Source: Actinomycetota bacterium | GTDB lineage: Bacteria > Actinomycetota > UBA4738 > HRBIN12 | Assembly (NCBI GenBank): GCA_005885035.1 | Contig: VAXZ01000111.1 | Span: 1,603 to 65,602 of the forward strand | Direction of reading: 5' to 3' | Length of the DNA: 64,000 nucleotides | In this document: piece after piece, positions 1-64,000 of the stretch | Layout of the letters: every line of letters begins with the position of its first letter | How positions within the stretch are numbered: the first letter of the stretch is position 1 | Notes under the pieces: model-generated | What the model saw: the letters and a program-made list of their open reading frames with translations, nothing else | Told to the model about the DNA's origin: nothing | The model's database searches: none | Program-made: the position numbers and the translations under genes

Positions 1-1028
1 TCGCGGGAGGGATCGCCGGTCACGGATATGACGTCGATCTGGTCCTCAGCCGCGCTGAGGGCCATTACCTCCAGGAGGTACCCGACTCGGTTCGGATCGT
101 GGACCTTCATGCGCGACGCCTCCTCTCGAGCATCCCCGGCCTCGTGCGCTACCTCCGTCGCGACCGCCCGAACGCGATGCTCACGTCCATGAACTACGTG
201 AACATCGTCGGTATCTGGGCCAGGACGATCGCGCGGGTGGATACCAGGTTGATCGTGAACGAGCAGAACGCGCTTTCGCTCGAAGCCGCGCACTCGCCCC
301 GCCGGCGACACCGGCTCATGCCACGATTGATCAGGCACTTCTATCCATGGGCCGACGGCGTGACGTCCGTCGCGCGGGGAACGGCGGACGATCTCGAAAG
401 CACGGCGGGTGTGTCCCCGAGCCTGATCGAGGTCGTGCACAACCCGATCGTGACCACGGAACTGCGAGAGCTGGTGGCGGAGCCGCTGGGCCATCCTTGG
501 TTCGGCCGCGGACAGGTCCCCGTGGTGCTCGGGGTAGGACGTCTCGCACCCCAGAAGGACTTCGGGACGCTGATCCGCGCCTTCGCTCGGGTGATCGCGC
601 GACGTCCATGTCGCCTCATGATCCTCGGGGACGGGCCCGAGCGGGCGTCCCTCGAGATGCTCGTCGCCGAACGAGGGTTGACGGGATCGGTCGATCTTCC
701 TGGTTGGATCTCCAACCCATACCCGTATATGGCGCATGCGGGCGTCTTCGTGCTTTCCTCTCGATGGGAAGGGCTTCCTTCGGTGCTGATCGAGGCGCTC
801 TTCTGCGGGGTTCCGGTCGTCGCCACGGACTGCCTCAGCGGTCCCCGGGAGATCCTCGAGGGCGGCAGGTACGGCGCGCTCGTCCCGGTCGGGAACGAGG
901 ACGCGCTCGCCGCGGCTATCGAGAGAGCGTTGACGGGCGAGTTGGAGCTACCGCCGGCGGAGAGCTGGGAACCGTACGAACAGGAGACCGTCGTGAGGCG
1001 CTACCTGGAAGTCCTGGTGGGAGGGTAG
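1..1028 (+). CDS. Glycosyltransferase family 4 (GT4), 5'-truncated by the window edge
   Basis: Reading frame is open from nt 3. ORF track gives 99..1028, but the upstream translation (AGGIAGHGYDVDLV...) still looks like a GT-B N-domain. C-terminal GT4 motifs GVGRLAPQKDF and SRWEGLPSVLIEALFCGVPVVATD. Stop lies 2 nt before the next start. Confidence 0.8.
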   Translation, partial: AGGIAGHGYDVDLVLSRAEGHYLQEVPDSVRIVDLHARRLLSSIPGLVRYLRRDRPNAMLTSMNYVNIVGIWARTIARVDTRLIVNEQNALSLEAAHSPRRRHRLMPRLIRHFYPWADGVTSVARGTADDLESTAGVSPSLIEVVHNPIVTTELRELVAEPLGHPWFGRGQVPVVLGVGRLAPQKDFGTLIRAFARVIARRPCRLMILGDGPERASLEMLVAERGLTGSVDLPGWISNPYPYMAHAGVFVLSSRWEGLPSVLIEALFCGVPVVATDCLSGPREILEGGRYGALVPVGNEDALAAAIERALTGELELPPAESWEPYEQETVVRRYLEVLVGG

Positions 1029-1030
1029 CG

Positions 1031-2239
1031 ATGCGGAGGGTCGTCTACGCGCTGTCGCTGGTCCTGATCTTCACGATCCCCTGGGAAGGAGCGCTGCAAT
1101 CGGGGCTGGGAACCATCGCGACGGTCATGGGGATCGTGGTGACGGTGCTCTGGGTCGCGCTGATCGCGATGACCGGGCAGATGCGCCGGCCGATCACTTT
1201 CCTCTACGTGACCTGCATCTTCGTGTTCTGGATCGGGCTCACGGCCTTCTGGAGCGCCGATCCCGTCAACAGCATGAGTGCCGTCCTTCGATGGATCGAG
1301 TCCCTCGTTTTCACCTTCACGCTGTGGGACCTCTACCGGACCCGAACGGAAGTCCTGATGGGCCTCCAGGCATACGTGCTCGGCTCCTACGTGGCCATCG
1401 CGGGAGCGTTCGCGAACTACCTCGGTTCGCACGCCTTCTACACCCACTACGAGCGCTTCAGTCCCGGCAACACCAATCCGGACGGGTACGGTTTCACGGT
1501 CGCCCTTGGTGTCCCGATCGCCTGCTACCTCGCTGCGGCTCCCGAGACCTCGAGACGAGCCCGGGCGATCAACCTTGCGTACCTCCCGGTGGGCTTCGTT
1601 GGCATCGCGCTGTCGGGGACCCGGACCGCGTCGGTGGCGGCAGCGGTCGGTCTGCTGTTCGGCCTCGCCCTGCTCACCCGACTGAAACTATCCACGCGGG
1701 TCGCGGTCGTGGCGCTCCTGGCGTCGACGATGCTCGTGGTGTTGCCGATCGTTCAACCGTTGAAGTCGTTCCAGCGGCTCGGGACGACCGGAACCGACCT
1801 CAGCCAAGGCAACCTGAACGGCAGGACCGCGCAATGGGCTCAAGGCTTCGTCGCCCTCTCCGATCATCCGTTCTTCGGCGTGGGCACCGACCAATACCGT
1901 TCCGTGAACACCCTCGACAAGGTGGCCCACAACTCCTACCTGTCGGTCATGGTCGAGCTCGGTTTGGTTGGCTTCGCGATGTTCGCCTCGATCCTGTGGA
2001 TCGCTTTCCGATACGCCTTGATCCAGCCGAAGTGGGACAGGAGGTTCTGGGTCACCCTCCTCACGGTTTGGGCGATCGGCGCTTCCACGCTGTCCTATGA
2101 ACATCGGAAGACGACATGGCTCGTCCTGACGCTGTGCGTGGCAGCCGGGTCGATCGTCCGTGAACCCGCACCGCCGGCACGTGAGGAACCCGACACGGTC
2201 GCGTCGGTCCCGGTTGGCGTCCTGGGCCGGTCCGGATGA
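1031..2239 (+). CDS. O-antigen ligase / Wzy-like polymerase family membrane protein
   Basis: ATG at 1031 (aa 229 of ORF 347..2239; upstream part is out-of-frame read-through over the GT). Multi-TM protein with FFGVGTDQYRSVNTLDKVAHNSYLSVMVELGLVGF (Wzy_C/O-antigen ligase signature). ATGA overlap with the next gene. Confidence 0.7.
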   Translation: MRRVVYALSLVLIFTIPWEGALQSGLGTIATVMGIVVTVLWVALIAMTGQMRRPITFLYVTCIFVFWIGLTAFWSADPVNSMSAVLRWIESLVFTFTLWDLYRTRTEVLMGLQAYVLGSYVAIAGAFANYLGSHAFYTHYERFSPGNTNPDGYGFTVALGVPIACYLAAAPETSRRARAINLAYLPVGFVGIALSGTRTASVAAAVGLLFGLALLTRLKLSTRVAVVALLASTMLVVLPIVQPLKSFQRLGTTGTDLSQGNLNGRTAQWAQGFVALSDHPFFGVGTDQYRSVNTLDKVAHNSYLSVMVELGLVGFAMFASILWIAFRYALIQPKWDRRFWVTLLTVWAIGASTLSYEHRKTTWLVLTLCVAAGSIVREPAPPAREEPDTVASVPVGVLGRSG

Positions 2240-3102
2240 CCCTTCCGACGTTCGTTGGGATCGGGGTTCCGCGCGCCGGGACGACCTGGCTGCACACGCT
2301 GCTATCCGGGCATCCGGACGCGTACCTCCCCACACGGCGGAAAGAAGTGCGGTTCTTCGACCGCCACTTCGACCGAGGGGTCGAATGGTACGAGGGGTTC
2401 TTCTCTCCTCCGGAGGGAGCTGGCGGATACCGAGCGATCGGCGAGATCTCTCCTCAGTACCTCTACGGCCAAGAGTGCCCGACGAGGATCGCGACGGTGC
2501 TGCCGTCCGCGAAGCTCCTCGTGATGCTGCGGCATCCGGTCGACCGGGCGTACTCCCAGTACGGGTTCCTCTTGCAACGGCGCAACTACCGGGGGTCGTT
2601 CGAAGAGTTCCTGAGGGCCAGACCGCGAGCCCTCGAGATGGGCTATTACAGCCGCCATCTGCGGAGGTACCTCGATCGCTTCGATCGGGGACAGATCCTG
2701 CCCATCGTCTTCGAGGAAGCCGTCCGCGGCGGCGAGACGGTCCGTCGCGATCTGGCCGGCTTCCTCGGCATCTCCGAAGGTGCGTTCCCGGCGGCGATCG
2801 ACCGCGTGAACGCGAGCTCCATGCCCAAGTACCCACGGATCGCGAACCTCGCCGTCAGGACCGGCCGACGCCTCAGGAGGCGGCACCTGGAATCGATCGT
2901 CGATCTGGGAGGTCGATTGGGTGTTCGCCGGTTCATGACGAGCGGCACGCAGGTTCCGAGATTGGATACTGACCTCAGGAGCGAGCTCGGCCGGCGGTAC
3001 GTGGATGAGTTCGATGCGCTGGAAGGGATGCTGGGCATCGATCTGAGCTGTTGGAAGGATCGGCCGGCGAAACGGAGGACGGGCGATGCCGCGCCGGTCT
3101 AG
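2236..3102 (+). CDS. PAPS-dependent sulfotransferase (P-loop sulfotransferase fold)
   Basis: 5'-PSB motif VPRAGTTWLH and 3'-PB motif RHPVDRAYSQY. 288 aa. Confidence 0.8.
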   Translation: MTLPTFVGIGVPRAGTTWLHTLLSGHPDAYLPTRRKEVRFFDRHFDRGVEWYEGFFSPPEGAGGYRAIGEISPQYLYGQECPTRIATVLPSAKLLVMLRHPVDRAYSQYGFLLQRRNYRGSFEEFLRARPRALEMGYYSRHLRRYLDRFDRGQILPIVFEEAVRGGETVRRDLAGFLGISEGAFPAAIDRVNASSMPKYPRIANLAVRTGRRLRRRHLESIVDLGGRLGVRRFMTSGTQVPRLDTDLRSELGRRYVDEFDALEGMLGIDLSCWKDRPAKRRTGDAAPV

Positions 3103-4324
3103 GACACGACCGAACGGGGATCGGTCGCTCGACGTGTTGATCGTGTCCCAGCCCGCCGACTACGGTGTCGCGATCTACGTCCGGGAGCTGGCCCGATCGG
3201 CCGTGGAGGCCGGGCACGATGTGACCGTGATCAGCCCCCCGGAGTCGCGAGGGCCCTTGGCCAGCTGGGTCACGAGCGTCGGAGCCCGGCATCACACACT
3301 CGACATGGCCCGCAGGCCCGCCCTCCGTGATCCCTTCGACGTCTTGACCCTCCGCCGTCTCGCGCGAGGGCGCGACGTCCTGCACGTGCATTCGTCCAAG
3401 GCGGCCGCGCTCGGGCGCGTCGCGGCAGCGACCCTGCCGCGACGAGCCCGACCCGCGGTCGTGATGACTCCCCACTACTGGTCGTGGCTCGTCGGCGGGC
3501 GGCTTGAGGCCCTCTACCGGTGGATCGAGCGGCTGCTTGCTCGCCGCTGCGACGTGATCGTCGCCGTCTCCGAACGGGAAGAGGTGGAAGGTCGCTCGGT
3601 GCTGGGCGCGGACGCCCGACTGCTGTTGATACCGAACGGCGTCGATCGAGCACACTTCTCCCCTGAGGGACCGTCTGCGGAACGAGACGTCGGCCATCCC
3701 CTGATCGCCTGCGTGGGAAGGCTGAGCGAGCAGAAGGGTCAGGACGTCGCGATCCGCGCGCTCGCGCTGCTGAGCGATCGCACGTCGAGGCTCCGCCTCG
3801 TCGGGGGGGAGAGCACCCCGGGGCACCGCAGGCAGTTGGAGGAGCTCGCCAACTCGCTCGGCGTCGCGGAGCGGATCGAGTGGCGCGGTCCCGTGGACGA
3901 CACCGCCCCCGAGTACCGCGCCGCCGACGTGGTCATCGCGCCGTCCCGGTGGGAAGGCATGTCGCTCGCGTCGCTGGAGGCATTGTCGTGCGGTTCGGCG
4001 ATGGTCGCCACCGATGTGTCCGGGAGCGAAGCCCTCGGGTCCGCAGCCGTGATCGTGCCTCGAGACGATCCCGATGGGCTGGCCGGAGCCATCGACAGGC
4101 TCCTTCGCGATCCGGAGAAGCGGCGAGCGCTCGGGCTTGCGGCGAGAGCCCAGAGCCGGCCGTTCGACGTGTCCGCGACGATGCGTCGGAACCTCGATCT
4201 GTGGACCGAGCTCGTGCATGGAGGAGCCTGGCAAAGGAGTCAGGAGGACGGCTCGGGAGCGGTCGGGTCGGCCGTGCCCGGGACGCCTTCCGCTGCAACA
4301 GGGACGTGGACGACGGATGCGTGA
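3086..4324 (+). CDS. Glycosyltransferase family 4
   Basis: SRWEGMSLASLEALSCGSAMVATDVSGS and GRLSEQKG motifs. 412 aa. Overlaps the flanking genes. Confidence 0.85.
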   Translation: MPRRSRTRPNGDRSLDVLIVSQPADYGVAIYVRELARSAVEAGHDVTVISPPESRGPLASWVTSVGARHHTLDMARRPALRDPFDVLTLRRLARGRDVLHVHSSKAAALGRVAAATLPRRARPAVVMTPHYWSWLVGGRLEALYRWIERLLARRCDVIVAVSEREEVEGRSVLGADARLLLIPNGVDRAHFSPEGPSAERDVGHPLIACVGRLSEQKGQDVAIRALALLSDRTSRLRLVGGESTPGHRRQLEELANSLGVAERIEWRGPVDDTAPEYRAADVVIAPSRWEGMSLASLEALSCGSAMVATDVSGSEALGSAAVIVPRDDPDGLAGAIDRLLRDPEKRRALGLAARAQSRPFDVSATMRRNLDLWTELVHGGAWQRSQEDGSGAVGSAVPGTPSAATGTWTTDA

Positions 4325-5138
4325 CGCCTCCGACGACACGCTCCCGCCCGTCCGGTACGTGAGCATGCCCGGGAGCCCCTACACGGGTTCCACACTCTTG
4401 GGGATGCTGATGGCCAATCACCCTGCTTGTACCTCGATCGGCGCGGCGACGGGTCTCACGGCCAAGGTGGATCTGGACACCTACCTGTGCTCGTGCGGCC
4501 TGCTGTTCACCGAGTGCTGCTTCTGGCATCGCATCGCCCGACGGACGGAGGAGCTCGGGTATCCGGTGACCGTGTTCAAGACGAACTTCTGGAACACACA
4601 TGTCCGGGTCTCGGGACGCCGATGGCTCAACGGGGTCGTCGTGAGCTCGCTCGGGAACCCCTCGTTGACGGCCATCCGCGACGCGACGGTCGGCAGGACC
4701 CCTCCGGTTCGCCGGCGCGTCTCGGAGGCGAGGGCAACCACGTGGAGCCTGGCTCGGTCGATCCTGGAGGAGACGGGCAGGAGCGTGTTCGTGGACACGG
4801 CGCGTGATCATCAACGTCCGCGCTACCTCGCAGGTGCACCTGGCCTGCGGCTCAAGGTCATCCATCTGGTCCGCGATCCGCGCGGCAACGTCGCCAGCAT
4901 CATGAAGCACACCGGCGTCGACGTCGGGCACGCGGCTCGCCAGTGGCGCCACTACAACGTGGAGGCCGATCGCGTCGGTCGCTCGTTCCCACGCGGAGCG
5001 TGGATGCGGCTGCATTACGAGGAGCTGTGCTCGCAACCGCAAGAGACACTGGAGCGCGTCGCGATGTTCATCGGGGTGGAGCCCATCCCGGTGTCCGATC
5101 ACCTGCAGCCATCCGAGCATCATGTGATCGGCAACTGA
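4317..5138 (+). CDS. Sulfotransferase (P-loop fold)
   Basis: ATG at 4317 (aa 82 of ORF 4074..5138), overlapping the GT stop by 8 nt. SMPGSPYTGSTLLG (PSB-like loop) and KVIHLVRDPRGNVAS (3'-PB-like RDPR). Confidence 0.7.
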   Translation: MRDASDDTLPPVRYVSMPGSPYTGSTLLGMLMANHPACTSIGAATGLTAKVDLDTYLCSCGLLFTECCFWHRIARRTEELGYPVTVFKTNFWNTHVRVSGRRWLNGVVVSSLGNPSLTAIRDATVGRTPPVRRRVSEARATTWSLARSILEETGRSVFVDTARDHQRPRYLAGAPGLRLKVIHLVRDPRGNVASIMKHTGVDVGHAARQWRHYNVEADRVGRSFPRGAWMRLHYEELCSQPQETLERVAMFIGVEPIPVSDHLQPSEHHVIGN

Positions 5139-5150
5139 CCTCGGGTACGA

Positions 5151-6008
5151 GTGGCCATGAGCGACTCTCGCCGGCTGCTCGTGTTCGTCCACATCAACAA
5201 GACGGCTGGAACGACCGTGCGATACATCCTGCGCAGCTCGTACGGGGCTCGGCATTGCGACGTGGAGCCGTGGCACGGCGCCTGGACTGACCCCCCGTTC
5301 TCGACCCCCGACCTGCAGCGCGTCCGTCGGCTCTACCCGAGGCTCACCAGCATCGCCGGCCACCGCGTGAGCGGATACATCGACCTGGAGGAGCCCGGGA
5401 CCGAGTTCAGGTACCTGACCTTCCTCCGCGAACCGATCGCCCTCTGTGCTTCTCGCTTCCAATATCGCCTCGACCACCGGAAGAGGACCGATCTTTCCTT
5501 CGAGGCATGGATCCAGAAGGACTGGGTTCGCAACGCCCAGACGCAGCGGATCGGCGGTACGGCGGATGCGAACGAGGCGATCTCGGTGATCTCCCGGAAA
5601 GAGATGTTCGTCGGCGTCACCGAGGCGTTCGACCGCTCCATCGTCTTGCTGCGCGCCCTCCGCGCACCTGACCTCGACATCCGCTACGCGCCGGTGAACG
5701 TCGCCAAGAGCTCGCGCATCGCGAAGGATCTTCTGGACGATCCTCGCACCCGGGCGATGATCGTGGAGGCGAACCAGGCCGATCTCGAGCTCTACCGGCA
5801 CGTGAAGGAGGAGCTCTTCCCGGCGATGGAGCGCGGATACGGTCCTTCGCTCGCCGATTCCGTCGCAGCGTTCCGTGACGGTCAGGCGAAGCGATTCAAC
5901 CGGCGGCATCTGGCCATGTACGGGCTCAAGCAGCGCTTGGTGCTCCAGCCGGCTATGAAGCTCTACCGACGGTCGAGCAGGCACGACGTCGTCGACGTGC
6001 CTCATTGA
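5151..6008 (+). CDS. Sulfotransferase, Sulfotransfer_2-like (HS2ST/Gal3ST-type)
   Basis: N-terminal FVHINKTAGTT resembles the FVHIPKTGGT 5'-PSB of Sulfotransfer_2 enzymes. 285 aa. Starts 13 nt after the previous gene. Confidence 0.6.
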   Translation: MAMSDSRRLLVFVHINKTAGTTVRYILRSSYGARHCDVEPWHGAWTDPPFSTPDLQRVRRLYPRLTSIAGHRVSGYIDLEEPGTEFRYLTFLREPIALCASRFQYRLDHRKRTDLSFEAWIQKDWVRNAQTQRIGGTADANEAISVISRKEMFVGVTEAFDRSIVLLRALRAPDLDIRYAPVNVAKSSRIAKDLLDDPRTRAMIVEANQADLELYRHVKEELFPAMERGYGPSLADSVAAFRDGQAKRFNRRHLAMYGLKQRLVLQPAMKLYRRSSRHDVVDVPH

Positions 6009-6308
6009 GCATCAGGGACCGGACCCTCAACGATCCAGCCGAAGGCTGAGGTCCCTGCCGATGAGCTCCGCGGTCTTGCCGATGCCGTCTCGGAAGCGCT
6101 CGCGCAACTCCGTCGCGAGCTTCCTCGGGCGATCGGGGCGCGCGACGCAGGTTCCCGCGTCCGTGTTCGTCGCGCCCAGTCCCCCGCTCGCTTCGGGATC
6201 CACGGATCGACCTCTCTCCCGAGCGAGTCGTTCGTGAAGACGCGCTCGAGCAGCATGGGGCCGTCGTCCCCGCCTTCGCCGCGCCGACGACGATGAGATC
6301 GGGAAGCG

Positions 6309-7769
6309 TCACGGTGCGCTCGGATCGGACCCGTCGATCGCTTCCCGGATCGCGTCCTTGATCTCGATCACGACGCTCTCGAACGCTCGGTCGGTATCGA
6401 TGCGATGGACCACCGAACCATCGAATCGGAGATCGGCGCTGATCGCATGCCGCAGCCGCACGTAGCCTTCGGGCTCCCGCTTCTGTCGGTGAGCGTTCCG
6501 AGCGAGCGTGACCTCGAGCGGGGCCGTGAGATGGAACACGATGTCGGGAGCGGGGATGTCCCGATACAGCCGACCTTCGAGCGCAGCCAAGACGCGGCGA
6601 GCCGACGGACGACCGGAGCGCAGGGGGAGATGCCCGAGCTGCGGCCCGTCCGGAGCACCCCCCGTTCCCGAGGGGTACCGATCACTCAGGACGATCGTTC
6701 CGCCAGGGGACCGCTCGAGGGCTCCGAGGATCAGCGCCCGTCGCTCGTACGCCAGCATGATGGAGCGGAACGCGAACAGGAGCGGGTAGCCCCCTCGCGT
6801 CGGAGGATCCTCCTCCATCTTGGCTTCGACCCGAAGAAGTCGCTGCTCGGGGAACAGGGTCCGGAACGCGGGCAGCAGGACATGGGGGAGGAAGGTGAGC
6901 CACGTGCTCGGCGGCTTCCCCGCGTGGATCCGCCGGACCTGATGGTCCCGACCGAGCCAAGCCTCGACCTCGTTCAGGATCGTGGACTTGCCACTCGCCT
7001 CGGACCCCACGAACGCGATCGATCGGACGGGGATCTGCGGCGTCTCGCCGCCGGCTCCGCCCAAGCCGACGAGGACCTGGTGCACCACATCCTCGAATCC
7101 CTCGCGGGAGTCGTCGGTGATCTCGGCGATCAGGAGTCGTTCGCGGATCGCTTCCCTCACCGCCAGGCGTTCGAAGAGCTCCACGGCACGCGCGAGCCTG
7201 CCCGCGACCTGGTTGCGGCTCCGTCCGGCCAGCTCACGGCGCGGATCTGGACGTCTCATCGCACGTTCCACCAGCAGATCGAGCGGAGCCCTCACGTAGA
7301 CGATGCGGTCGGGCATGGGAACCAGGCGAGCGAAGCGGTCCAGATCGACGTCCCCGTACGGAGCATCGCTGTACACGAATAGTTGGTACGCCGAGAGGAG
7401 GACCCCTTCGTCGACCAGAACCGTCCTCCGGTCGGACGCGCGGCGAGCCAACTCGTGCACGCCAACCTTCCGGACGATGTTCAGCCGGTAGTTGTACTTC
7501 GCGAACGTGGATGGCGCGTAGCGCCGGAGTCGGTCGAACGCGAAGCGGACGAACTCCCCATCCCGCCTATACGCTCGGACGAACGACGGGAACGAGATCA
7601 CGTCCGCCGCGAGATTGATCGTGCTGGGATCGGTTATCCACCGCAGGCCCGCACGGTCGCGCACCAGATCGACGGACAGGATCGCGCGAGAGCCGTTGCT
7701 CCGCCGACGAACCTCCTTCGCGAGGCTCGTCTTCCCCGCTCCGCTGCACCCGATGAACTCAACGATCAT
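6309..7769 (-). CDS. Tandem double P-loop NTPase/kinase-like protein, function unknown
   Basis: Two Walker A motifs (FIGCSGAGKTS and FVGSEASGKST), each followed by similar downstream blocks (DEGVLLSAYQLF). Likely start is M34 (MIVEF) at 7769, which forms an ATGA overlap with the stop of the upstream GT gene. ORF track start is 7868. Confidence 0.55.
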   Translation of the reverse strand: MIVEFIGCSGAGKTSLAKEVRRRSNGSRAILSVDLVRDRAGLRWITDPSTINLAADVISFPSFVRAYRRDGEFVRFAFDRLRRYAPSTFAKYNYRLNIVRKVGVHELARRASDRRTVLVDEGVLLSAYQLFVYSDAPYGDVDLDRFARLVPMPDRIVYVRAPLDLLVERAMRRPDPRRELAGRSRNQVAGRLARAVELFERLAVREAIRERLLIAEITDDSREGFEDVVHQVLVGLGGAGGETPQIPVRSIAFVGSEASGKSTILNEVEAWLGRDHQVRRIHAGKPPSTWLTFLPHVLLPAFRTLFPEQRLLRVEAKMEEDPPTRGGYPLLFAFRSIMLAYERRALILGALERSPGGTIVLSDRYPSGTGGAPDGPQLGHLPLRSGRPSARRVLAALEGRLYRDIPAPDIVFHLTAPLEVTLARNAHRQKREPEGYVRLRHAISADLRFDGSVVHRIDTDRAFESVVIEIKDAIREAIDGSDPSAP

Positions 7770-8929
7770 CGGTGGGGCACCGCCGGTCGTGCCGTCTCCA
7801 GATACACGGCATCGGTGGCCGTACGCATGACGGGCAACGTGAAACGCGCGCTCACGTGCGCTCGGCACAGGCGACCGATCTCGCGCCGCTCGTCGGACGA
7901 CATCGCTCGGTAACGCCTGATCTGCATCGCGAACCCTTCGACGTCACCCGGCCGGACGAACGGGATGAACCCGGCGTCTTCGGCGATCTCTCGGTGGGGC
8001 GGGATGTCGGACAGGATGACCGGGCATCCGGCAGCCATCGCCTCCAGGACGGCCACCGGCAGACCCTCGCCGTTCGAGGTGGAGACGAAGACGTCGGCTT
8101 CGGCGCACGCGACGAACACCTCTTCTCGGGGGATGAGGCCTCGCAACGTGACGCGGTCCCGAAGGCCCGCGCGGTCGATCCGGGCTTCCAGCTCCGTTCC
8201 GAGCCGTCCCCCACCGATGAAGACGAGTCGACCGCCGTCGTCGCGGTCCACGCTGCTTGCGAACGCGTCGAGCATGACGAACGGGTCCTTCACGACATCG
8301 AGACGACCTACGGACAGGACGGTGAAGCGCCCATCCTCCCTGCCGACCGGGGCGGCAGCGACGGCGCGGTCGACCCGGTCGATGTCAGCTCCGTTCTGGA
8401 CGACCCGCCAACGATCGCGTACGAGCCATTTCAGCGCCCGCGGCAGGCTCTCGTACGCCGACCGGCTGCAGAAGATCACGCGATGGAAGGTCGCGAGGGG
8501 GACGACCATCAACGCCTTGTCCCGAAGCCGGTAATCGTAGAACGAATCCTGGACGGTGTAGACCAGCGAACGCCGGAGCCGGCGCGATCGGCGCCGGGCG
8601 AGCACCGCGAGCAGCAACAGGACGCCCGACTGCGGGGCGTGAGCATGGATGACGTCGTAGTCATCGGCATCCAGCGCGCGCCCCAAACTTCGGAAGAACC
8701 CTCTCAGCGTTCCGTCACCAGCGAACATCGTGATCTCCGAAGGTGGGGTCAATCGCGGCACGAAGTAGGTGCTGATCGAGAGATCGCGCTCTCCGATCAA
8801 CGGGAGACAGTGCTCGTTGTACTGCCCGTTGGTCTCGCCGAGCATCAGGATCAGGTGCAAGACCTTGAGCCTTCGCACGGCGGCATCCTGCGTGCCGGTC
8901 GGGACGGGTCGGCCCTCGCTATCGAGCAT
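7766..8929 (-). CDS. Glycosyltransferase family 4
   Basis: GEGLPVAVLEAMAAGCPVILSDIPPHREI; GT-B fold. 387 aa. Confidence 0.85.
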   Translation of the reverse strand: MLDSEGRPVPTGTQDAAVRRLKVLHLILMLGETNGQYNEHCLPLIGERDLSISTYFVPRLTPPSEITMFAGDGTLRGFFRSLGRALDADDYDVIHAHAPQSGVLLLLAVLARRRSRRLRRSLVYTVQDSFYDYRLRDKALMVVPLATFHRVIFCSRSAYESLPRALKWLVRDRWRVVQNGADIDRVDRAVAAAPVGREDGRFTVLSVGRLDVVKDPFVMLDAFASSVDRDDGGRLVFIGGGRLGTELEARIDRAGLRDRVTLRGLIPREEVFVACAEADVFVSTSNGEGLPVAVLEAMAAGCPVILSDIPPHREIAEDAGFIPFVRPGDVEGFAMQIRRYRAMSSDERREIGRLCRAHVSARFTLPVMRTATDAVYLETARPAVPHR

Positions 8930-9716
8930 GTGTTGTCAAGCGGGGCCGGAGCTCCGTCGCGAGCAGGTCGGCCGTGGCTCCCTCGGTATCGAGGCGAAAT
9001 ACCTCCGGTGCCCCCCAGGCCTCGATGCGACGGAGCACCGCGTCGAACGATCGGCGGTACGTGTCGAGGAACCGGTAGCCCTCCTCGACCCCCTCGCCCT
9101 TCGTCCTGTGGAGCTGAGAACGCCCGTTGATCCTCCGCCACAGAACATCGTCGGGTGCATCCAGCCAGACGATCGCGCTGAGCTCTCGAACCCATAACCG
9201 AAGCATGTCCTCCCACCACGCATCGAAGGCGGGCGTGGCCGTGAACGGCTTCCCTTCAGCCTTCAGACGAACGAGGGCGTAGATCGGCCCCTGATCGAGC
9301 ACGGTGACGCCGCCGCGGCGGCGCATCTCACGTCGGAGGACGGTCCGCCACCGCGTCACGTACACCAAGAGCTTGAACTCCGGCCACGTCATCCGAGGCG
9401 GTCGGCGGTCGGTCGCGAGGATCGGCAGCAGGCGCGGGGTCGCCGTCGCGACCCGGAGGAGGTGGGATGGCAGCCGCGTGTGGATGAAACCGCCCACGGC
9501 GAACTCGGAGTCCTCGCACATTGACCGCGTGAGGGTGGACTTCCCGGAACCCGCCACGCCTGCGACTTCGACCAGGCGTGGCTTCGGCAGCGTCGGAAGG
9601 CGGGACCAGCGACGATGATCGATGGTGGTGCCCACGATGCCGTCGAAACCTCCCTTTCGGCCGAGATGCTCGTGCTTCGATGGGAAACGGTACGCGGGCA
9701 CCTCGCTTGCGGCCAT
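8919..9716 (-). CDS. P-loop NTPase/kinase-like protein, single-module paralogue of 6309..7769
   Basis: Walker A VAGVAGSGKSTL. LDQGPIYALVRL and WLDAPDDVLWRRI blocks resemble each half of the tandem protein. Confidence 0.5.
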   Translation of the reverse strand: MAASEVPAYRFPSKHEHLGRKGGFDGIVGTTIDHRRWSRLPTLPKPRLVEVAGVAGSGKSTLTRSMCEDSEFAVGGFIHTRLPSHLLRVATATPRLLPILATDRRPPRMTWPEFKLLVYVTRWRTVLRREMRRRGGVTVLDQGPIYALVRLKAEGKPFTATPAFDAWWEDMLRLWVRELSAIVWLDAPDDVLWRRINGRSQLHRTKGEGVEEGYRFLDTYRRSFDAVLRRIEAWGAPEVFRLDTEGATADLLATELRPRLTTHAR

Positions 9717-9821
9717 CTGATGAACGCCGTACCTGGGCTACGGTCCGCGGTGCAGGGCGGATCATGCCGCCCTCGTCGACGCGCAAGAAGCGGCCAGCCG
9801 AGGGCGCGAACGTAGCCTCGG

Positions 9822-9839
9822 TACATCGGTTGCGTGATG
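9822..9839 (+). promoter_or_regulatory. Shared 18-nt motif TACAYCGGTTGCGTGATG, copy 1, in a divergent intergenic region
   Basis: 17/18 identity with 12393..12410. Lies between the divergent genes 8919..9716(-) and 10060..11439(+). Confidence 0.4.
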
Positions 9840-10059
9840 GGAACGCCGCACGCACCAGCGTCGCTCGCGTCTTAGGCGCGTCCTGAAAGAAAGATGGTGG
9901 CCGACGGGTCGCATCGGCTCGGTACGTTTCTTACGGCGAAACGCGCATGCGCTGGAAGGGACCGGACCGCCACACTCGGTTCTCCAGACCGCGGAGGGGC
10001 GAATGGAGAGCGCGATCACCGGGACCGTGCTTCGTGCACCGTGCGGCGGAGCCTAGAGG

Positions 10060-11439
10060 ATGGCTGTTCGCGAACCCCTCGTGGTTCTCCCCACGCCTCG
10101 CGTGTTGCGGTTCCGCCCTCCTCTTTCGAGTCTCATCCCCGTCACGGACGCGCTTGCCCTCGGGATCGTGTACGTCCTCGTGGGGTTCCACCCCGTCGCG
10201 ATCGTGTTCGCCGTGCTCACGTTCCTGATCCTCAACAGCGACTCATCTCGGATCTTCCGGGTCAACCCCCGTCTCGGCGACGACGCAGCCTGGTTGCTGG
10301 GTCGCGTGGCCGTCTCCCTCCTGTTGCTGATGTCGGTGGTGGCGGTCGCCAAGCTCCCGCTCGACATCCGCGCGCACCTGAGCAACCTCACGGTGATCGC
10401 GCCACTCTCCGCGATCGCCGTGATCATCGGCCGGGCGGCCGCGTACGCGTTGGGTCGGGCGGCGAAAGGTCGAGGCGTCGCCTCCGAGCGAACCCTGATC
10501 GTCGGAGAAGGCGAACTGGCGATCGGGCTCGCGAAGACCCTGCTGGACCATCAGGAGTTCGGGTTGCGGCCCGTCGGGTTCCTGGGCCGATCGCAGGATG
10601 GGTCCGCGGTCCTCCCCTTCCTCGGTGAGTGCGCGGAACTCGATCACGTCGTTCACCAGCATTCGGTGAGTCGAGTGCTCATCGCATTCGGCGATACCGA
10701 CGACAAGGATCTCGCGACCGTCCTTCGCGCCAGCGAGCGGACGCCCGCGGAGATCCACGTCGTTCCGCGATTCTTCGAACTGAGCGGGATCCCCCAGGGG
10801 GCCGCCGTTGACGACGTCTGCGGCATCCCGCTGTTCCACCTCCGCCGGCCGGCGCTCCGTGCGGCGGCACGGGTGGAGAAGCGGGCCTTCGACCTCGTTG
10901 GATCCACGCTCCTGCTCCTGCTCACCGCGCCGCTCCTCGCGATCGCCGCCCTCGCCGTCCGCTTGTCGAGCCCGGGTCCGATCCTGTTCCGGCAGAAGCG
11001 GGTCGGCCTCAACGGTCAGGTCTTCGAGATCGTCAAGTTCCGGACGATGCGCGAGAATGACGACTCCGACACGGCATGGTTCTCGGGCGACGACGATCGG
11101 GTGACCAGAGCCGGGCGCATCCTCCGGATGACGAGCATCGATGAGCTGCCGCAGCTGTTGAACGTGCTTCGGGGAGAGATGTCACTCGTCGGTCCCCGAC
11201 CGGAGCGACCCCACTACACGGACCAGTTCGCGGCCACCGTGTCCCGCTACGACGACCGACACCGGGTGCTCGGTGGGATCACCGGGTGGGCACAGATCCA
11301 TGGTCGATCGCGTGGCTTGGACGCCGTGCCGGAACGCGCACGCCTGGACAACTACTACATCGAGAACTGGTCGGTCTGGCGGGACCTCGTGATCATCGTC
11401 CGGACGGTCGCCGTGCTGCTGCGCGGCGACGACGGCTAA
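10060..11439 (+). CDS. Polyprenyl-phosphate glycosyl-1-phosphate transferase (WbaP/exopolysaccharide 'sugar transferase' family)
   Basis: N-terminal TM region. C-terminal catalytic domain with KRAFDLVGS...[19 protein letters not shown]...[24 protein letters not shown]. Confidence 0.9.
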
Positions 11440-12095
11440 GCGGTCGGCGTTCCGTCCGAGGAGAGGTAGCCAAGGCCTCTCAACGCTTCATCGATCCGGC
11501 AGGACCCGAACTCCGTGACGAGGCGCCGGAGGTCGCGCCGCGTCCGACCTCGCCCCGTGTAGGCGCGGAACCGGAGGGTCCTCGGCATGCCCGCGGGGGG
11601 GATCTCGTCCGGGTCCAGCTCCCAGGGGTGGAAATAGAACGTGAACCATGGGTTGGAGCGCAGGTGCTTCGCTACGCCCCAACGGAACACCGGATAGGGG
11701 ATCAAGCGGAAGTACGCGCCGCCGGCCCACGGGACGTGGATCGTCGCGATCGGGACGCGGGTCATCTGGATCTCCAACAGGCCGGGCCGGATCTCCGTGA
11801 CGGTCGCCCCTGGTGGGACCGTTGCCGAGATCTGCCCGTACCGATCGTGTTGCGTGAATCCGAAGTAACTGGAGTCGTACCGGTATCCGGCCTCAGCGAC
11901 CAGATCAAGGACGAGATCGCTCACGGAGAAGTTGGGTGCACGGACACCGAGAACCTCGGAGCCCGCTACCTGTTCGAGGCGGTCCTTCGACCGGCCGAGC
12001 TCCTCCTTGATCTCATCGGGGGTCAGCTGGTTCAGGTTCCGGTGCAGATAGGTATGACTGGCGATCTCGTGTCCATCGTCCACGATCCGCTGCAC
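11436..12095 (-). CDS. Polysaccharide deacetylase (NodB, EPS/PEP-CTERM-locus subtype), N-terminally disrupted
   Basis: HEIASHTYLH (NodB motif 2). The frame stays open upstream to 12266 and encodes DWFHAENV..TFFVLGWVAERYP, but it is closed by an in-frame TAG at 12267..12269 with no start codon. First usable start is GTG at 12095. Confidence 0.6.
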   Translation of the reverse strand: MQRIVDDGHEIASHTYLHRNLNQLTPDEIKEELGRSKDRLEQVAGSEVLGVRAPNFSVSDLVLDLVAEAGYRYDSSYFGFTQHDRYGQISATVPPGATVTEIRPGLLEIQMTRVPIATIHVPWAGGAYFRLIPYPVFRWGVAKHLRSNPWFTFYFHPWELDPDEIPPAGMPRTLRFRAYTGRGRTRRDLRRLVTEFGSCRIDEALRGLGYLSSDGTPTA

Positions 12096-12392
12096 GACCG
12101 CGGGGTAGCGTTCCGCGACCCACCCGAGGACGAAGAACGTCGATCGGACCCGGGCGGCTGCAAGGATATCCAGGAGCTCGTGAACGTTCGGTTCGAGCCT
12201 CGACTCCAGCCGGTCCCAATCATGCGTTGGCAGGCTCGCCCGGACGTTCTCGGCGTGGAACCAGTCCTAGCCTAGGGGACCCCTGGTTCGATGCCACCCG
12301 CGTCCACCATGCTCGAGTTCAAGCCGATGGACGGGGGGTTCAAGGGCGAAACGTGGCCTGCTGACCTGCCCCGCGAGATCGCGTACGTCGTC

Positions 12393-12410
12393 TACACCGG
12401 TTGCGTGATG
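12393..12410 (+). promoter_or_regulatory. Shared 18-nt motif TACAYCGGTTGCGTGATG, copy 2
   Basis: Lies between the divergent deacetylase gene (-) and the metallophosphoesterase gene (+). Confidence 0.4.
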
Positions 12411-12568
12411 TCGCACCTACGGTCTCGGACCTAGGGTGCAGTGAACGATCGCGCGCCGCCGCGCGAGCTTCCCTTGCGTCTGCACCCTTGAGTGGCGGCG
12501 AGACATGGGGGAGTCGTCGTGGAGCAGCCATCAGGAGCCAAGTGGGTCTCAACCTGTTGGGACGCATC

Positions 12569-13868
12569 ATGATCGTGTCACCGCGGAAGCCGCTCGAATG
12601 GGTGGTTGTCTTCTCATTGCTCGTGGCCGCAACCGTCCTGGTTCCCGTCACCGCCGAGGCCTCCAGCAACTGCGGCACCTCGAGCGGCCACAACCTTTGC
12701 CTCTCGGCTGCTGACACCCTGACCGGTGAACAGACCGTCACCGTCACGAACTCGCCCAACAACGGCGTCGTGTTCGCGACGTGGGTCCCGTCGGGCGGGA
12801 AAGCCCTGCAACTCATAGAGATCGATGCGCCCTCCCCGGCCACGACCGACTATTCCTTCGTGTGGCCGACCCAGAAATACCTGGACGGCTCGGGCACCCT
12901 GTCCCTACAGGCAGGTTCGATCGGCTCGGCGGCCGTCATGATCGCCGTCACCCTGAGCAATGGCAACACAACGGACTTCCAACACAGCCCGAAGGACTGG
13001 ATGAACTCCCTACCCGGATCGTGGACGGGGCCGGAGGATCCGACGATCCTCGCGGTCGGGGACGGCCCGTCGAACGAGGTGACGTCCAACGCCGTCGCCA
13101 GCCGGATCGCCGCACTCGATCCACCGTTGTTCCTGTTCCTCGGCGATGTCTATGAGACGGGCACGTTTACAGAGTTCCGGAACCATTACGGGGCTTCTGA
13201 GCTCGACACGCCTGGGGCGGGGACGCTCTGGGGAGAGACCGCCGACATCACGCAGCCCACCCTCGGGAATCACGAGAAGCCCAACTCAGCGGCCTTCATC
13301 GACTACTGGCACGGGAGGCCGCTCTTCACGAGCTTCACGTTCGGCGGGACCCTGTTCCTTGACATGAACTCAAGCGCGTCGATGAGCGCGACCAGCGCGC
13401 AGTACCAGTTCGTCAAGAGCGCGGTCACCAACCCTTCAGCCCCGAACTGCATCGTCGCCTTCTGGCATATCCCCGCCGTTGTAACGAACACGTCGGTGAC
13501 GGCCGGTCAGACAGCCATGTGGGCGCTGCTCGCGAACAACGGCGTCGATCTACTGGTGACCGGGCACCAGCACAAGATGGTGGAGTTCAACCCGCTCGAC
13601 GCCGATCTCAACCCCACGCCGCAGGCCCACCTGGTGCAGCTGGTCTCCGGAGCGGGGGGGCACAAGCTCGCCGGGCCGACCTCCGTCGGAGCACGCGTCG
13701 CGTGGTCGAAGGGGGGCACGGCGGGATTGCTCTCGCTGTCGCTCGCCGGAGCAGCCGGGGGGAACGCTGCAACGAGTATCGGCTGGCAGTTCCAGACCGT
13801 AAGCGGGAGCGATCTCCATGATGGATCGGTCGACTGTGGCTCCGTCGCGAACCACGCCCCGGTCGTGA
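12569..13868 (+). CDS. Secreted calcineurin-like metallophosphoesterase (3' end frameshifted)
   Basis: ATG at 12569 (aa 57 of ORF 12401..14590) followed by a signal peptide MIVSPRKPLEWVVVFSLLVAATVLVPVTAEA. Phosphoesterase motifs LFLGDVYETG, TLGNHE and VTGHQHK. The rest of the ORF track's 729-aa read-through is low-complexity Arg/Gly out-of-frame sequence. Confidence 0.7.
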
Positions 13869-13892
13869 ACTCCGAGCTCCCCCACGACGTCC

Positions 13893-14525
13893 GTGTCCTT
13901 CGACACCGCCGGGACGTACGTCCTGCGGCTCACCGGAGACGACAGCGCGCTCCAGTCCTCGGACGACGTCACGGTGACGGTGTTACCGGAAGGGGTGGCC
14001 ACGCTCACGGTGCCCATCGGCGCGAGTTCGGACGACGCCGAAGAGTCATCCGTCGACGGATCGGTCGCGCTGGGGAACCCAGCCCTCAAGATCGTGAACC
14101 GCGCCGGTGTGAACCAGACCGTGGGGCTACGGTTCGCCGGATTGTCGATCCCGCAGGGCGCGACCATCCAGAATGCCTACATCCAGTTCCAGTGCAGGGT
14201 GCAGACCACCGCGGCTGCGTCGCTCTTGATCGAGGGGCAGGCAGCGGACAACCCAAGTACGTTCGCGAGGATCACGAACAACATCTCCTCCCGTGCTCGA
14301 ACGTCGGCCGACGTCGGGTGGGTCCCGGCGCCGTGGGGAACGGTCGGAGCACAGGGTCCCGATCAACAGACGCCGGATCTCACCAGCGTCATGCAAGAGA
14401 TCGTCAACCGCGGAGGATGGGGCCCCGGCGATCCCATGGTCTTCATCATCACCGGCACGGGAGTCCGCACGGCGGAAGCCTTCGACGGCCTGTTCGCGCC
14501 CGTCCTTCACGTGACGTACGCGTAG
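13893..14525 (+). CDS. C-terminal beta-rich domains of the metallophosphoesterase, encoded in the +1 frame
   Basis: Frame opens right after TGA at 13866..13868. SFDTAGTYVLRLTGDDSALQSSDDVTVTV is Ig/PKD-like, followed by a domain with IPQGATIQNAYIQFQ. Confidence 0.5.
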   Translation: MSFDTAGTYVLRLTGDDSALQSSDDVTVTVLPEGVATLTVPIGASSDDAEESSVDGSVALGNPALKIVNRAGVNQTVGLRFAGLSIPQGATIQNAYIQFQCRVQTTAAASLLIEGQAADNPSTFARITNNISSRARTSADVGWVPAPWGTVGAQGPDQQTPDLTSVMQEIVNRGGWGPGDPMVFIITGTGVRTAEAFDGLFAPVLHVTYA

Positions 14526-14586
14526 GTCCGCGGACGGGCATCGCCTCGTTCCGGCGTTGCCGGTTGGCACTCGCCTGGCTATCCTG

Positions 14587-14613
14587 TTAGCACTCAAGGC
14601 CTAGGAGTGCTAA
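14587..14613 (+). promoter_or_regulatory. CIRCE operator (HrcA-binding inverted repeat) upstream of groES
   Basis: TTAGCACTC-AAGGCCTAG-GAGTGCTAA is a perfect 9-N9-9 match to the CIRCE consensus, 53 nt upstream of groES. Confidence 0.9.
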
Positions 14614-14665
14614 TGGCTCCTCGGGCCCGGACGGTAGGGAAGACCGAAGGAGGAGGTAGTCGAGG

Positions 14666-16593
<1,928 letters not shown>

Positions 16594-16618
16594 GACCGGG
16601 CCGGACGAGAACGACCAC

Positions 16619-16644
16619 GAGGGCGGGGCGCGAGCCCCGCCCTC
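16619..16644 (+). terminator. Stem-loop terminator downstream of groEL
   Basis: GAGGGCGGGGC-GCGA-GCCCCGCCCTC, perfect 11-bp stem, 26 nt after the groEL stop. Confidence 0.55.
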
Positions 16645-16674
16645 GTCCTCTGTCGGCCCCTTGAGCGGGAGCTC

Positions 16675-17754
16675 ATGCATACACTCGTGCCCGTGTTCGA
16701 GGACCTGCTCGCGGGCTGGGACGGCGAGGAGATCGTCACCCGCTACGACGGCCCGACCGAGACCTGGATGTTCGTCGGGGTGCATTCGACCGTGCTCGGA
16801 CCCGCGATGGGCGGCACCCGGATGAAGGCCTACTCGGCTCCGGGAGACGGTCTCGGCGACGTCCTTCGCCTCTCCCAGGCGATGACCTTCAAGCAAGCGG
16901 CCGCGCATCTTCCCTACGGAGGCGGCAAGGCCGTCCTGGCCGTCCCGAACGTGCCTCCCCCCGGGTCGTCGGCCCGACGCGAGATCCTGCTCCGGTACGC
17001 GGCACTCGTCGATTCGCTCCACGGGACGTACGTGACGGCGGCGGACATGAACACCGGCGCACCTGATATGGACGTGATCGGCGAGCGGACGAACCACGTG
17101 CTCGGACGCTCGAGGGACCGGGGGGGTTCGGGCGATCCCGCACCGGGCACGGCCTTGGGGGTGTTCCACGGGATCCGATCGGCGTGGCGCCACGTCAGCG
17201 GTTCTGCGGAGCTGGATGGCGTCGTCGTCCTGGTGCAGGGTGTTGGCTCGGTTGGCGACCGCCTCGCCGATCATCTCGGCGAGGCGGGCGCTCACCTACT
17301 CCTCGCCGATGTCGATGAAGGGCGTGCCGAGAAGACGGCCGAGCGCGTCGGCGGCACGGTCATCCAGCCGGACTCGGTCATCGCGACGGCCTGTGACGTC
17401 TTCGCGCCGTGCGCGGCCGGTGCGGTCCTCACGGCGGCGACGATCCCGCGGCTGGCGTGTCGCGTCGTGGCTGGAGCGGCGAACAATCAGCTCGGCAGTG
17501 GTGAGGATGCCGCGCTGCTTGCGCAGCGCGGCATCCTCTACGCCCCCGATTACGTGATCAACGCGGGTGGCGTGATCCACCTGGCGGGCTACGAGACGCT
17601 CGGATGGGACGAGGCCATGATGCGGGCGCGCCTGGCGGGGATAGGCGAGACCCTTGCCGGGATCTTCGCAACGGCGGACGCGGAGGGGATCACCACCGCC
17701 GAAGCCGCCGACCGGCTTGCCCTGGCGCGTCTCGCCGCGGGCGATCCCGGTTGA
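16675..17754 (+). CDS. Leucine/valine (Glu/Leu/Phe/Val family) amino-acid dehydrogenase
   Basis: GGTRM...K motif region. GVGSVG Rossmann motif. 359 aa. Confidence 0.85.
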   Translation: MHTLVPVFEDLLAGWDGEEIVTRYDGPTETWMFVGVHSTVLGPAMGGTRMKAYSAPGDGLGDVLRLSQAMTFKQAAAHLPYGGGKAVLAVPNVPPPGSSARREILLRYAALVDSLHGTYVTAADMNTGAPDMDVIGERTNHVLGRSRDRGGSGDPAPGTALGVFHGIRSAWRHVSGSAELDGVVVLVQGVGSVGDRLADHLGEAGAHLLLADVDEGRAEKTAERVGGTVIQPDSVIATACDVFAPCAAGAVLTAATIPRLACRVVAGAANNQLGSGEDAALLAQRGILYAPDYVINAGGVIHLAGYETLGWDEAMMRARLAGIGETLAGIFATADAEGITTAEAADRLALARLAAGDPG

Positions 17755-17782
17755 GGGCCGAGATGGTCGGTGGCCGCTCCGG

Positions 17783-18628
17783 TTACGACAGGACGCGCTT
17801 GCGGAATCCGTCGATCCCGAGCGCCAGGAACAGCGCGGTGAACCCGATCAACCCCCCGTAGACCGCCACGTAGGGCATGTGCGGCACCTGGGGCGTCAAG
17901 GAGATCCGCATCCCTTCGCTCATGTACACGAGCGGATTGAGCAGGACCACGGCCTTGAGCCACGGGATCGGGGTGAGGGTCGCCCAGGGGTAGTAGGTGG
18001 CTCCGAGGAACACGATGGGGATCACCACGATCCCGAACAAGAGCGGCACCTGTCGCGGTTGCACGCGGGTGCCGAGGACCAGCCCCAAGGAAGAGGCGGT
18101 CCCCGCAGCGAGGGGAAGCAACGTGAACAGCAGCAAAGGCCGAACATCCAGATGGACGGGAGTGGCCGGGACGAACATCGCGAGCGGGAACACGATGGCT
18201 GCGGCGATCAGACCCTGAAGCGCCCCTGCCACCACCTTCTCCACCGCGACGCTCCAGACGGGGAGCGGGGCCATCACCCGGTCCTCGATCTCCCTGCTGT
18301 AGCCGAATTCCTGAACGAGGGGCAGCGCGACCGACTGGATGCCCTGGAAGATGCAGGCGATCGCGACCACGCCGGGGACCAGGATGCTCGAGAACGCGGC
18401 GGCTCCCGCGGCTCCGCCGACGCCCTGACCGATCTTGGGGAACACGTACGCGAACACGAAAACGAACAGGAGTGGCTGCATCACGGTCCGCGCGATGAAC
18501 TGGACGAACTCCTTTCGGAGCACCGACAGATCGCGAAGCAGGAGGGCGCCGAACGCGACCGTCGGCGTGCTGCTGAAGGCCCCCGTCGCCGGAAGGCCCT
18601 CGACCACCGTGGTCGTCGTTCCGTTCAT
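17783..18628 (-). CDS. ABC-2 type transporter permease
   Basis: 6-TM ABC-2 permease. Start overlaps the ATPase gene stop. Confidence 0.8.
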   Translation of the reverse strand: MNGTTTTVVEGLPATGAFSSTPTVAFGALLLRDLSVLRKEFVQFIARTVMQPLLFVFVFAYVFPKIGQGVGGAAGAAAFSSILVPGVVAIACIFQGIQSVALPLVQEFGYSREIEDRVMAPLPVWSVAVEKVVAGALQGLIAAAIVFPLAMFVPATPVHLDVRPLLLFTLLPLAAGTASSLGLVLGTRVQPRQVPLLFGIVVIPIVFLGATYYPWATLTPIPWLKAVVLLNPLVYMSEGMRISLTPQVPHMPYVAVYGGLIGFTALFLALGIDGFRKRVLS

Positions 18629-19614
18629 TCGCGTAGATCCTTCCCGGTGAGATTGATGAAGACGGTCTCGAGGGTGGGCTCGTCGAGCGACACGTCGTGC
18701 ACGGGGAACCCGCCGGCCTCGGCCGCCTGGATCACGCGCGGCAGGACGCCGGCGGAGCCGCGGACGGTCAGCTGGACCGTTCCACCCAGGACGGCGGTCC
18801 CGGTGACCCCTTCCAGGTCGCGAAGGTGGGCCCCGAGGCGCTCGGGTTGCTCACCCGCCTGGACCCGGACGATCGCGTCGCCGCCGACCGTCCGCTTGAG
18901 ACCCGCCGGCGTGTCGAGCGCCAGGATCCGGCCGTGGTCCATGATCGCGACCCGCTGGCAGAGCTTGTCGGCCTCCTCCATGAAATGGGTGGTCAGCACG
19001 ATCGTCTGGCCCTCTCGGTGGATCTGACCGAGGATCTCCCACAGAGCCAGCCGGGATTGGGGGTCGAGCCCGGACGTCGGTTCGTCCAGGAACAGGACAT
19101 CGGGGCGGTGGGCCACGGCTCGGGCGAACAGCAGACGCTGCGCCATCCCACCGGACAGGGTCGAGACGTCGGCGTCGGCCCGGTCGGACAACCGGAAGAG
19201 CTCGAGGAGGCCGTCCGCCGTCCGTGCCGCCGCCCGCGCTCCCATGCCGAAGTACCGTCCGTGGAAGTAGAGGTTCTCCCGGACCGTCAGGCTTCGATCG
19301 AGCGTGTTCGTCTGGGAGACCACCCCGACCTTCGCCTTGGCCGACGGCGGGTCCGCGACCACGTCGATGCCGGCGACGATGGCCTTGCCCGAGGTGGGGA
19401 TGACCCGCGTCGTCAGCATCCCCACGGTGGTGGTCTTGCCCGCACCGTTCGGTCCGAGCAGGCCGAAGATCTCGCCGGCGCGGACGTCCAGGTCGAGCGC
19501 GTCGACCGCTTTGACACCGGTGGGGTAGACCTTGGTCAGCTGGGTCGCCCGGATGACGAGCCCATCATCGGCTGCATCGGCCGTCGTGGTCGTGGTTGAA
19601 GGAACGGTATCCAC
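18625..19614 (-). CDS. ABC transporter ATP-binding protein
   Basis: Walker A GLLGPNGAGKTT, signature LSGGMAQRL, Walker B VLFLDEPTSGLD. Confidence 0.9.
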   Translation of the reverse strand: MDTVPSTTTTTADAADDGLVIRATQLTKVYPTGVKAVDALDLDVRAGEIFGLLGPNGAGKTTTVGMLTTRVIPTSGKAIVAGIDVVADPPSAKAKVGVVSQTNTLDRSLTVRENLYFHGRYFGMGARAAARTADGLLELFRLSDRADADVSTLSGGMAQRLLFARAVAHRPDVLFLDEPTSGLDPQSRLALWEILGQIHREGQTIVLTTHFMEEADKLCQRVAIMDHGRILALDTPAGLKRTVGGDAIVRVQAGEQPERLGAHLRDLEGVTGTAVLGGTVQLTVRGSAGVLPRVIQAAEAGGFPVHDVSLDEPTLETVFINLTGKDLRE

Positions 19615-19662
19615 GGGTACCCACGATACGGCGGGTCCGGGGTTCGGACACTCCGGCGCGGA

Positions 19663-20061
19663 TCAGACGATCGGTTTCTCGACGCCGGCTCGAGCGATCC
19701 CGGACACGAGCCCCGCGACGAGCACGATGTTGGTGACGGCGAAGATCCACCAGAACCACGCTGCCGACCCAGCCGGCACCGAGACCATCGCGTGCAGCGT
19801 GGTCACGAGCGCCGTCAGGCCCGACTCGAGGACGAACGCCCACGACCACCACCACGCGTCGTCCAGCCGGCGCGAGATCATCAGCGCCAGCGCCGCCGAG
19901 GACAGGCCGGCGATGCCGCAGACCCGAACGTACGTGTAGTCGGGGTAGGGCACCTGATCGAACCAGGTGACCAGGATCCATCGCGGGCTAACCGCGATCG
20001 CGGTTCCGCACACTCCCCAGACGGCAGCGAACAGCAGAAGCGCGCGTCGCAGGAACGCCAT
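19663..20061 (-). CDS. Small integral membrane protein (132 aa), first gene of the ABC-2 exporter operon
   Basis: MAFLRRALLLFAAVWG...; 4 predicted TM segments. The ORF track's 595-aa extension is antisense to the AlkP gene. Confidence 0.5.
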   Translation of the reverse strand: MAFLRRALLLFAAVWGVCGTAIAVSPRWILVTWFDQVPYPDYTYVRVCGIAGLSSAALALMISRRLDDAWWWSWAFVLESGLTALVTTLHAMVSVPAGSAAWFWWIFAVTNIVLVAGLVSGIARAGVEKPIV

Positions 20062-20199
20062 CCCGGGCCCTTCCTCCTTGCTCGGGCCCGAAGCGGCCCA
20101 AAGTCGCTGGTAGGATACGCGAACCGCGGATGGCTCCTGTCGCACGAGCGCGCCCGCCGTCCGCTCATCGGACCGCGGACCGGAGGGGATACGAGCAAC

Positions 20200-21612
20200 A
20201 TGCAGGACGGCCCCAGGGTCGCAGTGATCGGACTCGACTGCGTAACCCCCACGCTCCTGTTCGACGATCTTCGTTCCGAGGTCCCCACCATCGCGAAGCT
20301 GATGGACAACGGCATGTACGGCGACCTCGCCAGCATCACCCCTCCGATCACCGTGCCCGCCTGGGCGTGCGGGCTGACGGGTCAGACCCCTGGGCAGCTC
20401 GGCATCTACGGGTTCCGCAATCGCAAGGACGTCACCTACGACGGACTCTCGATCGTCCATTCCGGCTCCGTGAAGGAGCCCGCCGTCTGGGACGCGTTGG
20501 GTGCGAGCGGCATGCGTTCGCTCCTGATCGGGGTGCCGCCCTCGTATCCACCGCCCGCCGACTTCCCCGGTTGGCGCGTCGGGTGCTTCCTCACGCCTCC
20601 CTCGGCGGACCGCTACGCCTATCCGCAGGATCTCCAGGCCGAGATCGAAGAGGAGCTCGGGGGGAAGGGCCAGTACATCTTCGACATCCCGAACTTCCGG
20701 GAGGCCGGCTTCGACGTCACGTTGGATCAGGTGTTCAAGATGACCGAGCGGCGATTCCGGGTGGGTCGACGGCTGATCCAGAACAAGCCTTGGGACTTCT
20801 TCATGCTCTGCGACATCGCGCCGGACCGCCTGCATCACGTCTTCTGGCAGTACGTGGATCCGGCGCACCCGCGACACGAACCCGGCAACCGGTACGAGGG
20901 AGTGTTCCACGACTACTACCGCTTCTTGGATCGCGAGCTGGCATCGCTCGTCGAGCTGATCCCCGAGGACGCGGTGACGATCGTGATGTCCGATCACGGC
21001 GCCCGCCCCATGATGGGCGGTCTGTGCTTCAACGACTGGTTGATCCAAGAGGGATACCTCGTGCTCGACGAGCCCGTCGACGGAGGCCCGGTTCCCTTCA
21101 AGGATGTCTCGGTCGATTGGTCCCGGACCGCGGCGTGGGGCGACGGCGGCTATTACGGGCGGTTGTTCCTCAACGTCAAGGGGCGCGAGACGCAGGGTGT
21201 CGTCGACCCCTCGCGCTACGAAGCGACTCGAGACGAGCTGATCCAGAAGCTCGAAGCTGCTCCCGGACCGGACGGCACGCCGCTCGGGACGAGGGTCCTC
21301 AAGCCGCAGGACGTCTATCCCGAGGTTCGGGGTGTCGCCCCCGACCTCCTCGTCTATTTCGGCGACCTGTCGTGGCGCTCCGTGGGCTCGATCGGCAACC
21401 CGAGCATGTTCACGTACGAGAACGACACCGGCCCCGACGGGGCCAACCATGACCGGGACGGCGTCTTCATCATGAACGGTGCTCCCCGCCAGCCCACCGG
21501 CAAGATCGAGGGACTCCGCCTCGTCGACGTGGGTCCGACCATCCTCTCCCTCTACGACATCGACGCGTCCCGGGCGCTGCCCGCGGCTGTCGGAAGGAGC
21601 TTCCTCGCATGA
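20200..21612 (+). CDS. Alkaline-phosphatase superfamily: type I phosphodiesterase/nucleotide pyrophosphatase family protein
   Basis: ATG at 20200 (aa 137 of the ORF). PAWACGLTG block resembles the NPP catalytic Thr loop. 470 aa. Stop overlaps the cysC start. Confidence 0.75.
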   Translation: MQDGPRVAVIGLDCVTPTLLFDDLRSEVPTIAKLMDNGMYGDLASITPPITVPAWACGLTGQTPGQLGIYGFRNRKDVTYDGLSIVHSGSVKEPAVWDALGASGMRSLLIGVPPSYPPPADFPGWRVGCFLTPPSADRYAYPQDLQAEIEEELGGKGQYIFDIPNFREAGFDVTLDQVFKMTERRFRVGRRLIQNKPWDFFMLCDIAPDRLHHVFWQYVDPAHPRHEPGNRYEGVFHDYYRFLDRELASLVELIPEDAVTIVMSDHGARPMMGGLCFNDWLIQEGYLVLDEPVDGGPVPFKDVSVDWSRTAAWGDGGYYGRLFLNVKGRETQGVVDPSRYEATRDELIQKLEAAPGPDGTPLGTRVLKPQDVYPEVRGVAPDLLVYFGDLSWRSVGSIGNPSMFTYENDTGPDGANHDRDGVFIMNGAPRQPTGKIEGLRLVDVGPTILSLYDIDASRALPAAVGRSFLA

Positions 21613-22241
21613 CCGAGCGGCGCGGTTTCACCGTCTGGTTCACCGGCCTTTCGGGCGCCGGCAAATCGACGATCGCCGAGATGCTGTACCACGAGTTCCA
21701 GGCCCGCGGGATGAAGACCGAGATCCTCGATGGTGATGTCGTGCGGCAGAACCTGTCCAAGGGTCTCGGCTTCTCCAAGGAGGACCGCGATCTCAACATC
21801 ATGCGGATCGGGTTCGTGGCGAACCTCCTCACGCGCAACGGCGTCGCTACGATCTGTTGCCCTATCAGCCCGTACCGAGAGACCCGGGACGCTGTTCGCG
21901 CAGAGGTCGGGGACTTCGTCGAGGTGTACGTCCACGCGACCGTCGCAGAGATCGCGGCGCACCGGGACCCGAAAGGCCTTTACAAGAAGGCGCTGGCGGG
22001 AGAGTTGACCGGCTTCACGGGCGTCGATCCAGACGCGCCGTACGAGGCGCCGGAGCACCCTGAGCTCGTCGTCGACACGATGGTGGAGACGCCCGAAGAG
22101 TCCCTGCAGCGCGTGCTCACGACGCTGACCGCGCTCGGGTACCTCGAGAGCGACGAGCCGATGGTCGAGGGCGACCGCGTGCACTCCGGCATGACCGATC
22201 TGCGCGTGCACGAGACGGGGCACGTCGTCAAGGAACACTGA
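21609..22241 (+). CDS. cysC: Adenylyl-sulfate (APS) kinase
   Basis: WFTGLSGAGKSTIA P-loop, DGDVVRQNL.GLGFSKEDRDLNIMRIGFVA. 210 aa. Confidence 0.9.
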   Translation: MTERRGFTVWFTGLSGAGKSTIAEMLYHEFQARGMKTEILDGDVVRQNLSKGLGFSKEDRDLNIMRIGFVANLLTRNGVATICCPISPYRETRDAVRAEVGDFVEVYVHATVAEIAAHRDPKGLYKKALAGELTGFTGVDPDAPYEAPEHPELVVDTMVETPEESLQRVLTTLTALGYLESDEPMVEGDRVHSGMTDLRVHETGHVVKEH

Positions 22242-22260
22242 GCGTCGATACCATCCGGTC

Positions 22261-22794
22261 GTGCGGAACGATTCGCCCGATCCGATCGCCGATCCCGCCG
22301 GCTATCAACAGCACCTGTTGGGTCTGCTCGGCGACGACGATCCCGCCGAGGTGCAGTCTTCGACGGCGGCTTCGGTCCGAGCCCTGCTCCGGGACGCGGG
22401 GACCCACGCCAGCGACCCGCCAGAGCCGGCGGAATGGTCGGTGGTGCAATGCGTCGCGCACATGACCGACGCAGAGCTGGTCGTGAGCGGGCGGTACCGC
22501 TGGATCCTGGCCCACGATCGTCCGCCATTGATGGGCTACGACCAGGATCGGTGGGTCGACGAGCTCCATCGGCCGCCCGAGCCGGCAGAAGAGCTGCTCG
22601 CCGTGTTCGAACCGCTCCGGGCGGCGAACGTCGCCCTGTGGTACCGCACCCCTGAGGAGCGGAGGGACCGTCTCGGGATCCACGCGGAGCGCGGACCCGA
22701 GAGCTACGAGCTGACGTTCCGGCTGATCGCCGGGCACGACCGGTTCCATCTGGCGCAAGCCGATCGCGCGCTGACAGCGATCCGCGCTTCGTAG
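22261..22794 (+). CDS. DinB/YfiT-like (DinB_2) family protein
   Basis: Four-helix-bundle metal-binding family; CVAHMTDAELV..RYRW. Confidence 0.7.
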   Translation: MRNDSPDPIADPAGYQQHLLGLLGDDDPAEVQSSTAASVRALLRDAGTHASDPPEPAEWSVVQCVAHMTDAELVVSGRYRWILAHDRPPLMGYDQDRWVDELHRPPEPAEELLAVFEPLRAANVALWYRTPEERRDRLGIHAERGPESYELTFRLIAGHDRFHLAQADRALTAIRAS

Positions 22795-22847
22795 CTCCCG
22801 AGGCGCCACAGGTCCTCTGCTACCCTCTCGCCATGTAGGCCTTCGAC

Positions 22848-22869
22848 GCCCACCCGGCGACGGGTGGGC
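22848..22869 (+). terminator. Hairpin GCCCACCCG-GCGA-CGGGTGGGC followed by a T-rich tract
   Basis: Perfect 9-bp stem between the DinB-like gene and guaB3. Confidence 0.35.
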
Positions 22870-22892
22870 GTTCGCGTTCTCTGGGGGAGCAC

Positions 22893-23943
22893 ATGGAATT
22901 CGAGATCGGCATCGGCAAGACGGCGCGTCGGGCCTACGGGTTCGACGAGGTCGCCATCGTTCCGTCGCGAAGGACCCGCGACCCCGAGGACGTCAGCATC
23001 GCGTGGGAGATCGACGCGTACACCTTCGGTCTGCCGATGATGACCGCGGCGATACGACGAGATCGCGGGGCTCCCGGACGATAAGGCCACCCGCCGGATG
23101 CAGGAGCTCTACGCCGAGCCGATCCGCGAGGACCTGATCGGTCGTCGCATCCAGGAGATCAAGGCCGGCGGCGTGGTCGCCTGCGCCTCGCTCACCCCGC
23201 AGCGGGTGGAGCGCTACGCGAAGCTGGTCCTCGAGGCGGAGCTCGACATCCTCGTGATCCAGGGGACGGTCGTTTCGGGCGAGCACGTCTCCAGTCAGCA
23301 TGAGCCGCTCAACCTCAAGGAGTTCGTCCCGTCGTTCGACATCCCCGTGATCGTCGGAGGGTGCGCGTCGTATGCGACCGCGCTGCACCTGATGAGGACC
23401 GGAGCGGTCGGCGTCCTCGTGGGTGTCGGACCGGGGAACGCGTGCACGAGTCGAGGGGTCCTCGGGGTCGGCGTGCCGCAAGCGACGGCGATCGCCGACG
23501 CGGCCGCAGCTCGGCGGGAGCACCAGCACGAGACCGGGCGCTACTGCCACGTGATCGCGGACGGAGGCATGCGCACCGGCGGCGACATCGCGAAGGCGAT
23601 CGCCTGCGGAGCGGACGCGGTGATGATCGGTTCCCCGCTCACACGGTCCCTCGAGGCTCCGGGTCGCGGTTACCACTGGGGGATGGCGACGTTCCATCCG
23701 ACCCTGCCTCGTGGCGCCCGCGTCAAGACGCAGCAGGTGGCGTCGCTCCGGGAGATCCTGGTGGGGCCGGCGCACGAGAACGACGGCACCTTCAACCTCT
23801 TCGGCGCGCTCGCGACCTCGATGGCCACCACCGGCTACGAGACGATCAAGGAGTTCCAGAAAGCCGAGCTGGTGATCGCCCCGGCGATCAAGACCGAGGG
23901 CAAGACGTATCAGACCCAGCAACGGGTGGGGATGGGCCACTAG
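22893..23943 (+). CDS. guaB3: IMP dehydrogenase family protein GuaB3, disrupted by a frameshift and an internal deletion near 23041..23100
   Basis: N-terminal fragment 22893..23084 (MEFEIGIGKTARRAY..IVPSRRTRD..DAYTFGLPMM). The rest runs 23098..23943 in another frame (LVIQGTVVSGEHV..GGCASYATALHLMRTGAVG..IADGGMRTGGDIAKAIACGADAVM). About 30 aa expected between the two pieces is absent. Confidence 0.7.
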
Positions 23944-23946
23944 TCG

Positions 23947-25378
23947 ATGCCCGAACAGCCCCGCCCGGTCCTCGTCGTCGACCTGGGGGCGCAGTACGCA
24001 CAACTGATCGCCCGTCGGGTCCGGGAAGCGCACGTCTACTCCGAGATCGTTCCCCACGATCTGGATGCGAAGGGCTTCGCCGCGAAGCGTCCAGCCGGCA
24101 TCATCCTGTCCGGCGGCCCGGCGAGCGTCTACGAGCCGGGAGCACCCCAGCTCGACCCGCACATCTTCGACCTGGGCGTGCCGGTCCTCGGCATCTGCTA
24201 CGGCCACCAGCTGATGGCGCGGGCGTTGGGCGGGGAGGTCGCGGCGACCGGGCAGCGGGAATACGGTGCGACCGTCCTGCACGTGTCGCAGCCGACCCTG
24301 CTGCTGCGCGACCTCCCTGCGACCGACACGGTCTGGATGTCCCACGGCGACGCCGTCACGCGGTCTCCGGAGGGGTTCCGCGTCACGGCCTCCACCGAGC
24401 AGATCGCGATCGCAGCGATGGAAGATCCCGACCGGGCTTTGTTCGCCGTGCAGTTCCACCCCGAGGTGTCACACACGCCGAACGGGCAGGCGGTCATGAA
24501 GCGGTTCCTGGTGGATGGGTGCGGGCTGCTCCCGGATTGGACGCCGACCAACATCATCGAGGACGCGGTCGAGCGGATCCGCGCCACCGTCGGCGACGCG
24601 AAGGTCTACTGCGCCCTGTCCGGTGGGGTGGATTCGAGCGTCGCGGCGCTCTTGGTGCACCGGGCCGTCGGCGGTCAACTGACCTGCGTGTTCGTGGACA
24701 CCGGGCTCCTGCGTGCTGGCGAGCCCGAGCAGGTCGAAGAGACCTTCGCTCGGCATCTTCACGTGCCGTTCGTCCACGTGAAAGCCGGCGACGACTTCTT
24801 CGCCAGCCTCGCCGGCGTGACGGACCCGGAGGCGAAACGCCGGATCATCGGTGCTGGATTCGTCCACGCCTTCGAGGAGGCCGCCGGGCCGCACACCGAT
24901 CAGCGCTTCCTGGTGCAGGGCACGCTCTATCCGGACGTGATCGAGAGCGGCTCGAAGACGGGAGCGACGATCAAGACCCACCACAACGTCGGTGGCTTGC
25001 CCGACCAGATCGATTTCGACGGCATCGTCGAACCCCTCCGCGACCTGTTCAAGGACGAGGTCCGCAAGGTCGGAGAGGAGCTGGGGATGCCGGAGGAGAT
25101 CGTTCAACGGCAACCGTTCCCCGGGCCGGGCCTGGCCGTGCGGATCGTGGGGGAGGTGACGCCCGAACGAGCGGAGAAGGTGCGGGCCGCCGATGCGATC
25201 GTCCGCGACGAGATCCGTCGTGCCGGCCTCGAACGCGAGACCTGGCAAGCCTTCTGCGTCCTCCTCGGAGATGTCCATGCGGTCGGCGTGATGGGTGATC
25301 GTTCGCGAGGTTCCGGGCGTGAACCGCGTGGCGTACGACATCACCTCCAAGCCGCCGGGCACGATCGAATGGGAGTAG
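23947..25378 (+). CDS. guaA: GMP synthase (glutamine-hydrolysing), C-terminus frameshifted with a ~110-nt internal deletion
   Basis: GATase and ATP-PPase domains intact (SGGVDSSV). In-frame sequence matches the guaA consensus up to ...VGVMGD (D at 25297). The canonical terminus [26 protein letters not shown] follows immediately in the +1 frame and ends at 25378. Confidence 0.8.
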
Positions 25379-25416
25379 GGCCGGCCGACATCGCCGGTGA
25401 TGCCTTCCAGGACCTG

Positions 25417-25866
25417 ATGCCGTTCAACCACTGCTGGGGCTGCGGTGCCGACAACCCGGCCGGTCTCCGGCTCAAGAGCAGGTGGTCAGCGGACGATCCC
25501 GAGGTCGCGATCGCGACGTTCCGTCCGCGCCCCGAGCACATGGCGGGCCCGCGGCACGTCCTCAACGGGGGCATCATCGCCACGATCCTCGACTGCCACG
25601 GCGTGTGCACCTCTGTGGCGGACGCGTATCGACGGGAGGGACGAGCGATCGGTCGTGGCGACACGATCTGGTTCGCGACCGGCTCGCTCGACGTCAGGTT
25701 TCTGGCGCCGGTCCCGGTCGATGCCGCTGTCGAGCTTCGAGCCAGGGTCGTCGAGCACAGGGAGCGGAAGACGGGCCTCGACTGCACGCTCGCGGCGGCC
25801 GACGACATCTGCGCCCGGGCGGCCGTGACGGCCGTCCGCGTGCCGCCGTCCTGGCTCCAGGCCTGA
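25417..25866 (+). CDS. Hotdog-fold (PaaI/YbgC-like) thioesterase
   Basis: [19 protein letters not shown]...; 149 aa. Fused to guaA in the ORF track only through out-of-frame read-through. Confidence 0.7.
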
Positions 25867-25872
25867 GACGGT

Positions 25873-25898
25873 GGGGCCGCTCCTTCCGGAGCGGCCCC
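25873..25898 (+). terminator. Bidirectional stem-loop terminator
   Basis: GGGGCCGCTCC-TTCC-GGAGCGGCCCC, perfect 11-bp stem, 7 nt after the thioesterase stop and facing the convergent sortase gene. Confidence 0.6.
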
Positions 25899-26040
25899 AT
25901 CCTTCCCACGTCCCGCGTCAGGGAAGCGTGTTCGCCTCGTCAAGCGCGGCGAGGAACGACCCATCGGGGAACGACTTCGGCGTCTCGGCCAACGAGCCCT
26001 CCGGAGGCGACGTCGGCTGAGCGTAGCCTCCCGTCCGCCC

Positions 26041-26727
26041 TCAGGTCGGCGAGCGGGTGAGATCCGCCTCCACGATCAGTCGCTGCGAGCTGGCGTACTT
26101 CGGATTGCAGGTGGTGAGGACCAGCGTGGGCCGGCTGGTCTGTCGCAGGACGACGCCCGCCGTCGCTTCGGGCAGGACGAAGTTCCTCGTGACGGCGTAC
26201 GTGTACGTGCCGAACCCGGTGAGCAGCTGGATCGTGTCGCCCGGCCGGACCTGATCCAGGTTGAAGAACGGGTGCAGGTAGGTCGTGCGGTGCCCCGCGA
26301 TGCCGACGCGACCCATCCCGTCCCACGGGTCCGCGGTGTCGACGTAATGCCCGGGCCCGGACTTCAGCGATGTGTAGTCGGTGCCCTGCACGACCACCAT
26401 GTCCAGGCCGATCCGGGGGATCCTGATCACCCCGTAGGCGCTTCCGGGGATGACAGGCGATCCGGGCCGCGGGCCCTCGGAGGGCGGCCGGGGGTTCGCG
26501 ATCTGCCCTTCGATCGCCGGTCGCAAGGCATCCTGTGCCCGCTGCGTCTGCAGGCCGGTTCCCCAGAGGAGCCAGGCGACGTACCCGGCGAAGAACGCCG
26601 CGCCCATCAGGCAGAGCAGCCCGAACCACCGGACCGGTGTCCGCCAATCCAGACGGCGTCGCGCGGGGACGCCGGTTACCAGGGCGCTCACGGCATGAAC
26701 CGTACCGTGGGCCATCCGGTCCAACAT
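26041..26727 (-). CDS. Class E sortase
   Basis: TLVLTTC catalytic Cys motif, N-terminal TM anchor, HRTTYLHPF. Start chosen at M57 of the ORF (MLDRMAHG). Confidence 0.85.
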   Translation of the reverse strand: MLDRMAHGTVHAVSALVTGVPARRRLDWRTPVRWFGLLCLMGAAFFAGYVAWLLWGTGLQTQRAQDALRPAIEGQIANPRPPSEGPRPGSPVIPGSAYGVIRIPRIGLDMVVVQGTDYTSLKSGPGHYVDTADPWDGMGRVGIAGHRTTYLHPFFNLDQVRPGDTIQLLTGFGTYTYAVTRNFVLPEATAGVVLRQTSRPTLVLTTCNPKYASSQRLIVEADLTRSPT

Positions 26728-26770
26728 CGGCCGGACGTCGCGTCCGTTCGGACTCCTACACTGGGCGCGC

Positions 26771-29050
26771 ATGTCCTCGCCGATGTCCCCCCTGCTCGAG
26801 CCTCTCAACGACATCCAGCGCGAGGCGGTCCTGCACACCGAGGGCCCGGTCCTGATCGTCGCCGGCGCGGGGAGCGGCAAGACCCGGGCGCTCACCCATC
26901 GGATCGCCTACCTGATCAGGGAACACGGGGTCAGCCCTCACCAGATCCTCGCCATCACCTTCACGAACAAGGCGGCGCGGGAGATGGCCGAACGGGTCGA
27001 GCGGCTGGTTGGCTCGGGCGTCGCCCGGAGCATGTGGATCCTGACGTTCCACGCGACGTGCGCCCGCATCCTCCGCCGCGAGCACACGCATCTCGGCGTT
27101 CCCTCGGGCTTCACGATCTACGACGACGGTGACACCGAACGGCTGATCGCCGGCATCCTCAAGGAGCTCGATGTCGACCCGAAGCGGTTCCCTCCGAAGG
27201 CGATGGCCGCGGCGATCTCCAAGGCGAAGGACCGCGTGATCGCGCCCGACGCATTCGCCCAGATGGCGTCGAACTTCTACGAGGAGATCGTCGCGAAGGT
27301 CTACGTGGGGTACGAGCGGCGGAAGCACGACGCGGGCGCGTTGGACTTCGATGACCTCATCAGCGAGACGGTCCGGCTCTTCCGCGACCACCCCGACGTC
27401 TTGCGTCACTATCAGGAGCGGTTCCGGTACATCCTCGTGGACGAGTATCAGGACACGTCCAGGGCGCAGTACGAGCTGGTGAACCAGCTTGCCAGCTTGT
27501 ACCGGAACGTGTGCGTCGTCGGTGATGCAGATCAGGGCGTCTACTCGTGGCGAGGCGCCACGATCCAGAACATCCTCGACTTCGAACGCGACTATCCGGA
27601 CGCCCAGGTCTTCCTGATGGAGCAGAACTACCGCTCCACCGGCAACATCCTCGCGGTCGCGAACGCGCTGATCGAGCACAACACGCAGCGGAAGCCCAAG
27701 ACCCTGTGGACGGATTCGGCCGCGGGCGAGCTCGTGGTCAACTTCCGCGCGAACGACGAGCACGAAGAGGCGCTCTTCGTCGCCTCGGAGAGTCAGCGGC
27801 TCCGGGACGAGGACGGACATCGCTACCGGGACGTCGCGGTCTTCTACCGGACCAACGCGCAGTCCCGGGTGATCGAGGACATCTTCATGCGCGTCGGCAT
27901 GCCCTACCGCGTGTTCGGCGGGGTTCGGTTCTTCCAGCGGCGCGAGGTCAAGGACGTGCTCGGATACCTCCGCCTGCTGCTCAACCCACAGGACGTGATC
28001 AGCTTCCGCCGCGTCGTCAACATGCCGAAGCGGGGGATCGGGGACCAGACGGTCGCGGCGGTCGAGGCGTTCGCCCGCGACGAAGACGTCGACGTCGTCG
28101 AGGCGTGCCGGCGAGTAGACGAGATCTCGCTGTTGAACGCGCGGGCCAAAGGGGCGGTCGCGGGGTTCAACCAGGTCATGATCGCGCTCGAGGGCCATCT
28201 GGCGGACGGAGCGACGGCCGCCAGGATGGTCGAGTTGGCCGCGCAGGAGTCCGGGTACCTCGCCGAGCTCGAAGAGGAGCGCACGATCGAGGCGCAAGGG
28301 CGGATCGAGAACATCCAGGAGCTGGCGGGCGCGGCGATGGAGACCGCGGCGCGCGATCCCGAGAGCGGTCTCGCCGGTTTCCTGGAGCAGGTGTCGCTGG
28401 TGGGTGAGCAGGACGACTACGAGGAGGAGGACTCGAGCGTCACGCTGATGACGCTGCACATCGCGAAGGGTCTGGAGTTCCCGGTGGTGTTCGTCGTGGG
28501 GATGGAGGACGGGATCTTCCCGCACTTCCGCTCGATGACCGATCAGGCGGAGCTCGAGGAGGAGCGCAGGCTGGCGTACGTCGGCATCACGCGAGCACAG
28601 GAACGCCTGTACCTCACGCACGCGTGGAGCCGGACGCTGTTCGGACAGACCAGCTACAACCCGCCGTCACGCTTCCTGGGTGAGATCCCCGAGCACCTGG
28701 TCGAGGCGAAGGAGTCCGAGACGCGCGTCCAACAGCGTTCTCGGTCGAGGTACGGCCGGGCGCAGGTCGACGGCGGGAAGAGCGGCGGGTACACCGTCGT
28801 CGGACTGCCCGGGCGGAGCGGCGAGGTGGCGGTCGACCGAGGATGGAAGGCGCCCTCGGTGCCGCCGATCCCCAAGCGCGAGACCCCGGCAGTCAAGGCA
28901 GGCGACACGGTCCTGCACGAGCGATGGGGTGAGGGGGTGATCGTGCAGATGACCGGGTACGGCGAGGATGCTGAGGCGACGATCCGGTTCGCCGAGGTGG
29001 GGGAGAAGCGTGTCCTGCTCGCCTACGCGCCGCTGAGGAAGGTCGGATAG
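26771..29050 (+). CDS. pcrA: ATP-dependent DNA helicase PcrA/UvrD
   Basis: AGAGSGKTRALTHRIAYL (motif I), DEYQDTS, and a C-terminal HERWGEGVIV tail domain. 759 aa. Confidence 0.95.
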   Translation: MSSPMSPLLEPLNDIQREAVLHTEGPVLIVAGAGSGKTRALTHRIAYLIREHGVSPHQILAITFTNKAAREMAERVERLVGSGVARSMWILTFHATCARILRREHTHLGVPSGFTIYDDGDTERLIAGILKELDVDPKRFPPKAMAAAISKAKDRVIAPDAFAQMASNFYEEIVAKVYVGYERRKHDAGALDFDDLISETVRLFRDHPDVLRHYQERFRYILVDEYQDTSRAQYELVNQLASLYRNVCVVGDADQGVYSWRGATIQNILDFERDYPDAQVFLMEQNYRSTGNILAVANALIEHNTQRKPKTLWTDSAAGELVVNFRANDEHEEALFVASESQRLRDEDGHRYRDVAVFYRTNAQSRVIEDIFMRVGMPYRVFGGVRFFQRREVKDVLGYLRLLLNPQDVISFRRVVNMPKRGIGDQTVAAVEAFARDEDVDVVEACRRVDEISLLNARAKGAVAGFNQVMIALEGHLADGATAARMVELAAQESGYLAELEEERTIEAQGRIENIQELAGAAMETAARDPESGLAGFLEQVSLVGEQDDYEEEDSSVTLMTLHIAKGLEFPVVFVVGMEDGIFPHFRSMTDQAELEEERRLAYVGITRAQERLYLTHAWSRTLFGQTSYNPPSRFLGEIPEHLVEAKESETRVQQRSRSRYGRAQVDGGKSGGYTVVGLPGRSGEVAVDRGWKAPSVPPIPKRETPAVKAGDTVLHERWGEGVIVQMTGYGEDAEATIRFAEVGEKRVLLAYAPLRKVG

Positions 29051-29060
29051 GAGGAGCACG

Positions 29061-30965
29061 ATGGCGGGCATGCAACCCCACGACGTCTTCCGCTTCACGA
29101 GCACGACCGACCCTCGCCTGTCTCCGGACGGGGCGTCGGTCGCCTACGTCGTCGCGTCGGTGGACGAGGAGAGCGGAGAGCCGCGGAGCTCGATCTGGTC
29201 GGTGCCGGTCGACGGGTCGACGGAGCCTCGCCGACTCACGTTCGGACCGAAGCGGGACGCGACCCCGCGATGGTCTCCCGATGGACGTTGGCTCGCGTTC
29301 ACGTCGGTCCGAGATGGTGAGGTCGCGCAGCTGTACGTGGCGCCGGTCGATGCTCCGGGCGAGGCCCGCCGGCTGACCGATCTGAAGGAAGACGTGCACG
29401 GCCCGGTGTGGGCGCCGGAAGGTTCGCGCATCGCGTTCACGGCACGCGACCACGATCCGGACGATGACATCGACGAGCCCTCCCGCCGGCCGCCGCGTCG
29501 GATCGATCGACTGCAGTATCGGTTGGACAAGGAAGGGTGGACGGCCAGACGGACGCATCACGTGTGGATCGTCGGCTTGAACGACGGCGACCGACCGACA
29601 CAGCTCACGTCGGGCGACTACGAGGACCTGGATCCCACGTGGGCGCCCGATGGCTCCCGGATCGCCTTCGTGTCGGCCCGCCACGAGGACTGGGACCTCA
29701 CGACGACGTCGGACGTCTACGTCGTGCCGTCATCGGGTGGCGAGCCGAAGCGGCTGACCGCGACGGACGGCGCCTACGCCCGTCCCTCTTGGTCCCCGGA
29801 TGGAGGCTGCATCGCCGCGTTCTTCGTACCGGGTGCGTTCGATGACCCTCGGCACGCCCGCGTGGTCGTGGTCGATGCCGCCGACGGCGAGCGTTCGATG
29901 CTCACCGAGGACCTGGATCGCAACTGCCTGCCGTACCCGCCGATCCGAGAGCCGGTGTGGGACGACGAGCAGTTGATCTTCGCGATCGAAGACGCGGGAA
30001 CGGTGCCGCTGTTCCGAGTCCCCACGGACGGTTCGTCGCAGCCATGGCGTGTCTCGGGACAGGATGGCTGGGTCACCGGGTACGACCTGGCCGCCGGGAT
30101 CCTCGTCCACACGCTCACCACCCCGACCACACCGTCGGAGCTCTTCGTCGGCGACCGCCGTTTGACGGACGTCTCGCTTCCGTTCGGGAAGGAAGTCGAG
30201 CTGTCGGAGCCCGAGCCGTTCACCGCGGTCGCGCCCGACGGCGCGCAGATCGATGCCTGGGTGATGCGACCCGTCGACTTCGACGAGGAGCAGACGTATC
30301 CCGCCGTGCTCAACATCCACGGAGGACCCTTCACCCAATACGGACAGCGGTTCTTCGACGAGTTCCAGGTTCAAACCGGTGCGGGATCCGTCGTCGTCTA
30401 CGCGAACCCGCGCGGGTCCTCGGGCTATGCGGAGGAGTGGGGACGTGCGATCCGTGGGCCCGTCGAGGGCGGCCCCGGATGGGGATCGGTCGACTACGAC
30501 GACCTGATGGCGGTCGTCGACGAGGCCGTGAAACGGTATCGGTTCATCGACCCCGATCGCCTCGCGGTGATGGGAGGGTCCTACGGCGGCTACATGACCT
30601 CATGGATCGTCGGGCACACCGATCGGTTCCGCTGCGCCATCTCGGAACGGGCGGTGAACGACATGGCCTCGGAGGACGGCACCGCTGATCTCGCCGGGTT
30701 CTTCCGTGGCTACGTCGGGGCTGCCGCCTGGGAGGAGCCGGAGGCGTACGCGCGGATCTCACCGCTCTCCTACGCAGCGGACATGACCACCCCCCTGCTG
30801 ATCCTGCACTCCGAGGAGGATCTTCGTTGCCCCATCAACCAAGGTGAGCAGCTGTTCACCGTGCTTCGGAGCATGCGGCGGGATGTGGAGCTCGTTCGTT
30901 TTCCGGCGGAGAGTCACGAGCTCACGCGATCGGGCAGCCCGACCCATCGCGTGCAGCGCTTCTAG
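29061..30965 (+). CDS. S9 family serine peptidase (acylaminoacyl-peptidase-like: beta-propeller plus alpha/beta-hydrolase)
   Basis: GGSYGGYMT nucleophile elbow; N-terminal TolB-like WD/propeller repeats. 634 aa. Confidence 0.85.
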   Translation: MAGMQPHDVFRFTSTTDPRLSPDGASVAYVVASVDEESGEPRSSIWSVPVDGSTEPRRLTFGPKRDATPRWSPDGRWLAFTSVRDGEVAQLYVAPVDAPGEARRLTDLKEDVHGPVWAPEGSRIAFTARDHDPDDDIDEPSRRPPRRIDRLQYRLDKEGWTARRTHHVWIVGLNDGDRPTQLTSGDYEDLDPTWAPDGSRIAFVSARHEDWDLTTTSDVYVVPSSGGEPKRLTATDGAYARPSWSPDGGCIAAFFVPGAFDDPRHARVVVVDAADGERSMLTEDLDRNCLPYPPIREPVWDDEQLIFAIEDAGTVPLFRVPTDGSSQPWRVSGQDGWVTGYDLAAGILVHTLTTPTTPSELFVGDRRLTDVSLPFGKEVELSEPEPFTAVAPDGAQIDAWVMRPVDFDEEQTYPAVLNIHGGPFTQYGQRFFDEFQVQTGAGSVVVYANPRGSSGYAEEWGRAIRGPVEGGPGWGSVDYDDLMAVVDEAVKRYRFIDPDRLAVMGGSYGGYMTSWIVGHTDRFRCAISERAVNDMASEDGTADLAGFFRGYVGAAAWEEPEAYARISPLSYAADMTTPLLILHSEEDLRCPINQGEQLFTVLRSMRRDVELVRFPAESHELTRSGSPTHRVQRF

Positions 30966-31001
30966 ATCGTGCTGGAGTTCCTGAACCGGCACCTTCGGGA
31001 G

Positions 31002-31024
31002 GGCGCCTCAGCCTGAGAGGCGCC
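31002..31024 (+). terminator. Hairpin between convergent genes
   Basis: GGCGCCTC-AGCCTGA-GAGGCGCC. Includes the stop codon of the minus-strand gene. Confidence 0.35.
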
Positions 31025-32465
31025 GCAGGACGTTCCGCGTGATCTGTTCGACCGTGCCGTCACTCAACCCGTAGGCCCAGTCGGTCACCCCGGCGTTGAT
31101 GACGGTGCCGCCGCCCGGGGTCGTGAAGGCGCCGAGGACGGCGTGATTGTGCTCCAGGCGATACGCGCTCGCCTCCCATCCATCGCCGAACACCGCCGCG
31201 GCGGCGTGCTCCAGCTCCCCAGGTTCGTTCGCGTAGCGCATCGGCTGCTCGTCGCGCTTCCACAATCGAGCCGGCGCGGTCGCGAGCACCTCCAGGGTCT
31301 CGGGGGCGCCGTCCGCGTGGGTCGGGACCGGAAGCCCCTCGGCGCCGGTCGTGAGCTCGCACCCGTCGACCTCGTAGGCGACGATCGAATCGGCGAGCCC
31401 CAGCGCATCCCCGTACCGGAGCCGCGTCCCTTCGAATATCCAATGGTTCGGACGGCAGACCGTGTATGCGCCCGAGGCGCGAGGGACGCCGAGGCCGTAG
31501 CGCGAGTACCCGCCGCGGGTGAAGGTCAACCCGGTCGTCGAGGTCTCGGGCCGCCCGATGCGCCGGTCCGACCACAGGCCGGTCAACGATCGTTCGTTGA
31601 CCGTCCCGAGCACCGGATCCTCATCCGCCCGGTACTTGAAGGAGGTCATCGTGCGCCGCTCGTCATCGAATCGGACCTGCCAGCAGCAGGTGTTCCCGCC
31701 GAAGATCGCGGCGTTGCCCCCGGCGGCGGTGAACGCATCGAGCCGGTCGCGCATCCCCCAGGACCAATACTCGTCGTGCCCGACCGAGACGAGGAGCCGG
31801 CGGTCCTGTAGCAGGTCGGGGCGGGCATCGAGGTCGGTGGAGATCGCGATGTCGACGGCGAACCCGCTTCGCTCGGCCCAGCGCAGGACCGGCCGCTCCC
31901 AGTTCCACCACCCGGCGCCGCCGCTCCACACCGACAGTCCGAGCCGCTCCGCCCATTCGAAGTACCACAGTCCCTCCCGGTCCGGGAGCGGCTGCATCTT
32001 CCGTCGATGGGGCTCCGGCTTGACCAGGAACCCCGGGGCCAGCGGTCGCTCCGAGGAGACCTGCGTTCCGCCCGTGTAGAGCGACGGCCCTCCCCAGTCG
32101 TTGTAGGCGTCGTACGTGGCCGTCGAGAGCACCATGAGGATCGGCGCCGCCTCTCGGGGGCGCGATCGGACGACGAAGAACGCATCGGCACGCTGGTCGC
32201 CCGAGGTCAGGGTCACGGCGTAGTACCCGGAGCGCCAGCGTTCGCCGACCGGGACCTCCAACGCGGCCGGCCACCCGCAGCCCATGGAACTCGCATCCTC
32301 CGGCACGGCGTGGTGGCCGGCCGCCCCCTCGGCGGACCACACCTCCTCGCGGTTCGCCCCGTCGCGCGCGACCTCGACCGCGAACCCCTCGAGGTCGGTG
32401 GAGGCGTGGATCGCGACGGCTTCGCCGGGCTCGACCGACCGTGGCCAGCAGTACGCCTCGAGCAT
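31008..32465 (-). CDS. Hypothetical protein, N,N-dimethylformamidase large-subunit-like (DmfA2-like) fold
   Basis: 485 aa; MVLSTATYDAYNDWGG, VSVGHDEYWSWGMRD, GGNTCCWQVRF. Family assignment is from memory only. Confidence 0.45.
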   Translation of the reverse strand: MLEAYCWPRSVEPGEAVAIHASTDLEGFAVEVARDGANREEVWSAEGAAGHHAVPEDASSMGCGWPAALEVPVGERWRSGYYAVTLTSGDQRADAFFVVRSRPREAAPILMVLSTATYDAYNDWGGPSLYTGGTQVSSERPLAPGFLVKPEPHRRKMQPLPDREGLWYFEWAERLGLSVWSGGAGWWNWERPVLRWAERSGFAVDIAISTDLDARPDLLQDRRLLVSVGHDEYWSWGMRDRLDAFTAAGGNAAIFGGNTCCWQVRFDDERRTMTSFKYRADEDPVLGTVNERSLTGLWSDRRIGRPETSTTGLTFTRGGYSRYGLGVPRASGAYTVCRPNHWIFEGTRLRYGDALGLADSIVAYEVDGCELTTGAEGLPVPTHADGAPETLEVLATAPARLWKRDEQPMRYANEPGELEHAAAAVFGDGWEASAYRLEHNHAVLGAFTTPGGGTVINAGVTDWAYGLSDGTVEQITRNVLRRLSG

Positions 32466-32488
32466 CGCCGGAGACTAGCGGAAGGAAA

Positions 32489-32653
32489 CTAGTGGAAGAG
32501 TGCGAAGTATCCGGCGATCAGGATCAGCACGCCGACGACGACGGGGGCGATCACCCACGCGAGCCCGAGCCGGCCTCGGTACGGACCGAGCGTCCCGACC
32601 TTCGTGGTCGGCTTCAATCCCGGCGGCCGGATCGTCATCTTCTTGCGCGACAT
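32489..32653 (-). CDS. Small (54-aa) single-TM protein
   Basis: MSRKKMTIRPPGLKPTTKVGTLGPYRGRLGLAWVIAPVVVGVLILIAGYFALFH; basic N-terminus plus one TM helix. Confidence 0.35.
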   Translation of the reverse strand: MSRKKMTIRPPGLKPTTKVGTLGPYRGRLGLAWVIAPVVVGVLILIAGYFALFH

Positions 32654-32766
32654 CGTTCCGAGTGTACGAGGGCATCCTCGGCCGGAGCGGCACCGACCTT
32701 CGGCCCATTGACACAGCGCCTCCGGGCTGGCGTGATGGTTCTCGTCCGAGCCGGGAGGGGAAACCG

Positions 32767-34288
32767 ATGCGGAAGCAACGTTCGACGCGCCTGTTCGCAG
32801 CCGCCGCACTTGCCTCATTGGTCATCACTGCGCTGGTTGGGAACACCGCTTCGGCCCACAAGATCCCGCGATGGGTCAAGCACGTACAGCATTGGAACGG
32901 CGGGATCTCCAACGGTGTGCGCGAGCGCGCTGCGCAGGCGTCGGGCGGCCTCGTGATCCCCCAGACCCTCTCCCGGCCTGTCGTGAAGATCGGATCGCCG
33001 GCTCTCGACAACGTGCAGATGAACGGTGACAGCGATCCGCCGCTCCCGCAGGACGAGCCGTCGATCGCCGAGAGCCTCGACGACCCGATGAACGCCGTGG
33101 CGGCATCCAACGACTACACCGGTGACGGGTTCTGGATCGGGTCCACGACGGATGGCGGGCAGACCTGGGCGAGCCAGTGGAAGGACCCGAAGTTCAGCTT
33201 CGACGGCGGACGATGCTTCGCGTCGGATCCCTCCGTGGCGTACAGCCTCCGCGACCACGCCTTCTACCTCTCGACCCTCTGCTACTTCTCCACGACGCCG
33301 GCATCGGAGATCCAGGTATGGAAGTCGGTCGATGGTGGGGGAACGTGGAGCTCGTCGCAGCAGCCGGCGCTCGTGGTCACGAATCACGCGACGGACGGGT
33401 CGATCGACGCCTCCGTCTTCTACGACAAGGAGCTGATGGCGGTCGACAACACGCCCGGCAGTCCGTACTTCGGACGGCTCTACGTCACGTATACGAAGTT
33501 CCACATGACGGGCGGCTCGTACGCACGGAGCGACTACTGCCCGGTGCAGGCGGCGTACACGGACGCGATCCCGACGGCGGATCCGGCCGCGTCGTCGTGG
33601 GGTCACACGGCGATCGTCCCGGATGCGCCTGGCGCCAAGGGCACGGGATCGTCCGCGAACCAGTTCTCCACGCCGCTCGTCGACGATCAGGGAGCGCTCG
33701 ACGTCGCGTTCGTGCAGGAGGACTGCAACACGAGCATCGATCACGCGTTGTACTTCGCCCGCTCGGACACCGGCGGCGCGTCCTTCGGCGGGATCGTTCG
33801 CGTGGATCGGCCCGGGTGGTTCTCGGACAACCCGAACGCGAACGACAACCTTCCCGGCAAGTGCGGACATCTCGTTGCAATCGTCCGACGACTTCGGCGC
33901 CACGTGGACCGCCCCGAGGACGATCAGCGTGAGATCGAACGGCAAGGCGGCTCCACGTGATCAGTTCTTCCCGGCGATCGGGGTCGACCCGGACGGCGTA
34001 TGGTTCGCGATCTGGCAGGACACGCGTCTGGACCCTGCGAACCATCTGATCTCGACGTTCCAGGGTGAGTCGTCCAACGGCGGACAGACGTGGACCAACC
34101 ATCTGATCTCGACGGCGTCGTTCGATCCGCGGAAGTCATTCTTCACGTGTGGGTGCTTCATCGGTGACTACAACCAGATCGCGGTGTCCTCCGAGGTAGT
34201 GCTCCCGGCATGGACCGACGGCAGGGACTCGCCACCGAAGCCGGCCGGAGACTCGAACGTCTGGACCAACGTGGAGATCAGGTCCTAA
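32767..34288 (+). CDS. Secreted BNR/Asp-box repeat protein (sialidase/glycosyl-hydrolase-like beta-propeller), frameshifted near 33851..33880
   Basis: Signal peptide MRKQRSTRLFAAAALASLVITALVGNTASA. Asp-boxes STTDGGQTW, SVDGGGTWSS, SSDDFGATW and SSNGGQTW. N-terminal part is in the frame of ORF 32500..33960; C-terminal part is in the frame of ORF 33623..34288. Confidence 0.7.
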
Positions 34289-34372
34289 GGGAAAGCTACG
34301 CGCGGAAGCGAGCCGGGCGGTCGGGAGGCCGCCCGGCAGCGCAACCTGAGCGCTTCGTTACACTCGGGCGCG

Positions 34373-34780
34373 ATGGGTGAGAAGTACCGCATCGTCGTCG
34401 CGAAGCCCGGTCTGGACGGCCACGACCGCGGTGCGAAGATCGTGGCACGCGCGCTCCGAGATGCCGGATTCGAGGTGATCTACACCGGGCTGCACCAGAC
34501 CCCGGAGCAGATCGTGGAGACCGCGATCCAGGAGGACGCCGACGCGGTCGGGTTGTCGCTGCACTCGGGCGCCCACATGACGCTCTTCCCGAAGGTCGTC
34601 CGGATGATGCGGGAGCGCGGCGCCGAAGACATCCTCGTCTTCGGCGGTGGGATCGTACCGGACGCCGACATCAGGAAGCTCGAGGCCGAAGGCGTCGAGC
34701 GGATCTTCACGCCGGGCGCCACCACGACCGAGATCGTCGATTGGCTCCGTGGCCGGCTCGAACGGGCGTCGGCGGGCTGA
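34373..34780 (+). CDS. Methylmalonyl-CoA mutase small subunit (cobalamin-binding domain protein)
   Basis: [32 protein letters not shown]; B12-binding Rossmann-like domain, 135 aa. Confidence 0.85.
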
Positions 34781-34793
34781 TCCCGAGGGACCG

Positions 34794-35936
34794 ATGGATC
34801 TCTACGAGCACATGGGCAAGGACCTGTTCCGCGTCCAGGGCATCCCGACACCGGCGGGCAGGGTCTGTCGGACCCCGCAAGAAGCGGCCGACGCGGCCCG
34901 CACCTTCGGCGGCTCGGCGGTCGTCAAGGTCCAGGTGCAGATCGGCGGTCGTGGCAAGGGAGGCGGGGTTGAGCTCTGTCGCTCGCCGGACGGTGCCGCG
35001 GCGGCGGCCGAGCGGATGCTCCGAGACGGGTTCATGGGCCACGTGGTCGACCGCGTGCTCGCGGAGGAGCTCCTCCCGATCGCGCAGGAGTTCTACACGT
35101 CGATCGTGCTCGAACGGACCACGGGCGGATACCTCGCGATGATGACCGCCGAGGGCGGCGTCGACATCGAGGCCCTCGCCCGCGAGCGGCCGGAGACCAT
35201 CCGCCGGGTCCAGATCGATCCGCTGCTCCGCCTTCGCACCTACCACGTCCGCGAGCTCACGGGAGCCCTGCCGGTCGCGGCGCGCGAAGGCGCAGCCGAT
35301 GTCGTTCGGAAGCTGTTCGAACTCCTGTGGGAGCGCGACGCGACGCTCGTTGAGGTGAACCCCCTCGTGCTCCTCGACGACGGCCGCGTGGTCGCGCTCG
35401 ACGCGAAGGTCACGGTCGACGACAACGCGCTGCCCCGTCACCCTGACCTGGCCGCGTTGGCGCAGGAGTTCCCGATCGACCCCGTCGAGAAGCGCGCGAA
35501 GGATGCGGGTCTGCAATACGTCAAGCTCGAGGGCGAGGTTGGCATCATCGGCAACGGCGCCGGGCTCGTGATGGCGACGCTGGACATCGTTGCGCGTGCC
35601 GGCGCCAGGGCGGCCAACTTCCTGGACATCGGAGGCGGAGCGAGCGCCGACACGATGGCGACGTCGCTCGAGGTCATCCTGTCCGATCCGGCGGTCCGAT
35701 GCGTCTTCGTCAACATCTTCGGCGGCATCACGCGATGCGACGTGGTCGCGAACGGTGTGCTCGAGGCGCTGACGCGCGTCGATGCGACGGTCCCGCTCGT
35801 GCTCCGCCTGGACGGGACGAACGCCGAGGAAGGCCGCAGGATCATCGACGAGGCGAGGCATCCCATGATCGTTTCGGTCCCAACGATGGACGAAGCTGCT
35901 GCCGAGGCCGCGCGGCTATCGCGTGAGGCCGCGTGA
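34794..35936 (+). CDS. sucC: Succinyl-CoA synthetase beta subunit
   Basis: ATG at 34794 (aa 50 of the ORF). ATP-grasp domain plus CoA-ligase domain ([12 protein letters not shown]). Confidence 0.95.
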
Positions 35937-36805
35937 GCGTTCTCGTCGGCGCCGACACGAAGCTGCTGGTCCAGGGGATGACCGGCAAGGAGGGCACGTT
36001 CCACACCCTCCGGAACCGGGCGTACGGGACGGACGTCGTCGCCGGGGTGACGCCGGGCAAGGGCGGGCAGGACGTCGAGGGGATCCCGGTCTTCGACACG
36101 GTTGCCGAAGCCGTCGACGCGACGGGCGCGAACACCTCGATGATCTTCGTCGGACCGCGGTTCGCGGCCGAGGCCATCTTGGAGGCGGCCGACGCGCGGA
36201 TCGGCCTCGTCGTGTGCATCACGGAGGGCATCGCGGCCCGTGACATGGCCGAGGTGCATGCGTACCTGGAAGGGACGGCGACCACGCTGGTCGGACCGAA
36301 CTGCCCGGGCGTGATCAGCCCCGGACTCGCGAACGTCGGCATCATCCCCGGCGAGGTGTGTGCGCCGGGACGCGTCGGGTTCGTGAGCCGGTCGGGCACG
36401 CTCGTCTACCAGATCGTGTACGAGCTCACGTCCAGGGGGATCGGCCAGTCCACGTGCATCGGGATGGGCGGGGACCCGGTGCACGGGATCGGCTTCATCG
36501 AGTCGCTCGCCCTGTTCGAAGGGGATCCGGACACCGAACTGATGATCATGACCGGCGAGATCGGTGGCGACGACGAGGAGCGCGCCGCCTCGTACATCGC
36601 CGAACGGGTCGCGAAGCCCGTCGTCGCGTACATCGCGGGGTTCGAAGCCCCGGTGGGGAAGCGCATGGGTCACGCGGGCGCCATCGTGACCGGGTCCACC
36701 GGAACCGCGGCCGCGAAGGCCGAGGCGCTCGAGTCGGTCGGGGTACAGGTGGCCCGGACCCCCTCGCAGGTCGCCCGGCTGGTGGCGGACCGGCTCACGG
36801 GATGA
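35933..36805 (+). CDS. sucD: Succinyl-CoA synthetase alpha subunit
   Basis: [14 protein letters not shown], active-site His loop [12 protein letters not shown] overlap with sucC. Confidence 0.95.
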
Positions 36806-38076
36806 GCGCCGGGTTCCCGGCCGCACCCGAGACCCCCGCCGACACGCGTCCGACGGCGTTGCTGCGCTCGGGGGTACGCCGGGGCGCGCTCCTGGTCTTC
36901 CTCCCGGTGTTCGTGGCCGGGCAGGCGATCGCGTGGCTCACGTACGCCGTGAGCCGTTGGTACCGGCCGTGGTCGTGGTTCAAGATCGGGCTCGCGGAGA
37001 CGCTCGCGAGCGCACGGGTCACGTTCACCGCACGGAGCTCGGGTGGGCCCGCAGGGATCGGGCCGTCTTCTCAGGCTGGATCGGTGCTGGAGGTCGGGAT
37101 CGGCGCGCTCGCGATCGCGGTCGTCGTGCTCGCCTTCCGAGCGGGGCGCGAACAGGCTCACGGGCTGGAGGAGCGCCCGCTCGCCGCCGCGATCGCCGGC
37201 GCCGGACCGTCCCTAGGGTTCGCCGTCCCGATGGCCGTGATCGCGCCGTTCGTGACGCTCGGGTTCCCGCAGTTCGGGATCGATCATCTCCGGCCGGTGT
37301 GGTGGGAGGCGCTCGTCCTGCCACTCATCGTGTGTGCCTCGTGTGGGGCGATCGGCGGTCTCTCGGCCGCGCGCGCGGCGCTCGAGGCACGGGGACGCTG
37401 GGGCCCCCGGGCGGTCGGCGCGGCCCGCGGCGGGTTCACCGGCTTCTCGTGGGGCCTCGCGCTGGCGTTCGCCGGGTTCCTGGTGCTCGCCGTGTTGGAA
37501 CCGGGAGCCACCGGAGCGTACGCGCGGTTCGTCGATCGTTCGAGCGGGAGCGGGGCGGCCCTCCTCGTGCAACACGCGCTCCTGCTGCCGAACCAGTTCG
37601 GGATGATGCTCGCCACGTCGATGGGCATCCCGACGAGCCTCGACGTCGGGGCGACGACGGTCGTCCGGCTCACCCTGTCCGGGATCCACACGGAGGGGAA
37701 CGTCGGTGCGGGGTTGGCAGCGCTCGTCGGTGCACCGTCGACGGCCGCCGCCTTTCCCGTCTGGTACCTGGCCTTCCTCGCGATCCCGGCAGCAGCGACG
37801 GTGATCGGCGGACGGTCGGCGGGGCGCGCCGCGGGAGGGCGGCCGGAGGCCGCCCTCCGCGGCGCGCTCGCCGGGGTGGTCTACGCCGTGCTCTGTGGGG
37901 TCGCCTCCTGGGCGGCCACGATCGTCCTCCCGCCGTGGTCGGCGATCCTCGGCGGGTCGCTCCGGCTCGGCGTCGATCCGGCCAGCACGATGCTGGTCGC
38001 GCTTCTGTGGGGGGTGGTCGGCGGAGCGATCGGATCGACGTCGTGGCAGGTACCGCAGCCCGCCGCGCAGCCTTGA
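36802..38076 (+). CDS. Integral membrane protein, function unknown
   Basis: ATG at 36802 overlapping the sucD stop. About 10 TM helices, Gly/Ala-rich. 424 aa. Confidence 0.6.
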
Positions 38077-38089
38077 AGCGGCCGTCCCG

Positions 38090-38827
38090 CTAGGCGCCGA
38101 CCTCGCTGAAGTTGTTCTCGATCTGGGTGTACCGGCGCCACGCCTGGCCCCATCCGTCATCGGTACGCGGGAACCGCTCGACCGGCGTGTTCGGGTTCTG
38201 CCGGTCCCAGATGCCGAAGAAGGTGCGGCCGTAACCAAGGAGGTAGCGGGTGCCGGTGTGCGTGTACTGCACGACCGCGCTGTCGCTCGGGTCGGGCTGG
38301 GTCTGTGGCGCGGGGGCTGAGGTCGCCTCTGGTCCGCTCGTCGTCGCCGCCGTATCGGGGACGGCAACGTGGTTCGGCTCCTGCGCGACGAATCGTAACC
38401 AGGCCTGCCGCCAGCCGTCGTCGGTTCGTGGGAACCGCTCCGTCGGAGCGCTCGGCTCCTGCCGGTCCCAGATGCCGAAGAAGCCTTCGCCGTAGCCGAG
38501 CACGTATCGGTATCCCGAGTGCGTGTACTTCTGCGCCGCACCCGACGGGACCCCGGAAGTGGTCGCCGGCTCGGGAGTCGGTGTCGGCGTGGCGGCTCCC
38601 CACGGCGTCGACTGCTCCGCGACCGGCGCCTCCGATCCGCTGCCGCTCGTGTTGGACTTGTCGGAGGACGATGCCGACGGCGCGGTCGTGGAAGACGACG
38701 TCTGGTTCGTCGGCTCCGGCTTCTGCGCCATGGCTTCCGCACGCGGGACGGTCAGGTCGCTGTAGCAGTAGCGGCACTTGATCGCCTCGTCCTGGATCTC
38801 TTCCGCGCAGTACGGGCACTTCTTCAC
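38090..38827 (-). CDS. Zinc-ribbon protein with a Ser/Thr/Pro-rich linker and two tandem ~47-aa repeats ([31 protein letters not shown])
   Basis: GTG at 38827 preceded by a GGAGGA Shine-Dalgarno. [18 protein letters not shown] zinc ribbon. The ORF track's longer N-terminus is antisense to purN. Confidence 0.6.
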
Positions 38828-38914
38828 CGCGATCCTCCAGCTGGTAGGCGGTCTTCGGGTGGCCAGCTTACCGTCTCCGGTTGGCGCCCAGGCTCGGCGG
38901 TAGCATGCGCCTCC

Positions 38915-39523
38915 ATGAGCGAGAGGATCGCCGTGTTGGTCTCCGGGTCGGGCACCAACCTGCAAGCACTCATCGACGATCCCTTCATCCGGCCGCATCT
39001 GACGCTGGTGCTGTCGGACCGACCAGGTATCCGCGCGCTCGACCGCGCCGAAGCGGCGGGGATCCCCACCGTGGTCCTCGAACCGAGGTCCTACCCCGAC
39101 CGGGAGAGCTTCGATCAGGCGATCCTGGATCTGTTCCTCGAGCGAGACATCGACGCGTTGGTGAGTGCCGGCTATCTCCGGGTGCTGGGCAAGCGGGTGC
39201 TTGACGTCTACGAGGGCCGGTGGCTCAACGTCCACCCGGCGCTCCTCCCGGCCTTCCCGGGCATGCATGGTGTTCGGGATGCACTCGCCTACGGCGTGCA
39301 CGTGACGGGGGTGACCGTGCATCTGGTCGACGAGGGCGTGGACTCCGGTCCGATCGTGCTCCAGGGATCGGTGGAGGTCCGGCCGGACGACGACTGGGAT
39401 TCCCTGGAACTTCGGATCCACGAGGTCGAGCACCGCCTCCTGCCGCGCGCGGTCCGCGCGATGATCGACGGAAGGCTGCGGCGGGACGGCCGGCGCGTTC
39501 GCATCGTCGAGGAGGAGCCGTGA
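38915..39523 (+). CDS. purN: Phosphoribosylglycinamide formyltransferase
   Basis: ATG at 38915 (aa 133 of the ORF). [14 protein letters not shown] and [12 protein letters not shown] motifs. Confidence 0.9.
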
Positions 39524-39525
39524 GC

Positions 39526-41070
39526 ATGCATACGGGCCACCCGATCCGTCGCGCGCTGCTCGCCGTCTACGACAAGACCGGGATCGTCGAACTCGCGCAG
39601 GGACTGCGCGAGTTCGACGTCGAGCTGGTCTCGAGCGGCGGAACGGCCGCAGCGCTGCGCGCCGCCGGCCTCGACGTCACCGAGGTCGCGGAAGTGACGG
39701 GGTCGCCGGAGATGCTGGGTGGGCGCGTGAAGACGCTCCACCCGAAGATCCATGCGGGACTGCTCGCCGATCGCCGCAACAAGGACCACGTGGCGCAACT
39801 CCGCGAGCACGCCATCGATCCCTTCGACCTCGTCGTCGTGAACCTCTACCCCTTCCGGGAGACGGTCGCGAGCGGAGCGACCGCCGACGACGTGATCGAG
39901 AAGATCGACATCGGCGGCCCGGCGATGATCCGGGCGGCCGCGAAGAACTTCGAGTCGGTCGGTGTCGTGGTCAGTGCTGATCGCTACGGGTCGGTGCTCG
40001 ACGAGATCGCCCGGGAAGGCGGTCTCACGCGCGCGACCCGTTCCGCGCTCGCGGCCGAGGCCTTCGCCCACACGGCCGCCTACGACGTCGCGATCGCGCG
40101 ATGGTTCGCGGAGCGATCAGCGCCCGACGGCCGGCTGCCGGGGTTCGTGGGTCTCGCCCTCGCGAAGATCTCCGATCTTCGTTACGGCGAGAACCCGCAT
40201 CAACGCGGCGCGCTCTACCGGGAGGCCGGTGGCCCCGGCGTGCTGGGCGGTGCCGAGGTCCTCCAGGGCAAGGAGATGTCGTTCAACAACTGGCTGGACA
40301 CCTGGGCGGCCTACGACCTCGCGATCGCGCTCCCGAAGGATGCGTGCGTGATCGTGAAGCACAACAACCCTTGTGGCGCGGCCGCGCGCGAGAACTGCGC
40401 GGCGTCGTACGCGGCCGCGTACGAGTGCGACAGCGTGAGCGCCTTCGGTGGGATCGTGGCGTTCCATGGCGAGTGCGACGCGCTGGCAGCCGATGCGATG
40501 CGGGACGTGTTCACGGAGGTCGTCGTGGCGCCCGGGTTCTCGGATGACGCGCTCGCGGCGTTCGCCACCCGGCCCAACCTCCGGGTCGTTCGGGCTCCGC
40601 TGGAACGGGCGACAGGCCTCGACGTCCGAACGATCCCCGGAGGAGCGCTCGTCCAAGATGTCGATCTGATGGGGGAGTCACCCTCGGACTTCCGGGTGGC
40701 GTCAACGCGAGAACCCTCGGCGCAGGAACGGGAAGACCTCTCGCTGGCGTGGACGATCGCGTGGCGGGTCAAGTCGAACACGATCGTGTTCGTGCGCGAT
40801 CGTGCGACGGTCGGGATCGGCGCCGGGCAGATGTCGCGCGTCGACGCATCCTGGATCGCCGCGCGGAAAGCCGGGGACCGCGCGAAGGGCGCCGTGCTTG
40901 CCTCCGACGCATTCTTCCCCTTCCCGGACGCGCTGGAGGTCGCCGCCGAAGCGGGCTGCACGGCGGTGATCCATCCGGGAGGGTCGAAGGGAGACCAAGA
41001 GGTCCTCGCGACGGCGGAGGCGCACGGGATGGCGGTGATCATCACCGGGACGCGTCATTTCCGACACTGA
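39526..41070 (+). CDS. purH: Bifunctional AICAR transformylase / IMP cyclohydrolase
   Basis: ATG at 39526 (aa 103). MGS-like domain plus AICARFT domain. 514 aa. Confidence 0.95.
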
Positions 41071-41113
41071 ACGCGCCGTCCGGCTTCAGCATCGCGGCCG
41101 GTAGGATTCCGCC

Positions 41114-41983
41114 GTGACCGCCAGGATCCTCGACGGCAAGACGACCTCCGCGCAGATCCGTTCGGAGGTCGCGGAGCGGGTCCAGGCGTTATCGGACAAG
41201 GGCATCATCCCCGGCCTGGCCGCCGTCCTGGTCGGCGACGACCCGGCCTCCCGGATCTACGTAGGTCAGAAGCACAAGGCATCTGCGGACGTCGGGATCC
41301 GCTCCGAACAGGTGGACCTCCCCGCCTATGTCACGGAGCACGAACTGCTCGCCACGATCCGCCGGCTGAACCGCGACCCCGAGATCCACGGCATCATCGT
41401 CCAGCTGCCGCTACCGGGACATCTGCCGGAGCTCGACATCCAACGCGCGATCTTGCCCGAGAAGGATGTGGACGGTCTTCACCCATGGAACATCGGCATG
41501 ATGGTGCGCCGCGGGCCGTGCTTCCTCCCCGCCACGCCGTACGGGATCGTCGAGCTCCTGCTCCGGTGCGAGGTTCCTCTGGAGGGAGCGGAGGCGACGA
41601 TCGTCGGATACGGCGAGCTGGTAGGGGCGCCCCTGTCGGTGATGCTCACGCAGAACTCGGTCCGAGGCAACGCCACCGTGACGTCCACCCACATCCGCAC
41701 CCGGGATCTTCGCGCCCACACGCTCCGCGCCGACATCCTGGTCGCGGCCGCGGGGGTGCCGCAGCTGATCGGCGCGGACATGGTCAAGCCGGGCGCAACC
41801 GTCGTCGACGTCGGCGTGCACCGGACGGATCACGGGCTGGTCGGTGACGTCCGGTTCGACGAGGTCGCCGAGGTCGCCGGGGCGATCAGCCCCGTCCCCG
41901 GCGGCGTCGGTCCCATGACCGTCGCGATGCTCCTCGTCAACACGGTCCAGGCCGCCGAGGCGCAGGCCTACGGGCGGCCGTGA
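41114..41983 (+). CDS. folD: Bifunctional 5,10-methylene-THF dehydrogenase / methenyl-THF cyclohydrolase
   Basis: ILDGKTTSAQIRSEV...YVGQKHKASADVGI. Confidence 0.95.
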   Translation: MTARILDGKTTSAQIRSEVAERVQALSDKGIIPGLAAVLVGDDPASRIYVGQKHKASADVGIRSEQVDLPAYVTEHELLATIRRLNRDPEIHGIIVQLPLPGHLPELDIQRAILPEKDVDGLHPWNIGMMVRRGPCFLPATPYGIVELLLRCEVPLEGAEATIVGYGELVGAPLSVMLTQNSVRGNATVTSTHIRTRDLRAHTLRADILVAAAGVPQLIGADMVKPGATVVDVGVHRTDHGLVGDVRFDEVAEVAGAISPVPGGVGPMTVAMLLVNTVQAAEAQAYGRP

Positions 41984-42897
41984 CCCGTCCCCCGGGACGC
42001 CTCGCGACGCTGCTCGCTCGCGGGGGGTTCGCCGTCACGGGAGAGATCGTTCCGCCCAAGGGAGCTTCCGGCGACCCCGTCTCCGAGCACGCACGAGGAC
42101 TCGTCGGCTACGTCGATGCAGTCAACCTGACCGACAACCCGGTCGCGAGCGCCCACATGTCGCCCCTCGCGGGCGTGCGTTTCGTCGCGGAGGCGGGGAT
42201 CGAGCCGACCGTGCAGCTCACCGTTCGCGACCGGAACCGCCTGGGGCTCACGGCGGATCTGCTCGGCGCATGGGCTCTGGGCGCGAGGAACGTGTTCTGC
42301 CTTTCCGGCGACCCCGTCCACGTGGGGGACCATCCGGACGCGGCCGTGGTGGGAGACCTGACGGTGGGCGAGGTGATCGGTCTCGCGCGACGGATGCGTG
42401 ACGATGGAACGACCCTCGCGAACACCGAGCTCGCCGACCCTCCCCGCTACCTGATCGGTGTCGCCGACGTGCCGTTCGCGGAGCCGTACGACCCGTCCCG
42501 GCTGGAATCGAAGCTCGACGCGGGCGCGGACTTCGTCACCACGCAGATCGTCTACGACGCCGAGCGCCTGGCTGGATGGGCGGAGGCGATGCGTCCGCGC
42601 GGGCTCTTCGAGCGGGCGAAGGTGATCATCGGGGTCACGCCGCTCCGGAACGCGAAGCAGGCGCGGTTCATGGACGAGAAGCTCCCCGGGGTGCGGGTCC
42701 CGTCGCCGACGATCGCCGCGCTCGAGGCCGCCGGCGAGGACGCCGGCGCCGTCGGGATGGATCTCACGGTCCAGCTGGTCGAAGCGATCCGGACGATCCC
42801 CGACATCGCCGGGATCCACGTGATGGCGATGGGGCATGATGCGGTGACCCGGGACCTGGTCGAGCGGACGGGCCTGTTCCCTCGGCCGACCGTCTAG
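41980..42897 (+). CDS. metF: Methylenetetrahydrofolate reductase family protein
   Basis: TIM-barrel MTHFR family; ATGA overlap with folD. 305 aa. Confidence 0.8.
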   Translation: MTRPPGRLATLLARGGFAVTGEIVPPKGASGDPVSEHARGLVGYVDAVNLTDNPVASAHMSPLAGVRFVAEAGIEPTVQLTVRDRNRLGLTADLLGAWALGARNVFCLSGDPVHVGDHPDAAVVGDLTVGEVIGLARRMRDDGTTLANTELADPPRYLIGVADVPFAEPYDPSRLESKLDAGADFVTTQIVYDAERLAGWAEAMRPRGLFERAKVIIGVTPLRNAKQARFMDEKLPGVRVPSPTIAALEAAGEDAGAVGMDLTVQLVEAIRTIPDIAGIHVMAMGHDAVTRDLVERTGLFPRPTV

Positions 42898-42943
42898 GGC
42901 ACCCGGAGGGCTCCGGCCGGTCAGGAACGAGCGACCGGATCCG

Positions 42944-44059
42944 TCATCGCTCGTCGACCGGGACGTACCTGCGATCTCGCGGTCCGACGTATTCGGAACC
43001 GGGCCGGATGATGCGGTTGTTCGCGTACTGCTCGCGCACGTGCGCGGTCCAGCCGACCATCCTGGCGAGCGCGAAGATCGGCGTCATCAGGTCGGTCGGG
43101 ATCCCGAGCATGTGGTAGACGCCCGCCGCGTACAGGTCGACGTTCGGATAGAGCCCCTTCTGTTCGAAGGTGGTCTCCTCGAGGGCGGAGAAGATCTCGT
43201 ACCACTTCGGTTGGTTCCGTCGCTCACCGAGGTCCTTGCAGAGCTGCTTCAGCACGGTCGCGCGTGGGTCCATCGTCGTGTACACCGCGTGTCCGAATCC
43301 GAAGATCTTCTCCTTCCGTGCGAGGCGGTCCCGGACGTACGCCTCGGCGTTCTCGGGTTTGCCGACCTCCTCGGCCATCTTCTGTGCCTCTTCGTTCGCA
43401 CCGCCGTGGAGCGGCCCTTTGAGTGCTCCGATCGCGCCCGTCATCGCCGAGAACGTGTCGGACAACGTCGACGCGATGATCCTCGCCGTGAACGTGGACG
43501 CGTTCATCGTATGGTCCGCGTAGAGGACGAACGTGGTGTCGAGGACGTCGGCGTCCTTGGGATCCGGTTCCTGCCCGTGGAGCATCCAGAGGAAGTTGGC
43601 GGCGTGCGAGAGGCCGGGATCGGGCGGGATCACCTCGCGTCCCGTCCGGACCCGGTCGAAGGTCGCGATCAGCGTCGGCGTCCCGGCGATCAGCCGCATG
43701 GCCTTGCGGTACTCGGCCTCGGGCGACTCGTCCCATCCGTCCGGGTCGAACGCGGAGGATGCGGACACCGAGGTCCGCAGCATCGACATCGGCGACGTGT
43801 TTTGTGCCAGCGTCGGCATCATCTTCGCGAGGAACGGATGGAGCTCGCGTTCACGGACCAGGAACCGGTTCAGCTTCTCCAGCTCTGCCCTCGTGGGGAG
43901 CTCGAGGTTGTGGAGGAGGTAGATGACCTCCTCGAAGCTGGCGTTGCGAGCGAGGTCCTCGATCTCGTACCCGACGTACCATAGGCGGCCGGCCGCTCCG
44001 TCGATATCGGAGATCCTCGTCTGCGCGGCGATCACCTCGCGCAGCCCCTTGTCGCTCAT
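42944..44059 (-). CDS. Citrate synthase (short, 371-aa type)
   Basis: GFGHAVY and HGGANE catalytic motifs. Confidence 0.95.
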   Translation of the reverse strand: MSDKGLREVIAAQTRISDIDGAAGRLWYVGYEIEDLARNASFEEVIYLLHNLELPTRAELEKLNRFLVRERELHPFLAKMMPTLAQNTSPMSMLRTSVSASSAFDPDGWDESPEAEYRKAMRLIAGTPTLIATFDRVRTGREVIPPDPGLSHAANFLWMLHGQEPDPKDADVLDTTFVLYADHTMNASTFTARIIASTLSDTFSAMTGAIGALKGPLHGGANEEAQKMAEEVGKPENAEAYVRDRLARKEKIFGFGHAVYTTMDPRATVLKQLCKDLGERRNQPKWYEIFSALEETTFEQKGLYPNVDLYAAGVYHMLGIPTDLMTPIFALARMVGWTAHVREQYANNRIIRPGSEYVGPRDRRYVPVDER

Positions 44060-44110
44060 ACCACTCAGGATAGTCGGGCCGGATGCCGTCGGCCGCTACC
44101 CTGACCGACC

Positions 44111-45199
44111 ATGGCGATCCGCGTGACCCTCGTGCCGGGAGACGGGATCGGTCCCGAGGTGATCGGGGCTACCCGTCGAGCGATCGACGCCACCGGCGTT
44201 CCGGTCGAGTGGGATCCGCAGGAGATCGGCGCACGCGCGTTCGTTCGGACCGGCGACCCCTTGCCGAGCGCGACGCTCGATTCGATCAGGGCGAACCGCG
44301 TCGCGCTCAAAGGGCCGGTCGAGACCCCGCCGGCATCCGGGATGCGAAGCGTGAACCTCGCGCTCCGCCGCACGCTGGATCTCTACGCGAACATCCGGCC
44401 CTGCCGCCTCCACGCGGGGGTCCCGTCTCTCTATGACGCGGTCGACCTGGTGGTCGTCCGAGAGAACACCGAGGACACGTACACCGGCATCGAGCTCGAG
44501 ATGGGAACCCCTGCGGTCCAGGAGCTGATCGGCTTCATCGCCGCGACCACGGGAGCGGTCGTTCCGTCGGACAGTGGGATCTCGGTGAAGGAGATCACGG
44601 AGCACGGCAGCGAGCGGATCGCGCGGTTCGCCTTCGGCTACGCGCGCGCGAACGGGCGCGCCAAGGTCACGGCGAGCCATAAAGCGAACATCATGAAGTT
44701 CTCCGACGGGCTCTTCCTCGACGTCGTGCGGCGCGTCGCGAAGGAGTACCCGGAGATCGACTTCGAGGATCGGATCATCGATGCGCTCTGCATGCAGCTG
44801 GTCCAAGCACCCGAGCGGTTCGACGTGCTGGTGCTCCCGAACATGTACGGGGATCTGGTCGCCGAGCTCTGCGCCGGGATGATCGGCGGGCCGGCCGTCG
44901 CGCCGGGTGCACACTTCGGCGGGACGGCAGGACGCGAGCTGGCGGTGTTCGAGGCAACCCATGGGACGGCGCAGAGGCTCGCCGGTGCGAACCGGGCGAA
45001 CCCGGTCGGGGCGATCCTCTCGGGATCCATGATGCTCCGGCACCTGGGAGGAACGAGCGCTGCCGATGCGCTCGAGGCGGCCGTCGTCGAGGTCCTCCGT
45101 GACGGAGCCGATGTGACCCCGGATCTGCGGGCGCCGGGCGATGATCGCCCGACCGTCGCCACGGCGGAGATGACCGACGCCGTGATCGCGCGCCTGTAA
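44111..45199 (+). CDS. Isocitrate/isopropylmalate dehydrogenase family protein (NAD-IDH-like), paralogue 1
   Basis: LVPGDGIGPEV, NLYGDLVAEL; 362 aa. Confidence 0.8.
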   Translation: MAIRVTLVPGDGIGPEVIGATRRAIDATGVPVEWDPQEIGARAFVRTGDPLPSATLDSIRANRVALKGPVETPPASGMRSVNLALRRTLDLYANIRPCRLHAGVPSLYDAVDLVVVRENTEDTYTGIELEMGTPAVQELIGFIAATTGAVVPSDSGISVKEITEHGSERIARFAFGYARANGRAKVTASHKANIMKFSDGLFLDVVRRVAKEYPEIDFEDRIIDALCMQLVQAPERFDVLVLPNMYGDLVAELCAGMIGGPAVAPGAHFGGTAGRELAVFEATHGTAQRLAGANRANPVGAILSGSMMLRHLGGTSAADALEAAVVEVLRDGADVTPDLRAPGDDRPTVATAEMTDAVIARL

Positions 45200-45263
45200 C
45201 TCGCCGATCGCGCGATCGAACGGCCGCTACCATGGCGCGCCTCATGGGACGAGGAGAGAGCGC

Positions 45264-46187
45264 GTGAAGATCACCGTCGTCGGCAGCGGCTTCGTCGGAC
45301 AGACGACGGCGATGCGGCTGCTCGAGAAGGACCTCGGGGAGATCTGTCTGATCGACATCATCGAGGGCAAGCCGCAGGGGCTGGCTTTGGATCTCAACGA
45401 GGCGTCTCCGATCGAGGGCTATCTGCCGCTGATCGCCGGGACGAACGACTACGCGGATACGGCCGGCTCCGACGTCGTCGTGATCACCGCGGGGTTCCCC
45501 CGGCAGCCCGGCATGAGCCGGATGGACCTGTTGGGGAAGAACGCGTCGATCATGACCGACGTGGTCTCGAGCGTCGTGCCCGGCTCGCCGGCCACCATCC
45601 TGATCGTGGTCTCGAACCCGCTGGATGAGATGACCTTCCTTGCAGCGGAGCGGAGCGGGTTCCCGCGTGAGCGTGTCCTCGGGATGGCCGGCGTCCTCGA
45701 TTCGGCGCGCCTCCGCTTCTTCATCGGGCAGGAGCTCGGCGTCCCGCCCAGGGAGGTCGAGGCGATGACGCTCGGCTCGCACGGAGACTCGATGGTCGCC
45801 CTGCCGAGGCATGCGACCGTGAACGGGCGGCCGCTTCCCGAGCTCGTCGACGAGCCGACGCTCGACCGTCTGTTCCGGCGAACGCGCGACGGCGGCGCCG
45901 AGGTCGTGGCGCTCCTCAAGAGCGGCTCCGCTTACTTCGCCCCCAGCGCGGCGATCGCGTCGATGGTGGAGGCCATCGTCAACGACACGAAGGCGACGCT
46001 GCCGGTGTGCGCCTGGGTGACCGGACAGTACGGGATCTCCGACGTTTACGTGGGGGTGCCGGCGCGGCTCGGCCGCGCCGGCGTCGAAGAGATCGTCGAG
46101 CTCGACCTCAACGAGGACGAGCTCGTGAAGCTCCGCGCGGCTGCCGAAGGCATCCGCGCGAAGTGCGCCGACCTCGCGTCGCTCTAG
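45264..46187 (+). CDS. mdh: Malate dehydrogenase (LDH-like type)
   Basis: GTG start, KITVVGSGFVGQTTA, VVVITAGFPRQPGMSR. Confidence 0.95.
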   Translation: MKITVVGSGFVGQTTAMRLLEKDLGEICLIDIIEGKPQGLALDLNEASPIEGYLPLIAGTNDYADTAGSDVVVITAGFPRQPGMSRMDLLGKNASIMTDVVSSVVPGSPATILIVVSNPLDEMTFLAAERSGFPRERVLGMAGVLDSARLRFFIGQELGVPPREVEAMTLGSHGDSMVALPRHATVNGRPLPELVDEPTLDRLFRRTRDGGAEVVALLKSGSAYFAPSAAIASMVEAIVNDTKATLPVCAWVTGQYGISDVYVGVPARLGRAGVEEIVELDLNEDELVKLRAAAEGIRAKCADLASL

Positions 46188-46416
46188 GCCGTACGATCGC
46201 GTTGATGTGGCGGTTCGTGAACCTCACCCGCGTCCATACGAGGAACTTCTTCACGAACTGGTCGACCTACGACGCGCCCGTGGGTACCAAGCTCCGGCTC
46301 ACCGCCAGGAACCGGCTGAAGGCGCTGCGGACGGGGTGTTGTGGCAACCACGGCGAACCCGGCTGCTGACAACTGCCCGCGGATCCCGGTCGGGGTCCCG
46401 AGGATCACCGCCAGCA

Positions 46417-47493
46417 CTAACCGGCGTCGCCGCGGAGCACCTCGTTCGCGAGCGCCTCGCCCATCTCGAGCGTGCTCGCCTGGCCGCCGAGATCCGGTGT
46501 CCGGATCTCGGCGCGGCCGAGCACCCGATCGACGGCTCGCTCGACGGCGTCCGCGGCCCTCAGTTCCCCGAGGTGCCGGAGCATCATCGATCCGGAGAGC
46601 ACCATCGCGATGGGGTTGGCGATCCCTTGCCCGGCGATGTCCGGCGCGCTGCCGTGAACCGGTTCGAACACGGCGTACTCCCAACCGATGTTCGCGCCCG
46701 GGATCAGGCCCAGCCCTCCCACCAAGCCGGCGCAGAGGTCGCTCAGGATGTCTCCGTACAGGTTGGGGAGCAGGAGCACATCGAAGTCCTGTGGCGAGCG
46801 GACGAGCCGGGCAGAGAGGGTGTCGATGTGGACGTCCTCCCAGGCGACGTCCGGATAGTCGCCTGCGTCCGTGCGAGCGGTCTCGAGGAAGATGCCGTCG
46901 GAGTAGCGCATCACGTTCGCCTTGTGGCCGACCGTGACCTTCCGCCGGCGGTTGGCTCGGACGTACTCGAACGCGAAGCGGACGATCCGCCTTGCGCCCG
47001 AGACGCTGATGGGCTTGAGCGTGATCCCGGCGTCCCCGGGGATCTCGAACCCGCCGAGATCGTGGAGCTTCCGGCGGAGGGTCGTCGCGTCGGGCGTACC
47101 TCGTGCGAATTCGATCCCGCGATAGAGGTCCTCCGTGTTCTCGCGGATCACGACGAGGTTGACGCCGTGGTGCCTGGTGGGGACACCGGGGAGCGAACGG
47201 GCCGGGCGGACGGCGGCGAACAGGTCGAGACCCTGCCGCAGGGCCACGTTGACGCTCCGGAACCCATCACCAACCGGGGTGGTGATCGGACCCTTGATCG
47301 CCGTCCGGCATCGCCGGACCGCCTCCAGCGTGCCTTCGGGGAGCAGGGCGCCGTCGGTCTCGAGCGCCGAAGCGCCCGCCGGTCGCTGTTCCCATCCGAG
47401 GTCGACCCCGGTGGCGTCGAGCACCAACCGTGTCGCGGCGGAGACCTCCGGGCCGATACCGTCGCCGGGGATCAGAACCACCTCGTGCGTCAT
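46417..47493 (-). CDS. Isocitrate/isopropylmalate dehydrogenase family protein, paralogue 2
   Basis: LIPGDGIGPEV, NLYGDILSDL; 358 aa. Confidence 0.8.
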   Translation of the reverse strand: MTHEVVLIPGDGIGPEVSAATRLVLDATGVDLGWEQRPAGASALETDGALLPEGTLEAVRRCRTAIKGPITTPVGDGFRSVNVALRQGLDLFAAVRPARSLPGVPTRHHGVNLVVIRENTEDLYRGIEFARGTPDATTLRRKLHDLGGFEIPGDAGITLKPISVSGARRIVRFAFEYVRANRRRKVTVGHKANVMRYSDGIFLETARTDAGDYPDVAWEDVHIDTLSARLVRSPQDFDVLLLPNLYGDILSDLCAGLVGGLGLIPGANIGWEYAVFEPVHGSAPDIAGQGIANPIAMVLSGSMMLRHLGELRAADAVERAVDRVLGRAEIRTPDLGGQASTLEMGEALANEVLRGDAG

Positions 47494-47577
47494 CGAGCGT
47501 GACGCTACCCGATGAAACGAGCGATCCGACCGTCCGTGCTACGGTCGTTCCTCTCGCAGGAAGGGACTGGTGGCGGG

Positions 47578-48336
47578 TCAGAAGCGCTCGAACAGGATCG
47601 CGCGCTTCACCTCCTGGATCGCCTTCGTGACCTCGATGCCTCGCGGACACGCGTCCGTACAGTTGAACGTCGTGCGGCATCGGAAGACCCCGGTCTTCTC
47701 CGAGAGGATCTTCATCCGTTCGCGTCCCGCCTCGTCGCGCGAATCGAAGATGAACCGGTGCGCGTTGACGATGGCGGCCGGTCCGACGTAGGCCCCGTCG
47801 CCCCAGAACACCGGGCACGACGTGGTGCATGCCGCGCAGAGGATGCACTTGGTCGTGTCGTCGTACCGGTGGCGATCCTCCGGCGATTGCCGGCGTTCCT
47901 TCTCTGGTTCGCCCGAGTCGTTGATCAGGTACGGGAGGATCGAGCGGTAGCCGTCCATGAACGGCTCCATGTCGACGATCAGATCCTTCAGAACGGACAG
48001 GCCGCGGATCGGTTCGATCGTGACCCTCGGTGCCACGTCCTGCGCCAACACCTTGCACGCGAGCTGGTTCCGCCCGTTGATCAGCATCGCGTCGGACCCA
48101 CATATCCCGTGGGCGCACGATCGGCGGAAGCTGAGGGTCCCGTCGTGGTGCCACTTGATCTGATGGAGCACCTCGACGAGCCGTTCGAGCGGGTCGCACC
48201 GAACCGACCATTCGTCCCACCATGAGTCCTCGGAGACCTCGGGGTTGAACCGGCGCACCCGGACCGTGAGCGGGATCGTGTCCGTGGTGGGGCGCTCCCG
48301 GTCGGAGGCGTCGAGGACGTCCGCGGCGCTCACCAT
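47578..48336 (-). CDS. sdhB: Succinate dehydrogenase iron-sulfur subunit
   Basis: 2Fe-2S, 4Fe-4S and 3Fe-4S Cys clusters (CAHGICGSD, CILCAACTTSCP, CTDACP). Confidence 0.95.
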   Translation of the reverse strand: MVSAADVLDASDRERPTTDTIPLTVRVRRFNPEVSEDSWWDEWSVRCDPLERLVEVLHQIKWHHDGTLSFRRSCAHGICGSDAMLINGRNQLACKVLAQDVAPRVTIEPIRGLSVLKDLIVDMEPFMDGYRSILPYLINDSGEPEKERRQSPEDRHRYDDTTKCILCAACTTSCPVFWGDGAYVGPAAIVNAHRFIFDSRDEAGRERMKILSEKTGVFRCRTTFNCTDACPRGIEVTKAIQEVKRAILFERF

Positions 48337-49967
48337 CAGTACTTGCGCTCCATCGGCACGTACGGGCCCATCTTCACGGGCTTGTACTCGATGCGGATCG
48401 ACCCGTCAGGCTCCCGATAGGCGAGCGTGTGCTTCAGCCAGTTGGCGTCATCGCGGAGCGGGTGGTCCTCGCGGAAGTGGGCGCCCCGGCTCTCGGTGCG
48501 CTCGAGCGCGCCCGCCACGAGCGCGTCCGCGCAGTCCAGCAGGTAGCCGAGCTCGACCGTCTCCATGAGATCGGTGTTGTACCGGGCTCCCTTGTCGGTG
48601 AGCTCCTTACGGATCTCGCCGGCGTTGTCACCCGTCGTGCGTCCCAAGATGCCGTCGAGGAGCTCCAGGGTCGGCCGCTCCGGATGCTCCCATGGGGTGG
48701 CAAGGTCGGTCTCGCGGACGAACCTGGCCGCGTCGTCTCCGGCTCGACGGCCGAACACCACGAGATCGAGCAGGGAGTTGGTACCCAGTCGATTGGCCCC
48801 GTGGACGGAGACGCACGCGCATTCACCGACCGCGTAGAGGCCCGGCACGACGTCCTCATCCGCGCCCACGACCACGCGGCCGTCGGTGTCGGTTGGGATC
48901 CCCCCCATCGCGTAGTGCGCCGTCGGTTGGATCGGGACCGGCTCCTCCAGGGGTTCCACCTTCAGGTAGATCCGGGCGAACTCCGTGATGTCGGGCAGCT
49001 TCTCCTCGACCACCTTGGGATCCAGGTGGGAGATGTCCAGGTACACCCAGTCGCCGTTGGGTCCGCCGCCGCGGCCCTCCTTGATCTCCTGGTAGATCGC
49101 CCGCGAGACCATGTCCCGTGGTGCCAGGTCCTTGATCGTGGGGGCGTATCGCTCCATGAACCGCTCGCCCTCGCTGTTCAGGACGATGCCGCCTTCGCCG
49201 CGCGCGGCCTCGGACAAGAGCACGCCCAACCGGGCGAGGCCGGTCGGATGGAACTGGAACATCTCCATGTCCTCGAGGGGGATGCCGCGTCGCCACACCA
49301 CGGCGGGTCCGTCACCGGTGAGCGCGTGGGCGTTGGAGGTGACGCGGAACATCCGCCCGTAGCCGCCCGTGGCGAACACCACCGCCTTGGCGCGGAAGAC
49401 GTGGAGCTCCCCGGTCGCGAGCTCGAAGGCGATGATGCCCACGGTGACGCCGGCGTCATCCCGCAGCAGATCCAGGCAGTAGAACTCGTTGAAGAATCGG
49501 ACGTCGCGTTTGACGCACTGCTGGTAGAGCGTCTGCAGGATCATATGCCCGGTCCGGTCCGCCGCGTAGCACGCTCTTTTGACCGGCGCCTCGCCGTGGT
49601 TGCGGGTATGTCCTCCGAACCGCCGCTGGTCGATCCGCCCGTCCGGGGTCCGGTTGAAGGGAAGACCCCAGCGCTCCAACTGATAGATCGCCTCGACGGC
49701 CTCTTCGGTCATCAGCAGTGCCGCCGGCTGATCGACGAGGTAGTCGCCACCCTTCACGGTGTCGAACGCGTGCCACTCCGGCGAGTCCTCCTCGACGTTG
49801 CCGAGCGCGGCGCAGACACCGCCCTGGGCGGCTCCGGTGTGGGAACGGGTCGGATACAACTTGGAGAGCACCGCGGTTCTGCACCGCTCGGAGAGCTCGA
49901 TCGCCGCGCGCAGCCCGCCACCGCCGCCGCCGACCACCACCGCGTCGTACGTATGGGTCGTGGTCAT
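48336..49967 (-). CDS. sdhA: Succinate dehydrogenase flavoprotein subunit
   Basis: ATG at 49967 (aa 116 of the ORF). YDAVVVGGGGGG, RSHTGAAQGG. 543 aa. Confidence 0.95.
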   Translation of the reverse strand: MTTTHTYDAVVVGGGGGGLRAAIELSERCRTAVLSKLYPTRSHTGAAQGGVCAALGNVEEDSPEWHAFDTVKGGDYLVDQPAALLMTEEAVEAIYQLERWGLPFNRTPDGRIDQRRFGGHTRNHGEAPVKRACYAADRTGHMILQTLYQQCVKRDVRFFNEFYCLDLLRDDAGVTVGIIAFELATGELHVFRAKAVVFATGGYGRMFRVTSNAHALTGDGPAVVWRRGIPLEDMEMFQFHPTGLARLGVLLSEAARGEGGIVLNSEGERFMERYAPTIKDLAPRDMVSRAIYQEIKEGRGGGPNGDWVYLDISHLDPKVVEEKLPDITEFARIYLKVEPLEEPVPIQPTAHYAMGGIPTDTDGRVVVGADEDVVPGLYAVGECACVSVHGANRLGTNSLLDLVVFGRRAGDDAARFVRETDLATPWEHPERPTLELLDGILGRTTGDNAGEIRKELTDKGARYNTDLMETVELGYLLDCADALVAGALERTESRGAHFREDHPLRDDANWLKHTLAYREPDGSIRIEYKPVKMGPYVPMERKY

Positions 49968-50404
49968 CCGATGGGTCCCCACCCGGTGGGGTCGAACGTC
50001 ACGACGATGACCGTGCCGAGCACCATCAGCGTGAACCCGATCACGTAGAACGCCATCGTGATCGCGAAGCGCCACCCGGGTGGGCGCACGTAGTCGAGCG
50101 TGATGGTGCGCAGCCCGTTGATCCCGTGCAGCAGCGCGAGCATCAAGAGCATCCAGTCCCACGTCCGCCAGAACGGGCTCTGCCAGCGAACCGCCACGAA
50201 GCCGAAGTTGATCCGATCGACCCCACCCGCCGGCAGATGCATGATCAGCGTGTGCCCGACGGCCAGGACCAGCAGCAGGAGGCCGCTGATCCGCATGAAG
50301 ACCCAGGTCCAAAGCTCGAAGCCGCCGATCGGCCGCCCGCGGCCGAGCGCGGCTTCACGCGCGTCGGGCGGAGCGGCCGGGCGAGGGGACGTGGTGGTCG
50401 CCAT
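49964..50404 (-). CDS. sdhD: Succinate dehydrogenase hydrophobic membrane anchor subunit
   Basis: ATG at 50404; 3 TM helices. 4-nt overlap with sdhA. Confidence 0.8.
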   Translation of the reverse strand: MATTTSPRPAAPPDAREAALGRGRPIGGFELWTWVFMRISGLLLLVLAVGHTLIMHLPAGGVDRINFGFVAVRWQSPFWRTWDWMLLMLALLHGINGLRTITLDYVRPPGWRFAITMAFYVIGFTLMVLGTVIVVTFDPTGWGPIG

Positions 50405-50406
50405 GG

Positions 50407-50811
50407 TCACCTCCGGGCGAGGTCCCAGGCCTGCCCGAGCATGATCCAAGCGGTCGGGATCAAGGTCAGGATGAAGACGGCCGTGAACGCGATCGAGATC
50501 GGTCTGATCCGCGACACCAAGCGTGGGAAGAAGTCGATCAACGTGATCTTGAGGCCGTTCAATGCGTGATAGAGCACCGCGACGACCAGCCCCAACTCCA
50601 AGAGACGGACGATCGGGTTGTCGTAGGCAGCCGTGATCCGGTCGTACGCCTCCGGGCCCCAGCCGACCGCGGCCGTGTCCACGACGTGTGCGAACAGGAA
50701 CAGGATGACGGCGACGCCGGTGATGCGGTGAAGGATCCACGACCACTGGCCCTCGTGGCCCCGGTAGATCGAGCCGTAGTCGCTCTTGGACTTCCTCGAT
50801 CGGATCGCCAC
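50407..50811 (-). CDS. sdhC: Succinate dehydrogenase cytochrome b subunit
   Basis: 134 aa, 3 TM helices, heme-ligand His in HRITGV. Confidence 0.8.
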   Translation of the reverse strand: MAIRSRKSKSDYGSIYRGHEGQWSWILHRITGVAVILFLFAHVVDTAAVGWGPEAYDRITAAYDNPIVRLLELGLVVAVLYHALNGLKITLIDFFPRLVSRIRPISIAFTAVFILTLIPTAWIMLGQAWDLARR

Positions 50812-50937
50812 GCCGTGGTCGCTCCTCGTTCGCCCCAGGGACGTTCCCTTCCAGGCTATCGCGTCACCGACGACGGTCGTTGGCCGGGCGGTCCAGCGAG
50901 CCCGGCGGAGTCTACTCCGAACCGTCCCCTGGAAGGC

Positions 50938-51570
50938 TCATGCGACCCGGACGGCTGCGAGAACCCCTTCGCGCGTGGGCACGATCGTCGAGACGAATCG
51001 CTCGTCCTGGGCGATCAGGTGGTTGTGCTCTCGGATCGCTTCCGGGCCGTCTCCGTCATCGAACACCGTCCCGCCTCCATACCCGAGCGTGTTGTCACAG
51101 AGATAGAGCCCGCCGACCCGGATCCGCTCCGATGCCGCTCGCCAGGCGTCCGGGTAGCCCGTCTTGTCGATGTCGCAGAAAACGACATCGAAGGGGCCGT
51201 CGAGCAGCGATAGCTGCTCGACGGCGTCGCCCACGTGATACGTCACGCGTTCGCCGAGGCCGGCGCGAGCGAGGAAGCTCGCGCCGGCCTCGGTGTTCGC
51301 CGCATCACCGTCGGTGCAGTGCACCTCGCCTCCGGGGCCCACCGCTCGCGCGAACCAGTAGGCCGAGTACCCGAACCCGGAGCCGAGCTCCATCACCCGG
51401 CGCGCTCCGATCGACCGCGCCAACACCTCCAGCGTGACGCCGACGTTCCGCCCCACGATCGGGAAGCCTCGCCGGGTGGCCTCGGCCTCCATCTCCAACA
51501 GCACCGGCTCGTCGAAGCGCTTGAGCCGCTCGGCCATGTACGCCTCGATCCGGGGATCCACGATGTCCAT
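50938..51570 (-). CDS. Class I SAM-dependent O-methyltransferase (catechol/caffeoyl-CoA OMT family)
   Basis: ATG at 51570 (aa 204 of the ORF). VMELGSGFGYSAYW, VFCDIDK. Confidence 0.8.
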   Translation of the reverse strand: MDIVDPRIEAYMAERLKRFDEPVLLEMEAEATRRGFPIVGRNVGVTLEVLARSIGARRVMELGSGFGYSAYWFARAVGPGGEVHCTDGDAANTEAGASFLARAGLGERVTYHVGDAVEQLSLLDGPFDVVFCDIDKTGYPDAWRAASERIRVGGLYLCDNTLGYGGGTVFDDGDGPEAIREHNHLIAQDERFVSTIVPTREGVLAAVRVA

Positions 51571-51615
51571 GACCTCCACGCTACCCGACCCGGCGGGTGG
51601 GATAGGCTCCGGCGG

Positions 51616-52140
51616 ATGTCGGAGACGAGCGGATCGGGCCGTCGCAGTCGGATCGTCGAGCTGCTGCGCGAGGGTCATCGACCGATCACCGGCTCGGAGC
51701 TGTCGTTGTCGCTCGGCGTGTCCCGGCAGGCGATCGTGAACGACATGGCGATCCTCCGTGCGGCGGGTGAGCCGATCGACGGCAGCCCGCAGGGCTACCA
51801 CTGGGACGGGGATCCGACGAGCGGCGTCTTCGCGATCCTGACCTGTGTCCATGACCGGGAGGGATCGCGGAGGGAGCTCGAGACGCTCGTCGCGCACGGC
51901 GTCGCCGTGCACGACGTCGTGATCGATCATGCGCTCTACGGCGAGGTCCGGGCGGACCTCATGATCTCCTCGCACCGCGACGTCGATCGGTACATGGAGG
52001 TGCTCCACGGATCCGACACGCAGCTGCTGTCGTCGCTGACCGGTGGAGTCCACCGGCACCGCGTTCGCGCCCCCGACGACGTCGCCCTCGCATCCGCGCG
52101 GGGGGATCTCGAGCTGCTCGGGTTCCTCCGCGAGGGGTGA
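51616..52140 (+). CDS. HTH plus 3H-domain transcriptional regulator (NiaR/YrxA-like)
   Basis: ATG at 51616 (aa 128). N-terminal HTH ([17 protein letters not shown]); C-terminal 3H domain with conserved His residues. Confidence 0.65.
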
Positions 52141-52144
52141 TGCG

Positions 52145-53725
52145 GTGAGCGACGAGCGCCGCGTCACGGACTCGGGCATCGAGCTCCGGGCCCTCTACGA
52201 GCCGAGAGACCTCGACGGATGGGACCCCGGCGACCGCCTCGGCGACCCCGGGGCGTTCCCGTTCACGCGCGGCCCGTACCCCTCGATGTACCGCGGCCGT
52301 CTGTGGACGATGCGCCAGTACGCAGGCTTGGGCGCCGCCGAGGACACCAACCGCCGGTTCCGCTACCTGCTGGAACACGGTCAGACGGGCCTGTCGGTCG
52401 CGTTCGATCTGCCGACCCAGATGGGTCTGGACTCGGACCATCCTCGAGCGGAAGGTGAGGTAGGCAGGACCGGGGTCGCGATCGATTCGGTCGAGGACAT
52501 GGAGCGACTCTTCGCCGGGATCCCCCTCGGCGAGGTGTCGACGTCGATGACGATCAACGCCACCGCGCCGATCCTGCTGCTGCTCTACGAGCTCGTCGCC
52601 GAGGGACAGGGCGTCGCCGCCGCGAACCTCGCCGGGACCGTCCAGAACGACCTCCTGAAGGAGTACGCGGCACGCGGCACATACATCTATCCGCCGGAAC
52701 CCTCGATGCGGCTGATCACCGACCTGTTCTCCTACTGCAACGACCGGATCCCCCGCTGGAACACGATCTCGATCAGCGGGTATCACATGCGCGAGGCCGG
52801 GGCGACGGCCGCGCAGGAGATCGCGTTCACGCTCGCGGACGGGATCGCGTACGTGCAGGCGGCACTCGACGCCGGCCTGAGCGTCGACGACTTCGCTCCG
52901 CGCCTGTCGTTCTTCTTCGCCTGCCACATGAACTTCTTCGAGGAGGTCGCGAAGTTCCGTGCCGCGCGGCGTTTGTGGGCCCTGATCATGCGGGACCGGT
53001 TCGGAGCGAAGGATGAGCGTTCGATGACGCTCCGGTTCCACACGCAGACCGGTGGGGCCACGCTCACGGCGCAACAGCCGGAGAACAACATCGTGCGGAC
53101 CGCGCTCGAGGCCCTGTCGGCGGTGCTCGGCGGCACCCAATCGCTCCATACGAACGCCTTCGACGAGGCGTTGGCGCTCCCGACGGAGCGCTCCGCCGCG
53201 ATCGCCCTCCGGACCCAGCAGGTGATCGGCTACGAGACCGGGATCTCGGAGGTGGCGGACCCACTGGGCGGCTCCTACTTCGTCGAATCGCTCACCGACG
53301 ACCTCGAGCGAGCCGCACGGGAGTACCTCGAGAAGGTCGACGCGATGGGTGGGGCGGTGGCGGCGATCGAGGCGGGCTTCTATCAGGACGAGATCCACGA
53401 GGCGGCGTTCCGCATGCAGCGATCGATCGAGCGAGGGGAGCGTGTCGTGGTCGGACTCAACCGGTTCCAGGTCGGCGAGACGACCTCGCTCGAGCTGCAG
53501 GGGATCGGAGAAGATGAGGTCGCCCGTCAGATCGAACGGCTGCGGGCGCTCCGGGCTTCTCGCGACGACGCGGCCGTCCAGGCGGGGCTCGCGGACGTAG
53601 CACGGGCGGCGCGCACCCCCGAGAACCTCCTCCCGCCGATGAAGGAAGCGCTCCGCGCACGGGCGACGCTCGGCGAGGTCTCGGACACGCTGCGGGACGT
53701 GTTCGGCGAGTACCGGCCGCGCTAG
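52145..53725 (+). CDS. Methylmalonyl-CoA mutase large (catalytic TIM-barrel) subunit
   Basis: GTG at 52145; [53 protein letters not shown]. Confidence 0.9.
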
Positions 53726-53748
53726 CGCCTCGCGCGTTGGGTCGTCGG

Positions 53749-53901
53749 TCAGAACAGGTCCGCCGTGGCGTGGATCATCGCCGCGAGGCCGGCGACGCCG
53801 AGCGCGACCGCGACGAACCGGTTCCTCGGCCACATCAGAGCCCCGAGGCCGAGGCAGGCGAGCCCCACGAGGAGCTCGGTGACGCTCGTCACGTTGGCCA
53901 C
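53749..53901 (-). CDS. Possible 50-aa hydrophobic small protein
   Basis: VANVTSVTELLVGLACLGLGALMWPRNRFVAVALGVAGLAAMIHATADLF; two TM helices; GTG start. Coordinates are approximate. Confidence 0.25.
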   Translation of the reverse strand: MANVTSVTELLVGLACLGLGALMWPRNRFVAVALGVAGLAAMIHATADLF

Positions 53902-53935
53902 GGCGCGGCAAGGCTAGCCGCTACGCTGTGCCGCC

Positions 53936-54625
53936 ATGGACGTCGCGATCGTGGGCGGAACCGGCGCCGAGGGGTTCGGGCTCGCGCAGCGACTCGCGAA
54001 GGCGGGCCACCACGTGACGATCGGCTCGCGGCTCGCGGAGAAGGCGGCCGCGAGCGTCGAGGAAGCGAAGTCCTCGCTGGGTCCCGACGCGTCCGTCGAC
54101 GGAGACGTGAACGCGGCGTCGGTGGTGGGGAAGGCCGTCGTCTTCGTCACGGTCCCGTTCGCCGGCCAGGCGATGGTCTACGAAGCGTTCAAGGATGCCC
54201 TCGCTCCCGGAACGGTCGTCTGCGACTGCACGAGCCCCCTCATGACGGCCGTCGGCGGCCGAGCCAGCCACGCCCTGCGGCCGTGGCACGGCTCGGCCGC
54301 CGAGTTCGCGAAGTCCCTGCTGCCGAAGGGCACTCGGTTGGTCGCGGCCTTCCACACGGTCGCGGCCGACGTCCTTCGGGATCTGGACGCGGAGGTCGAC
54401 TCCGACGCCCTCGTTATGGGTGATGATGCCGACGCCAAGGCGGTCGTGGGGGCGCTGATCGCCGACATCCCCGGCATGCGGTGGGTGGATTGCGGCGGCC
54501 TACAGATGGCCAGGATCGCCGAGGGCCTCACCCCGCTGCTGATCTCGATCAATGCGCGCTACAAGGTGCGCGAGTCCGGGTTCCGGGTCACCGGCCGGGA
54601 CGTCTGGGGCGATCCGCGGGGATGA
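53936..54625 (+). CDS. NADPH-dependent F420 reductase (Npd) family protein
   Basis: MDVAIVGGTGAEGFGLAQRLAKAGHHVTIGSR Rossmann fold. 229 aa. Confidence 0.8.
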   Translation: MDVAIVGGTGAEGFGLAQRLAKAGHHVTIGSRLAEKAAASVEEAKSSLGPDASVDGDVNAASVVGKAVVFVTVPFAGQAMVYEAFKDALAPGTVVCDCTSPLMTAVGGRASHALRPWHGSAAEFAKSLLPKGTRLVAAFHTVAADVLRDLDAEVDSDALVMGDDADAKAVVGALIADIPGMRWVDCGGLQMARIAEGLTPLLISINARYKVRESGFRVTGRDVWGDPRG

Positions 54626-54626
54626 G

Positions 54627-55493
54627 ATGAGCGGTCCCGGGACCTCGGTCCGGATCGATGATTGTTCGCTGTGGGTGGTCGAGCGAGGGCCCGAAGACGG
54701 GTTCCCGTTGATCGCTCTGCACGGCGGGCCCGGGCTCGACCATCACGAGTTCGGCGACTACCTGGATCCCGTCTGCAACGACGGGGTCCGCCTGCTGCTC
54801 GTCGACCAGCGGGCTCAGGGAAGATCGGAGCCCACTCCGCCCGGCACCTGGACGCTCGAACGGATGGCGCAGGACGTGATCATGCTCGCGTTGGCGCTGA
54901 AGCTCCGGCGTTACGCGGTGCTCGGCCATTCCTACGGAGCGTTCGTGGCGTTGCAGAACGCGGTCGACTATCCGGGTCAGGCCGTCGCGACGGTCGTGGG
55001 CGGCGGCGTGGCATCCGTCCGCGATCTGGAGGGAGTCGCTGATGCGCTCGAGTCGTTCGAGCCGGCCGAGCTGCGCGAGCAGGTCGCGTCGTCCTGGGAG
55101 CGGGCACCGAGCGTTACGACGCCCGAGGAGGTCGCTTCGCTGCACCATGACCAGCTGCCGTTCCACTTCCGAGACCCGAACGATCCGCGGATCGCCGAGT
55201 ACGAACGCCGATCGGCCGGCGGCGCGTACGCGCCCGAGGTCCTCCGCCGCTTCGCGACCGCCGGGAACGGGGGCATCGATCTCGAGGACCGGCTCCCCGA
55301 GGTCACCCAACCGGTGCTGGTCCTGGCGGGCCGCCACGACCGCACCTGTCCGGCCGAAACGTCGGAACGGATGGCTGGCCTGCTTCCCCGGGGCGAACTT
55401 CACGTGTTCGAGGAGAGCGCCCACATGACGTTCGTCGAGGAGCCGGACCGGTACCTGGAGGTACTTCGTGGGTTCCTCGCCCGATCACGGTGA
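54627..55493 (+). CDS. Alpha/beta hydrolase (proline iminopeptidase-like)
   Basis: ATG at 54627 (aa 26). HGGPG oxyanion loop, GHSYGA nucleophile elbow. Confidence 0.8.
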   Translation: MSGPGTSVRIDDCSLWVVERGPEDGFPLIALHGGPGLDHHEFGDYLDPVCNDGVRLLLVDQRAQGRSEPTPPGTWTLERMAQDVIMLALALKLRRYAVLGHSYGAFVALQNAVDYPGQAVATVVGGGVASVRDLEGVADALESFEPAELREQVASSWERAPSVTTPEEVASLHHDQLPFHFRDPNDPRIAEYERRSAGGAYAPEVLRRFATAGNGGIDLEDRLPEVTQPVLVLAGRHDRTCPAETSERMAGLLPRGELHVFEESAHMTFVEEPDRYLEVLRGFLARSR

Positions 55494-56243
55494 CAGGCCC
55501 TCCGCCCGGCGCCAGTGGTCCTCCAGCAGCCGCGCGTACCGCTCGGGCTCGGCCCGGTGCGGTGGATCGAAGTGGTGCCGTCCGTCGAACACGTCGAGGC
55601 GGAAGTCCGGGAACGACGTTGCGAGACGCTCGGCCATGCGCCGGTAGTAGTCCGGGTTGCTGAGCCCACCGAGCACGAAGAGGACGGGGCGGTCGAACGC
55701 CCGCATGTCGGCGCTCGAGAACGCGAACCGTTCGAACGCCGCCGCGATCGCGCGCGTCCCGTCGGGACGACTCGCCATCCACGACGGAGGCGGACCGGGT
55801 GGAGGTTCCGGGGGTTCGACGCCGTCCGCGAGCTGCGCGCGCATGAACGCCGGCAACATCTGCTCGGGCGGCAGCGCGGTCGCGTCGATCGCCCGATCCG
55901 CCGCCGCTGCCTCCTCGGGGGTCCGGCCCTCGATCCCCGCCCACGCCGGCTCGGCCAGGGTCAGGCTCCGCAACCGATCGGGTCGCGTCAGCGCATAGGC
56001 CAGGGACGATGCCCCACCGCCCGAGTACCCGACCAGGTGGAACCGTGCGAACCCGGCCTCGTCCGCGACCCGATCGATCCCGGCGACCTCGGTGTCCAGC
56101 CCGTAGGCGGGAGGGACCTCGCTTGTCCCATACACCTCCAGCTCTTTCGCCCGGGCGCTGACGTCCCGGTCGAACGCTCCCATCAAGGCCGCGTACGCGA
56201 TGTGGGCGGGCAAGATCGCCCCCGGAAGCAGGATCGCGTCCAT
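55485..56243 (-). CDS. Alpha/beta hydrolase
   Basis: GYSGGG nucleophile motif, 252 aa. Confidence 0.8.
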
Positions 56244-56280
56244 CGCAAGAGAGTCTCGCAGTCGATGTGAACGGAGCGCG

Positions 56281-56761
56281 ATGGTCGTGATGGCCGTCCC
56301 GAGGAACGAGGCGCTCGTTCGCCGCTTCTACGAGGAGGTCTGGAACGGGGGGAACGTTGCGGTCGCCGAAGAGATCTTCGCGCCGGACTACCTCCGGCAC
56401 GACCTGGCGCCCAACCCGCGCCGCCCCGGGTGGTGCGGGCATGGCCGCGATCGCGACCGCCTTCCGCGCCGCGTTCCCGGACCTCAGGATGGACGTCGAT
56501 CTGATCCTTTCGGACGGCGACCTCGTCGCGGCACGCTGGACCAGCACGGGCACGTTCAGCGGGCCGTGGGGCGACGTGGCTCCCACCGGCGCTCGCGCGA
56601 CCTTCAGCGGCGTGAACATCTTCCGGATCCGCGACGGGCGCGTCGTCGAGCTCTGGAACCACCGCGACGATCTCGGGCTCATGGAACAGGTCGGTGCGCG
56701 GGTGTTCGCCGGAAGCCAACGCGATCCCATGGGCGAGCGCGCCGACCGCGCCGAACGCTAA
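56281..56761 (+). CDS. SnoaL-like / NTF2-like ester cyclase family protein, frameshifted near 56425..56440
   Basis: N-terminus [28 protein letters not shown] in the frame of ORF 56200. C-terminus [40 protein letters not shown] in the frame of ORF 56357. Confidence 0.6.
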
Positions 56762-58500
56762 TCGATCACGGCGAGCAGGGCGTCGAGCTCCACGACCTGT
56801 CCGACCCGGATCGGGAGGTCGGTGATCTCGCCCTCCCGCGTCGAGGCGATGTGGTTCTCCATCTTCATCGCTTCGAGGATGCAGACGACGTCGCCGGCCT
56901 GGATCGGTTGGCCCTTCTCGACGAGGACCTTCACGATCGTCCCCTGCATCGGCGCGCGGATCTCGCCGTGCACGTGTTCGCCGTGATGCGTCGCGTGCGA
57001 CGACGGGGCCTTGGGTGCCGCGACGCGGCGCTCGTCGAAGATGCGGATCGGTACCCGCCGCCCGTCGACCTCCACGAGGATGTCGCGTGCCCGCGTCGAC
57101 CGTGGCTGCGCGACGGCAGGCTCCAGGTCGGCTTGCGCCGGCAGGTGCGCGTCGACCAGGGCGCGTTCGAGCCACGTGGTCGTATGGGTCGACGTTCTGA
57201 ACGCCTTCGACTCCAGGATCCATCGGTGAACAGGGATCGTGGTCGGCACCCCTTCCACGACGAACTCGTCGAGCGCGCGAAGCATGCGGCGTCGGGCCTG
57301 CTCGCGATCGATCCCGCTCACGATGAGCTTCGCGAACAAGGAGTCGTAGTCCCCCGGGATATCGCGCCGGGCGCCGACCCCGCTGTCCACACGAACGAAC
57401 GGTCCGCTGGGCTCCTCGTATCGGCTGATCCGCCCCGGTCCCGGGAGGAAGTTCCGCCCCGGGTCCTCGGCATTGATCCGGCATTCGATCGCGTGGCCGT
57501 TCGCGCTGACCTCCAGACCCGCGAGGGAGCCACCCAACGCGACCTGGATCTGCAGGGCGACCACGTCGAGCCCCGTCACCATCTCGGTGACGGGGTGCTC
57601 GACCTGGATCCGGGTGTTCATCTCGAGGAAGTAGAAGGAGCCGTCTTCGTCGAGGATGCATTCCACCGTTCCGGCGTTGAGGTAGCTGGCTTCCTTCGTG
57701 AGGGAGATCGCCGCCTCGGCGAACCGCTCGCGAAGCCCTTCGTCGAACTGCGGCGACGGCGTCTCCTCGATCAGCTTCTGGTGGCGTCGCTGGACGGAGC
57801 AGTCGCGCTCGCCCAAGAACACGACCTTGCCCTTCGCATCGGCGATGATCTGCGCCTCGACGTGTCGGGCGTGATCGACGTACCGCTCGAGGAACACTTC
57901 GGAGCGGCCGAAGTACGACTTCGCCTCGCGGGCCGCCCGCTTGAGTGACTCCTCCAATCGATCCGCGTCCCGAACGACATGCATGCCCTTGCCCCCACCC
58001 CCGAACGCCGCCTTGACGAGCAGCGGGAACCCGATGCGAGGCGCCTCCTTCCTCGCGATGGCGACATCGACCGGCTCCCGTGTCCCCGGGATGATGGGGA
58101 CACCCGCCGCGTCGGCGATCCGTCTCGCCGCGGCCTTGTCTCCCAGGCGCTCGATCGCCGCGGCTGGGGGACCCACGAACGTGAACCCTGCCTCTTCCAC
58201 GGCCGTGGCGAAGTGGGCCCGTTCGGCGAGGAAGCCGTAGCCGGGGTGGATCAGCGTCGAGCGCGACTTCTGGGCGGCCTCGAGGATGGCCCCGATCGAG
58301 AGGTAGGAGTCGGTGGCAAGCGCTGGACCGATCCGGTACGACTGATCGGCCATCTCCACGTGCAGCGCGTCGCGGTCGGCATCGGAATACACCGCGACGG
58401 TCGGGATCCCCATCTCGCGACACGTCCGCATGATGCGAACCGCGATCTCGCCACGGTTCGCGACCAGCAGCTTGGGTCGTTTCGTCGGGGTCTTCGTCAC
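56758..58500 (-). CDS. accA: Acetyl/propionyl-CoA carboxylase alpha subunit (biotin carboxylase plus BCCP)
   Basis: [14 protein letters not shown]; ATP-grasp; C-terminal biotinyl EAMKMEN. Confidence 0.95.
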
Positions 58501-58556
58501 TCGCGTATCGTTCTCCCCTGCGGCCTCATCCGAACCCCTCTCGCGAGGAGCGCGAC

Positions 58557-59318
58557 GTGCTGACCCGTGATGACCTGCTGGAGGTCCTCGCCGCGATCAC
58601 CGTCACGGCTCCGGTTCGGTCGGACGAGGTTACTCCCTCGACGAACGCTACCGCGGTGGCGTTGGCGGAAGCGGGCGAGCCCGAGTGGACGCTTGTGGCG
58701 ACCGCGCACCAGACCGAGGGGAAGGGCCGGCTCGGTCGTTCCTGGTCCGATGTCGCTGACGGCAGCCTGTTGTTCTCGTTCGTGCTCCGTCCCCACCTCA
58801 CCTCCGCGCGGACCGGATTGCTGTCCCTGCTGGCCGGCGCAGAGATGGCCAACGCGATCCGCGCCACCACCGGCCGCCGCGCGACCTGCAAATGGCCGAA
58901 CGACCTGATCCTCCATGACACCAAGGTCGGCGGTGTCCTGCTCGAGTCGAGCGTCGTCGACTCGGCCGTGCGATACGTCGTCGTCGGGATCGGCGTGAAC
59001 CTCGAGCCGCCGCACGACGTCCCGGGTGCGGGAGGGATCGGCACCGCCGTCGGGCAGCGAGACCTCCTGCGTGCGTTCTTCACCCGGTTCGCCGCCGCGT
59101 ACGGCGCTGCGGACGTCGCGTTCCCGCAACGGGTCCGAAGCGCGTGGCTCTCGATGTCCTCGACGGTGGGCCAGGTCGTCCGAGCGACGACCGTCGACGG
59201 AAGCGAGGTGACCGGTCGCGCCGTCGGGATCGACGACTTCGGCAGCCTGCTCCTATCGACCGACGCGGGCGAGGCTCGGGTCACGTACGGCGAGGTCGAG
59301 CATCTCGGGATCGGCTGA
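58557..59318 (+). CDS. birA: Biotin--[acetyl-CoA-carboxylase] ligase (no DNA-binding domain)
   Basis: GTG start; TEGKGRLGRSW, KWPNDL. Confidence 0.9.
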   Translation: MLTRDDLLEVLAAITVTAPVRSDEVTPSTNATAVALAEAGEPEWTLVATAHQTEGKGRLGRSWSDVADGSLLFSFVLRPHLTSARTGLLSLLAGAEMANAIRATTGRRATCKWPNDLILHDTKVGGVLLESSVVDSAVRYVVVGIGVNLEPPHDVPGAGGIGTAVGQRDLLRAFFTRFAAAYGAADVAFPQRVRSAWLSMSSTVGQVVRATTVDGSEVTGRAVGIDDFGSLLLSTDAGEARVTYGEVEHLGIG

Positions 59319-59363
59319 TCTCCCGCGGTTGCCGGGGCGTGATGCGGGGGGTACGGTCCCGCC

Positions 59364-59996
59364 ATGCCGTTCCCGAGACGTCTGCTGATCCCCGACGAAC
59401 AGCTCGTCCTCGATCTCCGCCCGCACCCGATCGCACTCGTGATGCCCGCCGTCCTCACGATCGTGGCGTTCGTGGCCGCCGCCTGGCTGAGCGCCAACAC
59501 CACCGTCGACTGGCTCTGGTGGGCGTTGTTCCTCCTCGTCGTCCTGCTCTACCCGGTGCCGAAGCTCATCGCGTGGCTCACCTCGAACTTCGCCGTGACG
59601 AGCGACCGGGTGATCCACCGTCAGGGGTTCATCGCCAAGCGATCCATGGAGATCCCGCTGGAGGCCATCAACGACGTTCGCTTCGAGCAGGGGATCCTTG
59701 ACCGGATCGTCGGCGCCGGGACCCTCGTCATCTCGTCGGCGTCGGAGTTCGGTCGCAACAGCTTCGACAACATCCGGAACCCGGAGGGGGTCCAGATGGT
59801 CATCTACGAACAGGGCGAGTCCAACAAGAAGCGGATGTACCAGGGCTCGGCGGGCGGGCAGGGCTCTCCGCCACCCCCCCCGACGGCACCGTCCACGACG
59901 ACCGAGCTCGAAAGGCTGGCGAAGCTGCGCGCCGAGGGCGTGCTGTCCGAGGAAGAGTTCCAAGCCCAGAAGGCCAAGATCCTGCGCGAGGGATAG
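59364..59996 (+). CDS. Bacterial PH-domain (YdbT/DUF304-like) membrane protein with a C-terminal SHOCT domain
   Basis: Two TM helices plus a PH-like domain; C-terminal ELERLAKLRAEGVLSEEEFQAQKAKIL is a SHOCT motif. Confidence 0.7.
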   Translation: MPFPRRLLIPDEQLVLDLRPHPIALVMPAVLTIVAFVAAAWLSANTTVDWLWWALFLLVVLLYPVPKLIAWLTSNFAVTSDRVIHRQGFIAKRSMEIPLEAINDVRFEQGILDRIVGAGTLVISSASEFGRNSFDNIRNPEGVQMVIYEQGESNKKRMYQGSAGGQGSPPPPPTAPSTTTELERLAKLRAEGVLSEEEFQAQKAKILREG

Positions 59997-60283
59997 CCCT
60001 TACGTCATCGTCGTCTTGGATCCGCAGGCCGCCGTCATCTGCCGCCGTCAACGGGTGGACGGGCTCCCTATCCGGCGCCGAGGTCGTCGGTGGCGAGGGG
60101 CGCCCTGAACCGTGCACGAGAGACCCTGGAGCGCAATGGGTGGCAGCAGGCCTTGCGCGAGCCCGATCTCTTCGGATCCGTCCGAGCCGGCGAAAGGGGT
60201 GGTTGAAACCTGTGATCCGGAGGGGCAGGCTCTCGGGACCGCTTCGGTCTCAGCGTTCCCCGGCCGATACGGTAAGGGTCCGC

Positions 60284-61498
60284 ATGTCGAGAGGTCAGGC
60301 AACCTTCCCCGTCGGGCTGCGAGTGGTCGCGGCCACCAGCGCGCTCCTGGCGCTGTCTTGGTACGCGCCCAACGCGAGCGCGAACCCGCCGACCAGCAAG
60401 CAGGACGTCCATCAGGCGGAGCGGGCCTACCAGGCCGCAGTGGCACGGGTCAGTGCCATCAGGGACCAGGTCGCCTCGATCCAAACGAGGCTCCAGACGG
60501 CGATCGCGGCGGTCGAGAAGCAGCAGCAGCTCCTGGAGCAGATCACCGCCGACCTGCTGGAGACACGCGCTCGGATCGCCGACGCGCAGGCCCGGTACGA
60601 CGCGATCCTGGCCCAGCTCAACAGCCGCGCCGTGCAAGCGTTCATGTCGGGACCCGCCTCGAACCTCGATTGGATCTTGGGGGCGACCTCGCTGGTGGAT
60701 CTGTCGGACCGGGTGGAGTTCGTGGATGCCGTCAGCCAGTCCGACGCCGACCTCGCTGCACAGGTTGACTACCTGCATCAGCAGCTCCTGTTCGACGAGG
60801 CGCGGTTGGAGGACCTCCAGACGCAGCGCAGGGTCAAGCTTGCCCAAGCGAAGGCCACCCAGGACCAGATCGCGAGGGACCTCCAGCAGCAAGAGAACCT
60901 GCAAGCGGAAGCCACCCAGATCGCGGAGCAGTACTTCCACAAGTACCGGTCGGTGAAGAAGAAGCGAGCCCAGGAGATCCAAGCGGCAGCGCAGGCTGCC
61001 GCGGCGAGCACCAGCCACCACGACCCGGTCCCGCTGCCGGCGGAGTACCGGCACATCCTCAAGATCTGCCCGGTCCAGAAACCCGTCTACTTCAGCGACG
61101 GCTTCGGGGCGCCTCGATACACCGGGCACTACCACCTCCACGCCGGGGTTGACCTCGTGACGGCGAAGGGGCAGGAGATCTATGCACCGTTCGACGGGGT
61201 GGCCCGTACGTCGTATAACGCCCTCGGCGGCAACGCCGTGTACGTGACGGGACAGGACGGCTACGTCTACAACGCCCATGTGGACCACTACTCAGCACTG
61301 TCCAACGGTCCGGTGAAGACGGGCGATGTGATCGGGTACGTCGGCGACACCGGTGACGCGATCGGCACCCCGCACGATCACTTCGAGTTCCACCCGTTCT
61401 TCCCGGTCCCCTCCGACTGGCCGGTCAGTTACTACGGCTATCGCGTGATCGGGACCGCGATCAACCCGTACCCGTTGCTCGTCGCGGCCTGCGGCTAG
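60284..61498 (+). CDS. Secreted coiled-coil M23 family peptidoglycan endopeptidase (RipA/EnvC-like architecture)
   Basis: ATG at 60284 (aa 49). Signal peptide, long coiled-coil, M23 motifs HYHLHAGVD and HDHFEFH. Confidence 0.85.
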   Translation: MSRGQATFPVGLRVVAATSALLALSWYAPNASANPPTSKQDVHQAERAYQAAVARVSAIRDQVASIQTRLQTAIAAVEKQQQLLEQITADLLETRARIADAQARYDAILAQLNSRAVQAFMSGPASNLDWILGATSLVDLSDRVEFVDAVSQSDADLAAQVDYLHQQLLFDEARLEDLQTQRRVKLAQAKATQDQIARDLQQQENLQAEATQIAEQYFHKYRSVKKKRAQEIQAAAQAAAASTSHHDPVPLPAEYRHILKICPVQKPVYFSDGFGAPRYTGHYHLHAGVDLVTAKGQEIYAPFDGVARTSYNALGGNAVYVTGQDGYVYNAHVDHYSALSNGPVKTGDVIGYVGDTGDAIGTPHDHFEFHPFFPVPSDWPVSYYGYRVIGTAINPYPLLVAACG

Positions 61499-61504
61499 GT
61501 TCGC

Positions 61505-63541
61505 TCATCCGGCCGGAGCGGGCGCGATCGTGAGCGCCCAACTCGACTCGTAGCTCCGGCCATCCCGAGCGGTTGCCACGATGTCCACGACGTAGGCGCC
61601 GGGATCGAGCGTGGCGTTCGCGGCCACGTGCCCTGCGGAGAAGCGCTGGATCTGCGGACGCAGCGGTTCACCGCCTTCGGGTGTGACGACGATGACGACC
61701 CCGCTGAGGGGGAGCTCCGCGCCGTCCGGCGCGAACGCGGTCGCGTGGATGGGGTTGGGGCCTGCCGTGGCCTGATCGACGAAGGACTGCAACGAGACCC
61801 CGTCCGGGAACGAGGTGGTCGCGGTCACCGGTGCGTCCGGGAACGCGACGGTCGAGGTCGATCCCTCGGAGTTCGTGACCAAGTTCATCGGCACCTCCAC
61901 GGTGCTCGCTCCGGATCGGATGAGCGCCGTGACCCTCCAGGTCCCCATCACCGAGACGGCGGTTCCCTGCCCGACCCAGGCGCCCTTCATCCCCTCGGCG
62001 CCCGGGGCCTGGGAGCCCATGTCCTGGTGGTCCATCGGTTGGGTCAGCCGGATCTGCGAGACGGGAAGATCCGGGCGCGTCACCGACCGGAACCGCAGGG
62101 TCACGGCGTCGGCGCTCACGGGCGAGCCGGTGTCGTAGCTGGTCACCTCGGCGCGGAACGCGTTCGGCCCCGCGAAGCCGGGCGTCATGGAGAGCGAGAC
62201 CCGCGTGGTGGTGGCGAAGTCGGCGCCGGTCGCCGAACCGGCGACCGGCGCCGGCCCGGTCGCCGCGGCGGCTGCCGCGGCGACCGGGGGGTTCAGTCCG
62301 CTGAGCACACCCGTGAGGACCAACACGCCGAGCGCGAGGGTGGTCTCGGCTCCGATGAAGCGCCGCAGGGGTCCTTCGTCGTGAGCCAGGATCGCCACGT
62401 TCCGGAGCCGGTTCGTGGCGCCGAGTCCGATCAGCACCAGACCTGCCGCGGCCTTCGCGATCAAGATCAGCCCGTAGCTAGCTCGCAGACCGTCGAGGAG
62501 GTTGGACATCCCGCCGAGCTCGCTGATGGCGCGCAGGAGGCCGGTGACGGCCACGACGCCTACCGACCAGACGGCCAGGTCGGAGAACCGCCGAGCCTCC
62601 TGCAGCGGAGGTCGACCGGTGCCGAGCCGCTCCCGCAGCAGCACCAGCAGCAGTACGAGCCCGCCGATCCACAGACCGGCCGCCACGAGATGGAGCCACT
62701 GATACGCCTGCTGCAGGAGCGGGTCGGGCGCGGCGGCCGCGTGCCCGCTGGAGACCCGGATCGCCATCGCGACGACGGCCGCCGCGCCCGACCCCCACAG
62801 GGCGGCGCGCCACCGCTCGCGGGCGGCGGCGAGCACGGCGCAGACCGCGGCGGCGAGCGTGGCGACGATCAGCCAGAGGTAGGGCCGCCCGGTCGCGGTC
62901 TGCACGAGATCGTTGAGCGCAACGCCAACCGTCTGCTGCTCCGCGACGAGCAGGCCGACTGCGCCCGCGAACGCGACGAGGGCGGCCGCCAGGCCGACGA
63001 TCCGGAGCGAGCGAGGCGCACCGCCGAAGAGGCCGAGCCCGACCACCGCGGCTCCGAGGAGCAGCATCGACCCGGCATACAGGGCGGTCTTCGCCGAAAC
63101 GGCGAGGGGCGTCGGACCGGAGGTGCTGGCGGCCGGCGCGGCCCCCGGTGAGATGGCGCCCTGCACCGGCCCAACGCCGAAAGCGAACACCCCGGCCGTC
63201 TCGTGACCGTCCTGCCTGGACACCACCTGCCAGCTCACGGTGTACACGCCGTCGGGCATGCGGGCGGGCAGCGACACCATCAAGGTGCGCGGCGGCTGGA
63301 GGGTCGGAGGACCGACCGAGAGCTTCGTGCCCCCGGAGCCGAGGAGGAGGATCGTCGACAACGCGGGATCCGGCGACTCGGTGAAGGTGAGGCGGATCTC
63401 GCTCGGCGCCTTCGGGAGCGACGCGCCGCTCGCGGGGTCCGACGATGCCAGGTTCGCGTGTGCCGAGGCACGGCTCCCGGCGGTCGCGAGAACGATCATC
63501 GCCAGCAGACCGATGACGATGACGTTCGCGAGCCGCCTCAC
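61505..63541 (-). CDS. CopC-CopD fusion copper-resistance protein (YcnJ-like) with a large C-terminal extracellular extension
   Basis: N-terminal CopC domain HANLASSDPASGASLPKAPSEIRLTFTE, then 8 TM helices of CopD, then ~250 aa of extracytoplasmic beta-rich sequence. Confidence 0.85.
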   Translation of the reverse strand: MRRLANVIVIGLLAMIVLATAGSRASAHANLASSDPASGASLPKAPSEIRLTFTESPDPALSTILLLGSGGTKLSVGPPTLQPPRTLMVSLPARMPDGVYTVSWQVVSRQDGHETAGVFAFGVGPVQGAISPGAAPAASTSGPTPLAVSAKTALYAGSMLLLGAAVVGLGLFGGAPRSLRIVGLAAALVAFAGAVGLLVAEQQTVGVALNDLVQTATGRPYLWLIVATLAAAVCAVLAAARERWRAALWGSGAAAVVAMAIRVSSGHAAAAPDPLLQQAYQWLHLVAAGLWIGGLVLLLVLLRERLGTGRPPLQEARRFSDLAVWSVGVVAVTGLLRAISELGGMSNLLDGLRASYGLILIAKAAAGLVLIGLGATNRLRNVAILAHDEGPLRRFIGAETTLALGVLVLTGVLSGLNPPVAAAAAAATGPAPVAGSATGADFATTTRVSLSMTPGFAGPNAFRAEVTSYDTGSPVSADAVTLRFRSVTRPDLPVSQIRLTQPMDHQDMGSQAPGAEGMKGAWVGQGTAVSVMGTWRVTALIRSGASTVEVPMNLVTNSEGSTSTVAFPDAPVTATTSFPDGVSLQSFVDQATAGPNPIHATAFAPDGAELPLSGVVIVVTPEGGEPLRPQIQRFSAGHVAANATLDPGAYVVDIVATARDGRSYESSWALTIAPAPAG

Positions 63542-63978
63542 GGGGCGGCCCCCTTGACGAAGTCGACGGATGCCGTGACGGGCGGCGCGAACGGGAGATG
63601 ATCGGCCGCGACGAACTCGGCCGTCAGGACGTGCGGACCCGCGGGCACATCGCTCAGATCGATCACCTGTTCCGTCCCGTAGGTCATCGACACCAGTGCG
63701 CCGTCCAGAAGGAGGTGCACGTGGCCGGTATCAGGGGCGATCGAGGTCGTCGTCGCCTGGACGATCGTTCCCCCCGTGAGGTTGAGCACCACGTTCATCT
63801 CCGAACCGCTCACTCGCTCGTGTTCGTGCGGTTGCAGGAACGCGATCGTCGCGGTCGCGGCGGGCCGGATCGCGGTCGCAGACGTCTTCGGTCCGAGCAG
63901 CGCTCGGGGGACGAACGCCGACGTGATGACGAGCACTCCGGCGATCACGAGCAGCCCATACGCAGCCGCGAGCGGCAC
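63538..63978 (-). CDS. Secreted copper-associated protein (DUF4399/YcnI-like), upstream partner of copCD
   Basis: Signal/TM MPLAAAYGLLVIAGVLVITSA; HxH..DG motif (HVHLLLDG). 4-nt overlap with copCD. Confidence 0.4.
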   Translation of the reverse strand: MPLAAAYGLLVIAGVLVITSAFVPRALLGPKTSATAIRPAATATIAFLQPHEHERVSGSEMNVVLNLTGGTIVQATTTSIAPDTGHVHLLLDGALVSMTYGTEQVIDLSDVPAGPHVLTAEFVAADHLPFAPPVTASVDFVKGAAP

Positions 63979-64000
63979 ACGAGGGAACCCGTTGCCATGC

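Follow-up and report, generated by a model that had tools for sequence, protein, structure and literature searches.

A conserved Wzx/Wzy-type gene cluster with several sulfotransferases, predicted to make a sulfated polysaccharide in uncultured soil Actinomycetota

Sulfated sugar polymers are produced by animals, algae, and cyanobacteria, and only recently have they been suspected in actinobacteria. PAPS-dependent carbohydrate sulfotransferases (STs) are known from bacteria, some of them from Actinomycetota; the mycobacterial Stf0 and Stf3 and the rhizobial NodH act on trehalose lipids, menaquinone, or lipo-chitooligosaccharides. To our knowledge, these enzymes neither act on Wzx/Wzy repeat units nor are encoded within polymerase/flippase operons. 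Glycolipid STs of mycobacteria and rhizobia are mentioned in the description of the xss cluster of Synechocystis sp. PCC 6803, which directs the Wzx/Wzy-dependent synthesis of synechan, a sulfated exopolysaccharide (EPS) whose identity has been chemically proven (PMC8205485). A second cluster, from Vibrio sp. KMM 8419, is responsible for a sulfated capsular polysaccharide (CPS) of solved structure, and the authors of that study treat PAPS-synthesis genes inside the cluster as a hallmark (PMC11641403). Within Actinomycetota, sulfation has been predicted for wps-1 of Actinoplanes missouriensis, a Wzx/Wzy/Wzz cluster with two STs (PMC13390465, June 2026). Given wps-1 and the characterized sulfated EPS and CPS clusters of Synechocystis and Vibrio, the initial annotation of the DNA analyzed here, which considered such loci rare and essentially uncharacterized in Actinomycetota, somewhat overstated their novelty.

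The DNA is a 64-kb stretch (64,000 nucleotides of contig VAXZ01000111.1, hereafter the window) from a lineage of uncultured soil Actinomycetota. Judging from gene content, positions 1-14525 are likely to hold most of a Wzx/Wzy-dependent locus whose product would be an acidic heteropolysaccharide with several sulfates in each repeat unit.

Gene content and conservation of the locus

The gene content and order originally described for positions 1-14525 agree with the Pfam assignments and coordinates. The plus strand encodes, in order, a GT4 glycosyltransferase, a Wzy_C protein, ST1, a second GT4 enzyme, ST2, and ST3. GT4a (3-1028; Glyco_trans_1_4, 117.8 bits, with Glycos_transf_1 and Glyco_transf_4) is cut by the window edge, its 5' end lying 97 nt before the window; in sibling contigs the full-length protein has 374 aa (full gene at L003 7669-8793). 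The 402-aa Wzy_C-family polytopic membrane protein (1031-2239; Wzy_C 69.5 bits, cut-off 31.7) has at least seven hydrophobic segments, and almost every related locus has its gene next to ST genes. It is followed by ST1 (288 aa; 2236-3102; Sulfotransfer_3 64.5 bits, Sulfotransfer_1 60.1 bits), GT4b (412 aa; 3086-4324; Glyco_trans_1_4 114.9 bits, Glyco_transf_4 93.9 bits), ST2 (4317-5138; Sulfotransfer_3 45.7-45.9 bits, Sulfotransfer_1 27-28 bits), and ST3 (283 aa; 5157-6008; Gal-3-O_sulfotr 34.1 bits, cut-off 27). Converging on these genes is a minus-strand operon of Ploop1 (8919-9716), a 265-aa P-loop kinase-like protein with a dNK/TMPK fold, GT4c (387 aa; 7766-8929; Glycos_transf_1 91.6 bits, Glyco_trans_1_4 87.2 bits), and Ploop2 (6309-7769), a 486-aa tandem P-loop kinase-like protein with weak matches to AAA_18, AAA_33, and Thymidylate_kin. 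Neighboring genes in the locus are separated or overlap by 2, 4, 17, 8, 11, and 4 nt; overlaps of 4-17 nt, in which stop and start codons overlap, couple translation of the ST genes to that of the GT4 and Wzy genes.

Three further genes lie beyond the minus-strand operon. A WcaJ/WbaP-type priming polyprenyl-phosphate hexose-1-phosphate transferase (459 aa; 10060-11439, plus strand) matched Bac_transf (221.7 bits) and CoA_binding_3 as well as the NCBIfam models TIGR03025 EPS_sugtrans (386.4 versus a cut-off of 295.6) and WcaJ-type (360). The next gene (11436-12268, minus strand) encodes a NodB-type polysaccharide deacetylase with a DUF3473 domain (Polysacc_deac_1 93.4 bits, DUF3473 91.6 bits), in which neither a signal peptide nor a TM segment was found; its score of 252 bits against TIGR03006, the XrtA-system polysaccharide deacetylase, is slightly below the cut-off of 276. 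The last is a secreted metallophosphoesterase (about 12569-14525, plus strand; Metallophos 36.9-38.5 bits) with a hydrophobic signal-like segment at the N-terminus, a PKD domain (K319L-like_PKD 56.5 bits in the intact L066 copy), and a 218-aa C-terminal domain, amounting to ~696-720 aa when intact. Its gene is not kept at the corresponding position in L067, and it is assigned to the pathway only tentatively.

A synteny search found the core order NTP5-Wzx-GT4-Wzy-ST1-GT4-ST2-ST3-(ST4)-Ploop2-GT4-Ploop1 in at least 16 species-level metagenome-assembled genomes (MAGs) at 55-75% amino-acid identity, and because the order recurs across representatives this divergent, the arrangement is not due to chance. 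In a relative at ~65% identity, represented by a 1.4-Mb contig, the priming transferase and the deacetylase are kept too. The evidence base for the cluster consists of MAGs, all uncultured, whose source annotations go no further than "sulfotransferase", "ATP-binding protein", or "hypothetical protein"; annotation of the cluster as an ordinary O-antigen or teichuronic acid locus was not found among them.

Sulfotransferases and their nearest relatives

ST1, ST2, and ST3 all score above the Pfam gathering scores, and the PAPS-binding motifs (5'-PSB and 3'-PB) of each do not vary among 22-45 orthologues, which bears out their original identification as STs. That they might be generic P-loop kinases was ruled out by the HMM searches. 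For ST1, 42 orthologues show no variation in the motifs GVPRAGTTW and LRHPVDRAYS, and sequence matches in the PDB include 3rnl (3.6e-30), the heparan sulfate (HS) enzyme 3-OST-3A1 (1.2e-16), and NDST (5.6e-16); by sequence, ST1 resembles the HS 3-OST/NST-like type. ST2 carries the motifs GSPYTGSTLLG and VRDPRGNVAS, conserved in 22 orthologues, has a Tyr in the PSB loop where most STs carry Lys or Arg, and has only a marginal match to a solved structure (E 0.005). For ST3, in which conservation across 28 orthologues marks the motifs HINKTAGTT and LREPxxxCASRF, the AlphaFold model (pLDDT 84.7) gave HS 2-OST (1.6e-5) and HS 6-OST as top Foldseek PDB matches, and the modeled fold matches the Gal-3-O/HS 2-O/6-O (Sulfotransfer_2-like) type. 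TM segments were not found in the STs or the P-loop kinases, nor were signal peptides found in the STs.

Among the animal HS enzymes, the ST domains of NDST and 3-OST align with ST1, and 2-OST and 6-OST are closest to the ST3 model. The NDST-plus-O-sulfotransferase system and the present locus share the same set of enzyme types, since the ST locus also includes a gene for a polysaccharide N-deacetylase. The animal enzymes, however, are Golgi-lumenal type II membrane proteins with the finished polymer as substrate, whereas the STs of the locus are soluble proteins of the cytoplasm, and their substrate is probably a lipid-linked repeat unit. Unlike NDST, the deacetylase is of the NodB/CE4 type and is separate from any ST, and N-sulfation by the locus enzymes is pure speculation.

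The ST-like proteins could instead be inactive, use another donor, or act on a lipid or small molecule, the polymer then being an ordinary non-sulfated acidic EPS. The atypical Tyr in the PSB of ST2 would fit this reading, as would the composition of related loci on the same scaffold, where acetyltransferases replace the STs and the STs therefore appear to be interchangeable add-ons. Moreover, neither ATP sulfurylase nor APS kinase genes were found in the 64-kb window or in 7.7 kb upstream, whereas the Vibrio sp. KMM 8419 cluster, which likewise has several ST genes inside its polysaccharide biosynthesis region but belongs to a Gram-negative bacterium and uses an ABC-transporter (Kps) pathway, contains a second copy of cysDNC for PAPS (PMC11641403). 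Nevertheless, in three or four independent ST subfamilies the PAPS-binding motifs show strict conservation between species that are 55-75% identical, the sequence or fold matches of the STs, including their nearest solved relatives, lead to carbohydrate STs, and the ST genes lie in between GT and Wzy genes with overlapping stop and start codons, so we regard a non-sulfated product as quite improbable. The dedicated pathway for building and sulfating a glycan that was originally proposed is supported by the domains, motifs, flank, and source annotations, with the missing PAPS-synthesis genes as a qualification; we retain it as a prediction from sequence.

Assembly gaps and a fourth sulfotransferase

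Three genes of the window, those for ST2, the deacetylase, and the phosphoesterase, look truncated or frame-shifted. Compared with sibling assemblies (>99.7% identical), the window is missing ~109 bp after 5136, ~99-130 bp after 12268, and ~135 bp near 13870, and some sibling assemblies have N-gaps at exactly these three points. Accordingly, ST2 has 273 aa in the window versus 317 aa in sibling contigs free of gaps, the deacetylase (301 aa in sibling contigs) has no start codon in the window, and the phosphoesterase frame is broken near 13870. Because all three breaks coincide with N-gaps and are absent from the gap-free contigs L003, L004, and L066, they are most likely collapsed-gap assembly artefacts, not pseudogenes.

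A different origin applies to the 300-bp "intergenic" gap at 6009-6308, which is the remnant of a minus-strand gene for a fourth ST, ST4. A tblastn search with the intact ST4 of L067 (Sulfotransfer_3 65.5 bits for intact ST4) matched 6250-6131 and 6137-6048. The relic retains the N-terminal PSB motif and, in other frames, the last ~75 codons; alignment to L007 places a deletion of ~603 bp (603 bp in that alignment) inside it, with the fragment LPDLIVVGAAKAGTTA kept. ST4 is internally deleted and frame-broken in all six sibling assemblies, whereas most sister species have four STs.

Together, this relic and the apparent breaks could indicate that the locus is decaying and non-functional in the window genome. 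We consider that very unlikely, as the breaks are absent where the assembly is free of gaps, all other genes are intact and >99.7% identical between independent assemblies, and the rest of the cluster is the same in sister species that lack the ST4 deletion. The loss of ST4 in the window population shows that a part of the sulfation set can disappear, and it counts against the proposed pathway.

Flanking genes and the proposed pathway

The initial annotation saw no flippase or Wzz and pointed to the DNA before nt 1; sibling contigs supply this flank, which encodes, just before nt 1, a Wzx-like flippase and a Wzz/tyrosine-kinase (BY-kinase) co-polymerase fusion, together with a UDP-glucose dehydrogenase (UGDH), an SDR epimerase/dehydratase, and a nucleotidyltransferase-kinase (NTP_transf_5) fusion. 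The Wzx-like protein has 12 hydrophobic segments and a weak Polysacc_synt_3 score (27.5 bits versus a cut-off of 23), and the BY-kinase and UGDH exceed the cut-offs of TIGR01007 and TIGR03026, respectively. With the priming transferase, BY-kinase, and UGDH above NCBIfam cut-offs and Wzy_C and Polysacc_synt_3 proteins present, the Wzx/Wzy toolkit is complete. The C-terminal half of Ploop2, which has two Walker A motifs and is conserved in synteny, is TMPK-like and shares homology with the NTP_transf_5 fusion in the kinase domain of the latter (blastp 1.3e-10). Ploop1-Wzx fusions occur in both domain orders, and the acetyltransferase loci mentioned above keep the same Wzx/Wzy/kinase scaffold; the P-loop proteins are dNK/TMPK-fold kinases tied to Wzx flippases, not specifically to sulfation.

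The Wzy_C protein at 1031-2239 is taken to be the repeat-unit polymerase, and a Wzy_C domain by itself is compatible with a polymerase, a ligase, or an O-oligosaccharyltransferase. If the protein were one of the latter two, the sulfated glycan would not be a free polymer and might take the form of a short oligosaccharide or of a teichuronic-acid-like chain linked to the wall, transferred to protein, lipid, or peptidoglycan. The NCBIfam matches of the Wzy_C protein, which are weak and comprise only a putative O-glycosylation ligase (46.8 bits) and TfpM, an O-oligosaccharyltransferase (37.2 bits), point this way, as do the best equivalog match of UGDH, the teichuronic-acid enzyme TuaD, and weak matches of the GT4s to TuaC. 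These NCBIfam scores, however, are all far under their cut-offs, an LCP-family ligase was not seen in the window or flank, and a Wzz/BY-kinase co-polymerase, as expected for polymerization with chain-length control, adjoins the operon and is conserved with it. A glycan that is not a free polymer is thus unlikely.

For the preferred polymer-forming pathway, we infer the sugar identities, repeat-unit size, timing of sulfation, PAPS source, and sulfated state of the product. UGDH and the SDR enzyme would provide a uronic-acid-type precursor, and the Bac_transf enzyme would prime synthesis by placing hexose-1-phosphate on undecaprenyl phosphate, which the three GT4 enzymes may extend to roughly a tetrasaccharide. 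At the cytoplasmic face, the three soluble PAPS-dependent STs, from three different subfamilies, would add one sulfate each, possibly after the cytoplasmic NodB-type deacetylase exposes an amine. The Wzx-like flippase would then move the unit across the membrane for polymerization by the Wzy_C protein, with the Wzz/tyrosine-autokinase fusion controlling chain length and export, and the dNK/TMPK-fold kinases and the upstream nucleotidyltransferase-kinase fusion may be an accessory module of the flippase step.

This scheme resembles the synechan model, in which STs of different subfamilies are encoded among GT, Wzx, Wzy, and PCP genes and the lipid-linked repeat unit is sulfated cytoplasmically, before flipping (PMC8205485). 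Synechan, however, has two STs per eight-sugar repeat, whereas three or four STs occur here with only three GT4s and a primer, which would give a much higher sulfate density. The xss cluster is plasmid-borne in a diderm cyanobacterium, needs an OPX protein, is regulated by XssQ/R/S, and lacks both the P-loop kinase/nucleotidyltransferase module and the deacetylase of the present locus; its product is chemically proven, whereas that of the present locus is predicted, and the likeness between the STs of the two is one of type. The wps-1 cluster is from the same phylum and also encodes a kinase-like protein, and by description its HS-ST-like WpsH and Gal/GlcNAc/GalNAc-ST-like WpsB are of the broad types of ST1 and ST3. 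It differs in that its STs number two and are accompanied by a methyltransferase, a GH26 enzyme, and the protein-kinase-fold WpsI, in lacking the dNK/TMPK-fold kinases and the NTP_transf_5 fusion, and in its link to the formation of sporangia, its host being a filamentous actinomycete available in culture (PMC13390465). The cluster described here predicts that uncultured soil Actinomycetota may export a polymer bearing several sulfate groups.

Gene content of the locus and its upstream flank

Coding frames in the window (G+C 65–73%) were picked by third-position GC and then verified by profile searches. The resulting Pfam assignments bore out the gene content that the initial annotation had described for the start of the window. 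The first gene, encoding a GT4 glycosyltransferase (GT4a, 3–1028, plus strand), is truncated by the window edge and is followed on the same strand by genes for a Wzy_C protein (1031–2239; 69.5 bits against a Pfam cut-off of 31.7), the sulfotransferase ST1 (2236–3102; Sulfotransfer_3 64.5 bits, Sulfotransfer_1 60.1 bits), a second Pfam-assigned GT4 enzyme (GT4b, 3086–4324), and the sulfotransferases ST2 (4317–5138; Sulfotransfer_3 45.7 bits, Sulfotransfer_1 27.2 bits) and ST3 (5157–6008; Gal-3-O_sulfotr 34.1 bits). The minus strand encodes Ploop2, a P-loop protein with two Walker A motifs (6309–7769), a third Pfam-assigned GT4 enzyme (GT4c, 7766–8929), and the single P-loop protein Ploop1 (8919–9716). 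Beyond these lie a Bac_transf priming enzyme (10060–11439, plus strand; Bac_transf 221.7 bits together with CoA_binding_3), a deacetylase with Polysacc_deac_1 and DUF3473 domains (11436–12268, minus strand), and a Metallophos-domain phosphoesterase with an N-terminal hydrophobic segment (approximately 12569–14525, plus strand). The 2–17-nt overlaps or abutments reported between adjacent genes were likewise recovered. A promoter and terminator scan of positions 1–14700 returned counts no better than those in shuffled sequence.

GroES and GroEL genes (14666–16593) come next after the cluster, and the remainder of the window is housekeeping sequence (glutamate dehydrogenase, guaB-like, guaA, pcrA, sucCD, purH, folD, gltA, icd, mdh, and sdh). 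This part of the window also contains a 493-aa ORF with coding-like GC3 and no Pfam match (32479–33957, plus strand), which adjoins an N,N-dimethylformamidase-beta-like gene (31011–32474, minus strand). The highest G+C content (0.73) occurs at about 36.8–39.2 kb, where the plus strand encodes an Ala/Gly-rich polytopic membrane protein and the minus strand a zinc-ribbon protein with two repeats starting YTH(T/S), upstream of purN; this stretch looks like ordinary housekeeping context unrelated to the cluster.

An exact-protein look-up of ST1 retrieved contigs from many soil metagenome assemblies, including NCBI metagenome-assembled genomes (MAGs) of the VAWJ, VAYZ, and VAZB series. Sibling contigs that share more than 99.7% identity with the window reach 7.7 kb upstream of nt 1. 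Neither Wzx nor Wzz had been visible in the window itself, and extension along these siblings located both. Outward from the left edge of the window, the flank begins with the remainder of the GT4a gene. On the gap-free sibling contig L003 it also carries genes for a 538-aa Wzx-like flippase with 12 hydrophobic segments (6056–7672; Polysacc_synt_3 27.5 bits, a weak score but above the cut-off of 23), a 520-aa protein in which an NTP_transf_5-like nucleotidyltransferase domain is fused to a TMPK-like P-loop domain (NTP5, 4491–6053), and, divergently, a 550-aa fusion of Wzz to a BY tyrosine autokinase (Wzz/BY-kinase), with Wzz, GNVR, and AAA_31/ParA domains (2534–4186; TIGR01007 153.6 against a cut-off of 108). 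The flank also encodes a UDP-glucose 6-dehydrogenase (TIGR03026 433.7 against 189.8), an SDR epimerase/dehydratase, and a response regulator with a GerE domain. The priming enzyme exceeds the cut-off for EPS polyprenyl glycosylphosphotransferases (TIGR03025 386.4 against 295.6), and the deacetylase resembles the polysaccharide deacetylase of XrtA systems, scoring just below the cut-off (TIGR03006 252 bits against 276). The Wzy candidate combines a Wzy_C domain with polytopic topology. Because Wzy_C is also common to WaaL ligases and O-oligosaccharyltransferases, we infer that this protein is a polymerase only from its Wzz/BY-kinase context.

Relative to its siblings, the window lacks 109 bp after position 5136, approximately 99–130 bp after 12268, and approximately 135 bp near 13870. 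ST2 is 273 aa long in the window and 317 aa elsewhere, where its gene overlaps that of ST3 by 4 nt; the start codon of the deacetylase is absent from the window (the gap after 12268); and the phosphoesterase changes frame near 13870 and loses part of a PKD domain. These breaks might be read as marks of pseudogenes, but runs of N occur at each of the three deletion points in at least one sibling scaffold and all three genes are intact in the gap-free contigs (L003, L004, and L066), and this explanation was rejected on these grounds. The three short losses look like collapsed assembly gaps.

Sulfotransferases encoded by the cluster

The identification of three ORFs as sulfotransferases held up in HMM searches, as ST1, ST2, and ST3 all scored above the Pfam gathering thresholds (27 for Sulfotransfer_3, 22 for Sulfotransfer_1, and 27 for Gal-3-O_sulfotr). 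NCBIfam contains no model for any of the sulfotransferases or P-loop proteins. A bacterial structural-genomics sulfotransferase (3rnl) matches ST1 along its entire length (3.6e-30), and the N-terminal 150–165 residues of ST1 also match heparan-sulfate 3-O-sulfotransferases (1.2e-16) and the NDST1 sulfotransferase domain (5.6e-16). For ST2, the only match to a solved structure is marginal (4gox, the sulfotransferase domain of a CurM-type polyketide synthase, E 0.005). Searching solved structures with the ST3 sequence gave no usable match, and a structure model was therefore built from 32 homologues (pLDDT 84.7, pTM 0.85). The seven best Foldseek matches of this model among PDB entries are 2-O- and 6-O-sulfotransferases of heparan sulfate (1.6e-5 to 7e-4), followed by other sulfotransferases.

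Motif conservation was examined in orthologues drawn from 22–45 related loci, using the patterns P-[KR]-x-G-[ST]-[ST]-like near the N-terminus for the 5'-phosphosulfate-binding (PSB) loop and R-x7-S after a beta-strand for the 3'-phosphate-binding (3'-PB) motif. Both motifs are invariant among the orthologues of each enzyme. They read GVPRAGTTW (PSB loop PRAGTT) and LRHPVDRAYS in ST1, GSPYTGSTLLG (PSB loop PYTGST) and VRDPRGNVAS in ST2, and HINKTAGTT (PSB loop NKTAGTT) and LREPxxxCASRF in ST3, where the window copy has LREPIALCAS. The sole atypical feature is the Tyr that replaces the usual Lys/Arg in the PSB loop of ST2. These profile and motif results place ST1–ST3 as predicted members of the PAPS-dependent sulfotransferase superfamily. 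No signal peptide or transmembrane segment was found in any of the three, and the enzymes are thus expected to act in the cytoplasm.

A fourth sulfotransferase, ST4, is encoded in related loci. A distant relative (L067) carries an extra 306-aa Sulfotransfer_3/_1 protein (65.5 bits) between the ST3 and Ploop2 genes, and most sister species have an intact ST4 at the matching position; intact copies were identified by tblastn in L007, L009–L011, L013, L015–L017, L019, L021, L022, L024, L026, L030, L043, and L044. The corresponding stretch of the window (6009–6308, minus strand) contains only ST4 fragments, internally deleted and frame-broken, as it does in all six sibling assemblies. The relic keeps the N-terminal 'LPDLIVVGAAKAGTTA' with the PSB loop AKAGTT (unchanged among orthologues), its last approximately 75 codons sit in two other frames, and it lacks approximately 603 bp relative to L007, a deletion common to the six siblings. 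The ancestral cluster therefore had four sulfotransferases, one of which was lost in the population represented by the window.

Distribution of the cluster and its kinase–nucleotidyltransferase module

ST1 has 834 detectable homologues, the best 120 of which share at least 62% identity and are all from uncultured organisms; those with names among the closest 120 are labelled 'sulfotransferase [Actinomycetota bacterium]'. Scanning one genome per species with ST1 yielded 56 loci, all of them in MAGs. The majority carry the labels Actinomycetota, Actinomycetes, Thermoleophilia, Gaiellaceae, or Solirubrobacterales, and a few Chloroflexota, Gemmatimonadales, or Gammaproteobacteria, with one cyanobacterial and one Saccharibacteria MAG. 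When all locus proteins were searched by tblastn, the order NTP5-Wzx-GT4-Wzy-ST1-GT4-ST2-ST3-Ploop2-GT4-Ploop1 was found in about 20 of the 56 loci, at 47–94% identity per protein, and 16 of these encode ST1, ST2, and ST3 together. Gaiellaceae and Thermoleophilia MAGs and two Anaerolineaceae MAGs have a reduced cluster of NTP5, GT4, Wzy, ST1, ST3, and GT4. Homologs of the cluster proteins occur in hundreds of soil metagenome contigs.

At the other end of the locus, the relative L067 (approximately 65% identity, 1.4-Mb contig) keeps the priming transferase and the deacetylase and has a PKD/CBM protein in place of the phosphoesterase, which makes the phosphoesterase the least secure member of the locus. 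The C-terminal 218 aa of the phosphoesterase (13869–14525) have no Pfam match, and this domain recurs at 44–51% identity near ST1 homologues in six otherwise differently organised loci (L021, L025, L027, L031, L045, and L048). Outside Actinomycetota, two Anaerolineaceae MAGs of the Chloroflexota (L040 and L059) carry NTP5, GT4, Wzy, ST1, ST3, ST4, and P-loop genes at 34–55% identity, and a Binatia MAG (L034) has only a partial set of NTP5, ST1, GT4b, Ploop2, GT4c, and ST4. Such versions could reflect either horizontal transfer or binning error. One metagenome contig (L092, Ga0209641_10000226) contains a tandem duplication of a Ploop1-ST3-Wzy triplet inside a single EPS locus.

Ploop1, Ploop2, and the C-terminal domain of NTP5 have the features of a dNK/TMPK-like fold (Walker A, LID arginines, and the fold itself). 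For Ploop1 and Ploop2, no relative of solved structure was detectable by sequence, and the source databases give the P-loop proteins inconsistent kinase labels. Their assignment as APS kinases (CysC) was not supported by either an APS_kinase profile match or a closest-fold test. A literature search for PF14907 found nothing relevant. Scanning metagenomes with the NTP5 fusion protein gave 80 loci at 31–100% identity, and local HMMs of the cluster parts showed that a Ploop1 homologue nearly always comes next after the NTP5 gene, within Wzx/Wzy/GT4 loci. Among the 26 fusion loci of at least 10 kb, 15 contain a sulfotransferase and 11 contain none. Cluster-encoded sulfate activation, in which NTP5 and the P-loop kinases would work in the manner of a PAPS synthase, is weakened by these 11 loci; the occurrence of the module there indicates that it is part of the EPS scaffold rather than tied to sulfation in particular. 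No ORF with both PAPS motifs was found in the loci lacking a sulfotransferase, and Pfam searches of the unassigned ORFs in four of them returned hexapeptide and GNAT acetyltransferases, an ATP-grasp enzyme, and PGA_cap, BNR, and pectate-lyase-like proteins.

When 1.84 billion representatives were searched by profile, approximately 1,000 clusters of the Ploop1 family were retrieved at E ≤ 1e-10. In two of them the kinase-like domain is fused to a Wzx-type flippase domain. Polysacc_synt_3 (291 bits) precedes Ploop1 in P0361 (763 aa), and in P0424 (740 aa) Ploop1 comes first, ahead of a membrane domain that weakly resembles Polysacc_synt. Since fusions occur in both orders and NTP5-Ploop1-Wzx and NTP5-Wzx-Ploop1 are frequent gene orders, the kinase appears tied to the flippase step, and the fusions suggest that Ploop1 may be physically coupled to the flippase.

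Predicted pathway and relation to known systems

The initial interpretation of the region as a sulfated-glycan locus is supported in silico by domain identities, motifs, folds, topology, and synteny, each computed directly, and the best-supported reading is a predicted Wzx/Wzy-dependent pathway to a sulfated polysaccharide. The dehydrogenase and the SDR enzyme would supply UDP-glucuronate-type precursors, the Bac_transf enzyme would prime undecaprenyl phosphate, and the three GT4 enzymes would extend the chain. Sulfation by ST1–ST3, with ST4 in sister species, would follow in the cytoplasm, where the cytoplasmic deacetylase may also act. Wzx would then flip the unit, the Wzy_C protein would polymerise it, and the Wzz/BY-kinase would set the chain length. 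The sugars, the size of the repeat unit, the order of the steps, the source of PAPS, and sulfation itself are inferred. Three to four sulfotransferases per approximately four sugars would imply a very high charge density.

The experimentally established model for such a pathway is the synechan xss cluster of Synechocystis, which pairs Wzx/Wzy machinery with two sulfotransferases and whose product was chemically verified (PMC8205485). The wps-1 cluster of Actinoplanes missouriensis, described in June 2026, is a Wzx/Wzy/Wzz cluster with heparan-sulfate-sulfotransferase-like and Gal/GlcNAc-sulfotransferase-like enzymes; it is needed for normal sporangia, and its authors say explicitly that sulfation has still to be verified (PMC13390465). 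Sulfated exopolymers are also made by Pontiella species (PMC7356697), and bacterial sulfated polysaccharides outside cyanobacteria are still called rare (PMC8205485, PMC13390465). The concept is thus already published, including a prediction in the same phylum. As in xss and wps-1, the sulfotransferase genes of the present locus lie inside a Wzx/Wzy operon; here those for ST1–ST3 are interleaved with GT4 and Wzy genes, with 4–17-nt overlaps. A sulfated capsule cluster of Vibrio contains three sulfotransferases and its own cysDNC and uses an ABC-transporter pathway (PMC11641403). In contrast to this cluster, from strain KMM 8419, ATP sulfurylase and APS kinase domains (cysD/cysN/cysC) were not found in the window (64 kb) or in the 7.7 kb upstream of it, and this absence of PAPS-synthesis genes nearby is the main weakness of the sulfation model. 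The present locus, whose host is known only from MAGs, is a predicted system of the same kind as xss, wps-1, and the Vibrio cluster. It differs from the published clusters in its host lineage of uncultured soil Actinomycetota, in having more sulfotransferases, of more subfamilies, per glycosyltransferase, in pairing a deacetylase with an NDST-like sulfotransferase, in lacking PAPS genes within the cluster, and in carrying the Wzx-linked kinase and nucleotidyltransferase module.

A more specific reading, which we consider improbable as a whole, is that uncultured soil Actinomycetota of a widespread clade produce a glycosaminoglycan-like EPS carrying approximately one sulfate per sugar, using a Wzx-coupled accessory module. 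The sulfate density would follow from three to four sulfotransferases (3-OST/NST-like, CurM-ST-like, and 2-/6-OST-like) acting on a repeat of approximately four sugars. The cytoplasmic NodB-type deacetylase and the NDST-like ST1 might even yield N-sulfation, for which the NDST chemistry of heparan sulfate would then have a counterpart in bacteria. The conserved NTP5-TMPK fusion and the dNK-fold kinases would form a previously unrecognised accessory system, physically coupled to Wzx, that would either modify the lipid-linked unit or else energise or gate its export. If true, the large pool of ester sulfate in soil organic sulfur would have a genetic source in this locus.

A compact cluster with three to four distinct, predicted carbohydrate-type sulfotransferases is kept across a soil Actinomycetota lineage. 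Ester sulfate makes up a major part of the organic sulfur in soils, and some of the ester sulfate of soil organic matter may have its microbial origin in the cluster. It also offers new candidate polysaccharide sulfotransferases; biosynthetic enzymes for sulfated polysaccharides are sought for non-animal heparin-like materials (PMC13353177). Natural variation, with ST4 present or deleted between sister populations and acetyltransferase genes replacing sulfotransferases in related scaffolds, could map enzymes to glycan positions. Together with its nucleotidyltransferase, the Wzx-linked P-loop kinase forms an uncharacterised part of many EPS loci from the environment. Follow-up is merited by how widely the cluster is conserved in abundant soil bacteria, by its density of sulfotransferases, by the natural deletion of ST4, and by the flippase-linked kinase module.

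Follow-up and report, generated by a model that had tools for sequence, protein, structure and literature searches.

Gene content of the locus

The window, that is the whole stretch of 64,000 nucleotides of Actinomycetota DNA that was analysed, begins inside a polysaccharide gene cluster whose features are collected in Table 1. The gene under study, here called the target gene, is the last of a forward-strand operon with the order GT4 glycosyltransferase, Wzy, Sulfotransfer_1/3, GT4, Sulfotransfer_3 and target. The successive junctions are a 2-bp gap, overlaps of 4, 17 and 8 bp, and an 18-bp gap; at the 4-bp overlap the stop of Wzy runs into the start of the following sulfotransferase gene (ATGA). 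As judged from the sequence, the operon is tightly, and by all appearances translationally, coupled. The two neighbouring sulfotransferases carry loops of a different type, GVPRAGTTW and MPGSPYTGST, as the original prediction had stated, and both pass PF13469 and PF00685 (cut-offs 27 and 22 bits, respectively). With these Sulfotransfer_1/3 neighbours coupled to the target gene, two sulfotransferase families do occur in one operon.

Table 1. Features of the cluster and of the target gene, with positions in the window
Feature	Position	Strand	Basis
GT4 glycosyltransferase truncated by the edge of the window; leads the visible operon	3..1028	+	PF13692, PF00534
Wzy-type polymerase / O-antigen ligase-like membrane protein	1031..2239	+	PF04932 69.4 bits; ATG 1031
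Sulfotransfer_1/3-type sulfotransferase, 5'-phosphosulfate-binding (PSB) loop GVPRAGTTW	2236..3102	+	PF13469 64.5, PF00685 60.1 bits
GT4 glycosyltransferase	3086..4324	+	PF13692 114.9, PF13439 93.9 bits
Sulfotransfer_3-type sulfotransferase (MPGSPYTGST)	4317..5138	+	PF13469 45.7, PF00685 27.2 bits
Target: predicted soluble sulfotransferase, Gal3ST/HS2ST/HS6ST type, 283 aa	5157..6008	+	PF06990, homologues, AF2/Foldseek
Target: PSB loop FVHINKTAGTT (F12-T22, Lys17)	5184..5216	+	Conservation, HS6ST alignment
Target: AGHR motif with His71, candidate catalytic base	5355..5366	+	Conservation, HMMER alignment
Target: 3'-phosphate-binding (3'-PB) strand-turn-helix REPIALCASRFQY (R93-Y105)	5427..5465	+	Conservation, HS6ST/HS2ST alignment
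Fourth sulfotransferase remnant (starts MTLPDLIVVGAAKAGTT)	6009..6312	-	L004 homologue of 294 aa
519-aa protein, two Walker-A P-loops, kinase-like	6309..7868	-	Weak AAA_33, AAA_18 and thymidylate-kinase matches
GT4 glycosyltransferase	7766..8929	-	PF00534 91.6 bits
265-aa P-loop protein, deoxynucleoside/thymidylate-kinase-like fold	8919..9716	-	AF2 pLDDT 83; Foldseek
Priming phosphoglycosyl transferase (Bac_transf)	10060..11439	+	PF02397 221.7 bits
Polysaccharide deacetylase with DUF3473 domain	11436..12266	-	PF01522 93.4, PF11959 91.6 bits
APS kinase, start approximate, ~15 kb from the cluster	21621..22241	+	PF01583 192.6 bits

A convergent unit on the reverse strand follows the target gene and consists of the sulfotransferase remnant, the 519-aa double P-loop protein, a GT4 gene and the 265-aa P-loop protein. 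The 519-aa protein had no sequence match in the PDB, and the best Foldseek matches of the 265-aa protein are dAK, dGK and TMK at E~2e-6. We considered the Walker-A proteins of the cluster as divergent sulfotransferases or APS kinases and rejected this, their best fold matches being deoxynucleoside and thymidylate kinases and their sequence matches being confined to the P-loop. One guess would be that they are sugar or lipid-linked glycan kinases; databases name them only generically.

Altogether, the window holds Bac_transf, three GT4s, Wzy, three sulfotransferase genes and one remnant. Wzx and Wzz lie off the left window edge and are present in the syntenic relatives L001-L003, so that window and relatives together show the gene content of a synechan-type Wzx/Wzy locus for sulfated extracellular polysaccharide (EPS). 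A long forward-strand ORF with a calcineurin-like phosphoesterase domain (12401-14590) adjoins the cluster; its frame probably shifts near 13.9 kb, where there is a separate high-GC3 ORF (13869-14525), and in L001, too, a metallophosphatase flanks the cluster.

APS kinase catalyses the last step of PAPS synthesis, and its gene is present in the window; that it serves the sulfation cluster, at a distance of 15 kb, would be conjecture. Directly upstream of it on the same strand lies a type I phosphodiesterase/nucleotide pyrophosphatase gene (PF01663), the stop-to-stop frames of the two overlapping within ~19600-22241. ATP sulfurylase (CysD/N or Sat) was looked for as well, and the window genes searched contained only the APS kinase. 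The remaining genes of the window are housekeeping genes (GroEL, TCA-cycle enzymes, UvrD and others).

The target gene and its product

The target ORF runs from GTG 5151 to TGA 6008 and encodes 285 aa. Since its homologues are 281-286 aa long and begin with MS, the true start is probably ATG 5157, giving 283 aa; residues are numbered here from GTG 5151. The GC contents of its three codon positions (0.65/0.45/0.84) are coding-like for a window of 67% GC, in which GC stays between 65 and 73% along the whole length. Relative to L004, its best genome match (95% identical, from the soil MAG 'Actinobacteria bacterium AC_66', VAYU01000063), the gene has no indels. The ORF is confirmed as real and, with the many homologues described below, FVHINKTAGTT is no chance match. 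The assembly index held no record of the exact protein.

No hydrophobic segment was found in the target protein, the maximal 19-residue Kyte-Doolittle mean being 1.14. Its pI is 9.9, its C-terminal helix is basic and partly amphipathic in the AF2 model, and the PSB loop begins at residue 12, at the extreme N-terminus. The type II Golgi membrane topology of the PF06990 family is thus absent, and the target is predicted to be a soluble, anchor-free protein, unlike the Golgi enzymes.

Family assignment

PF06990 (Gal-3-O-sulfotransferase) is the sole Pfam family that the target matches above the curated cut-off (34.2 bits, E 1.7e-8; gathering cut-off 27), and a sulfotransferase profile match, on which the original prediction depended, is thereby established. 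The match covers residues 140-273 only, corresponding to profile positions 228-360 of 402, in the C-terminal half. The family first proposed, Sulfotransfer_2 (PF03567), scored 14.9 bits (E 0.03), under its gathering cut-off of 22; the proposal holds in that HS2ST and HS6ST are the nearest enzymes by fold and by profile, but not as formal membership of PF03567. An NCBIfam search gave no matches for the target or for the sulfotransferases at 2236-3102 and 4317-5138.

A word-indexed protein search returned 575 target homologues at E<=1e-3. The best 120 of them are 61-89% identical to the target and nearly all are unnamed metagenomic proteins, a few carrying the JGI label 'Galactose-3-O-sulfotransferase'. 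A profile built from 28 close homologues and searched against clusters at 50% identity found 5274 clusters at E<=1e-3; tightening the threshold to 1e-10 and then to 1e-30 left 1469 and 373. Homologues are therefore plentiful in prokaryotes and metagenomes, and the family is abundant in sequence databases. The earlier description of the family as mainly eukaryotic accordingly applies to its characterised enzymes only, so many homologues being encoded in the genomes and metagenomes of bacteria.

For conservation we used a divergent set of 53 representatives, 27-69% identical to the target. PF06990 was matched by 39 of these and PF03567 also by 39 (E<=0.01; best PF03567 E 2.3e-10), and the clade therefore straddles the border between the two families. 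When the target was searched alone against PDB sequences, only a marginal HS6ST match came out (E 0.64), whereas the profile of the 53 sequences reached significance with HS6ST3 (E 4.8e-9) and also matched HS2ST (E 6e-4). The alignments to HS6ST and HS2ST cover the PSB loop and the 3'-PB element and, towards the C-terminus, a segment with N..D..LY.

According to a review, searches beyond animals for candidate polysaccharide sulfotransferases rely on PF03567 and PF06990, the bacterial enzymes being poorly characterised, and the Pfam seed of PF06990 consists of three sequences only (PMC11625862). The PF06990 match of the target does not allow a galactose-3-O specificity to be deduced. None of the papers searched described a biochemical study of a bacterial member of the Gal3ST/HS2ST/HS6ST-like group.

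Fold and active site

The AF2 model of the target (pLDDT 82.9, pTM 0.83) contains a strand at 7-12, the PSB loop, a helix at 17-34, a strand at 84-92 and a helix at 95-108. In a Foldseek search against the PDB, the first rank was taken by HS2ST (4ndz/3f5f; E 4e-5, probability 1.0, TM 0.52), followed by HS6ST (5t03; E 2e-4, probability 1.0, TM ~0.5) and then by cytosolic SULTs and a bacterial sulfotransferase. The top 15 matches are all sulfotransferases, as are nearly all of the top 50, and by this comparison the target has the alpha/beta sulfotransferase fold with its central parallel sheet, with TM-scores to solved structures of only ~0.5 and identities of 15-17%.

The PSB element has the expected strand-loop-helix form with its lysine: strand 7-12 leads into FVHINKTAGTT and on into helix 17-34. 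Within the divergent set H14 is invariant (53/53), K17 is kept in 50 (two others have Arg) and G20 in 52; K17 is also invariant in the 28 close relatives. The loop is of the PKT type and the protein has no Walker-A motif GxxxxGK[ST], for which reason we rejected a kinase role for the target as unlikely.

His71, in the AGHR motif, is kept in 52 of the 53 divergent relatives, and HMMER sets G70-H71 onto G-F-Y-H-G-H of HS2ST (His140/His142). The HS2ST numbering is derived from the PSB lysine at fusion position 385, which we take to be Lys83. The catalytic base of HS2ST is His142 (PMC6094399). Because H71 aligns at the motif that holds this residue, His71 is the candidate base of the target.

At the 3'-PB element, strand 84-92 is followed by R93-E-P95 and by helix 95-108, which bears S101. 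The Arg and Ser that the original prediction required for binding the 3'-phosphate are both there, R93 being kept in 52, P95 in 53 and S101 in 51 of the 53 divergent relatives. In the alignment, the target segment REPIALCASRFQY stands opposite LRDPVSRYLSEW in HS6ST and IRDPIERLVSYYY in HS2ST, with the same R-x7-S spacing in all three. The consensus described for this element in PF03567 is PxxRxxS (PMC11625862), and the target departs from it, reading P95-I-A-L98-C-A-S101. Position 98 (5442-5444) is Arg in 47 of the 53 divergent relatives and Leu or Met throughout the clade of the target, while Arg93 and Ser101, which flank Leu98, are retained.

Conservation of the cluster across phyla

The genome loci that carry relatives of the target come from MAGs in 57 of 58 cases, the exception being Jannaschia faecimaris (27% identical), and all close relatives belong to uncultured organisms. 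Among Actinomycetota the carriers are Thermoleophilia, Gaiellaceae and Solirubrobacterales and among Chloroflexota they are Anaerolineales and Caldilineaceae; others, at 52-58% identity, are Acidobacteriota, Pirellulales (Planctomycetota), a Nitrosomonas and a Flavobacteriales. When L004-L053 were compared with the window, the EPS cluster proved to keep its set of genes, in a comparable order, across phyla; it is conserved in at least 50 MAG loci of several phyla. The companions of the target gene are Wzy, GT4s, one to three Sulfotransfer_1/3 genes and several P-loop proteins, and syntenic contigs carry Wzx, Wzz/BY-kinase and Bac_transf. P-loop proteins lie in the cluster in L031, L032, L034-L036, L043, L045, L048, L050 and L051. 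The non-actinobacterial loci have a ~530-aa P-loop protein, a ~240-aa P-loop protein and the target sulfotransferase adjacent and in constant order, and a homologue of the 265-aa P-loop protein stands immediately upstream of the sulfotransferase in six phyla. In two Acidobacteriota loci, an APS-kinase homologue lies less than 10 kb from the cluster.

Between phyla, the target sulfotransferase is 52-58% identical. This identity is so high that the whole cluster appears to have spread horizontally.

Damaged sulfotransferase genes

Two of the four sulfotransferase genes of the cluster are damaged in the window. Compared with L004 and L002, the gene at 4317-5138 has a ~110-bp deletion at 5137, which creates a premature TGA and removes the last 44 residues (SMRLSGVEAIRED...GYEWP) that are present in both relatives. 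In relatives, the equivalent Sulfotransfer_3 gene extends into the beginning of the target gene. The remnant at 6009-6312 has lost ~600 bp (residues ~19-213) relative to L004 and has gained two 1-bp insertions, and would be either a pseudogene or an assembly artefact. Both lesions may be either true mutations or assembly errors. With two of four genes affected, the sulfation pathway may be decaying in this genome.

Proposed function and alternatives

We consider it likely that the target is a soluble cytoplasmic PAPS-dependent carbohydrate O-sulfotransferase that modifies one repeat-unit position of a sulfated EPS. The analysis itself shows the family, the fold, the motif conservation, the operon structure, the conservation of the cluster and an APS kinase in the window; that PAPS is used, that His71 acts as the base, and what is sulfated, where and to give which product, is inference. 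In the proposed mechanism, Lys17 of FVHINKTAGTT would hold the 5'-phosphosulfate and Arg93 and Ser101 the 3'-phosphate, and His71 would deprotonate a sugar hydroxyl, which would then attack the sulfur in line. PAPS is cytoplasmic, and the target has neither an export signal nor an anchor; action in the cytoplasm would follow from both. The enzyme would sulfate a single defined position of the repeat unit while this is linked to undecaprenyl diphosphate on the inner side of the membrane, ahead of flipping by Wzx and polymerisation by Wzy. The Sulfotransfer_1/3 paralogues would sulfate other positions, yielding a sulfated extracellular polysaccharide, and the cluster probably builds a sulfated slime polysaccharide. 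Since there are one priming transferase, three GT4s and, in intact relatives, up to four sulfotransferases, sulfates could be about as many as sugars in the polymer. For Wzx/Wzy clusters, sulfation in the cytoplasm has published precedents (PMC8205485, PMC13390465, PMC11641403). Several points count against the proposal: the PF06990 match is confined to residues 140-273 and PF03567 stays below cut-off, TM-scores and identities to solved structures are low, the middle Arg of PxxRxxS is replaced in the clade, the window genes searched gave no ATP sulfurylase, and two of the four sulfotransferase genes are damaged.

Glycolipids and other small glycoconjugates known as acceptors of sulfotransferases include cerebroside (Gal3ST1), Nod factor (NodH) and trehalose (Stf0), and the target could be an active PAPS-dependent sulfotransferase acting on a glycolipid or another small glycoconjugate instead of the repeat unit of the cluster, which we regard as unlikely. 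The only family cut-off passed is that of PF06990, a family in which the enzymes studied so far act on glycolipids and glycans (PMC11625862), and a protein as basic as this one, with its basic and partly amphipathic C-terminal helix, could sit on the membrane. The undecaprenyl-diphosphate-linked repeat unit is itself a membrane-bound glycolipid, however, and therefore membrane affinity does not separate such an acceptor from the repeat unit. Translational coupling of the target gene to GT4, Wzy and other sulfotransferase genes, and its persistence in the same Wzy/GT4 cluster across phyla, argue for the repeat unit.

It is more improbable still that sulfation precedes assembly of the repeat unit, with the target acting on a nucleotide-sugar precursor or on the first lipid-linked sugar and the glycosyltransferases then handling the sulfated sugar. 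The interleaved order of sulfotransferase and GT4 genes is compatible with such stepwise modification during assembly. Against this, we know of no nucleotide-sugar sulfotransferase in the family of the target, and the open clefts of HS2ST and HS6ST bind oligosaccharides (PDB titles).

The loss of the PxxR arginine in the clade of the target, the decay of two neighbouring sulfotransferase genes and the placing of plant tyrosylprotein sulfotransferase and HS6ST in one InterPro family entry (PMC11625862) could be taken to mean that the target is degenerate, or a non-sulfotransferase that shares the fold; it might serve for binding or as a scaffold, sulfate tyrosine or catalyse some other reaction. 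This is very improbable given that the active-site Lys, His, Arg and Ser are each kept in at least 50 of the 53 relatives, that the clade is strongly conserved over the best 120 of the 575 homologues, that the gene has no indels relative to L004 and that the lack of a Walker-A motif makes a kinase unlikely.

Comparison with known sulfotransferases and clusters

To our knowledge, the characterised HS2ST/HS6ST/Gal3ST-type sulfotransferases are eukaryotic Golgi enzymes. HS2ST (3F5F, 4NDZ) is the best structural match of the target. The two align at the PSB loop, of PKT type, and at the 3'-PB element, R-D/E-P....S, and the candidate base His71 aligns at the HGH motif of HS2ST; identity is only 16-17% and the C-terminal helices differ. 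HS6ST, another eukaryotic Golgi enzyme, is the best sequence-profile match as HS6ST3 (5T03), with three segments: FLHIQKTGGTT aligns to FVHINKTAGTT of the target, YYITMLRDPVSRYLSEW to RYLTFLREPIALCASRF, and the C-terminal N..D..LY aligns too. It carries large insertions relative to the target (TM ~0.5), and its acceptors are heparan sulfate oligosaccharides (PDB titles). The Gal-3-O-sulfotransferases (PF06990, for example cerebroside sulfotransferase), although the only family whose cut-off is passed, are matched in the C-terminal part only. Whereas HS2ST is a transmembrane protein of the Golgi lumen that acts on the finished polymer (PMC6094399), the target is bacterial, apparently anchor-free and presumably cytoplasmic.

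At the level of the cluster, one of the closest published cases is described for Synechocystis 6803, where the Wzx/Wzy-dependent synechan xss cluster contains XssA and XssE, of distinct subfamilies, and makes an experimentally sulfated EPS (PMC8205485). By this description it resembles the cluster in the window in having Wzx/Wzy and several sulfotransferases, but it belongs to a cyanobacterium, sits on a plasmid and has eight glycosyltransferases and other regulators (PMC8205485). Pfam accessions for XssA and XssE were not found in the supplements of that paper. The wps-1 cluster of the actinomycete Actinoplanes missouriensis, for which a sulfated EPS is predicted, is also of the Wzx/Wzy type and has a kinase-like protein and the sulfotransferases WpsB and WpsH, which come from different families (PMC13390465). 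It is likened to the target cluster by its published description; its sulfotransferases have IPR051135 and IPR037359 signatures, not PF06990.

Sulfated capsules of Vibrio involve several sulfotransferases together with cysDNC (PMC11641403). NodH, Stf0, KpsS and the enzymes of the Vibrio/Cobetia sulfated-CPS clusters are PAPS-dependent and cytoplasmic, act on glycolipid or polysaccharide precursors and are sometimes linked to cysC/cysDN (PMC11625862, PMC11641403); NodH belongs to PF13469 and Stf0 to PF00685 (PMC11625862). Unlike the target, none of these is reported as Gal3ST/HS2ST/HS6ST-like.

Implications

In summary, our analysis supports the original interpretation of the target gene. The regiospecific sulfation at more than one position that it suggested is a reasonable inference, and one that others have put forward for clusters of this sort (PMC8205485, PMC13390465). 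Both the class of enzyme and the logic of the system are familiar, clusters of the Wzx/Wzy type with multiple sulfotransferases having been published. Because the idea of several families acting at several sites is in print and the family is abundant in databases, the target is a well-supported candidate and no surprise.

A wider joint reading is possible, and we hold it to be rather doubtful as a whole. In it, one horizontally spread cluster, present in at least six phyla, would provide for some four steps of glycosyl transfer and encode as many as four sulfotransferases, along with between three and five dNK/TMK-like P-loop domains. Its product would be a glycosaminoglycan (GAG)-like polymer with roughly one sulfate for each sugar, and perhaps phosphate too. 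The cluster could then account for the sulfated GAG-like polymers reported from soils, from granular sludge and from anammox granules, and the soluble clade may stand near the prokaryotic stock of the Golgi enzymes of the HS2ST/HS6ST/Gal3ST type.

Sulfated EPS has long been treated as essentially a cyanobacterial trait (PMC8205485, PMC13390465). The cluster described here marks uncultured soil and sludge bacteria that likely make sulfated extracellular polysaccharides. A soluble, anchor-free bacterial relative of 283 aa would be easily expressed for regiospecific glycan sulfation. The target is a solid candidate enzyme, and the cluster, conserved in multiple phyla, is worth attention.

What the first reader, a model, noticed from the sequence alone, without database searches (positions are those of the whole stretch)
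6309..9716. Unusual P-loop protein family flanking a GT4: a tandem double-P-loop protein and a single-module paralogue
6309..7769 has two Walker A motifs (GCSGAGKTS and GSEASGKST), each followed by similar blocks. 8919..9716 is a single copy of the same module (AGSGKSTL, LDQGPIYALVRL, WLDAPDD). They are translationally coupled to a GT4 inside a glycan locus. Classic Walker A loops (GxxGKS/T) fit small-molecule kinases such as APS, gluconate or shikimate kinase, not canonical sulfotransferases. They could therefore phosphorylate the glycan or a sugar precursor, or act as a dedicated nucleotide/PAPS-handling module. I do not recognise them as a described family, and the tandem architecture is distinctive.
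Basis: partly seen in the sequence, partly recalled or inferred. Interest (0 to 1): 0.65.

Follow-up and report, generated by a model that had tools for sequence, protein, structure and literature searches.

The report
Uncharacterised kinase-like proteins in polysaccharide locus
Two genes flanking a glycosyltransferase encode three related ATP-binding modules that fold like nucleoside and thymidylate kinases; they belong to an unstudied cassette found only in surface-polysaccharide gene clusters across many bacterial phyla, and what they phosphorylate is unknown.

Summary
A (6309..7769, minus strand) has two Walker A modules and B (8919..9716, minus strand) has one. Both overlap the GT4 gene between them, by 4 and 11 nt.

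The three modules are homologous over their full length (hhalign E 6e-11 to 2e-5). N and B are deoxynucleoside-kinase-like. C is thymidylate-kinase-like and keeps the DRY motif. P-loop, acidic motif and LID arginines are invariant in all three, so all look catalytically active.

No curated family covers them. Databases call them "hypothetical protein" or, automatically, "thymidylate kinase".

The tandem protein is a derived, Actinomycetota-only fusion. The widespread form is a separate N gene plus a protein joining a Pol-beta-type nucleotidyltransferase domain to C. It occurs in at least seven phyla, always in polysaccharide loci. Two singleton B-like proteins are fused to a Wzx flippase.

A PAPS or APS-kinase role is unlikely. 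A canonical APS kinase lies at 21609..22241, and proteobacterial and cyanobacterial loci carry the cassette without sulfotransferases.

Best guess, at moderate confidence: ATP-dependent kinases that act on the lipid-linked repeat unit or a dedicated precursor at the cytoplasmic membrane face. The acceptor is unknown.

The parts
8919..9716 (-). B: single-module P-loop kinase-like protein of the N/B (deoxynucleoside-kinase-like) subtype. Residues 1-41 are poorly conserved and predicted disordered.
   Evidence: ORF. Walker A at 9534..9560, DQGP at 9285..9296, LID 'RINGRSQLHRTKG' at 9096..9134. AF2 pLDDT 79. Foldseek best hits are deoxyadenosine kinase 2jas, dGK 2ocp and human TMPK 1nn5, E ~1e-6. 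1216 representatives at 50% identity at E<=1e-3.
7766..8929 (-). GT4 glycosyltransferase, translationally coupled to B and A. Its orthologue accompanies the modules in most loci.
   Evidence: Pfam Glycos_transf_1 5.5e-26. Overlaps of 11 nt and 4 nt. Orthologues at 42-92% identity lie next to the modules in about two thirds of the related loci, including Methylobacter marinus A45.
6309..7769 (-). A: fusion of an N-type and a C-type P-loop kinase-like module (486 aa).
   Evidence: ORF and start. AF2 model pLDDT 84 with two domains and a low-confidence linker at residues 239-245. 310 homologues. Identical to GenBank TMK19528.1, annotated 'hypothetical protein'.
7056..7769 (-). N-type module of A (residues 1-238): Walker A 7728..7751, DEG 7404..7412, LID 'RAMRRPDPRRE' 7233..7265.
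   Evidence: hhalign to B: 97% probability, E 3e-11. Only P-loop-level sequence matches in the PDB.
6309..7034 (-). C-type module of A (residues 246-486), thymidylate-kinase-like: Walker A 6981..7007, DRY 6675..6683, LID 'RNAHRQKREPE' 6468..6500, invariant IHAGKPP motif.
   Evidence: Profile vs PDB: S. aureus TMK E 1.4e-10, matching the P-loop, DRY and LID segments; M. tuberculosis TMPK E 2.6e-6. Foldseek TMK 4eaq E 8e-7, TM-score relative to target 0.63-0.68. Cross-phylum invariants.
5953..6312 (-). Remnant of the sulfotransferase gene that follows A in relatives. Only the PSB-loop N-terminus and a frame-shifted C-terminal piece remain.
   Evidence: same 300-bp gap in L067/L068.
10060..11439 (+). 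Initiating phosphoglycosyl transferase (Bac_transf) of the same polysaccharide locus (context).
   Evidence: Pfam PF02397 6.5e-66. Conserved position in L001, L002 and L067.
1..6008 (+). Remainder of the locus on the other strand (context): GT4 (cut by the window start, to 1028), Wzy_C (1031..2239), sulfotransferase (2236..3102), GT4 (3086..4324), sulfotransferase (ending at 5138), Gal-3-O-sulfotransferase-like (5151..6008).
21609..22241 (+). Canonical APS kinase (CysC). It is not part of the cassette but bears on its function.

Best explanation
A and B are catalytically competent ATP-dependent phosphotransferases of the nucleoside/nucleotide-monophosphate-kinase fold. The N and B modules are deoxynucleoside-kinase-like; the C module is thymidylate-kinase-like.

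They form part of a conserved accessory cassette of Wzx/Wzy-type surface-polysaccharide loci. The cassette comprises an N-type kinase, a Pol-beta-type nucleotidyltransferase domain and a C-type kinase. In this organism the nucleotidyltransferase sits on a further C-type paralogue, next to wzx, just beyond the window's left end.

The most likely role is to phosphorylate the undecaprenyl-diphosphate-linked repeat unit, or a dedicated precursor of it. This would happen at the cytoplasmic face of the membrane, together with the coupled GT4 and before flipping by Wzx. The nucleotidyltransferase partner may then derivatise the new phosphate.

Shown: the fold, the intact kinase motifs, homology among the three modules, exclusive occurrence in polysaccharide loci, and the gene fusions. 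Inferred: phosphotransfer itself, the identity of the acceptor, and the order of steps.
For: - Fold and motifs. Walker A, the acidic motif after strand 3 (DEG, DQG, DRY) and the LID arginines are invariant in all three modules, within the clade and across phyla.
- Structural and sequence relatives. Foldseek hits are dNK and TMPK structures. The C-type profile hits TMK at 1.4e-10 through P-loop, DRY and LID. A Calothrix N/B-type protein passes the Pfam dNK gathering score, 32.7 against 27 bits.
- Extra invariant residues. Many charged residues outside the ATP site are invariant: IHAGKPP, R98, D129, E153, Y157 and R195 in C; R100, G103 and F146 in N. These point to a specific acceptor site.
- Context. 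Every examined locus is a polysaccharide locus:
  - Actinomycetota.
  - Methylobacter marinus A45: Wzx-Wzy-GT4-N-[NTase+C]-GT4-Wzb-Wza-Wzc.
  - Devosia, Calothrix, Caldilineaceae and a gammaproteobacterial MAG.
  - Six further proteobacterial loci.
- Fusions. N+NTase+C triple fusions exist. B-type modules are fused to the Wzx flippase in both orders: P0361, whose B part is 51% identical to B, and P0434. wzx is directly adjacent to a module gene in L005, L059, L064, L065 and L068.
- Gene neighbours in Proteobacteria. Two methyltransferase genes precede the cassette in Devosia (Pfam-verified). Same-sized genes hold that position in other proteobacterial loci, and the pooled scan finds five methyltransferases. 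This echoes kinase + methyltransferase glycan capping.
- Precedent. PsmK kinase plus the uncharacterised nucleotidyltransferase PsmN put hexose on a phosphate (PMC6993621).
Against: - No biochemical or genetic data exist for any member.
- The closest folds act on nucleosides and nucleotides, not glycans, so a nucleotide-like acceptor is equally compatible with the structures.
- Both Wzx fusions are single-sequence clusters from single contigs and could be gene-calling artefacts.
- The coupled GT4 orthologue and the sulfotransferases are each absent from some loci, so no single partner enzyme fixes the substrate.
- My automated Wzx-adjacency count was noisy because of high-GC spurious ORFs.
Confidence: 0.4

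Rival explanations
1. Nucleoside/nucleotide or nucleotide-sugar kinases. The dNK-like and TMPK-like modules would act in succession (X-OH to X-P to X-PP), as in thymidine salvage, and with the nucleotidyltransferase would make or recycle a special nucleotide-activated donor for the coupled GT4. Examples are rephosphorylating UMP or CMP, or building an NDP-X or phospho-substituent donor.
For: - The best structural and sequence relatives are dNK and TMPK.
- dNK and TMPK catalyse consecutive salvage steps (established knowledge).
- The N-C and N-NTase-C fusions fit a multi-step small-molecule pathway.
- 'Nucleotidyltransferase + P-loop kinase' is the logic of PAPS synthase and CoA synthase (established knowledge).
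Against: - Scores against dTMP kinase and dNK models are far below cut-offs for the window proteins.
- The substrate-side motifs (IHAGKPP, DEG/DQGP) differ from those of nucleotide kinases.
- Fusion to and adjacency with Wzx is hard to explain for a soluble nucleotide-pool enzyme.
- Housekeeping NMP kinases already cover recycling.
Confidence: 0.25
2. Non-kinase ATPases that regulate or energise repeat-unit export, for example cytoplasmic partners of the Wzx flippase or assembly-complex scaffolds.
For: B-type-Wzx fusions in both orientations. Frequent adjacency to wzx.
Against: - The DRY arginine and several LID arginines, typical of phosphoryl transfer to an acceptor, are conserved.
- MOP-family flippases are not known to need ATP (established knowledge).
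- The co-fused catalytic-looking nucleotidyltransferase domain (GxTDLDLLV plus invariant His and Asp residues) argues for chemistry rather than regulation.
Confidence: 0.12
3. APS kinase or PAPS/PAP-handling enzymes that serve the locus's sulfotransferases.
For: Most loci carry several sulfotransferases. In Caldilineaceae locus L065 an ATP sulfurylase gene lies directly upstream of the N-type gene.
Against: - A canonical APS kinase (PF01583, 2.8e-57) lies 12 kb away in the window.
- L030 has Sat + CysC inside the cluster together with the modules.
- No sulfotransferase lies within 10 kb in L053 or L055-L064 (the latter include Methylobacter marinus A45, Devosia sp. Root436 and Calothrix sp. 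NIES-2100).
- The Pfam APS_kinase match covers only the P-loop, at 16 bits against a cut-off of 21.1.
Confidence: 0.05
4. Housekeeping thymidylate kinase, as JGI's automatic annotation says.
For: Weak Pfam and TIGRFAM thymidylate-kinase hits and the DRY motif.
Against: - TIGR00041 scores 21 bits against a cut-off of 83, and PF02223 scores 23.3 against 27.
- Identity to solved TMKs is 16-20%.
- The genes always sit inside polysaccharide loci, fused to other modules.
- The family is rare in databases: about 1200 50%-identity cluster representatives for the B family, 310 hits for A and 362 for NTase+C, mostly from uncultured bacteria.
Confidence: 0.02

Closest known systems
Thymidylate kinase (TMPK; Pfam PF02223, e.g. 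S. aureus TMK 2ccj/4eaq, M. tuberculosis TMPK 1g3u)
   Same: The C-type module shares the fold, the FxGxExxGKST-type P-loop, the DRY motif after strand 3 and the LID segment.
   Different: - 16-20% identity and below family score cut-offs.
- The REPGG substrate motif is replaced by IHAGKPPST plus a conserved hydrophobic, proline-rich helix.
- A conserved GAPDGPQL loop is inserted after DRY.
- It is fused to an N-type module or to a nucleotidyltransferase domain, and is found only in polysaccharide loci.
Deoxynucleoside kinases (dNK/dCK/dGK family; Pfam PF01712, e.g. 2jas, 2ocp)
   Same: B, and by homology the N module, share the fold and the long helical insert between strands 2 and 3. They also share an R-x3-R-type LID. 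A Calothrix N/B-type homologue passes the dNK gathering score.
   Different: The ERS motif is replaced by DEG or DQGP. The window proteins score below the cut-off (18.4 against 27 bits). Context and fusions (Wzx, C-type module) are unlike any dNK.
WbdD-type O-antigen chain terminators (kinase + methyltransferase) and LPS core kinases WaaP/WaaY; LpxK as a P-loop glycolipid kinase
   Same: These are ATP-dependent phosphorylation of a lipid-linked glycan at the cytoplasmic membrane face, which is the proposed mode of action. Methyltransferase genes precede the cassette in Devosia and apparently in other proteobacterial loci.
   Different: WbdD, WaaP and WaaY have the protein-kinase fold, and LpxK is a different P-loop lineage. 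The resemblance is functional and recalled from the literature; no homology was found or tested.
PsmK/PsmN of the pseudomycoidin lasso-peptide cluster (kinase + uncharacterised nucleotidyltransferase)
   Same: A kinase makes a phosphate and an uncharacterised Pol-beta-like nucleotidyltransferase then adds hexose to it (PMC6993621). This parallels the kinase + nucleotidyltransferase pairing of the cassette.
   Different: The substrate is a peptide and the kinase is HPr-kinase-like. Whether PsmN belongs to the same Pfam family (PF14907) as the cassette's nucleotidyltransferase domain was not tested here.

Membership tests
P-loop NMP-kinase-fold phosphotransferases (superfamily level) | Walker A GxxxxGK[ST] at the strand 1-helix 1 junction | tested here: met
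   Present and invariant in all three modules.
P-loop NMP-kinase-fold phosphotransferases (superfamily level) | Five-stranded parallel-sheet core with a LID carrying basic residues; fold match to solved kinases | tested here: met
   AF2 models with pLDDT 79-84. Foldseek probability 1.0 to TMPK and dNK chains, TM-score relative to target 0.6-0.68. LID arginines invariant.
P-loop NMP-kinase-fold phosphotransferases (superfamily level) | Actual phosphoryl transfer from ATP to an acceptor | not testable with these tools
   Requires an enzyme assay.
Thymidylate kinase (PF02223 / TIGR00041) | Score at or above the curated family cut-off | tested here: not met
   PF02223 23.3 bits against 27; TIGR00041 21.2 against 83.25.
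Thymidylate kinase (PF02223 / TIGR00041) | DRY/DRH motif after strand 3 | tested here: met
   D363-R364-Y365 is invariant and aligns with the DRY of S. aureus TMK. This applies to the C module only.
Thymidylate kinase (PF02223 / TIGR00041) | dTMP-binding motif (R-E-P-G-G-T region) and dTMP kinase activity | tested here: not met
   The motif is replaced by the invariant I-H-A-G-K-P-P-S-T. That comparison uses the canonical motif as I recall it. Activity is not testable here.
Deoxynucleoside kinase (PF01712) | Score at or above the cut-off; E-R-S motif | tested here: not met
   B scores 18.4 bits against 27. The motif is DQGP in B and DEG in N. One Calothrix homologue does reach 32.7 bits.
APS kinase (PF01583) | Full-length match above the cut-off | tested here: not met
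   16.0 bits against 21.1, P-loop residues 34-57 only. The genuine CysC in the same window scores 193.5 bits.
PAPS-dependent sulfotransferases (PF00685/PF13469/PF06990) | 5'-PSB loop ([KR]xGT[TS]) and 3'-PB motif; detectable homology to sulfotransferase profiles | tested here: not met
   No Pfam hit. hhalign against four sulfotransferase families from these loci gives at most 3% probability. The loop is a true Walker A.
The cassette itself (N-type + Pol-beta-type NTase domain + C-type, in polysaccharide loci); not a named family | Presence of all three components in the locus | tested here: met
   N and C are fused in A. The NTase + C2 protein (520 aa, weak PF14907 hit) lies next to wzx in contigs carrying the identical A protein (L068; L005). 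It lies outside the window.

The most novel reading that the evidence does not exclude
The cassette (dNK-like kinase, Pol-beta-type nucleotidyltransferase, TMPK-like kinase, sometimes fused to Wzx) is a previously unrecognised glycan-modification pathway spread across many phyla. Two successive ATP-dependent phosphorylations and a nucleotidyl or phospho-substituent transfer would build a (pyro)phosphate-linked decoration on the lipid-linked repeat unit just before flipping. That would make it a third route to phosphorylated or phosphodiester-decorated polysaccharides, beside protein-kinase-fold glycan kinases and CDP-alcohol/LicD-type transferases.
Probability: 0.2. Interest if true: 0.75.

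Novelty: new variant of a known kind. Interest (0 to 1): 0.55.

Why it matters
- **Scale.** About a thousand 50%-identity clusters of these proteins exist, spread over at least seven phyla. They include cultivable Methylobacter, Devosia and Calothrix. All are labelled hypothetical or mislabelled 'thymidylate kinase'.
- **Chemistry.** They sit in the core of Wzx/Wzy polysaccharide loci, so they probably set a chemical feature of the polymer, such as charge or a phosphate-linked substituent. That feature would be invisible to current locus-based structure prediction.
- **Host locus.** The locus is also a candidate sulfated-EPS cluster in an uncultured soil actinobacterium. Sulfated EPS was until recently thought to be restricted to cyanobacteria among bacteria (PMC13390465).
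- **Payoff.** Identifying the acceptor would correct thousands of annotations and could reveal a new kind of glycan kinase.

Tried and rejected
1. **Family libraries.** Pfam and NCBIfam scans of A, B and the Methylobacter homologues gave only generic AAA_18/AAA_33 hits and sub-threshold dTMP-kinase and dNK hits.
2. **Sequence search of the PDB.** The whole-protein profiles found only P-loop-level matches. Only the cross-phylum C-module profile gave a real TMK hit, and the N-type profile stayed at P-loop level.
4. **APS-kinase idea.** Rejected after finding canonical CysC in the window and Sat + CysC in L030.
5. **'Disguised sulfotransferase' idea.** Rejected by hhalign.
6. **Literature.** Searches for PF14907, thymidylate kinase-like + polysaccharide, sulfated EPS clusters and P-loop kinase + Wzx found nothing on this family. 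The kinase WpsI in the Actinoplanes wps-1 cluster is protein-kinase-like and unrelated.
7. **Automated neighbour counts.** The iterative-HMM counts of sulfotransferase and Wzx neighbours were contaminated by overlapping spurious ORFs in high-GC loci. I use them only qualitatively and rely on Pfam-verified cases.
8. **P0387.** This 'B + unknown' 509-aa protein is a frameshift read-through into the GT4 gene, not a true fusion.


Full report
**1. Observation**

Three overlapping genes lie on the minus strand.
- B is 8919..9716 (265 aa).
- A GT4 glycosyltransferase is 7766..8929 (387 aa; Glycos_transf_1 5.5e-26).
- A is 6309..7769 (486 aa).

B's stop overlaps the GT4 start by 11 nt, and the GT4 stop overlaps A's ATG by 4 nt. 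A longer GTG-initiated ORF reaches 7868, but 56 homologues align from MIVEF, so 7769 is the likely start.

A carries GCSGAGKT (7728..7751) and GSEASGKST (6981..7007). B carries GVAGSGKST (9534..9560).

**2. Are the modules related?**

Pairwise BLAST sees little beyond the P-loop and one 82-residue stretch. Profile-profile comparison with cross-phylum alignments gives clear, nearly full-length homology:

| Pair | Probability | E-value | Columns |
|---|---|---|---|
| N vs B | 97% | 3e-11 | 197 |
| N vs C | 97% | 6e-11 | 212 |
| C vs B | 79% | 2e-5 | 188 |

N and B form one subtype. After strand 3 they carry D-E-G and D-Q-G-P respectively. C is a second subtype with D-R-Y.

**3. Fold and catalytic motifs**

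AlphaFold2 models are confident. A has pLDDT 84, with two domains joined by a low-confidence linker at residues 239-245. B has pLDDT 79, with residues 1-41 disordered.

Foldseek against the PDB gives these best matches:
- For A: thymidylate kinases, such as S. aureus TMK 4eaq (E 8e-7, TM-score relative to target 0.63-0.68).
- For B: deoxyadenosine kinase, deoxyguanosine kinase and human TMPK (E ~1e-6).

A cross-phylum profile of the C module hits S. aureus TMK at E 1.4e-10 through three segments: P-loop, DRY and LID. It hits M. tuberculosis TMPK at 2.6e-6. The N-type profile finds only P-loop-level matches. One Calothrix N/B-type homologue passes Pfam's dNK threshold.

Walker A, the acidic motif and the LID arginines are invariant in all three modules. 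So are further charged residues outside the ATP site, for example IHAGKPP, R98, D129, E153, Y157 and R195 in C. All three modules therefore look like active enzymes with a defined acceptor site. This is an inference.

**4. No curated family**

All Pfam and NCBIfam matches are generic (AAA_18, AAA_33) or below cut-offs:
- PF02223: 23.3 against 27 bits.
- TIGR00041: 21 against 83 bits.
- dNK: 18.4 against 27 bits.
- APS_kinase: 16 against 21.1 bits, P-loop only.

A and B are identical to GenBank MAG proteins TMK19528.1 and TMK19526.1, both annotated 'hypothetical protein'. JGI auto-names homologues 'thymidylate kinase'. RefSeq calls the Methylobacter homologue 'nucleoside/nucleotide kinase family protein'. 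Literature searches found nothing on the family.

**5. Context in this organism**

Within the window the locus holds:
- a phosphoglycosyl transferase (10060..11439);
- a polysaccharide deacetylase;
- B, the GT4 and A;
- a degraded sulfotransferase and three intact sulfotransferases;
- two more GT4 genes and a Wzy_C gene.

Contigs that carry the identical A protein show what lies beyond the window's left end. There is a Wzx flippase, then a 520-aa protein with a weak PF14907 nucleotidyltransferase hit and a further C-type P-loop module, then a Wzz/BY-kinase. The same arrangement appears in the 91%-identical relative L005. The locus is thus a complete Wzx/Wzy-type, probably sulfated, EPS cluster. 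It carries four paralogous kinase-like modules and one nucleotidyltransferase domain.

**6. The wider family**

A scan of GTDB species representatives gave 59 loci. Full-length N-C fusions occur only in an Actinomycetota clade.

Elsewhere the layout is a separate N-type gene followed by a protein of about 490-510 aa: a Pol-beta-type nucleotidyltransferase (NTase) domain plus the C-type module. This form occurs in Chloroflexota, Acidobacteriota, Gemmatimonadota, Planctomycetota, Cyanobacteria, Alpha- and Gammaproteobacteria and other Actinomycetota. Triple fusions N-NTase-C of 742-810 aa also exist.

The NTase domain keeps a GxTDLDLLV motif and invariant His and Asp residues, so it looks catalytic. 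The window's tandem protein is therefore a derived fusion that lost the middle domain.

The B family alone has 1216 representatives at 50% identity at E<=1e-3 among 1.84 billion.

**7. What the cassette travels with**

Every locus examined is a polysaccharide locus.
- Methylobacter marinus A45: GalE, UDP-xylose synthase-like, Wzx, Wzy, the orthologous GT4 (42% identity), N, NTase+C, GT4, Wzb, Wza, Wzc.
- Devosia sp. Root436: CapD-like dehydratase, two methyltransferases, N, NTase+C, Wzx, aminotransferase, GT4.
- Calothrix sp. NIES-2100: two NTase+C paralogues, an N/B-type gene, Wzx, Wzy and GTs.
- Caldilineaceae: Wzy, sulfotransferase, PK-like + ATP sulfurylase, N, a Wzx-like gene, NTase+C, GT4.
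- Six further proteobacterial loci gave nucleotide-sugar enzymes, GT4s, methyltransferases, deacetylases, PGT, Wzy and Wza, but no sulfotransferase among the top families.

Sulfotransferases are present in most Actinomycetota, Chloroflexota, Acidobacteriota and Gemmatimonadota loci. They were not found within 10 kb in L053 or L055-L064 (used qualitatively only). The orthologous GT4 is present in about two thirds of loci.

Two B-type proteins are fused to a MOP/Wzx flippase, in opposite orders. P0361 is Polysacc_synt_3 followed by a B part 51% identical to the window's B. P0434 is a B-type module followed by Polysacc_synt. Both are singletons, so they count as suggestive only.

**8. Mechanism**

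*Shown.* These are NMP-kinase-fold proteins with intact catalytic motifs. Their occurrence is restricted to polysaccharide loci. They are fused with one another, with a nucleotidyltransferase domain and, rarely, with Wzx.

*Inferred.* They transfer phosphate from ATP to the lipid-linked repeat unit, or to a dedicated precursor, at the cytoplasmic face of the membrane. They would work with the coupled GT4 and before Wzx flipping. The nucleotidyltransferase may then derivatise the phosphate. A precedent for this last step is the PsmK/PsmN pair in pseudomycoidin (PMC6993621). I put this reading at about 0.4.

*Main rival (0.25).* A nucleoside- or nucleotide-like acceptor is handled in a dNK-then-TMPK-like two-step pathway that makes or recycles an activated donor. 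This fits the fold data better but fits the Wzx link worse.

*Other rivals.*
- A regulatory or energising ATPase role: about 0.12.
It is now unlikely. A canonical APS kinase (PF01583, 2.8e-57) sits at 21609..22241. L030 has Sat + CysC inside the cluster alongside the modules. The cassette also exists without sulfotransferases.
- A disguised sulfotransferase is excluded as far as sequence can tell.
- Housekeeping thymidylate kinase is excluded by scores, motifs and context.

**9. Novelty and verdict**

The fold and chemistry class are known. The family, its three-part cassette and its strict link with Wzx/Wzy polysaccharide loci are, as far as I could find, undescribed. I rate it a new variant of a known kind, with interest 0.55.

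It is a solid lead that cultivable hosts make testable, but nothing here shows the mechanism to be strange. The most novel reading still open is a new (pyro)phosphate-decoration pathway acting on lipid-linked repeat units. I give it a probability of about 0.2.

Noticed in passing
window 5953..6312 (-), with ORF 6002..6256 (-): This is a remnant of the sulfotransferase gene that follows A in relatives (294 aa in L005 9713-10597). The PSB-loop N-terminus 'MTLPDLIVVGAAKAGTT' is joined, out of frame, to the C-terminal '...MLLERVFTNDSLGREVDPWIPKR'. That implies an internal deletion of about 620 bp. The same 300-bp gap occurs in contigs L067 and L068.
   Followed up: partly
window 12268/12269; deacetylase ORF 11436..12095 (-): Relative to the otherwise 99.8%-identical MAG contig L067, 126 bp are missing here. 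The loss removes the first 24 codons of the polysaccharide deacetylase/DUF3473 gene (301 aa in L067). The window ORF is only 219 aa and its Pfam domain starts at profile position 52. This may be strain variation, a pseudogene or an assembly difference.
   Followed up: partly
window 19792..22241 (+): A canonical APS kinase (21609..22241, PF01583 2.8e-57) overlaps, stop to start, a type I phosphodiesterase/nucleotide pyrophosphatase gene (19792..21612). This is an unusual pairing that might link PAPS supply to nucleotide turnover. No ATP sulfurylase turned up in the parts of the window I scanned.
   Followed up: no
window 1..12100, plus L067/L068 beyond the left end: The whole locus looks like a Wzx/Wzy-dependent sulfated exopolysaccharide cluster, with three intact sulfotransferases of different families, in an uncultured soil Actinomycetota MAG. 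A 2026 paper (PMC13390465) states that bacterial sulfated polysaccharides had so far been known only from cyanobacteria. Related clusters occur in Chloroflexota, Acidobacteriota and Gemmatimonadota MAGs.
   Followed up: partly
L065 5522-7747; also L002 14279-15331, L045 and L051: A pyruvate-kinase-barrel-like domain (PF00224) is fused to PUA_2 + ATP sulfurylase, or stands alone, inside several of these sulfated-EPS clusters. I do not recognise this architecture and its role is unexplained.
   Followed up: no
L059 6838-8408; similarly placed genes in L056, L060, L061 and L063: In Devosia two SAM-dependent methyltransferase genes lie immediately upstream of the N-type gene and the NTase+C gene (Pfam). 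In other alpha- and gammaproteobacterial loci genes of the same size hold that position, and the pooled scan of those loci finds five methyltransferases. The arrangement recalls the kinase + methyltransferase logic of WbdD O-antigen capping.
   Followed up: partly
window 12401..14590 (+): A large secreted-looking metallophosphoesterase (PF00149; the L067 copy also has a PKD-like domain) lies between the EPS locus and groES/groEL. A counterpart with CBM96 and Big domains flanks the cluster in L002. It may be a polymer-processing phosphoesterase, which would be relevant if the EPS carries phosphodiesters.
   Followed up: no

Follow-up and report, generated by a model that had tools for sequence, protein, structure and literature searches.

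The two 18-nt sequences at 9822 (site A) and 12393 (site B) of the window, by which we mean the whole 64,000-nt stretch of DNA that was analysed, are, in a reading that we hold with moderate confidence, the upstream halves of a promoter-operator module that is used several times within one locus and would be read by a dimeric factor. Judged by its composition, the 18-mer does not coincide with a functional unit: it opens with the right half-site (TAC) of a palindrome, GTA-N7-TAC, runs through a linker of 12 nt and closes with ATG, the first three bases of a weak -35-like hexamer, ATGnCn. The order of elements would hence be palindrome, linker, weak -35 (ATGnCn; consensus-like, TTGnCn), a spacer of 17-18 nt and a -10 of the form TAnnnT, with the centre of the palindrome about 55 bp upstream of the presumed transcription start. 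From our point of view, a dimeric helix-turn-helix transcription factor could bind GTA-N7-TAC just upstream of RNA polymerase and co-regulate, most simply activate, housekeeping-sigma promoters with poor -35 boxes. Such co-regulation would link the P-loop/GT4 operon and the WbaP-like gene with the Metallophos-PKD gene and, in relatives, with a Metallophos paralogue and with PLC-type and PHP enzymes.

A motif search of the window located both 18-mers, which are direct repeats 2571 bp apart, exactly where the sequence-only reading had placed them (Table 1), and they are the sole matches even if up to three mismatches are allowed. The same reading had called a 17/18 match within 64 kb very unlikely, a claim that does not hold: the window contains 55 pairs of 18-mers at 17/18 or better (26 direct and 29 inverted) versus about 30 in dinucleotide shuffles (13-18 direct and 15-19 inverted). 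Since shuffled DNA also yields many such pairs, a bare 17/18 pair is to be expected in the window, and a repeat of this kind in high-GC DNA is meaningless until comparative data are added. On an approximate gene map, three pair events had both copies outside genes, of which the other two turned out to be coding, and the pair at 9822 and 12393 is the only truly non-coding 17/18 pair in the window. A weight-matrix scan for the 18-mer likewise gave two copies in the window; a third candidate at 61333, which lies inside a Peptidase_M23 gene and has a score equal to the shuffle maximum, was rejected.

It is because of this non-coding status, together with conservation at orthologous positions and the enrichment of an extended pattern, that we regard the pair as more than a product of chance. 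Both copies are kept at orthologous positions in related metagenome contigs. At least 25 contigs of the same clade carry matches to the 18-mer, each of the matches listed lying in the P-loop/WbaP intergenic region or in front of a Metallophos gene, and nowhere else in those contigs. The 18-mers are also found at orthologous positions in loci that were retrieved by protein and not by motif (L036, L038, L041, L042 and L043). All relatives with a WbaP identity of 64% or more have the P1 palindrome described below, and L170, whose WbaP identity is 59%, has no module. An exact-motif scan of GTDB representatives returned 27 single matches in unrelated taxa among 185,579 genomes, which corresponds to the chance level, and the source species was absent from these matches. 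The two outcomes that the sequence-only reading had named as fatal to its proposal, namely a dispersed repeat irrespective of gene context and a lack of conservation in orthologous intergenic regions, thus did not materialise: neither the 64-kb window nor the clade contigs, with their two contexts, nor the GTDB representatives show the many copies of a REP/MITE-like element, and the motif is kept in the orthologous intergenic regions. Taken together, the comparative sequence data support the view that the 18-mers are a conserved non-coding element with a link to promoters in the locus, as would fit a shared regulatory site.

That the match is nevertheless fortuitous, or that the copies are the ends of a mobile or recombining segment comprising WbaP and the deacetylase, is hardly credible. 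Pairs at 17/18 are common by chance and the copies do flank these two genes as direct repeats, but relatives across the clade have both copies at orthologous positions, only site B exists in L042, the similarity ends with the module, neither a transposase nor an integrase is present and the 18-mer is not dispersed.

For the extended pattern, GTA-N7-TAC-N12-ATG, we count four occurrences in the window versus 0.00 across 100 shuffles. The palindrome alone occurs 10 times versus 1.23 expected, and four of these 10 lie in the two intergenic regions. One further match at 19617, adjoining ABC transporter and Phosphodiest genes, was rejected for lack of conservation in L089; the remaining five appear to be coding, judged from their flanks and the ORF lists. 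At three of the four copies of the extended pattern a -10-like hexamer follows 17-18 nt past the -35, and we infer that these represent the promoters of the P-loop/glycosyltransferase operon (P1), the WbaP-like gene (P3) and the Metallophos-PKD gene (class B). In all three and in all their orthologues, an ATGnCn-like -35 precedes the -10-like hexamer, and the distance from palindrome to -10 is fixed at 35-37 nt. With respect to the -35, ATGnCn stands 17-18 nt before the -10 in the three promoter classes, and a true TTGGCT is found only in the P1 copy of L171, where TTGGCT-N18-TAGGTT makes up a textbook -35/-10 pair. As for the -10, TAnnnT is present in every orthologue of class B and P1, P3 has only nAnnnT, and class A has none. 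Across relatives the GTA and TAC of class B and P1, half-sites with two-fold symmetry, are invariant and the N7 between them varies. The -10 and -35 elements are assigned from consensus and conservation, and the transcription starts in Table 1 are to be read as predictions. A generic sigma-70 promoter and terminator scan of the region returned nothing, a second palindrome in site B (TGCG-N6-CGCA) is not enriched and was dropped, and a literature search for GTA-N7-TAC gave no papers.

Table 1. Coordinates of the module copies and adjacent genes in the window; promoter elements are putative.
Feature	Position	Strand	Remarks
Site A (site 1), class A 18-mer	9822..9839	+	TACATCGGTTGCGTGATG = TAC + linker ATCGGTTGCGTG + ATG
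Class A palindrome	9812..9824	strandless	GTAGCCTCGGTAC (GTA-N7-TAC)
Site B (site 2), class B 18-mer	12393..12410	+	TACACCGGTTGCGTGATG; upstream half of putative Metallophos-PKD promoter
Class B palindrome	12383..12395	strandless	GTACGTCGTCTAC; GTA/TAC kept, N7 varies among relatives
Class B -35-like ATGTCG	12408..12413	+	first 3 nt = last 3 nt of 18-mer; 17-18 nt before -10
Class B -10-like TAGGGT	12432..12437	+	predicted transcription start near 12443-12445
Secreted Metallophos / K319L-like PKD protein	12542..14590	+	Pfam matches; signal-peptide-like N-terminus; alternative start ATG 12569
P1 palindrome	9729..9741	strandless	GTACCTGGGCTAC; putative minus-strand promoter of P-loop/GT4/P-loop operon
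P1 -35-like ATGGCC	9711..9716	-	TTGGCT in L171, AGGGCG in L042
P1 -10-like TACCGT	9687..9692	-	predicted transcription start near 9680
P-loop / GT4 / P-loop (519 aa) operon	6309..9716	-	probably transcribed from P1; first P-loop 265 aa as longest ORF
P3 palindrome	9922..9934	strandless	GTACGTTTCTTAC; inside 35-nt block nearly invariant in all aligned relatives
P3 -35-like ATGCGC	9947..9952	+	
P3 -10-like CACACT (nAnnnT only)	9971..9976	+	predicted transcription start near 9983
17-codon upstream ORF	10003..10056	+	GGAGG Shine-Dalgarno; ends 3 nt before WbaP ATG
WbaP-like polyprenyl glycosylphosphotransferase (Bac_transf)	10060..11439	+	

By its sequence, site B is a complete promoter of the module type. 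The sequence-only reading had set it between the deacetylase and the phosphoesterase; of these two genes it would serve the phosphoesterase and not the deacetylase, since it persists in L042 and L043, where no deacetylase is found, and we therefore assign it to the plus-strand Metallophos-PKD promoter. The deacetylase has a -10-like hexamer of its own, TAGGCT. The class B 18-mer is conserved in all relatives that carry the Metallophos-PKD gene, and every class B copy has a TAnnnT 20-22 nt past the 18-mer, with varying sequence in between.

The distances to neighbouring genes that had been given for both 18-mers are arithmetically correct with respect to the longest ORFs, but two of the 5' ends from which they were counted are doubtful. 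What passes for the deacetylase end near 12266 marks the edge of a 99-bp deletion peculiar to this assembly, and the near-identical contig L028 has an intact gene. ATG 9716, the start codon of the longest P-loop ORF, falls inside the -35-like hexamer of P1. The true start of the P-loop gene is probably GTG 9635; gene calls in L042 and L043 give 231-232 aa, and a GGGAGG Shine-Dalgarno can be read in the sequence. For the locus, this amounts to two corrected gene starts or gene models.

Among relatives, the -10 of P1 reads TACCGT, TAGCCT, TATCCT, TAGCGT or TAGGTT and always lies 35-36 nt from the palindrome. That of P3 reads CACACT, CAGACT, GAGACT or GACACT, 35-36 nt past the palindrome in all of them. 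P3 also has a competing TACGTT within its own palindrome. The ORF upstream of WbaP is of the same length in the alignment of L036, L038, L041, L042 and L043.

Given that ATG ends the 18-mer, that short ORFs of 8 and 12 codons follow and that gene prediction in L028 gave a 47-aa ORF across site B, one could think of a role at the RNA level, be it as a leader, a small RNA or a short leader ORF. We consider this very unlikely, as the short ORFs vary in length and frame among relatives, the indels are not multiples of three and, if the -10 is correct, the motif lies upstream of the transcript. Moreover, Rfam gave no relevant match at gathering or permissive thresholds, and RNAalifold on 13 class B sequences gave -4.8 kcal/mol without a compensatory pair, so that neither a family match nor a covariation-supported structure points to a structured cis-regulatory RNA. 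A candidate RNA hairpin around the -10 (GCACC...GGTGC), present in only some class B copies and without covariation, was rejected.

What had originally been proposed was a transcription-factor or sigma-factor site that coordinates the locus. The conservation and the promoter linkage agree with a shared regulatory site; the dedicated sigma factor fits poorly, since the -35 and the -10 both have the appearance of ordinary housekeeping elements. In our estimate, it is unlikely that a dedicated alternative sigma factor or a polymerase-associated factor recognises the whole upstream block, even though the geometry of the module is fixed relative to the -10 at at least three promoters and no transcription-factor gene lies nearby. 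A -10 of the form TAnnnT with a -35 beginning in TTG or ATG at a 17-18 nt spacer is of the housekeeping type, the palindrome is, at 36 nt from the -10, too distant for a -35, and being two-fold symmetric it suggests binding by a dimer. The GGAAC that follows site A, a possible ECF hint, is not conserved: an ECF promoter (GGAAC-N16-17-CGT) was rejected, with GGAAC found only in the lineage of the window and TGAGAT (L036) or TGAAGG (L038) in its place. The sequences do not fit a sigma-54 reading either. As to the dimeric transcription factor that we favour, no transcription-factor gene or DNA-binding domain, GntR included, was found among the about 45 window ORFs scanned, and the regulator may be encoded elsewhere.

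The function of site A is the weakest link in this argument because class A lacks a -10: no nAnnnT hexamer is found 34-38 nt after TAC on either strand, and site A is therefore not simply a promoter. Its sequence and its place between the divergent P1 and P3 promoters speak most for an additional operator, which may have arisen by duplication of a promoter. Alternatively, it could be a non-functional relic, i.e., a fragment of a duplicated promoter or a remnant of gene loss, in which case the likeness of the two sites would reflect ancestry and not shared regulation. Besides the missing -10, several observations point in this direction: the ATG of class A is not kept (relatives read GACG or GGCG), class A is absent in L042, L043, L045 and L171, the last two of which have a PKD/CBM gene there instead, and its make-up is chimera-like, with a palindrome that resembles P1 (GTAGCC..GGTAC) and a linker that resembles class B. 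We nonetheless find the relic rather doubtful, as class A is conserved in 11 distinct orthologous sequences with the invariant blocks ACGTAG, TACA.C, TGCGTG and CGCA.CAGCG, although the sequences span relatives with as little as 57-60% identity in the P-loop protein and the DNA that separates the blocks has diverged.

Copies of the module in relatives also stand upstream of a Metallophos paralogue and of two other phosphoesterases, one PLC-type and one PHP. The PLC-type case is an extra copy in L042 with the same geometry. The PHP case is L074, from an organism of 59% GC, where the distance from the palindrome to TAGCAT is 27 nt and not 36; traced via its radical-SAM neighbour, this site was recovered in three assemblies, and the locus of a 58%-identical homologue has another context and no motif. 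Since the module recurs before both kinds of genes, those for the sugar polymer and those for secreted phosphoesterases probably share one regulator.

The presence of WbaP, GT4 enzymes, several sulfotransferases and a nearby APS kinase suggests a glycan pathway. One could speculate, on what we regard as a slim chance, that the module defines the phosphate-limitation regulon of uncultured soil Actinomycetota, in which a regulator with a palindrome other than the PHO box would activate secreted phosphoesterases from as many as four unrelated families (Metallophos, PLC-type, PHP and perhaps others) and control a sulfated, phosphate-free anionic surface glycan. If true, the teichuronic-acid switch of Bacillus would have a counterpart here. 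Independent of this, the motif provides a concrete regulatory handle for an uncultured group of soil actinobacteria, and it defines a set of likely co-expressed genes, namely those for sulfated-glycan assembly and those for secreted phosphoesterases. An operator combined with a promoter is an ordinary kind of element; this one is valuable for the regulon link that it provides and as a route toward the regulator.

With regard to known systems, the module can be compared to Class I activator-dependent housekeeping-sigma promoters, which have a dimer site upstream, such as that of CRP at -61.5. Like these promoters, it combines a weak -35 and a recognisable -10 with a symmetric site at constant distance upstream, repeated across one functional set of genes, but differs from the CRP case in its half-sites of only 3 bp (GTA/TAC) and in a centre that would lie near -55. 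The latter is a non-classical position for an activator.

The operators of GntR regulators have the form GT-Nx-AC and, in the YtrA subfamily, GT and AC are far from the centre (PMC4494728). The regulons of the latter usually comprise just one ABC-transporter operon and one site, which is almost never located between divergent operons (PMC4494728). The conserved GT...AC of the module, its long variable spacer and the extra weaker boxes nearby are similar, whereas the type of regulon differs and no GntR gene lies in the window. We take this resemblance as a lead only.

The presence of the module at cell-envelope polymer genes further recalls the control that PhoP exerts over the tua and tag operons in Bacillus subtilis. 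Actinobacterial PHO boxes, the sites bound by PhoP, are composed of two or more direct repeat units of 11 nt with the core GTTCACC (PMC2691820). A PHO box was rejected for class B, whose consensus, judged by eye, is an inverted repeat without an 11-nt periodic GTTCACC; the best PHO-like 7-mers, CTACACC and TCGCACC, match at 5/7 and 4/7 positions and are 19 nt apart. The likeness to PHO boxes is one of placement, in that the module, too, is located upstream of or adjoining the -35 of genes for secreted phosphoesterases.

The 18-mers TACATCGGTTGCGTGATG (9822-9839, +; site A, class A) and TACACCGGTTGCGTGATG (12393-12410, +; site B, class B), proposed by the sequence-only reading as a shared transcription-factor or sigma-factor site of the glycan locus, were confirmed, and no further match with up to three mismatches occurs in the window. 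By the source names of identical proteins, the window belongs to an uncultured Actinomycetota MAG. The accompanying chance argument, by which a 17/18 match should hardly ever arise, fails: the window (68% G+C) contains 18-mer pairs of at least 17/18 identity in 26 direct and 29 inverted cases, vs 13-18 and 15-19, respectively, in five dinucleotide shuffles of it. The non-coding share of the window is about 6%, and by an approximate gene map three pair events had both copies outside genes, of which the other two turned out to be coding. The pair by itself is only weakly significant. The feature is real and functional-looking on other grounds, and what stands of the original claim is a conserved, recurring promoter-operator module of the sulfated-glycan and phosphoesterase locus, of which the 18-mers are part. 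At 12406, site B of the window reads GCGTG like site A, which is what lifted the match to 17/18, whereas the closest strains (L066:3380, L057) have GCGCG; a point change could account for this, as could conversion from A to B.

When all copies were aligned, the similarity ran 11 nt further left of the 18-mer, up to a CGTA; its GTA and the TAC that opens the 18-mer make up the palindrome GTA-N7-TAC. The palindrome was observed 10 times in the window vs 1.23 expected, and the four intergenic copies occupy conserved orthologous positions, with GTA and TAC fixed and the N7 spacer variable. An ATG follows exactly 12 nt past the TAC in all four, and GTA-N7-TAC-N12-ATG has four matches in the window against 0.00 in shuffles (n = 100). 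A tabulation of every copy showed ATGnCn, followed at a distance of 17-18 nt by a -10-like hexamer, for three of the four, namely class B and the inferred promoters P1 of the P-loop operon and P3 of the WbaP-like gene. Since P1 in the relative L171 (64% identity) reads TTGGCT-N18-TAGGTT, the 'ATG' probably stands where a -35 hexamer begins, and the 18-mer would accordingly run from the right half-site TAC through the 12-nt linker to bases 1-3 of this putative -35. Housekeeping promoters of Actinobacteria combine TAnnnT with a -35 of the TTG type at a spacing of 17-18 nt; the putative -35 boxes of the module are poor. The distance between the symmetric site and the -10-like hexamer is constant at 36 nt (35-37) and would place the palindrome centre near -55.

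Features of the locus (gene context from Pfam and NCBIfam scans of the window)
Feature	Position	Strand	Details
Glycosyltransferases, Wzy-like polymerase, sulfotransferases	about 100-6000	+	
P-loop / GT4 / P-loop operon	6309-9716	-	
17-codon upstream ORF	10003-10056	+	MESAITGTVLRAPCGGA*; strong GGAGG Shine-Dalgarno 5 nt ahead; stop 3 nt before WbaP ATG
WbaP-like Bac_transf gene	10060-11439	+	
XrtA-type polysaccharide deacetylase	11436-about 12268	-	
Secreted Metallophos/PKD protein	12542-14590	+	
groES-groEL	14666 onwards	+	
Type I phosphodiesterase/NPP, directly followed by APS kinase	19792-22241	+	5 kb downstream of glycan locus
Palindromes in the two intergenic regions (4/10)	9729-9741; 9812-9824 (site A); 9922-9934; 12383-12395 (site B)		
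P1 (P-loop operon)		-	palindrome GTAGCCCAGGTAC; -35-like ATGGCC; N18; -10-like TACCGT (relatives TAGCCT, TATCCT, TAGCGT)
P3 (WbaP)		+	palindrome GTACGTTTCTTAC; -35-like ATGCGC; N18; -10-like CACACT (relatives CAGACT, GAGACT)
Class B (Metallophos-PKD)		+	palindrome GTACGTCGTCTAC; -35-like ATGTCG; N18; -10-like TAGGGT (relatives always TAnnnT)

Site A carries the palindrome, and its linker nearly matches that of class B, but no -10-like hexamer was found 34-38 nt away on either strand, and relatives do not keep its ATG. Its footprint over 11 distinct sequences, among them lineages with P-loop proteins of only 57-60% identity, keeps ACGTAG, TACA.C, TGCGTG and CGCA.CAGCG invariant between diverged flanks, and site A lies 83 bp from the P1 and 110 bp from the P3 palindrome centre. 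We read site A as an operator-only copy, the main alternative being that it represents a decaying duplicate. A 35-nt block at 9916-9952 (+), CTCGGTACGTTTCTTACGGCGAAACGCGCATGCGC, hardly varies across all aligned relatives and is better conserved than the adjacent coding sequence; within it lie the P3 palindrome, another palindrome (CGTTTC-N7-GAAACG) and GCGCATGCGC.

The related loci were fetched via WbaP homologues (94, 91, 89, 70, 68, 67, 64 and 59% protein identity) and thus chosen independently of the motif. Both copies are kept at orthologous sites, as the suggested comparative check now shows: site A in the P-loop/WbaP intergenic region of the 94-89% relatives (e.g. TACATCGGATGCGTGGCG, ..GACG, TACATCGCATGCGTGACG), and site B upstream of the Metallophos-PKD gene in every relative carrying that gene. 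As the latter holds even in L042 and L043, where the deacetylase is absent, site B belongs to the + strand gene. L041 and L065 have a second class B copy ahead of a 418-aa Metallophos paralogue. L042 also has a further copy of the module (9767-9793, +; GTACACCTGGTACCCACGTGCGCGATG) in the same geometry, its linker shorter by 1 nt and TAGGGT following after 21 nt; the gene 134 nt downstream of this copy, absent from the window, encodes a PLC-type Phosphoesterase (PF04185).

The motif could also have been a dispersed repeat, the refutation named at the outset; however, an exact-motif scan of 185,579 representative genomes yielded no more than the chance level (27 single hits, in unrelated phyla), which argues against it. 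A mobile element or recombination site was likewise rejected, as supporting features are absent and L042 carries site B without site A. A degenerate metagenome scan gave at least 120 stretches, mostly coding-sequence coincidences in unrelated organisms; among the matches listed, at least 25 are from this clade, all in the same two contexts as A and B. One outlier, L074 (three assemblies, from an organism with 59% GC, range 58-60%), matches at 34 bases ahead of a PHP-domain phosphoesterase, with 27 nt from palindrome to TAGCAT vs 36 in the module; TTGCGC within its linker would be a -35 at 16 nt. CGTA-N7-TACACCGGTTGCGCGATGTCGCA lies there (355-383, -), as in L166-L168, between a radical-SAM gene and the phosphoesterase.

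With a putative P1 transcription start near 9680, the annotated ATG 9716 would fall upstream of the transcript; its equivalent is missing in L042, where a 1-nt indel breaks the frame. Translation of this 265-aa P-loop ORF probably begins at GTG 9635 (-), preceded by a GGGAGG Shine-Dalgarno, in agreement with the gene calls of 231-232 aa in L042 and L043; the first 27 codons (9635-9716, -) overlap the inferred P1 promoter and are not conserved as coding in L042. P3 would give a short leader to the 17-codon upstream ORF, which has equal length but a diverging peptide in five relatives (L036, L038, L041, L042, L043) and may be translationally coupled to WbaP.

The 'deacetylase 5' end' of the sequence-only reading is the edge of a 99-bp deletion at 12268/12269 relative to L028:12210-12308, by which the gene, intact (292 aa) in this otherwise identical contig, is truncated and loses its 5' UTR, start codon and first 14 codons. 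Its own -10-like TAGGCT survives (minus strand, 12274 to 12269), and the deletion reflects either strain variation or an artefact of assembly. In L036, L038 and L042, a 294-aa sulfotransferase gene lies between the Gal-3-O-sulfotransferase-like gene and a 519-aa P-loop gene; in L028 and the window (6009-6308) a remnant call of 58 aa is all that is left, suggesting lineage-specific loss. The phosphodiesterase-APS kinase pair is consistent with PAPS supply to the sulfotransferases of the locus; the GTA-N7-TAC upstream of it, at 19617, is not conserved in L089. A 131-nt direct repeat (38138-38268 and 38399-38529, 77% identity, 261 nt apart) was returned by a repeat finder among ORFs without Pfam hit.

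The simplest reading is that a dimeric regulator would bind GTA-N7-TAC and, at P1, P3 and the promoters of the phosphoesterase genes, act on RNA polymerase, with site A as a putative auxiliary site; no DNA-binding protein was found in the scan of roughly 45 window ORFs. An RNA element found no support (no Rfam hit, no covariation, short ORFs not conserved), and the GGAAC following site A, which would have pointed to an ECF promoter, is not conserved. Since the module precedes up to four unrelated phosphoesterase families, alongside sulfation genes, one could speculate about a phosphate-limitation regulon, which we consider rather improbable. The PHO box, defined by 11-nt direct repeats with the core GTTCACC (PMC2691820), is not matched by the motif. 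Overall, the module is a fresh example of a familiar kind of element, and the nearest known operator type, which we take as a lead only, is the GntR-type GT...AC palindrome with distant half-sites (PMC4494728).
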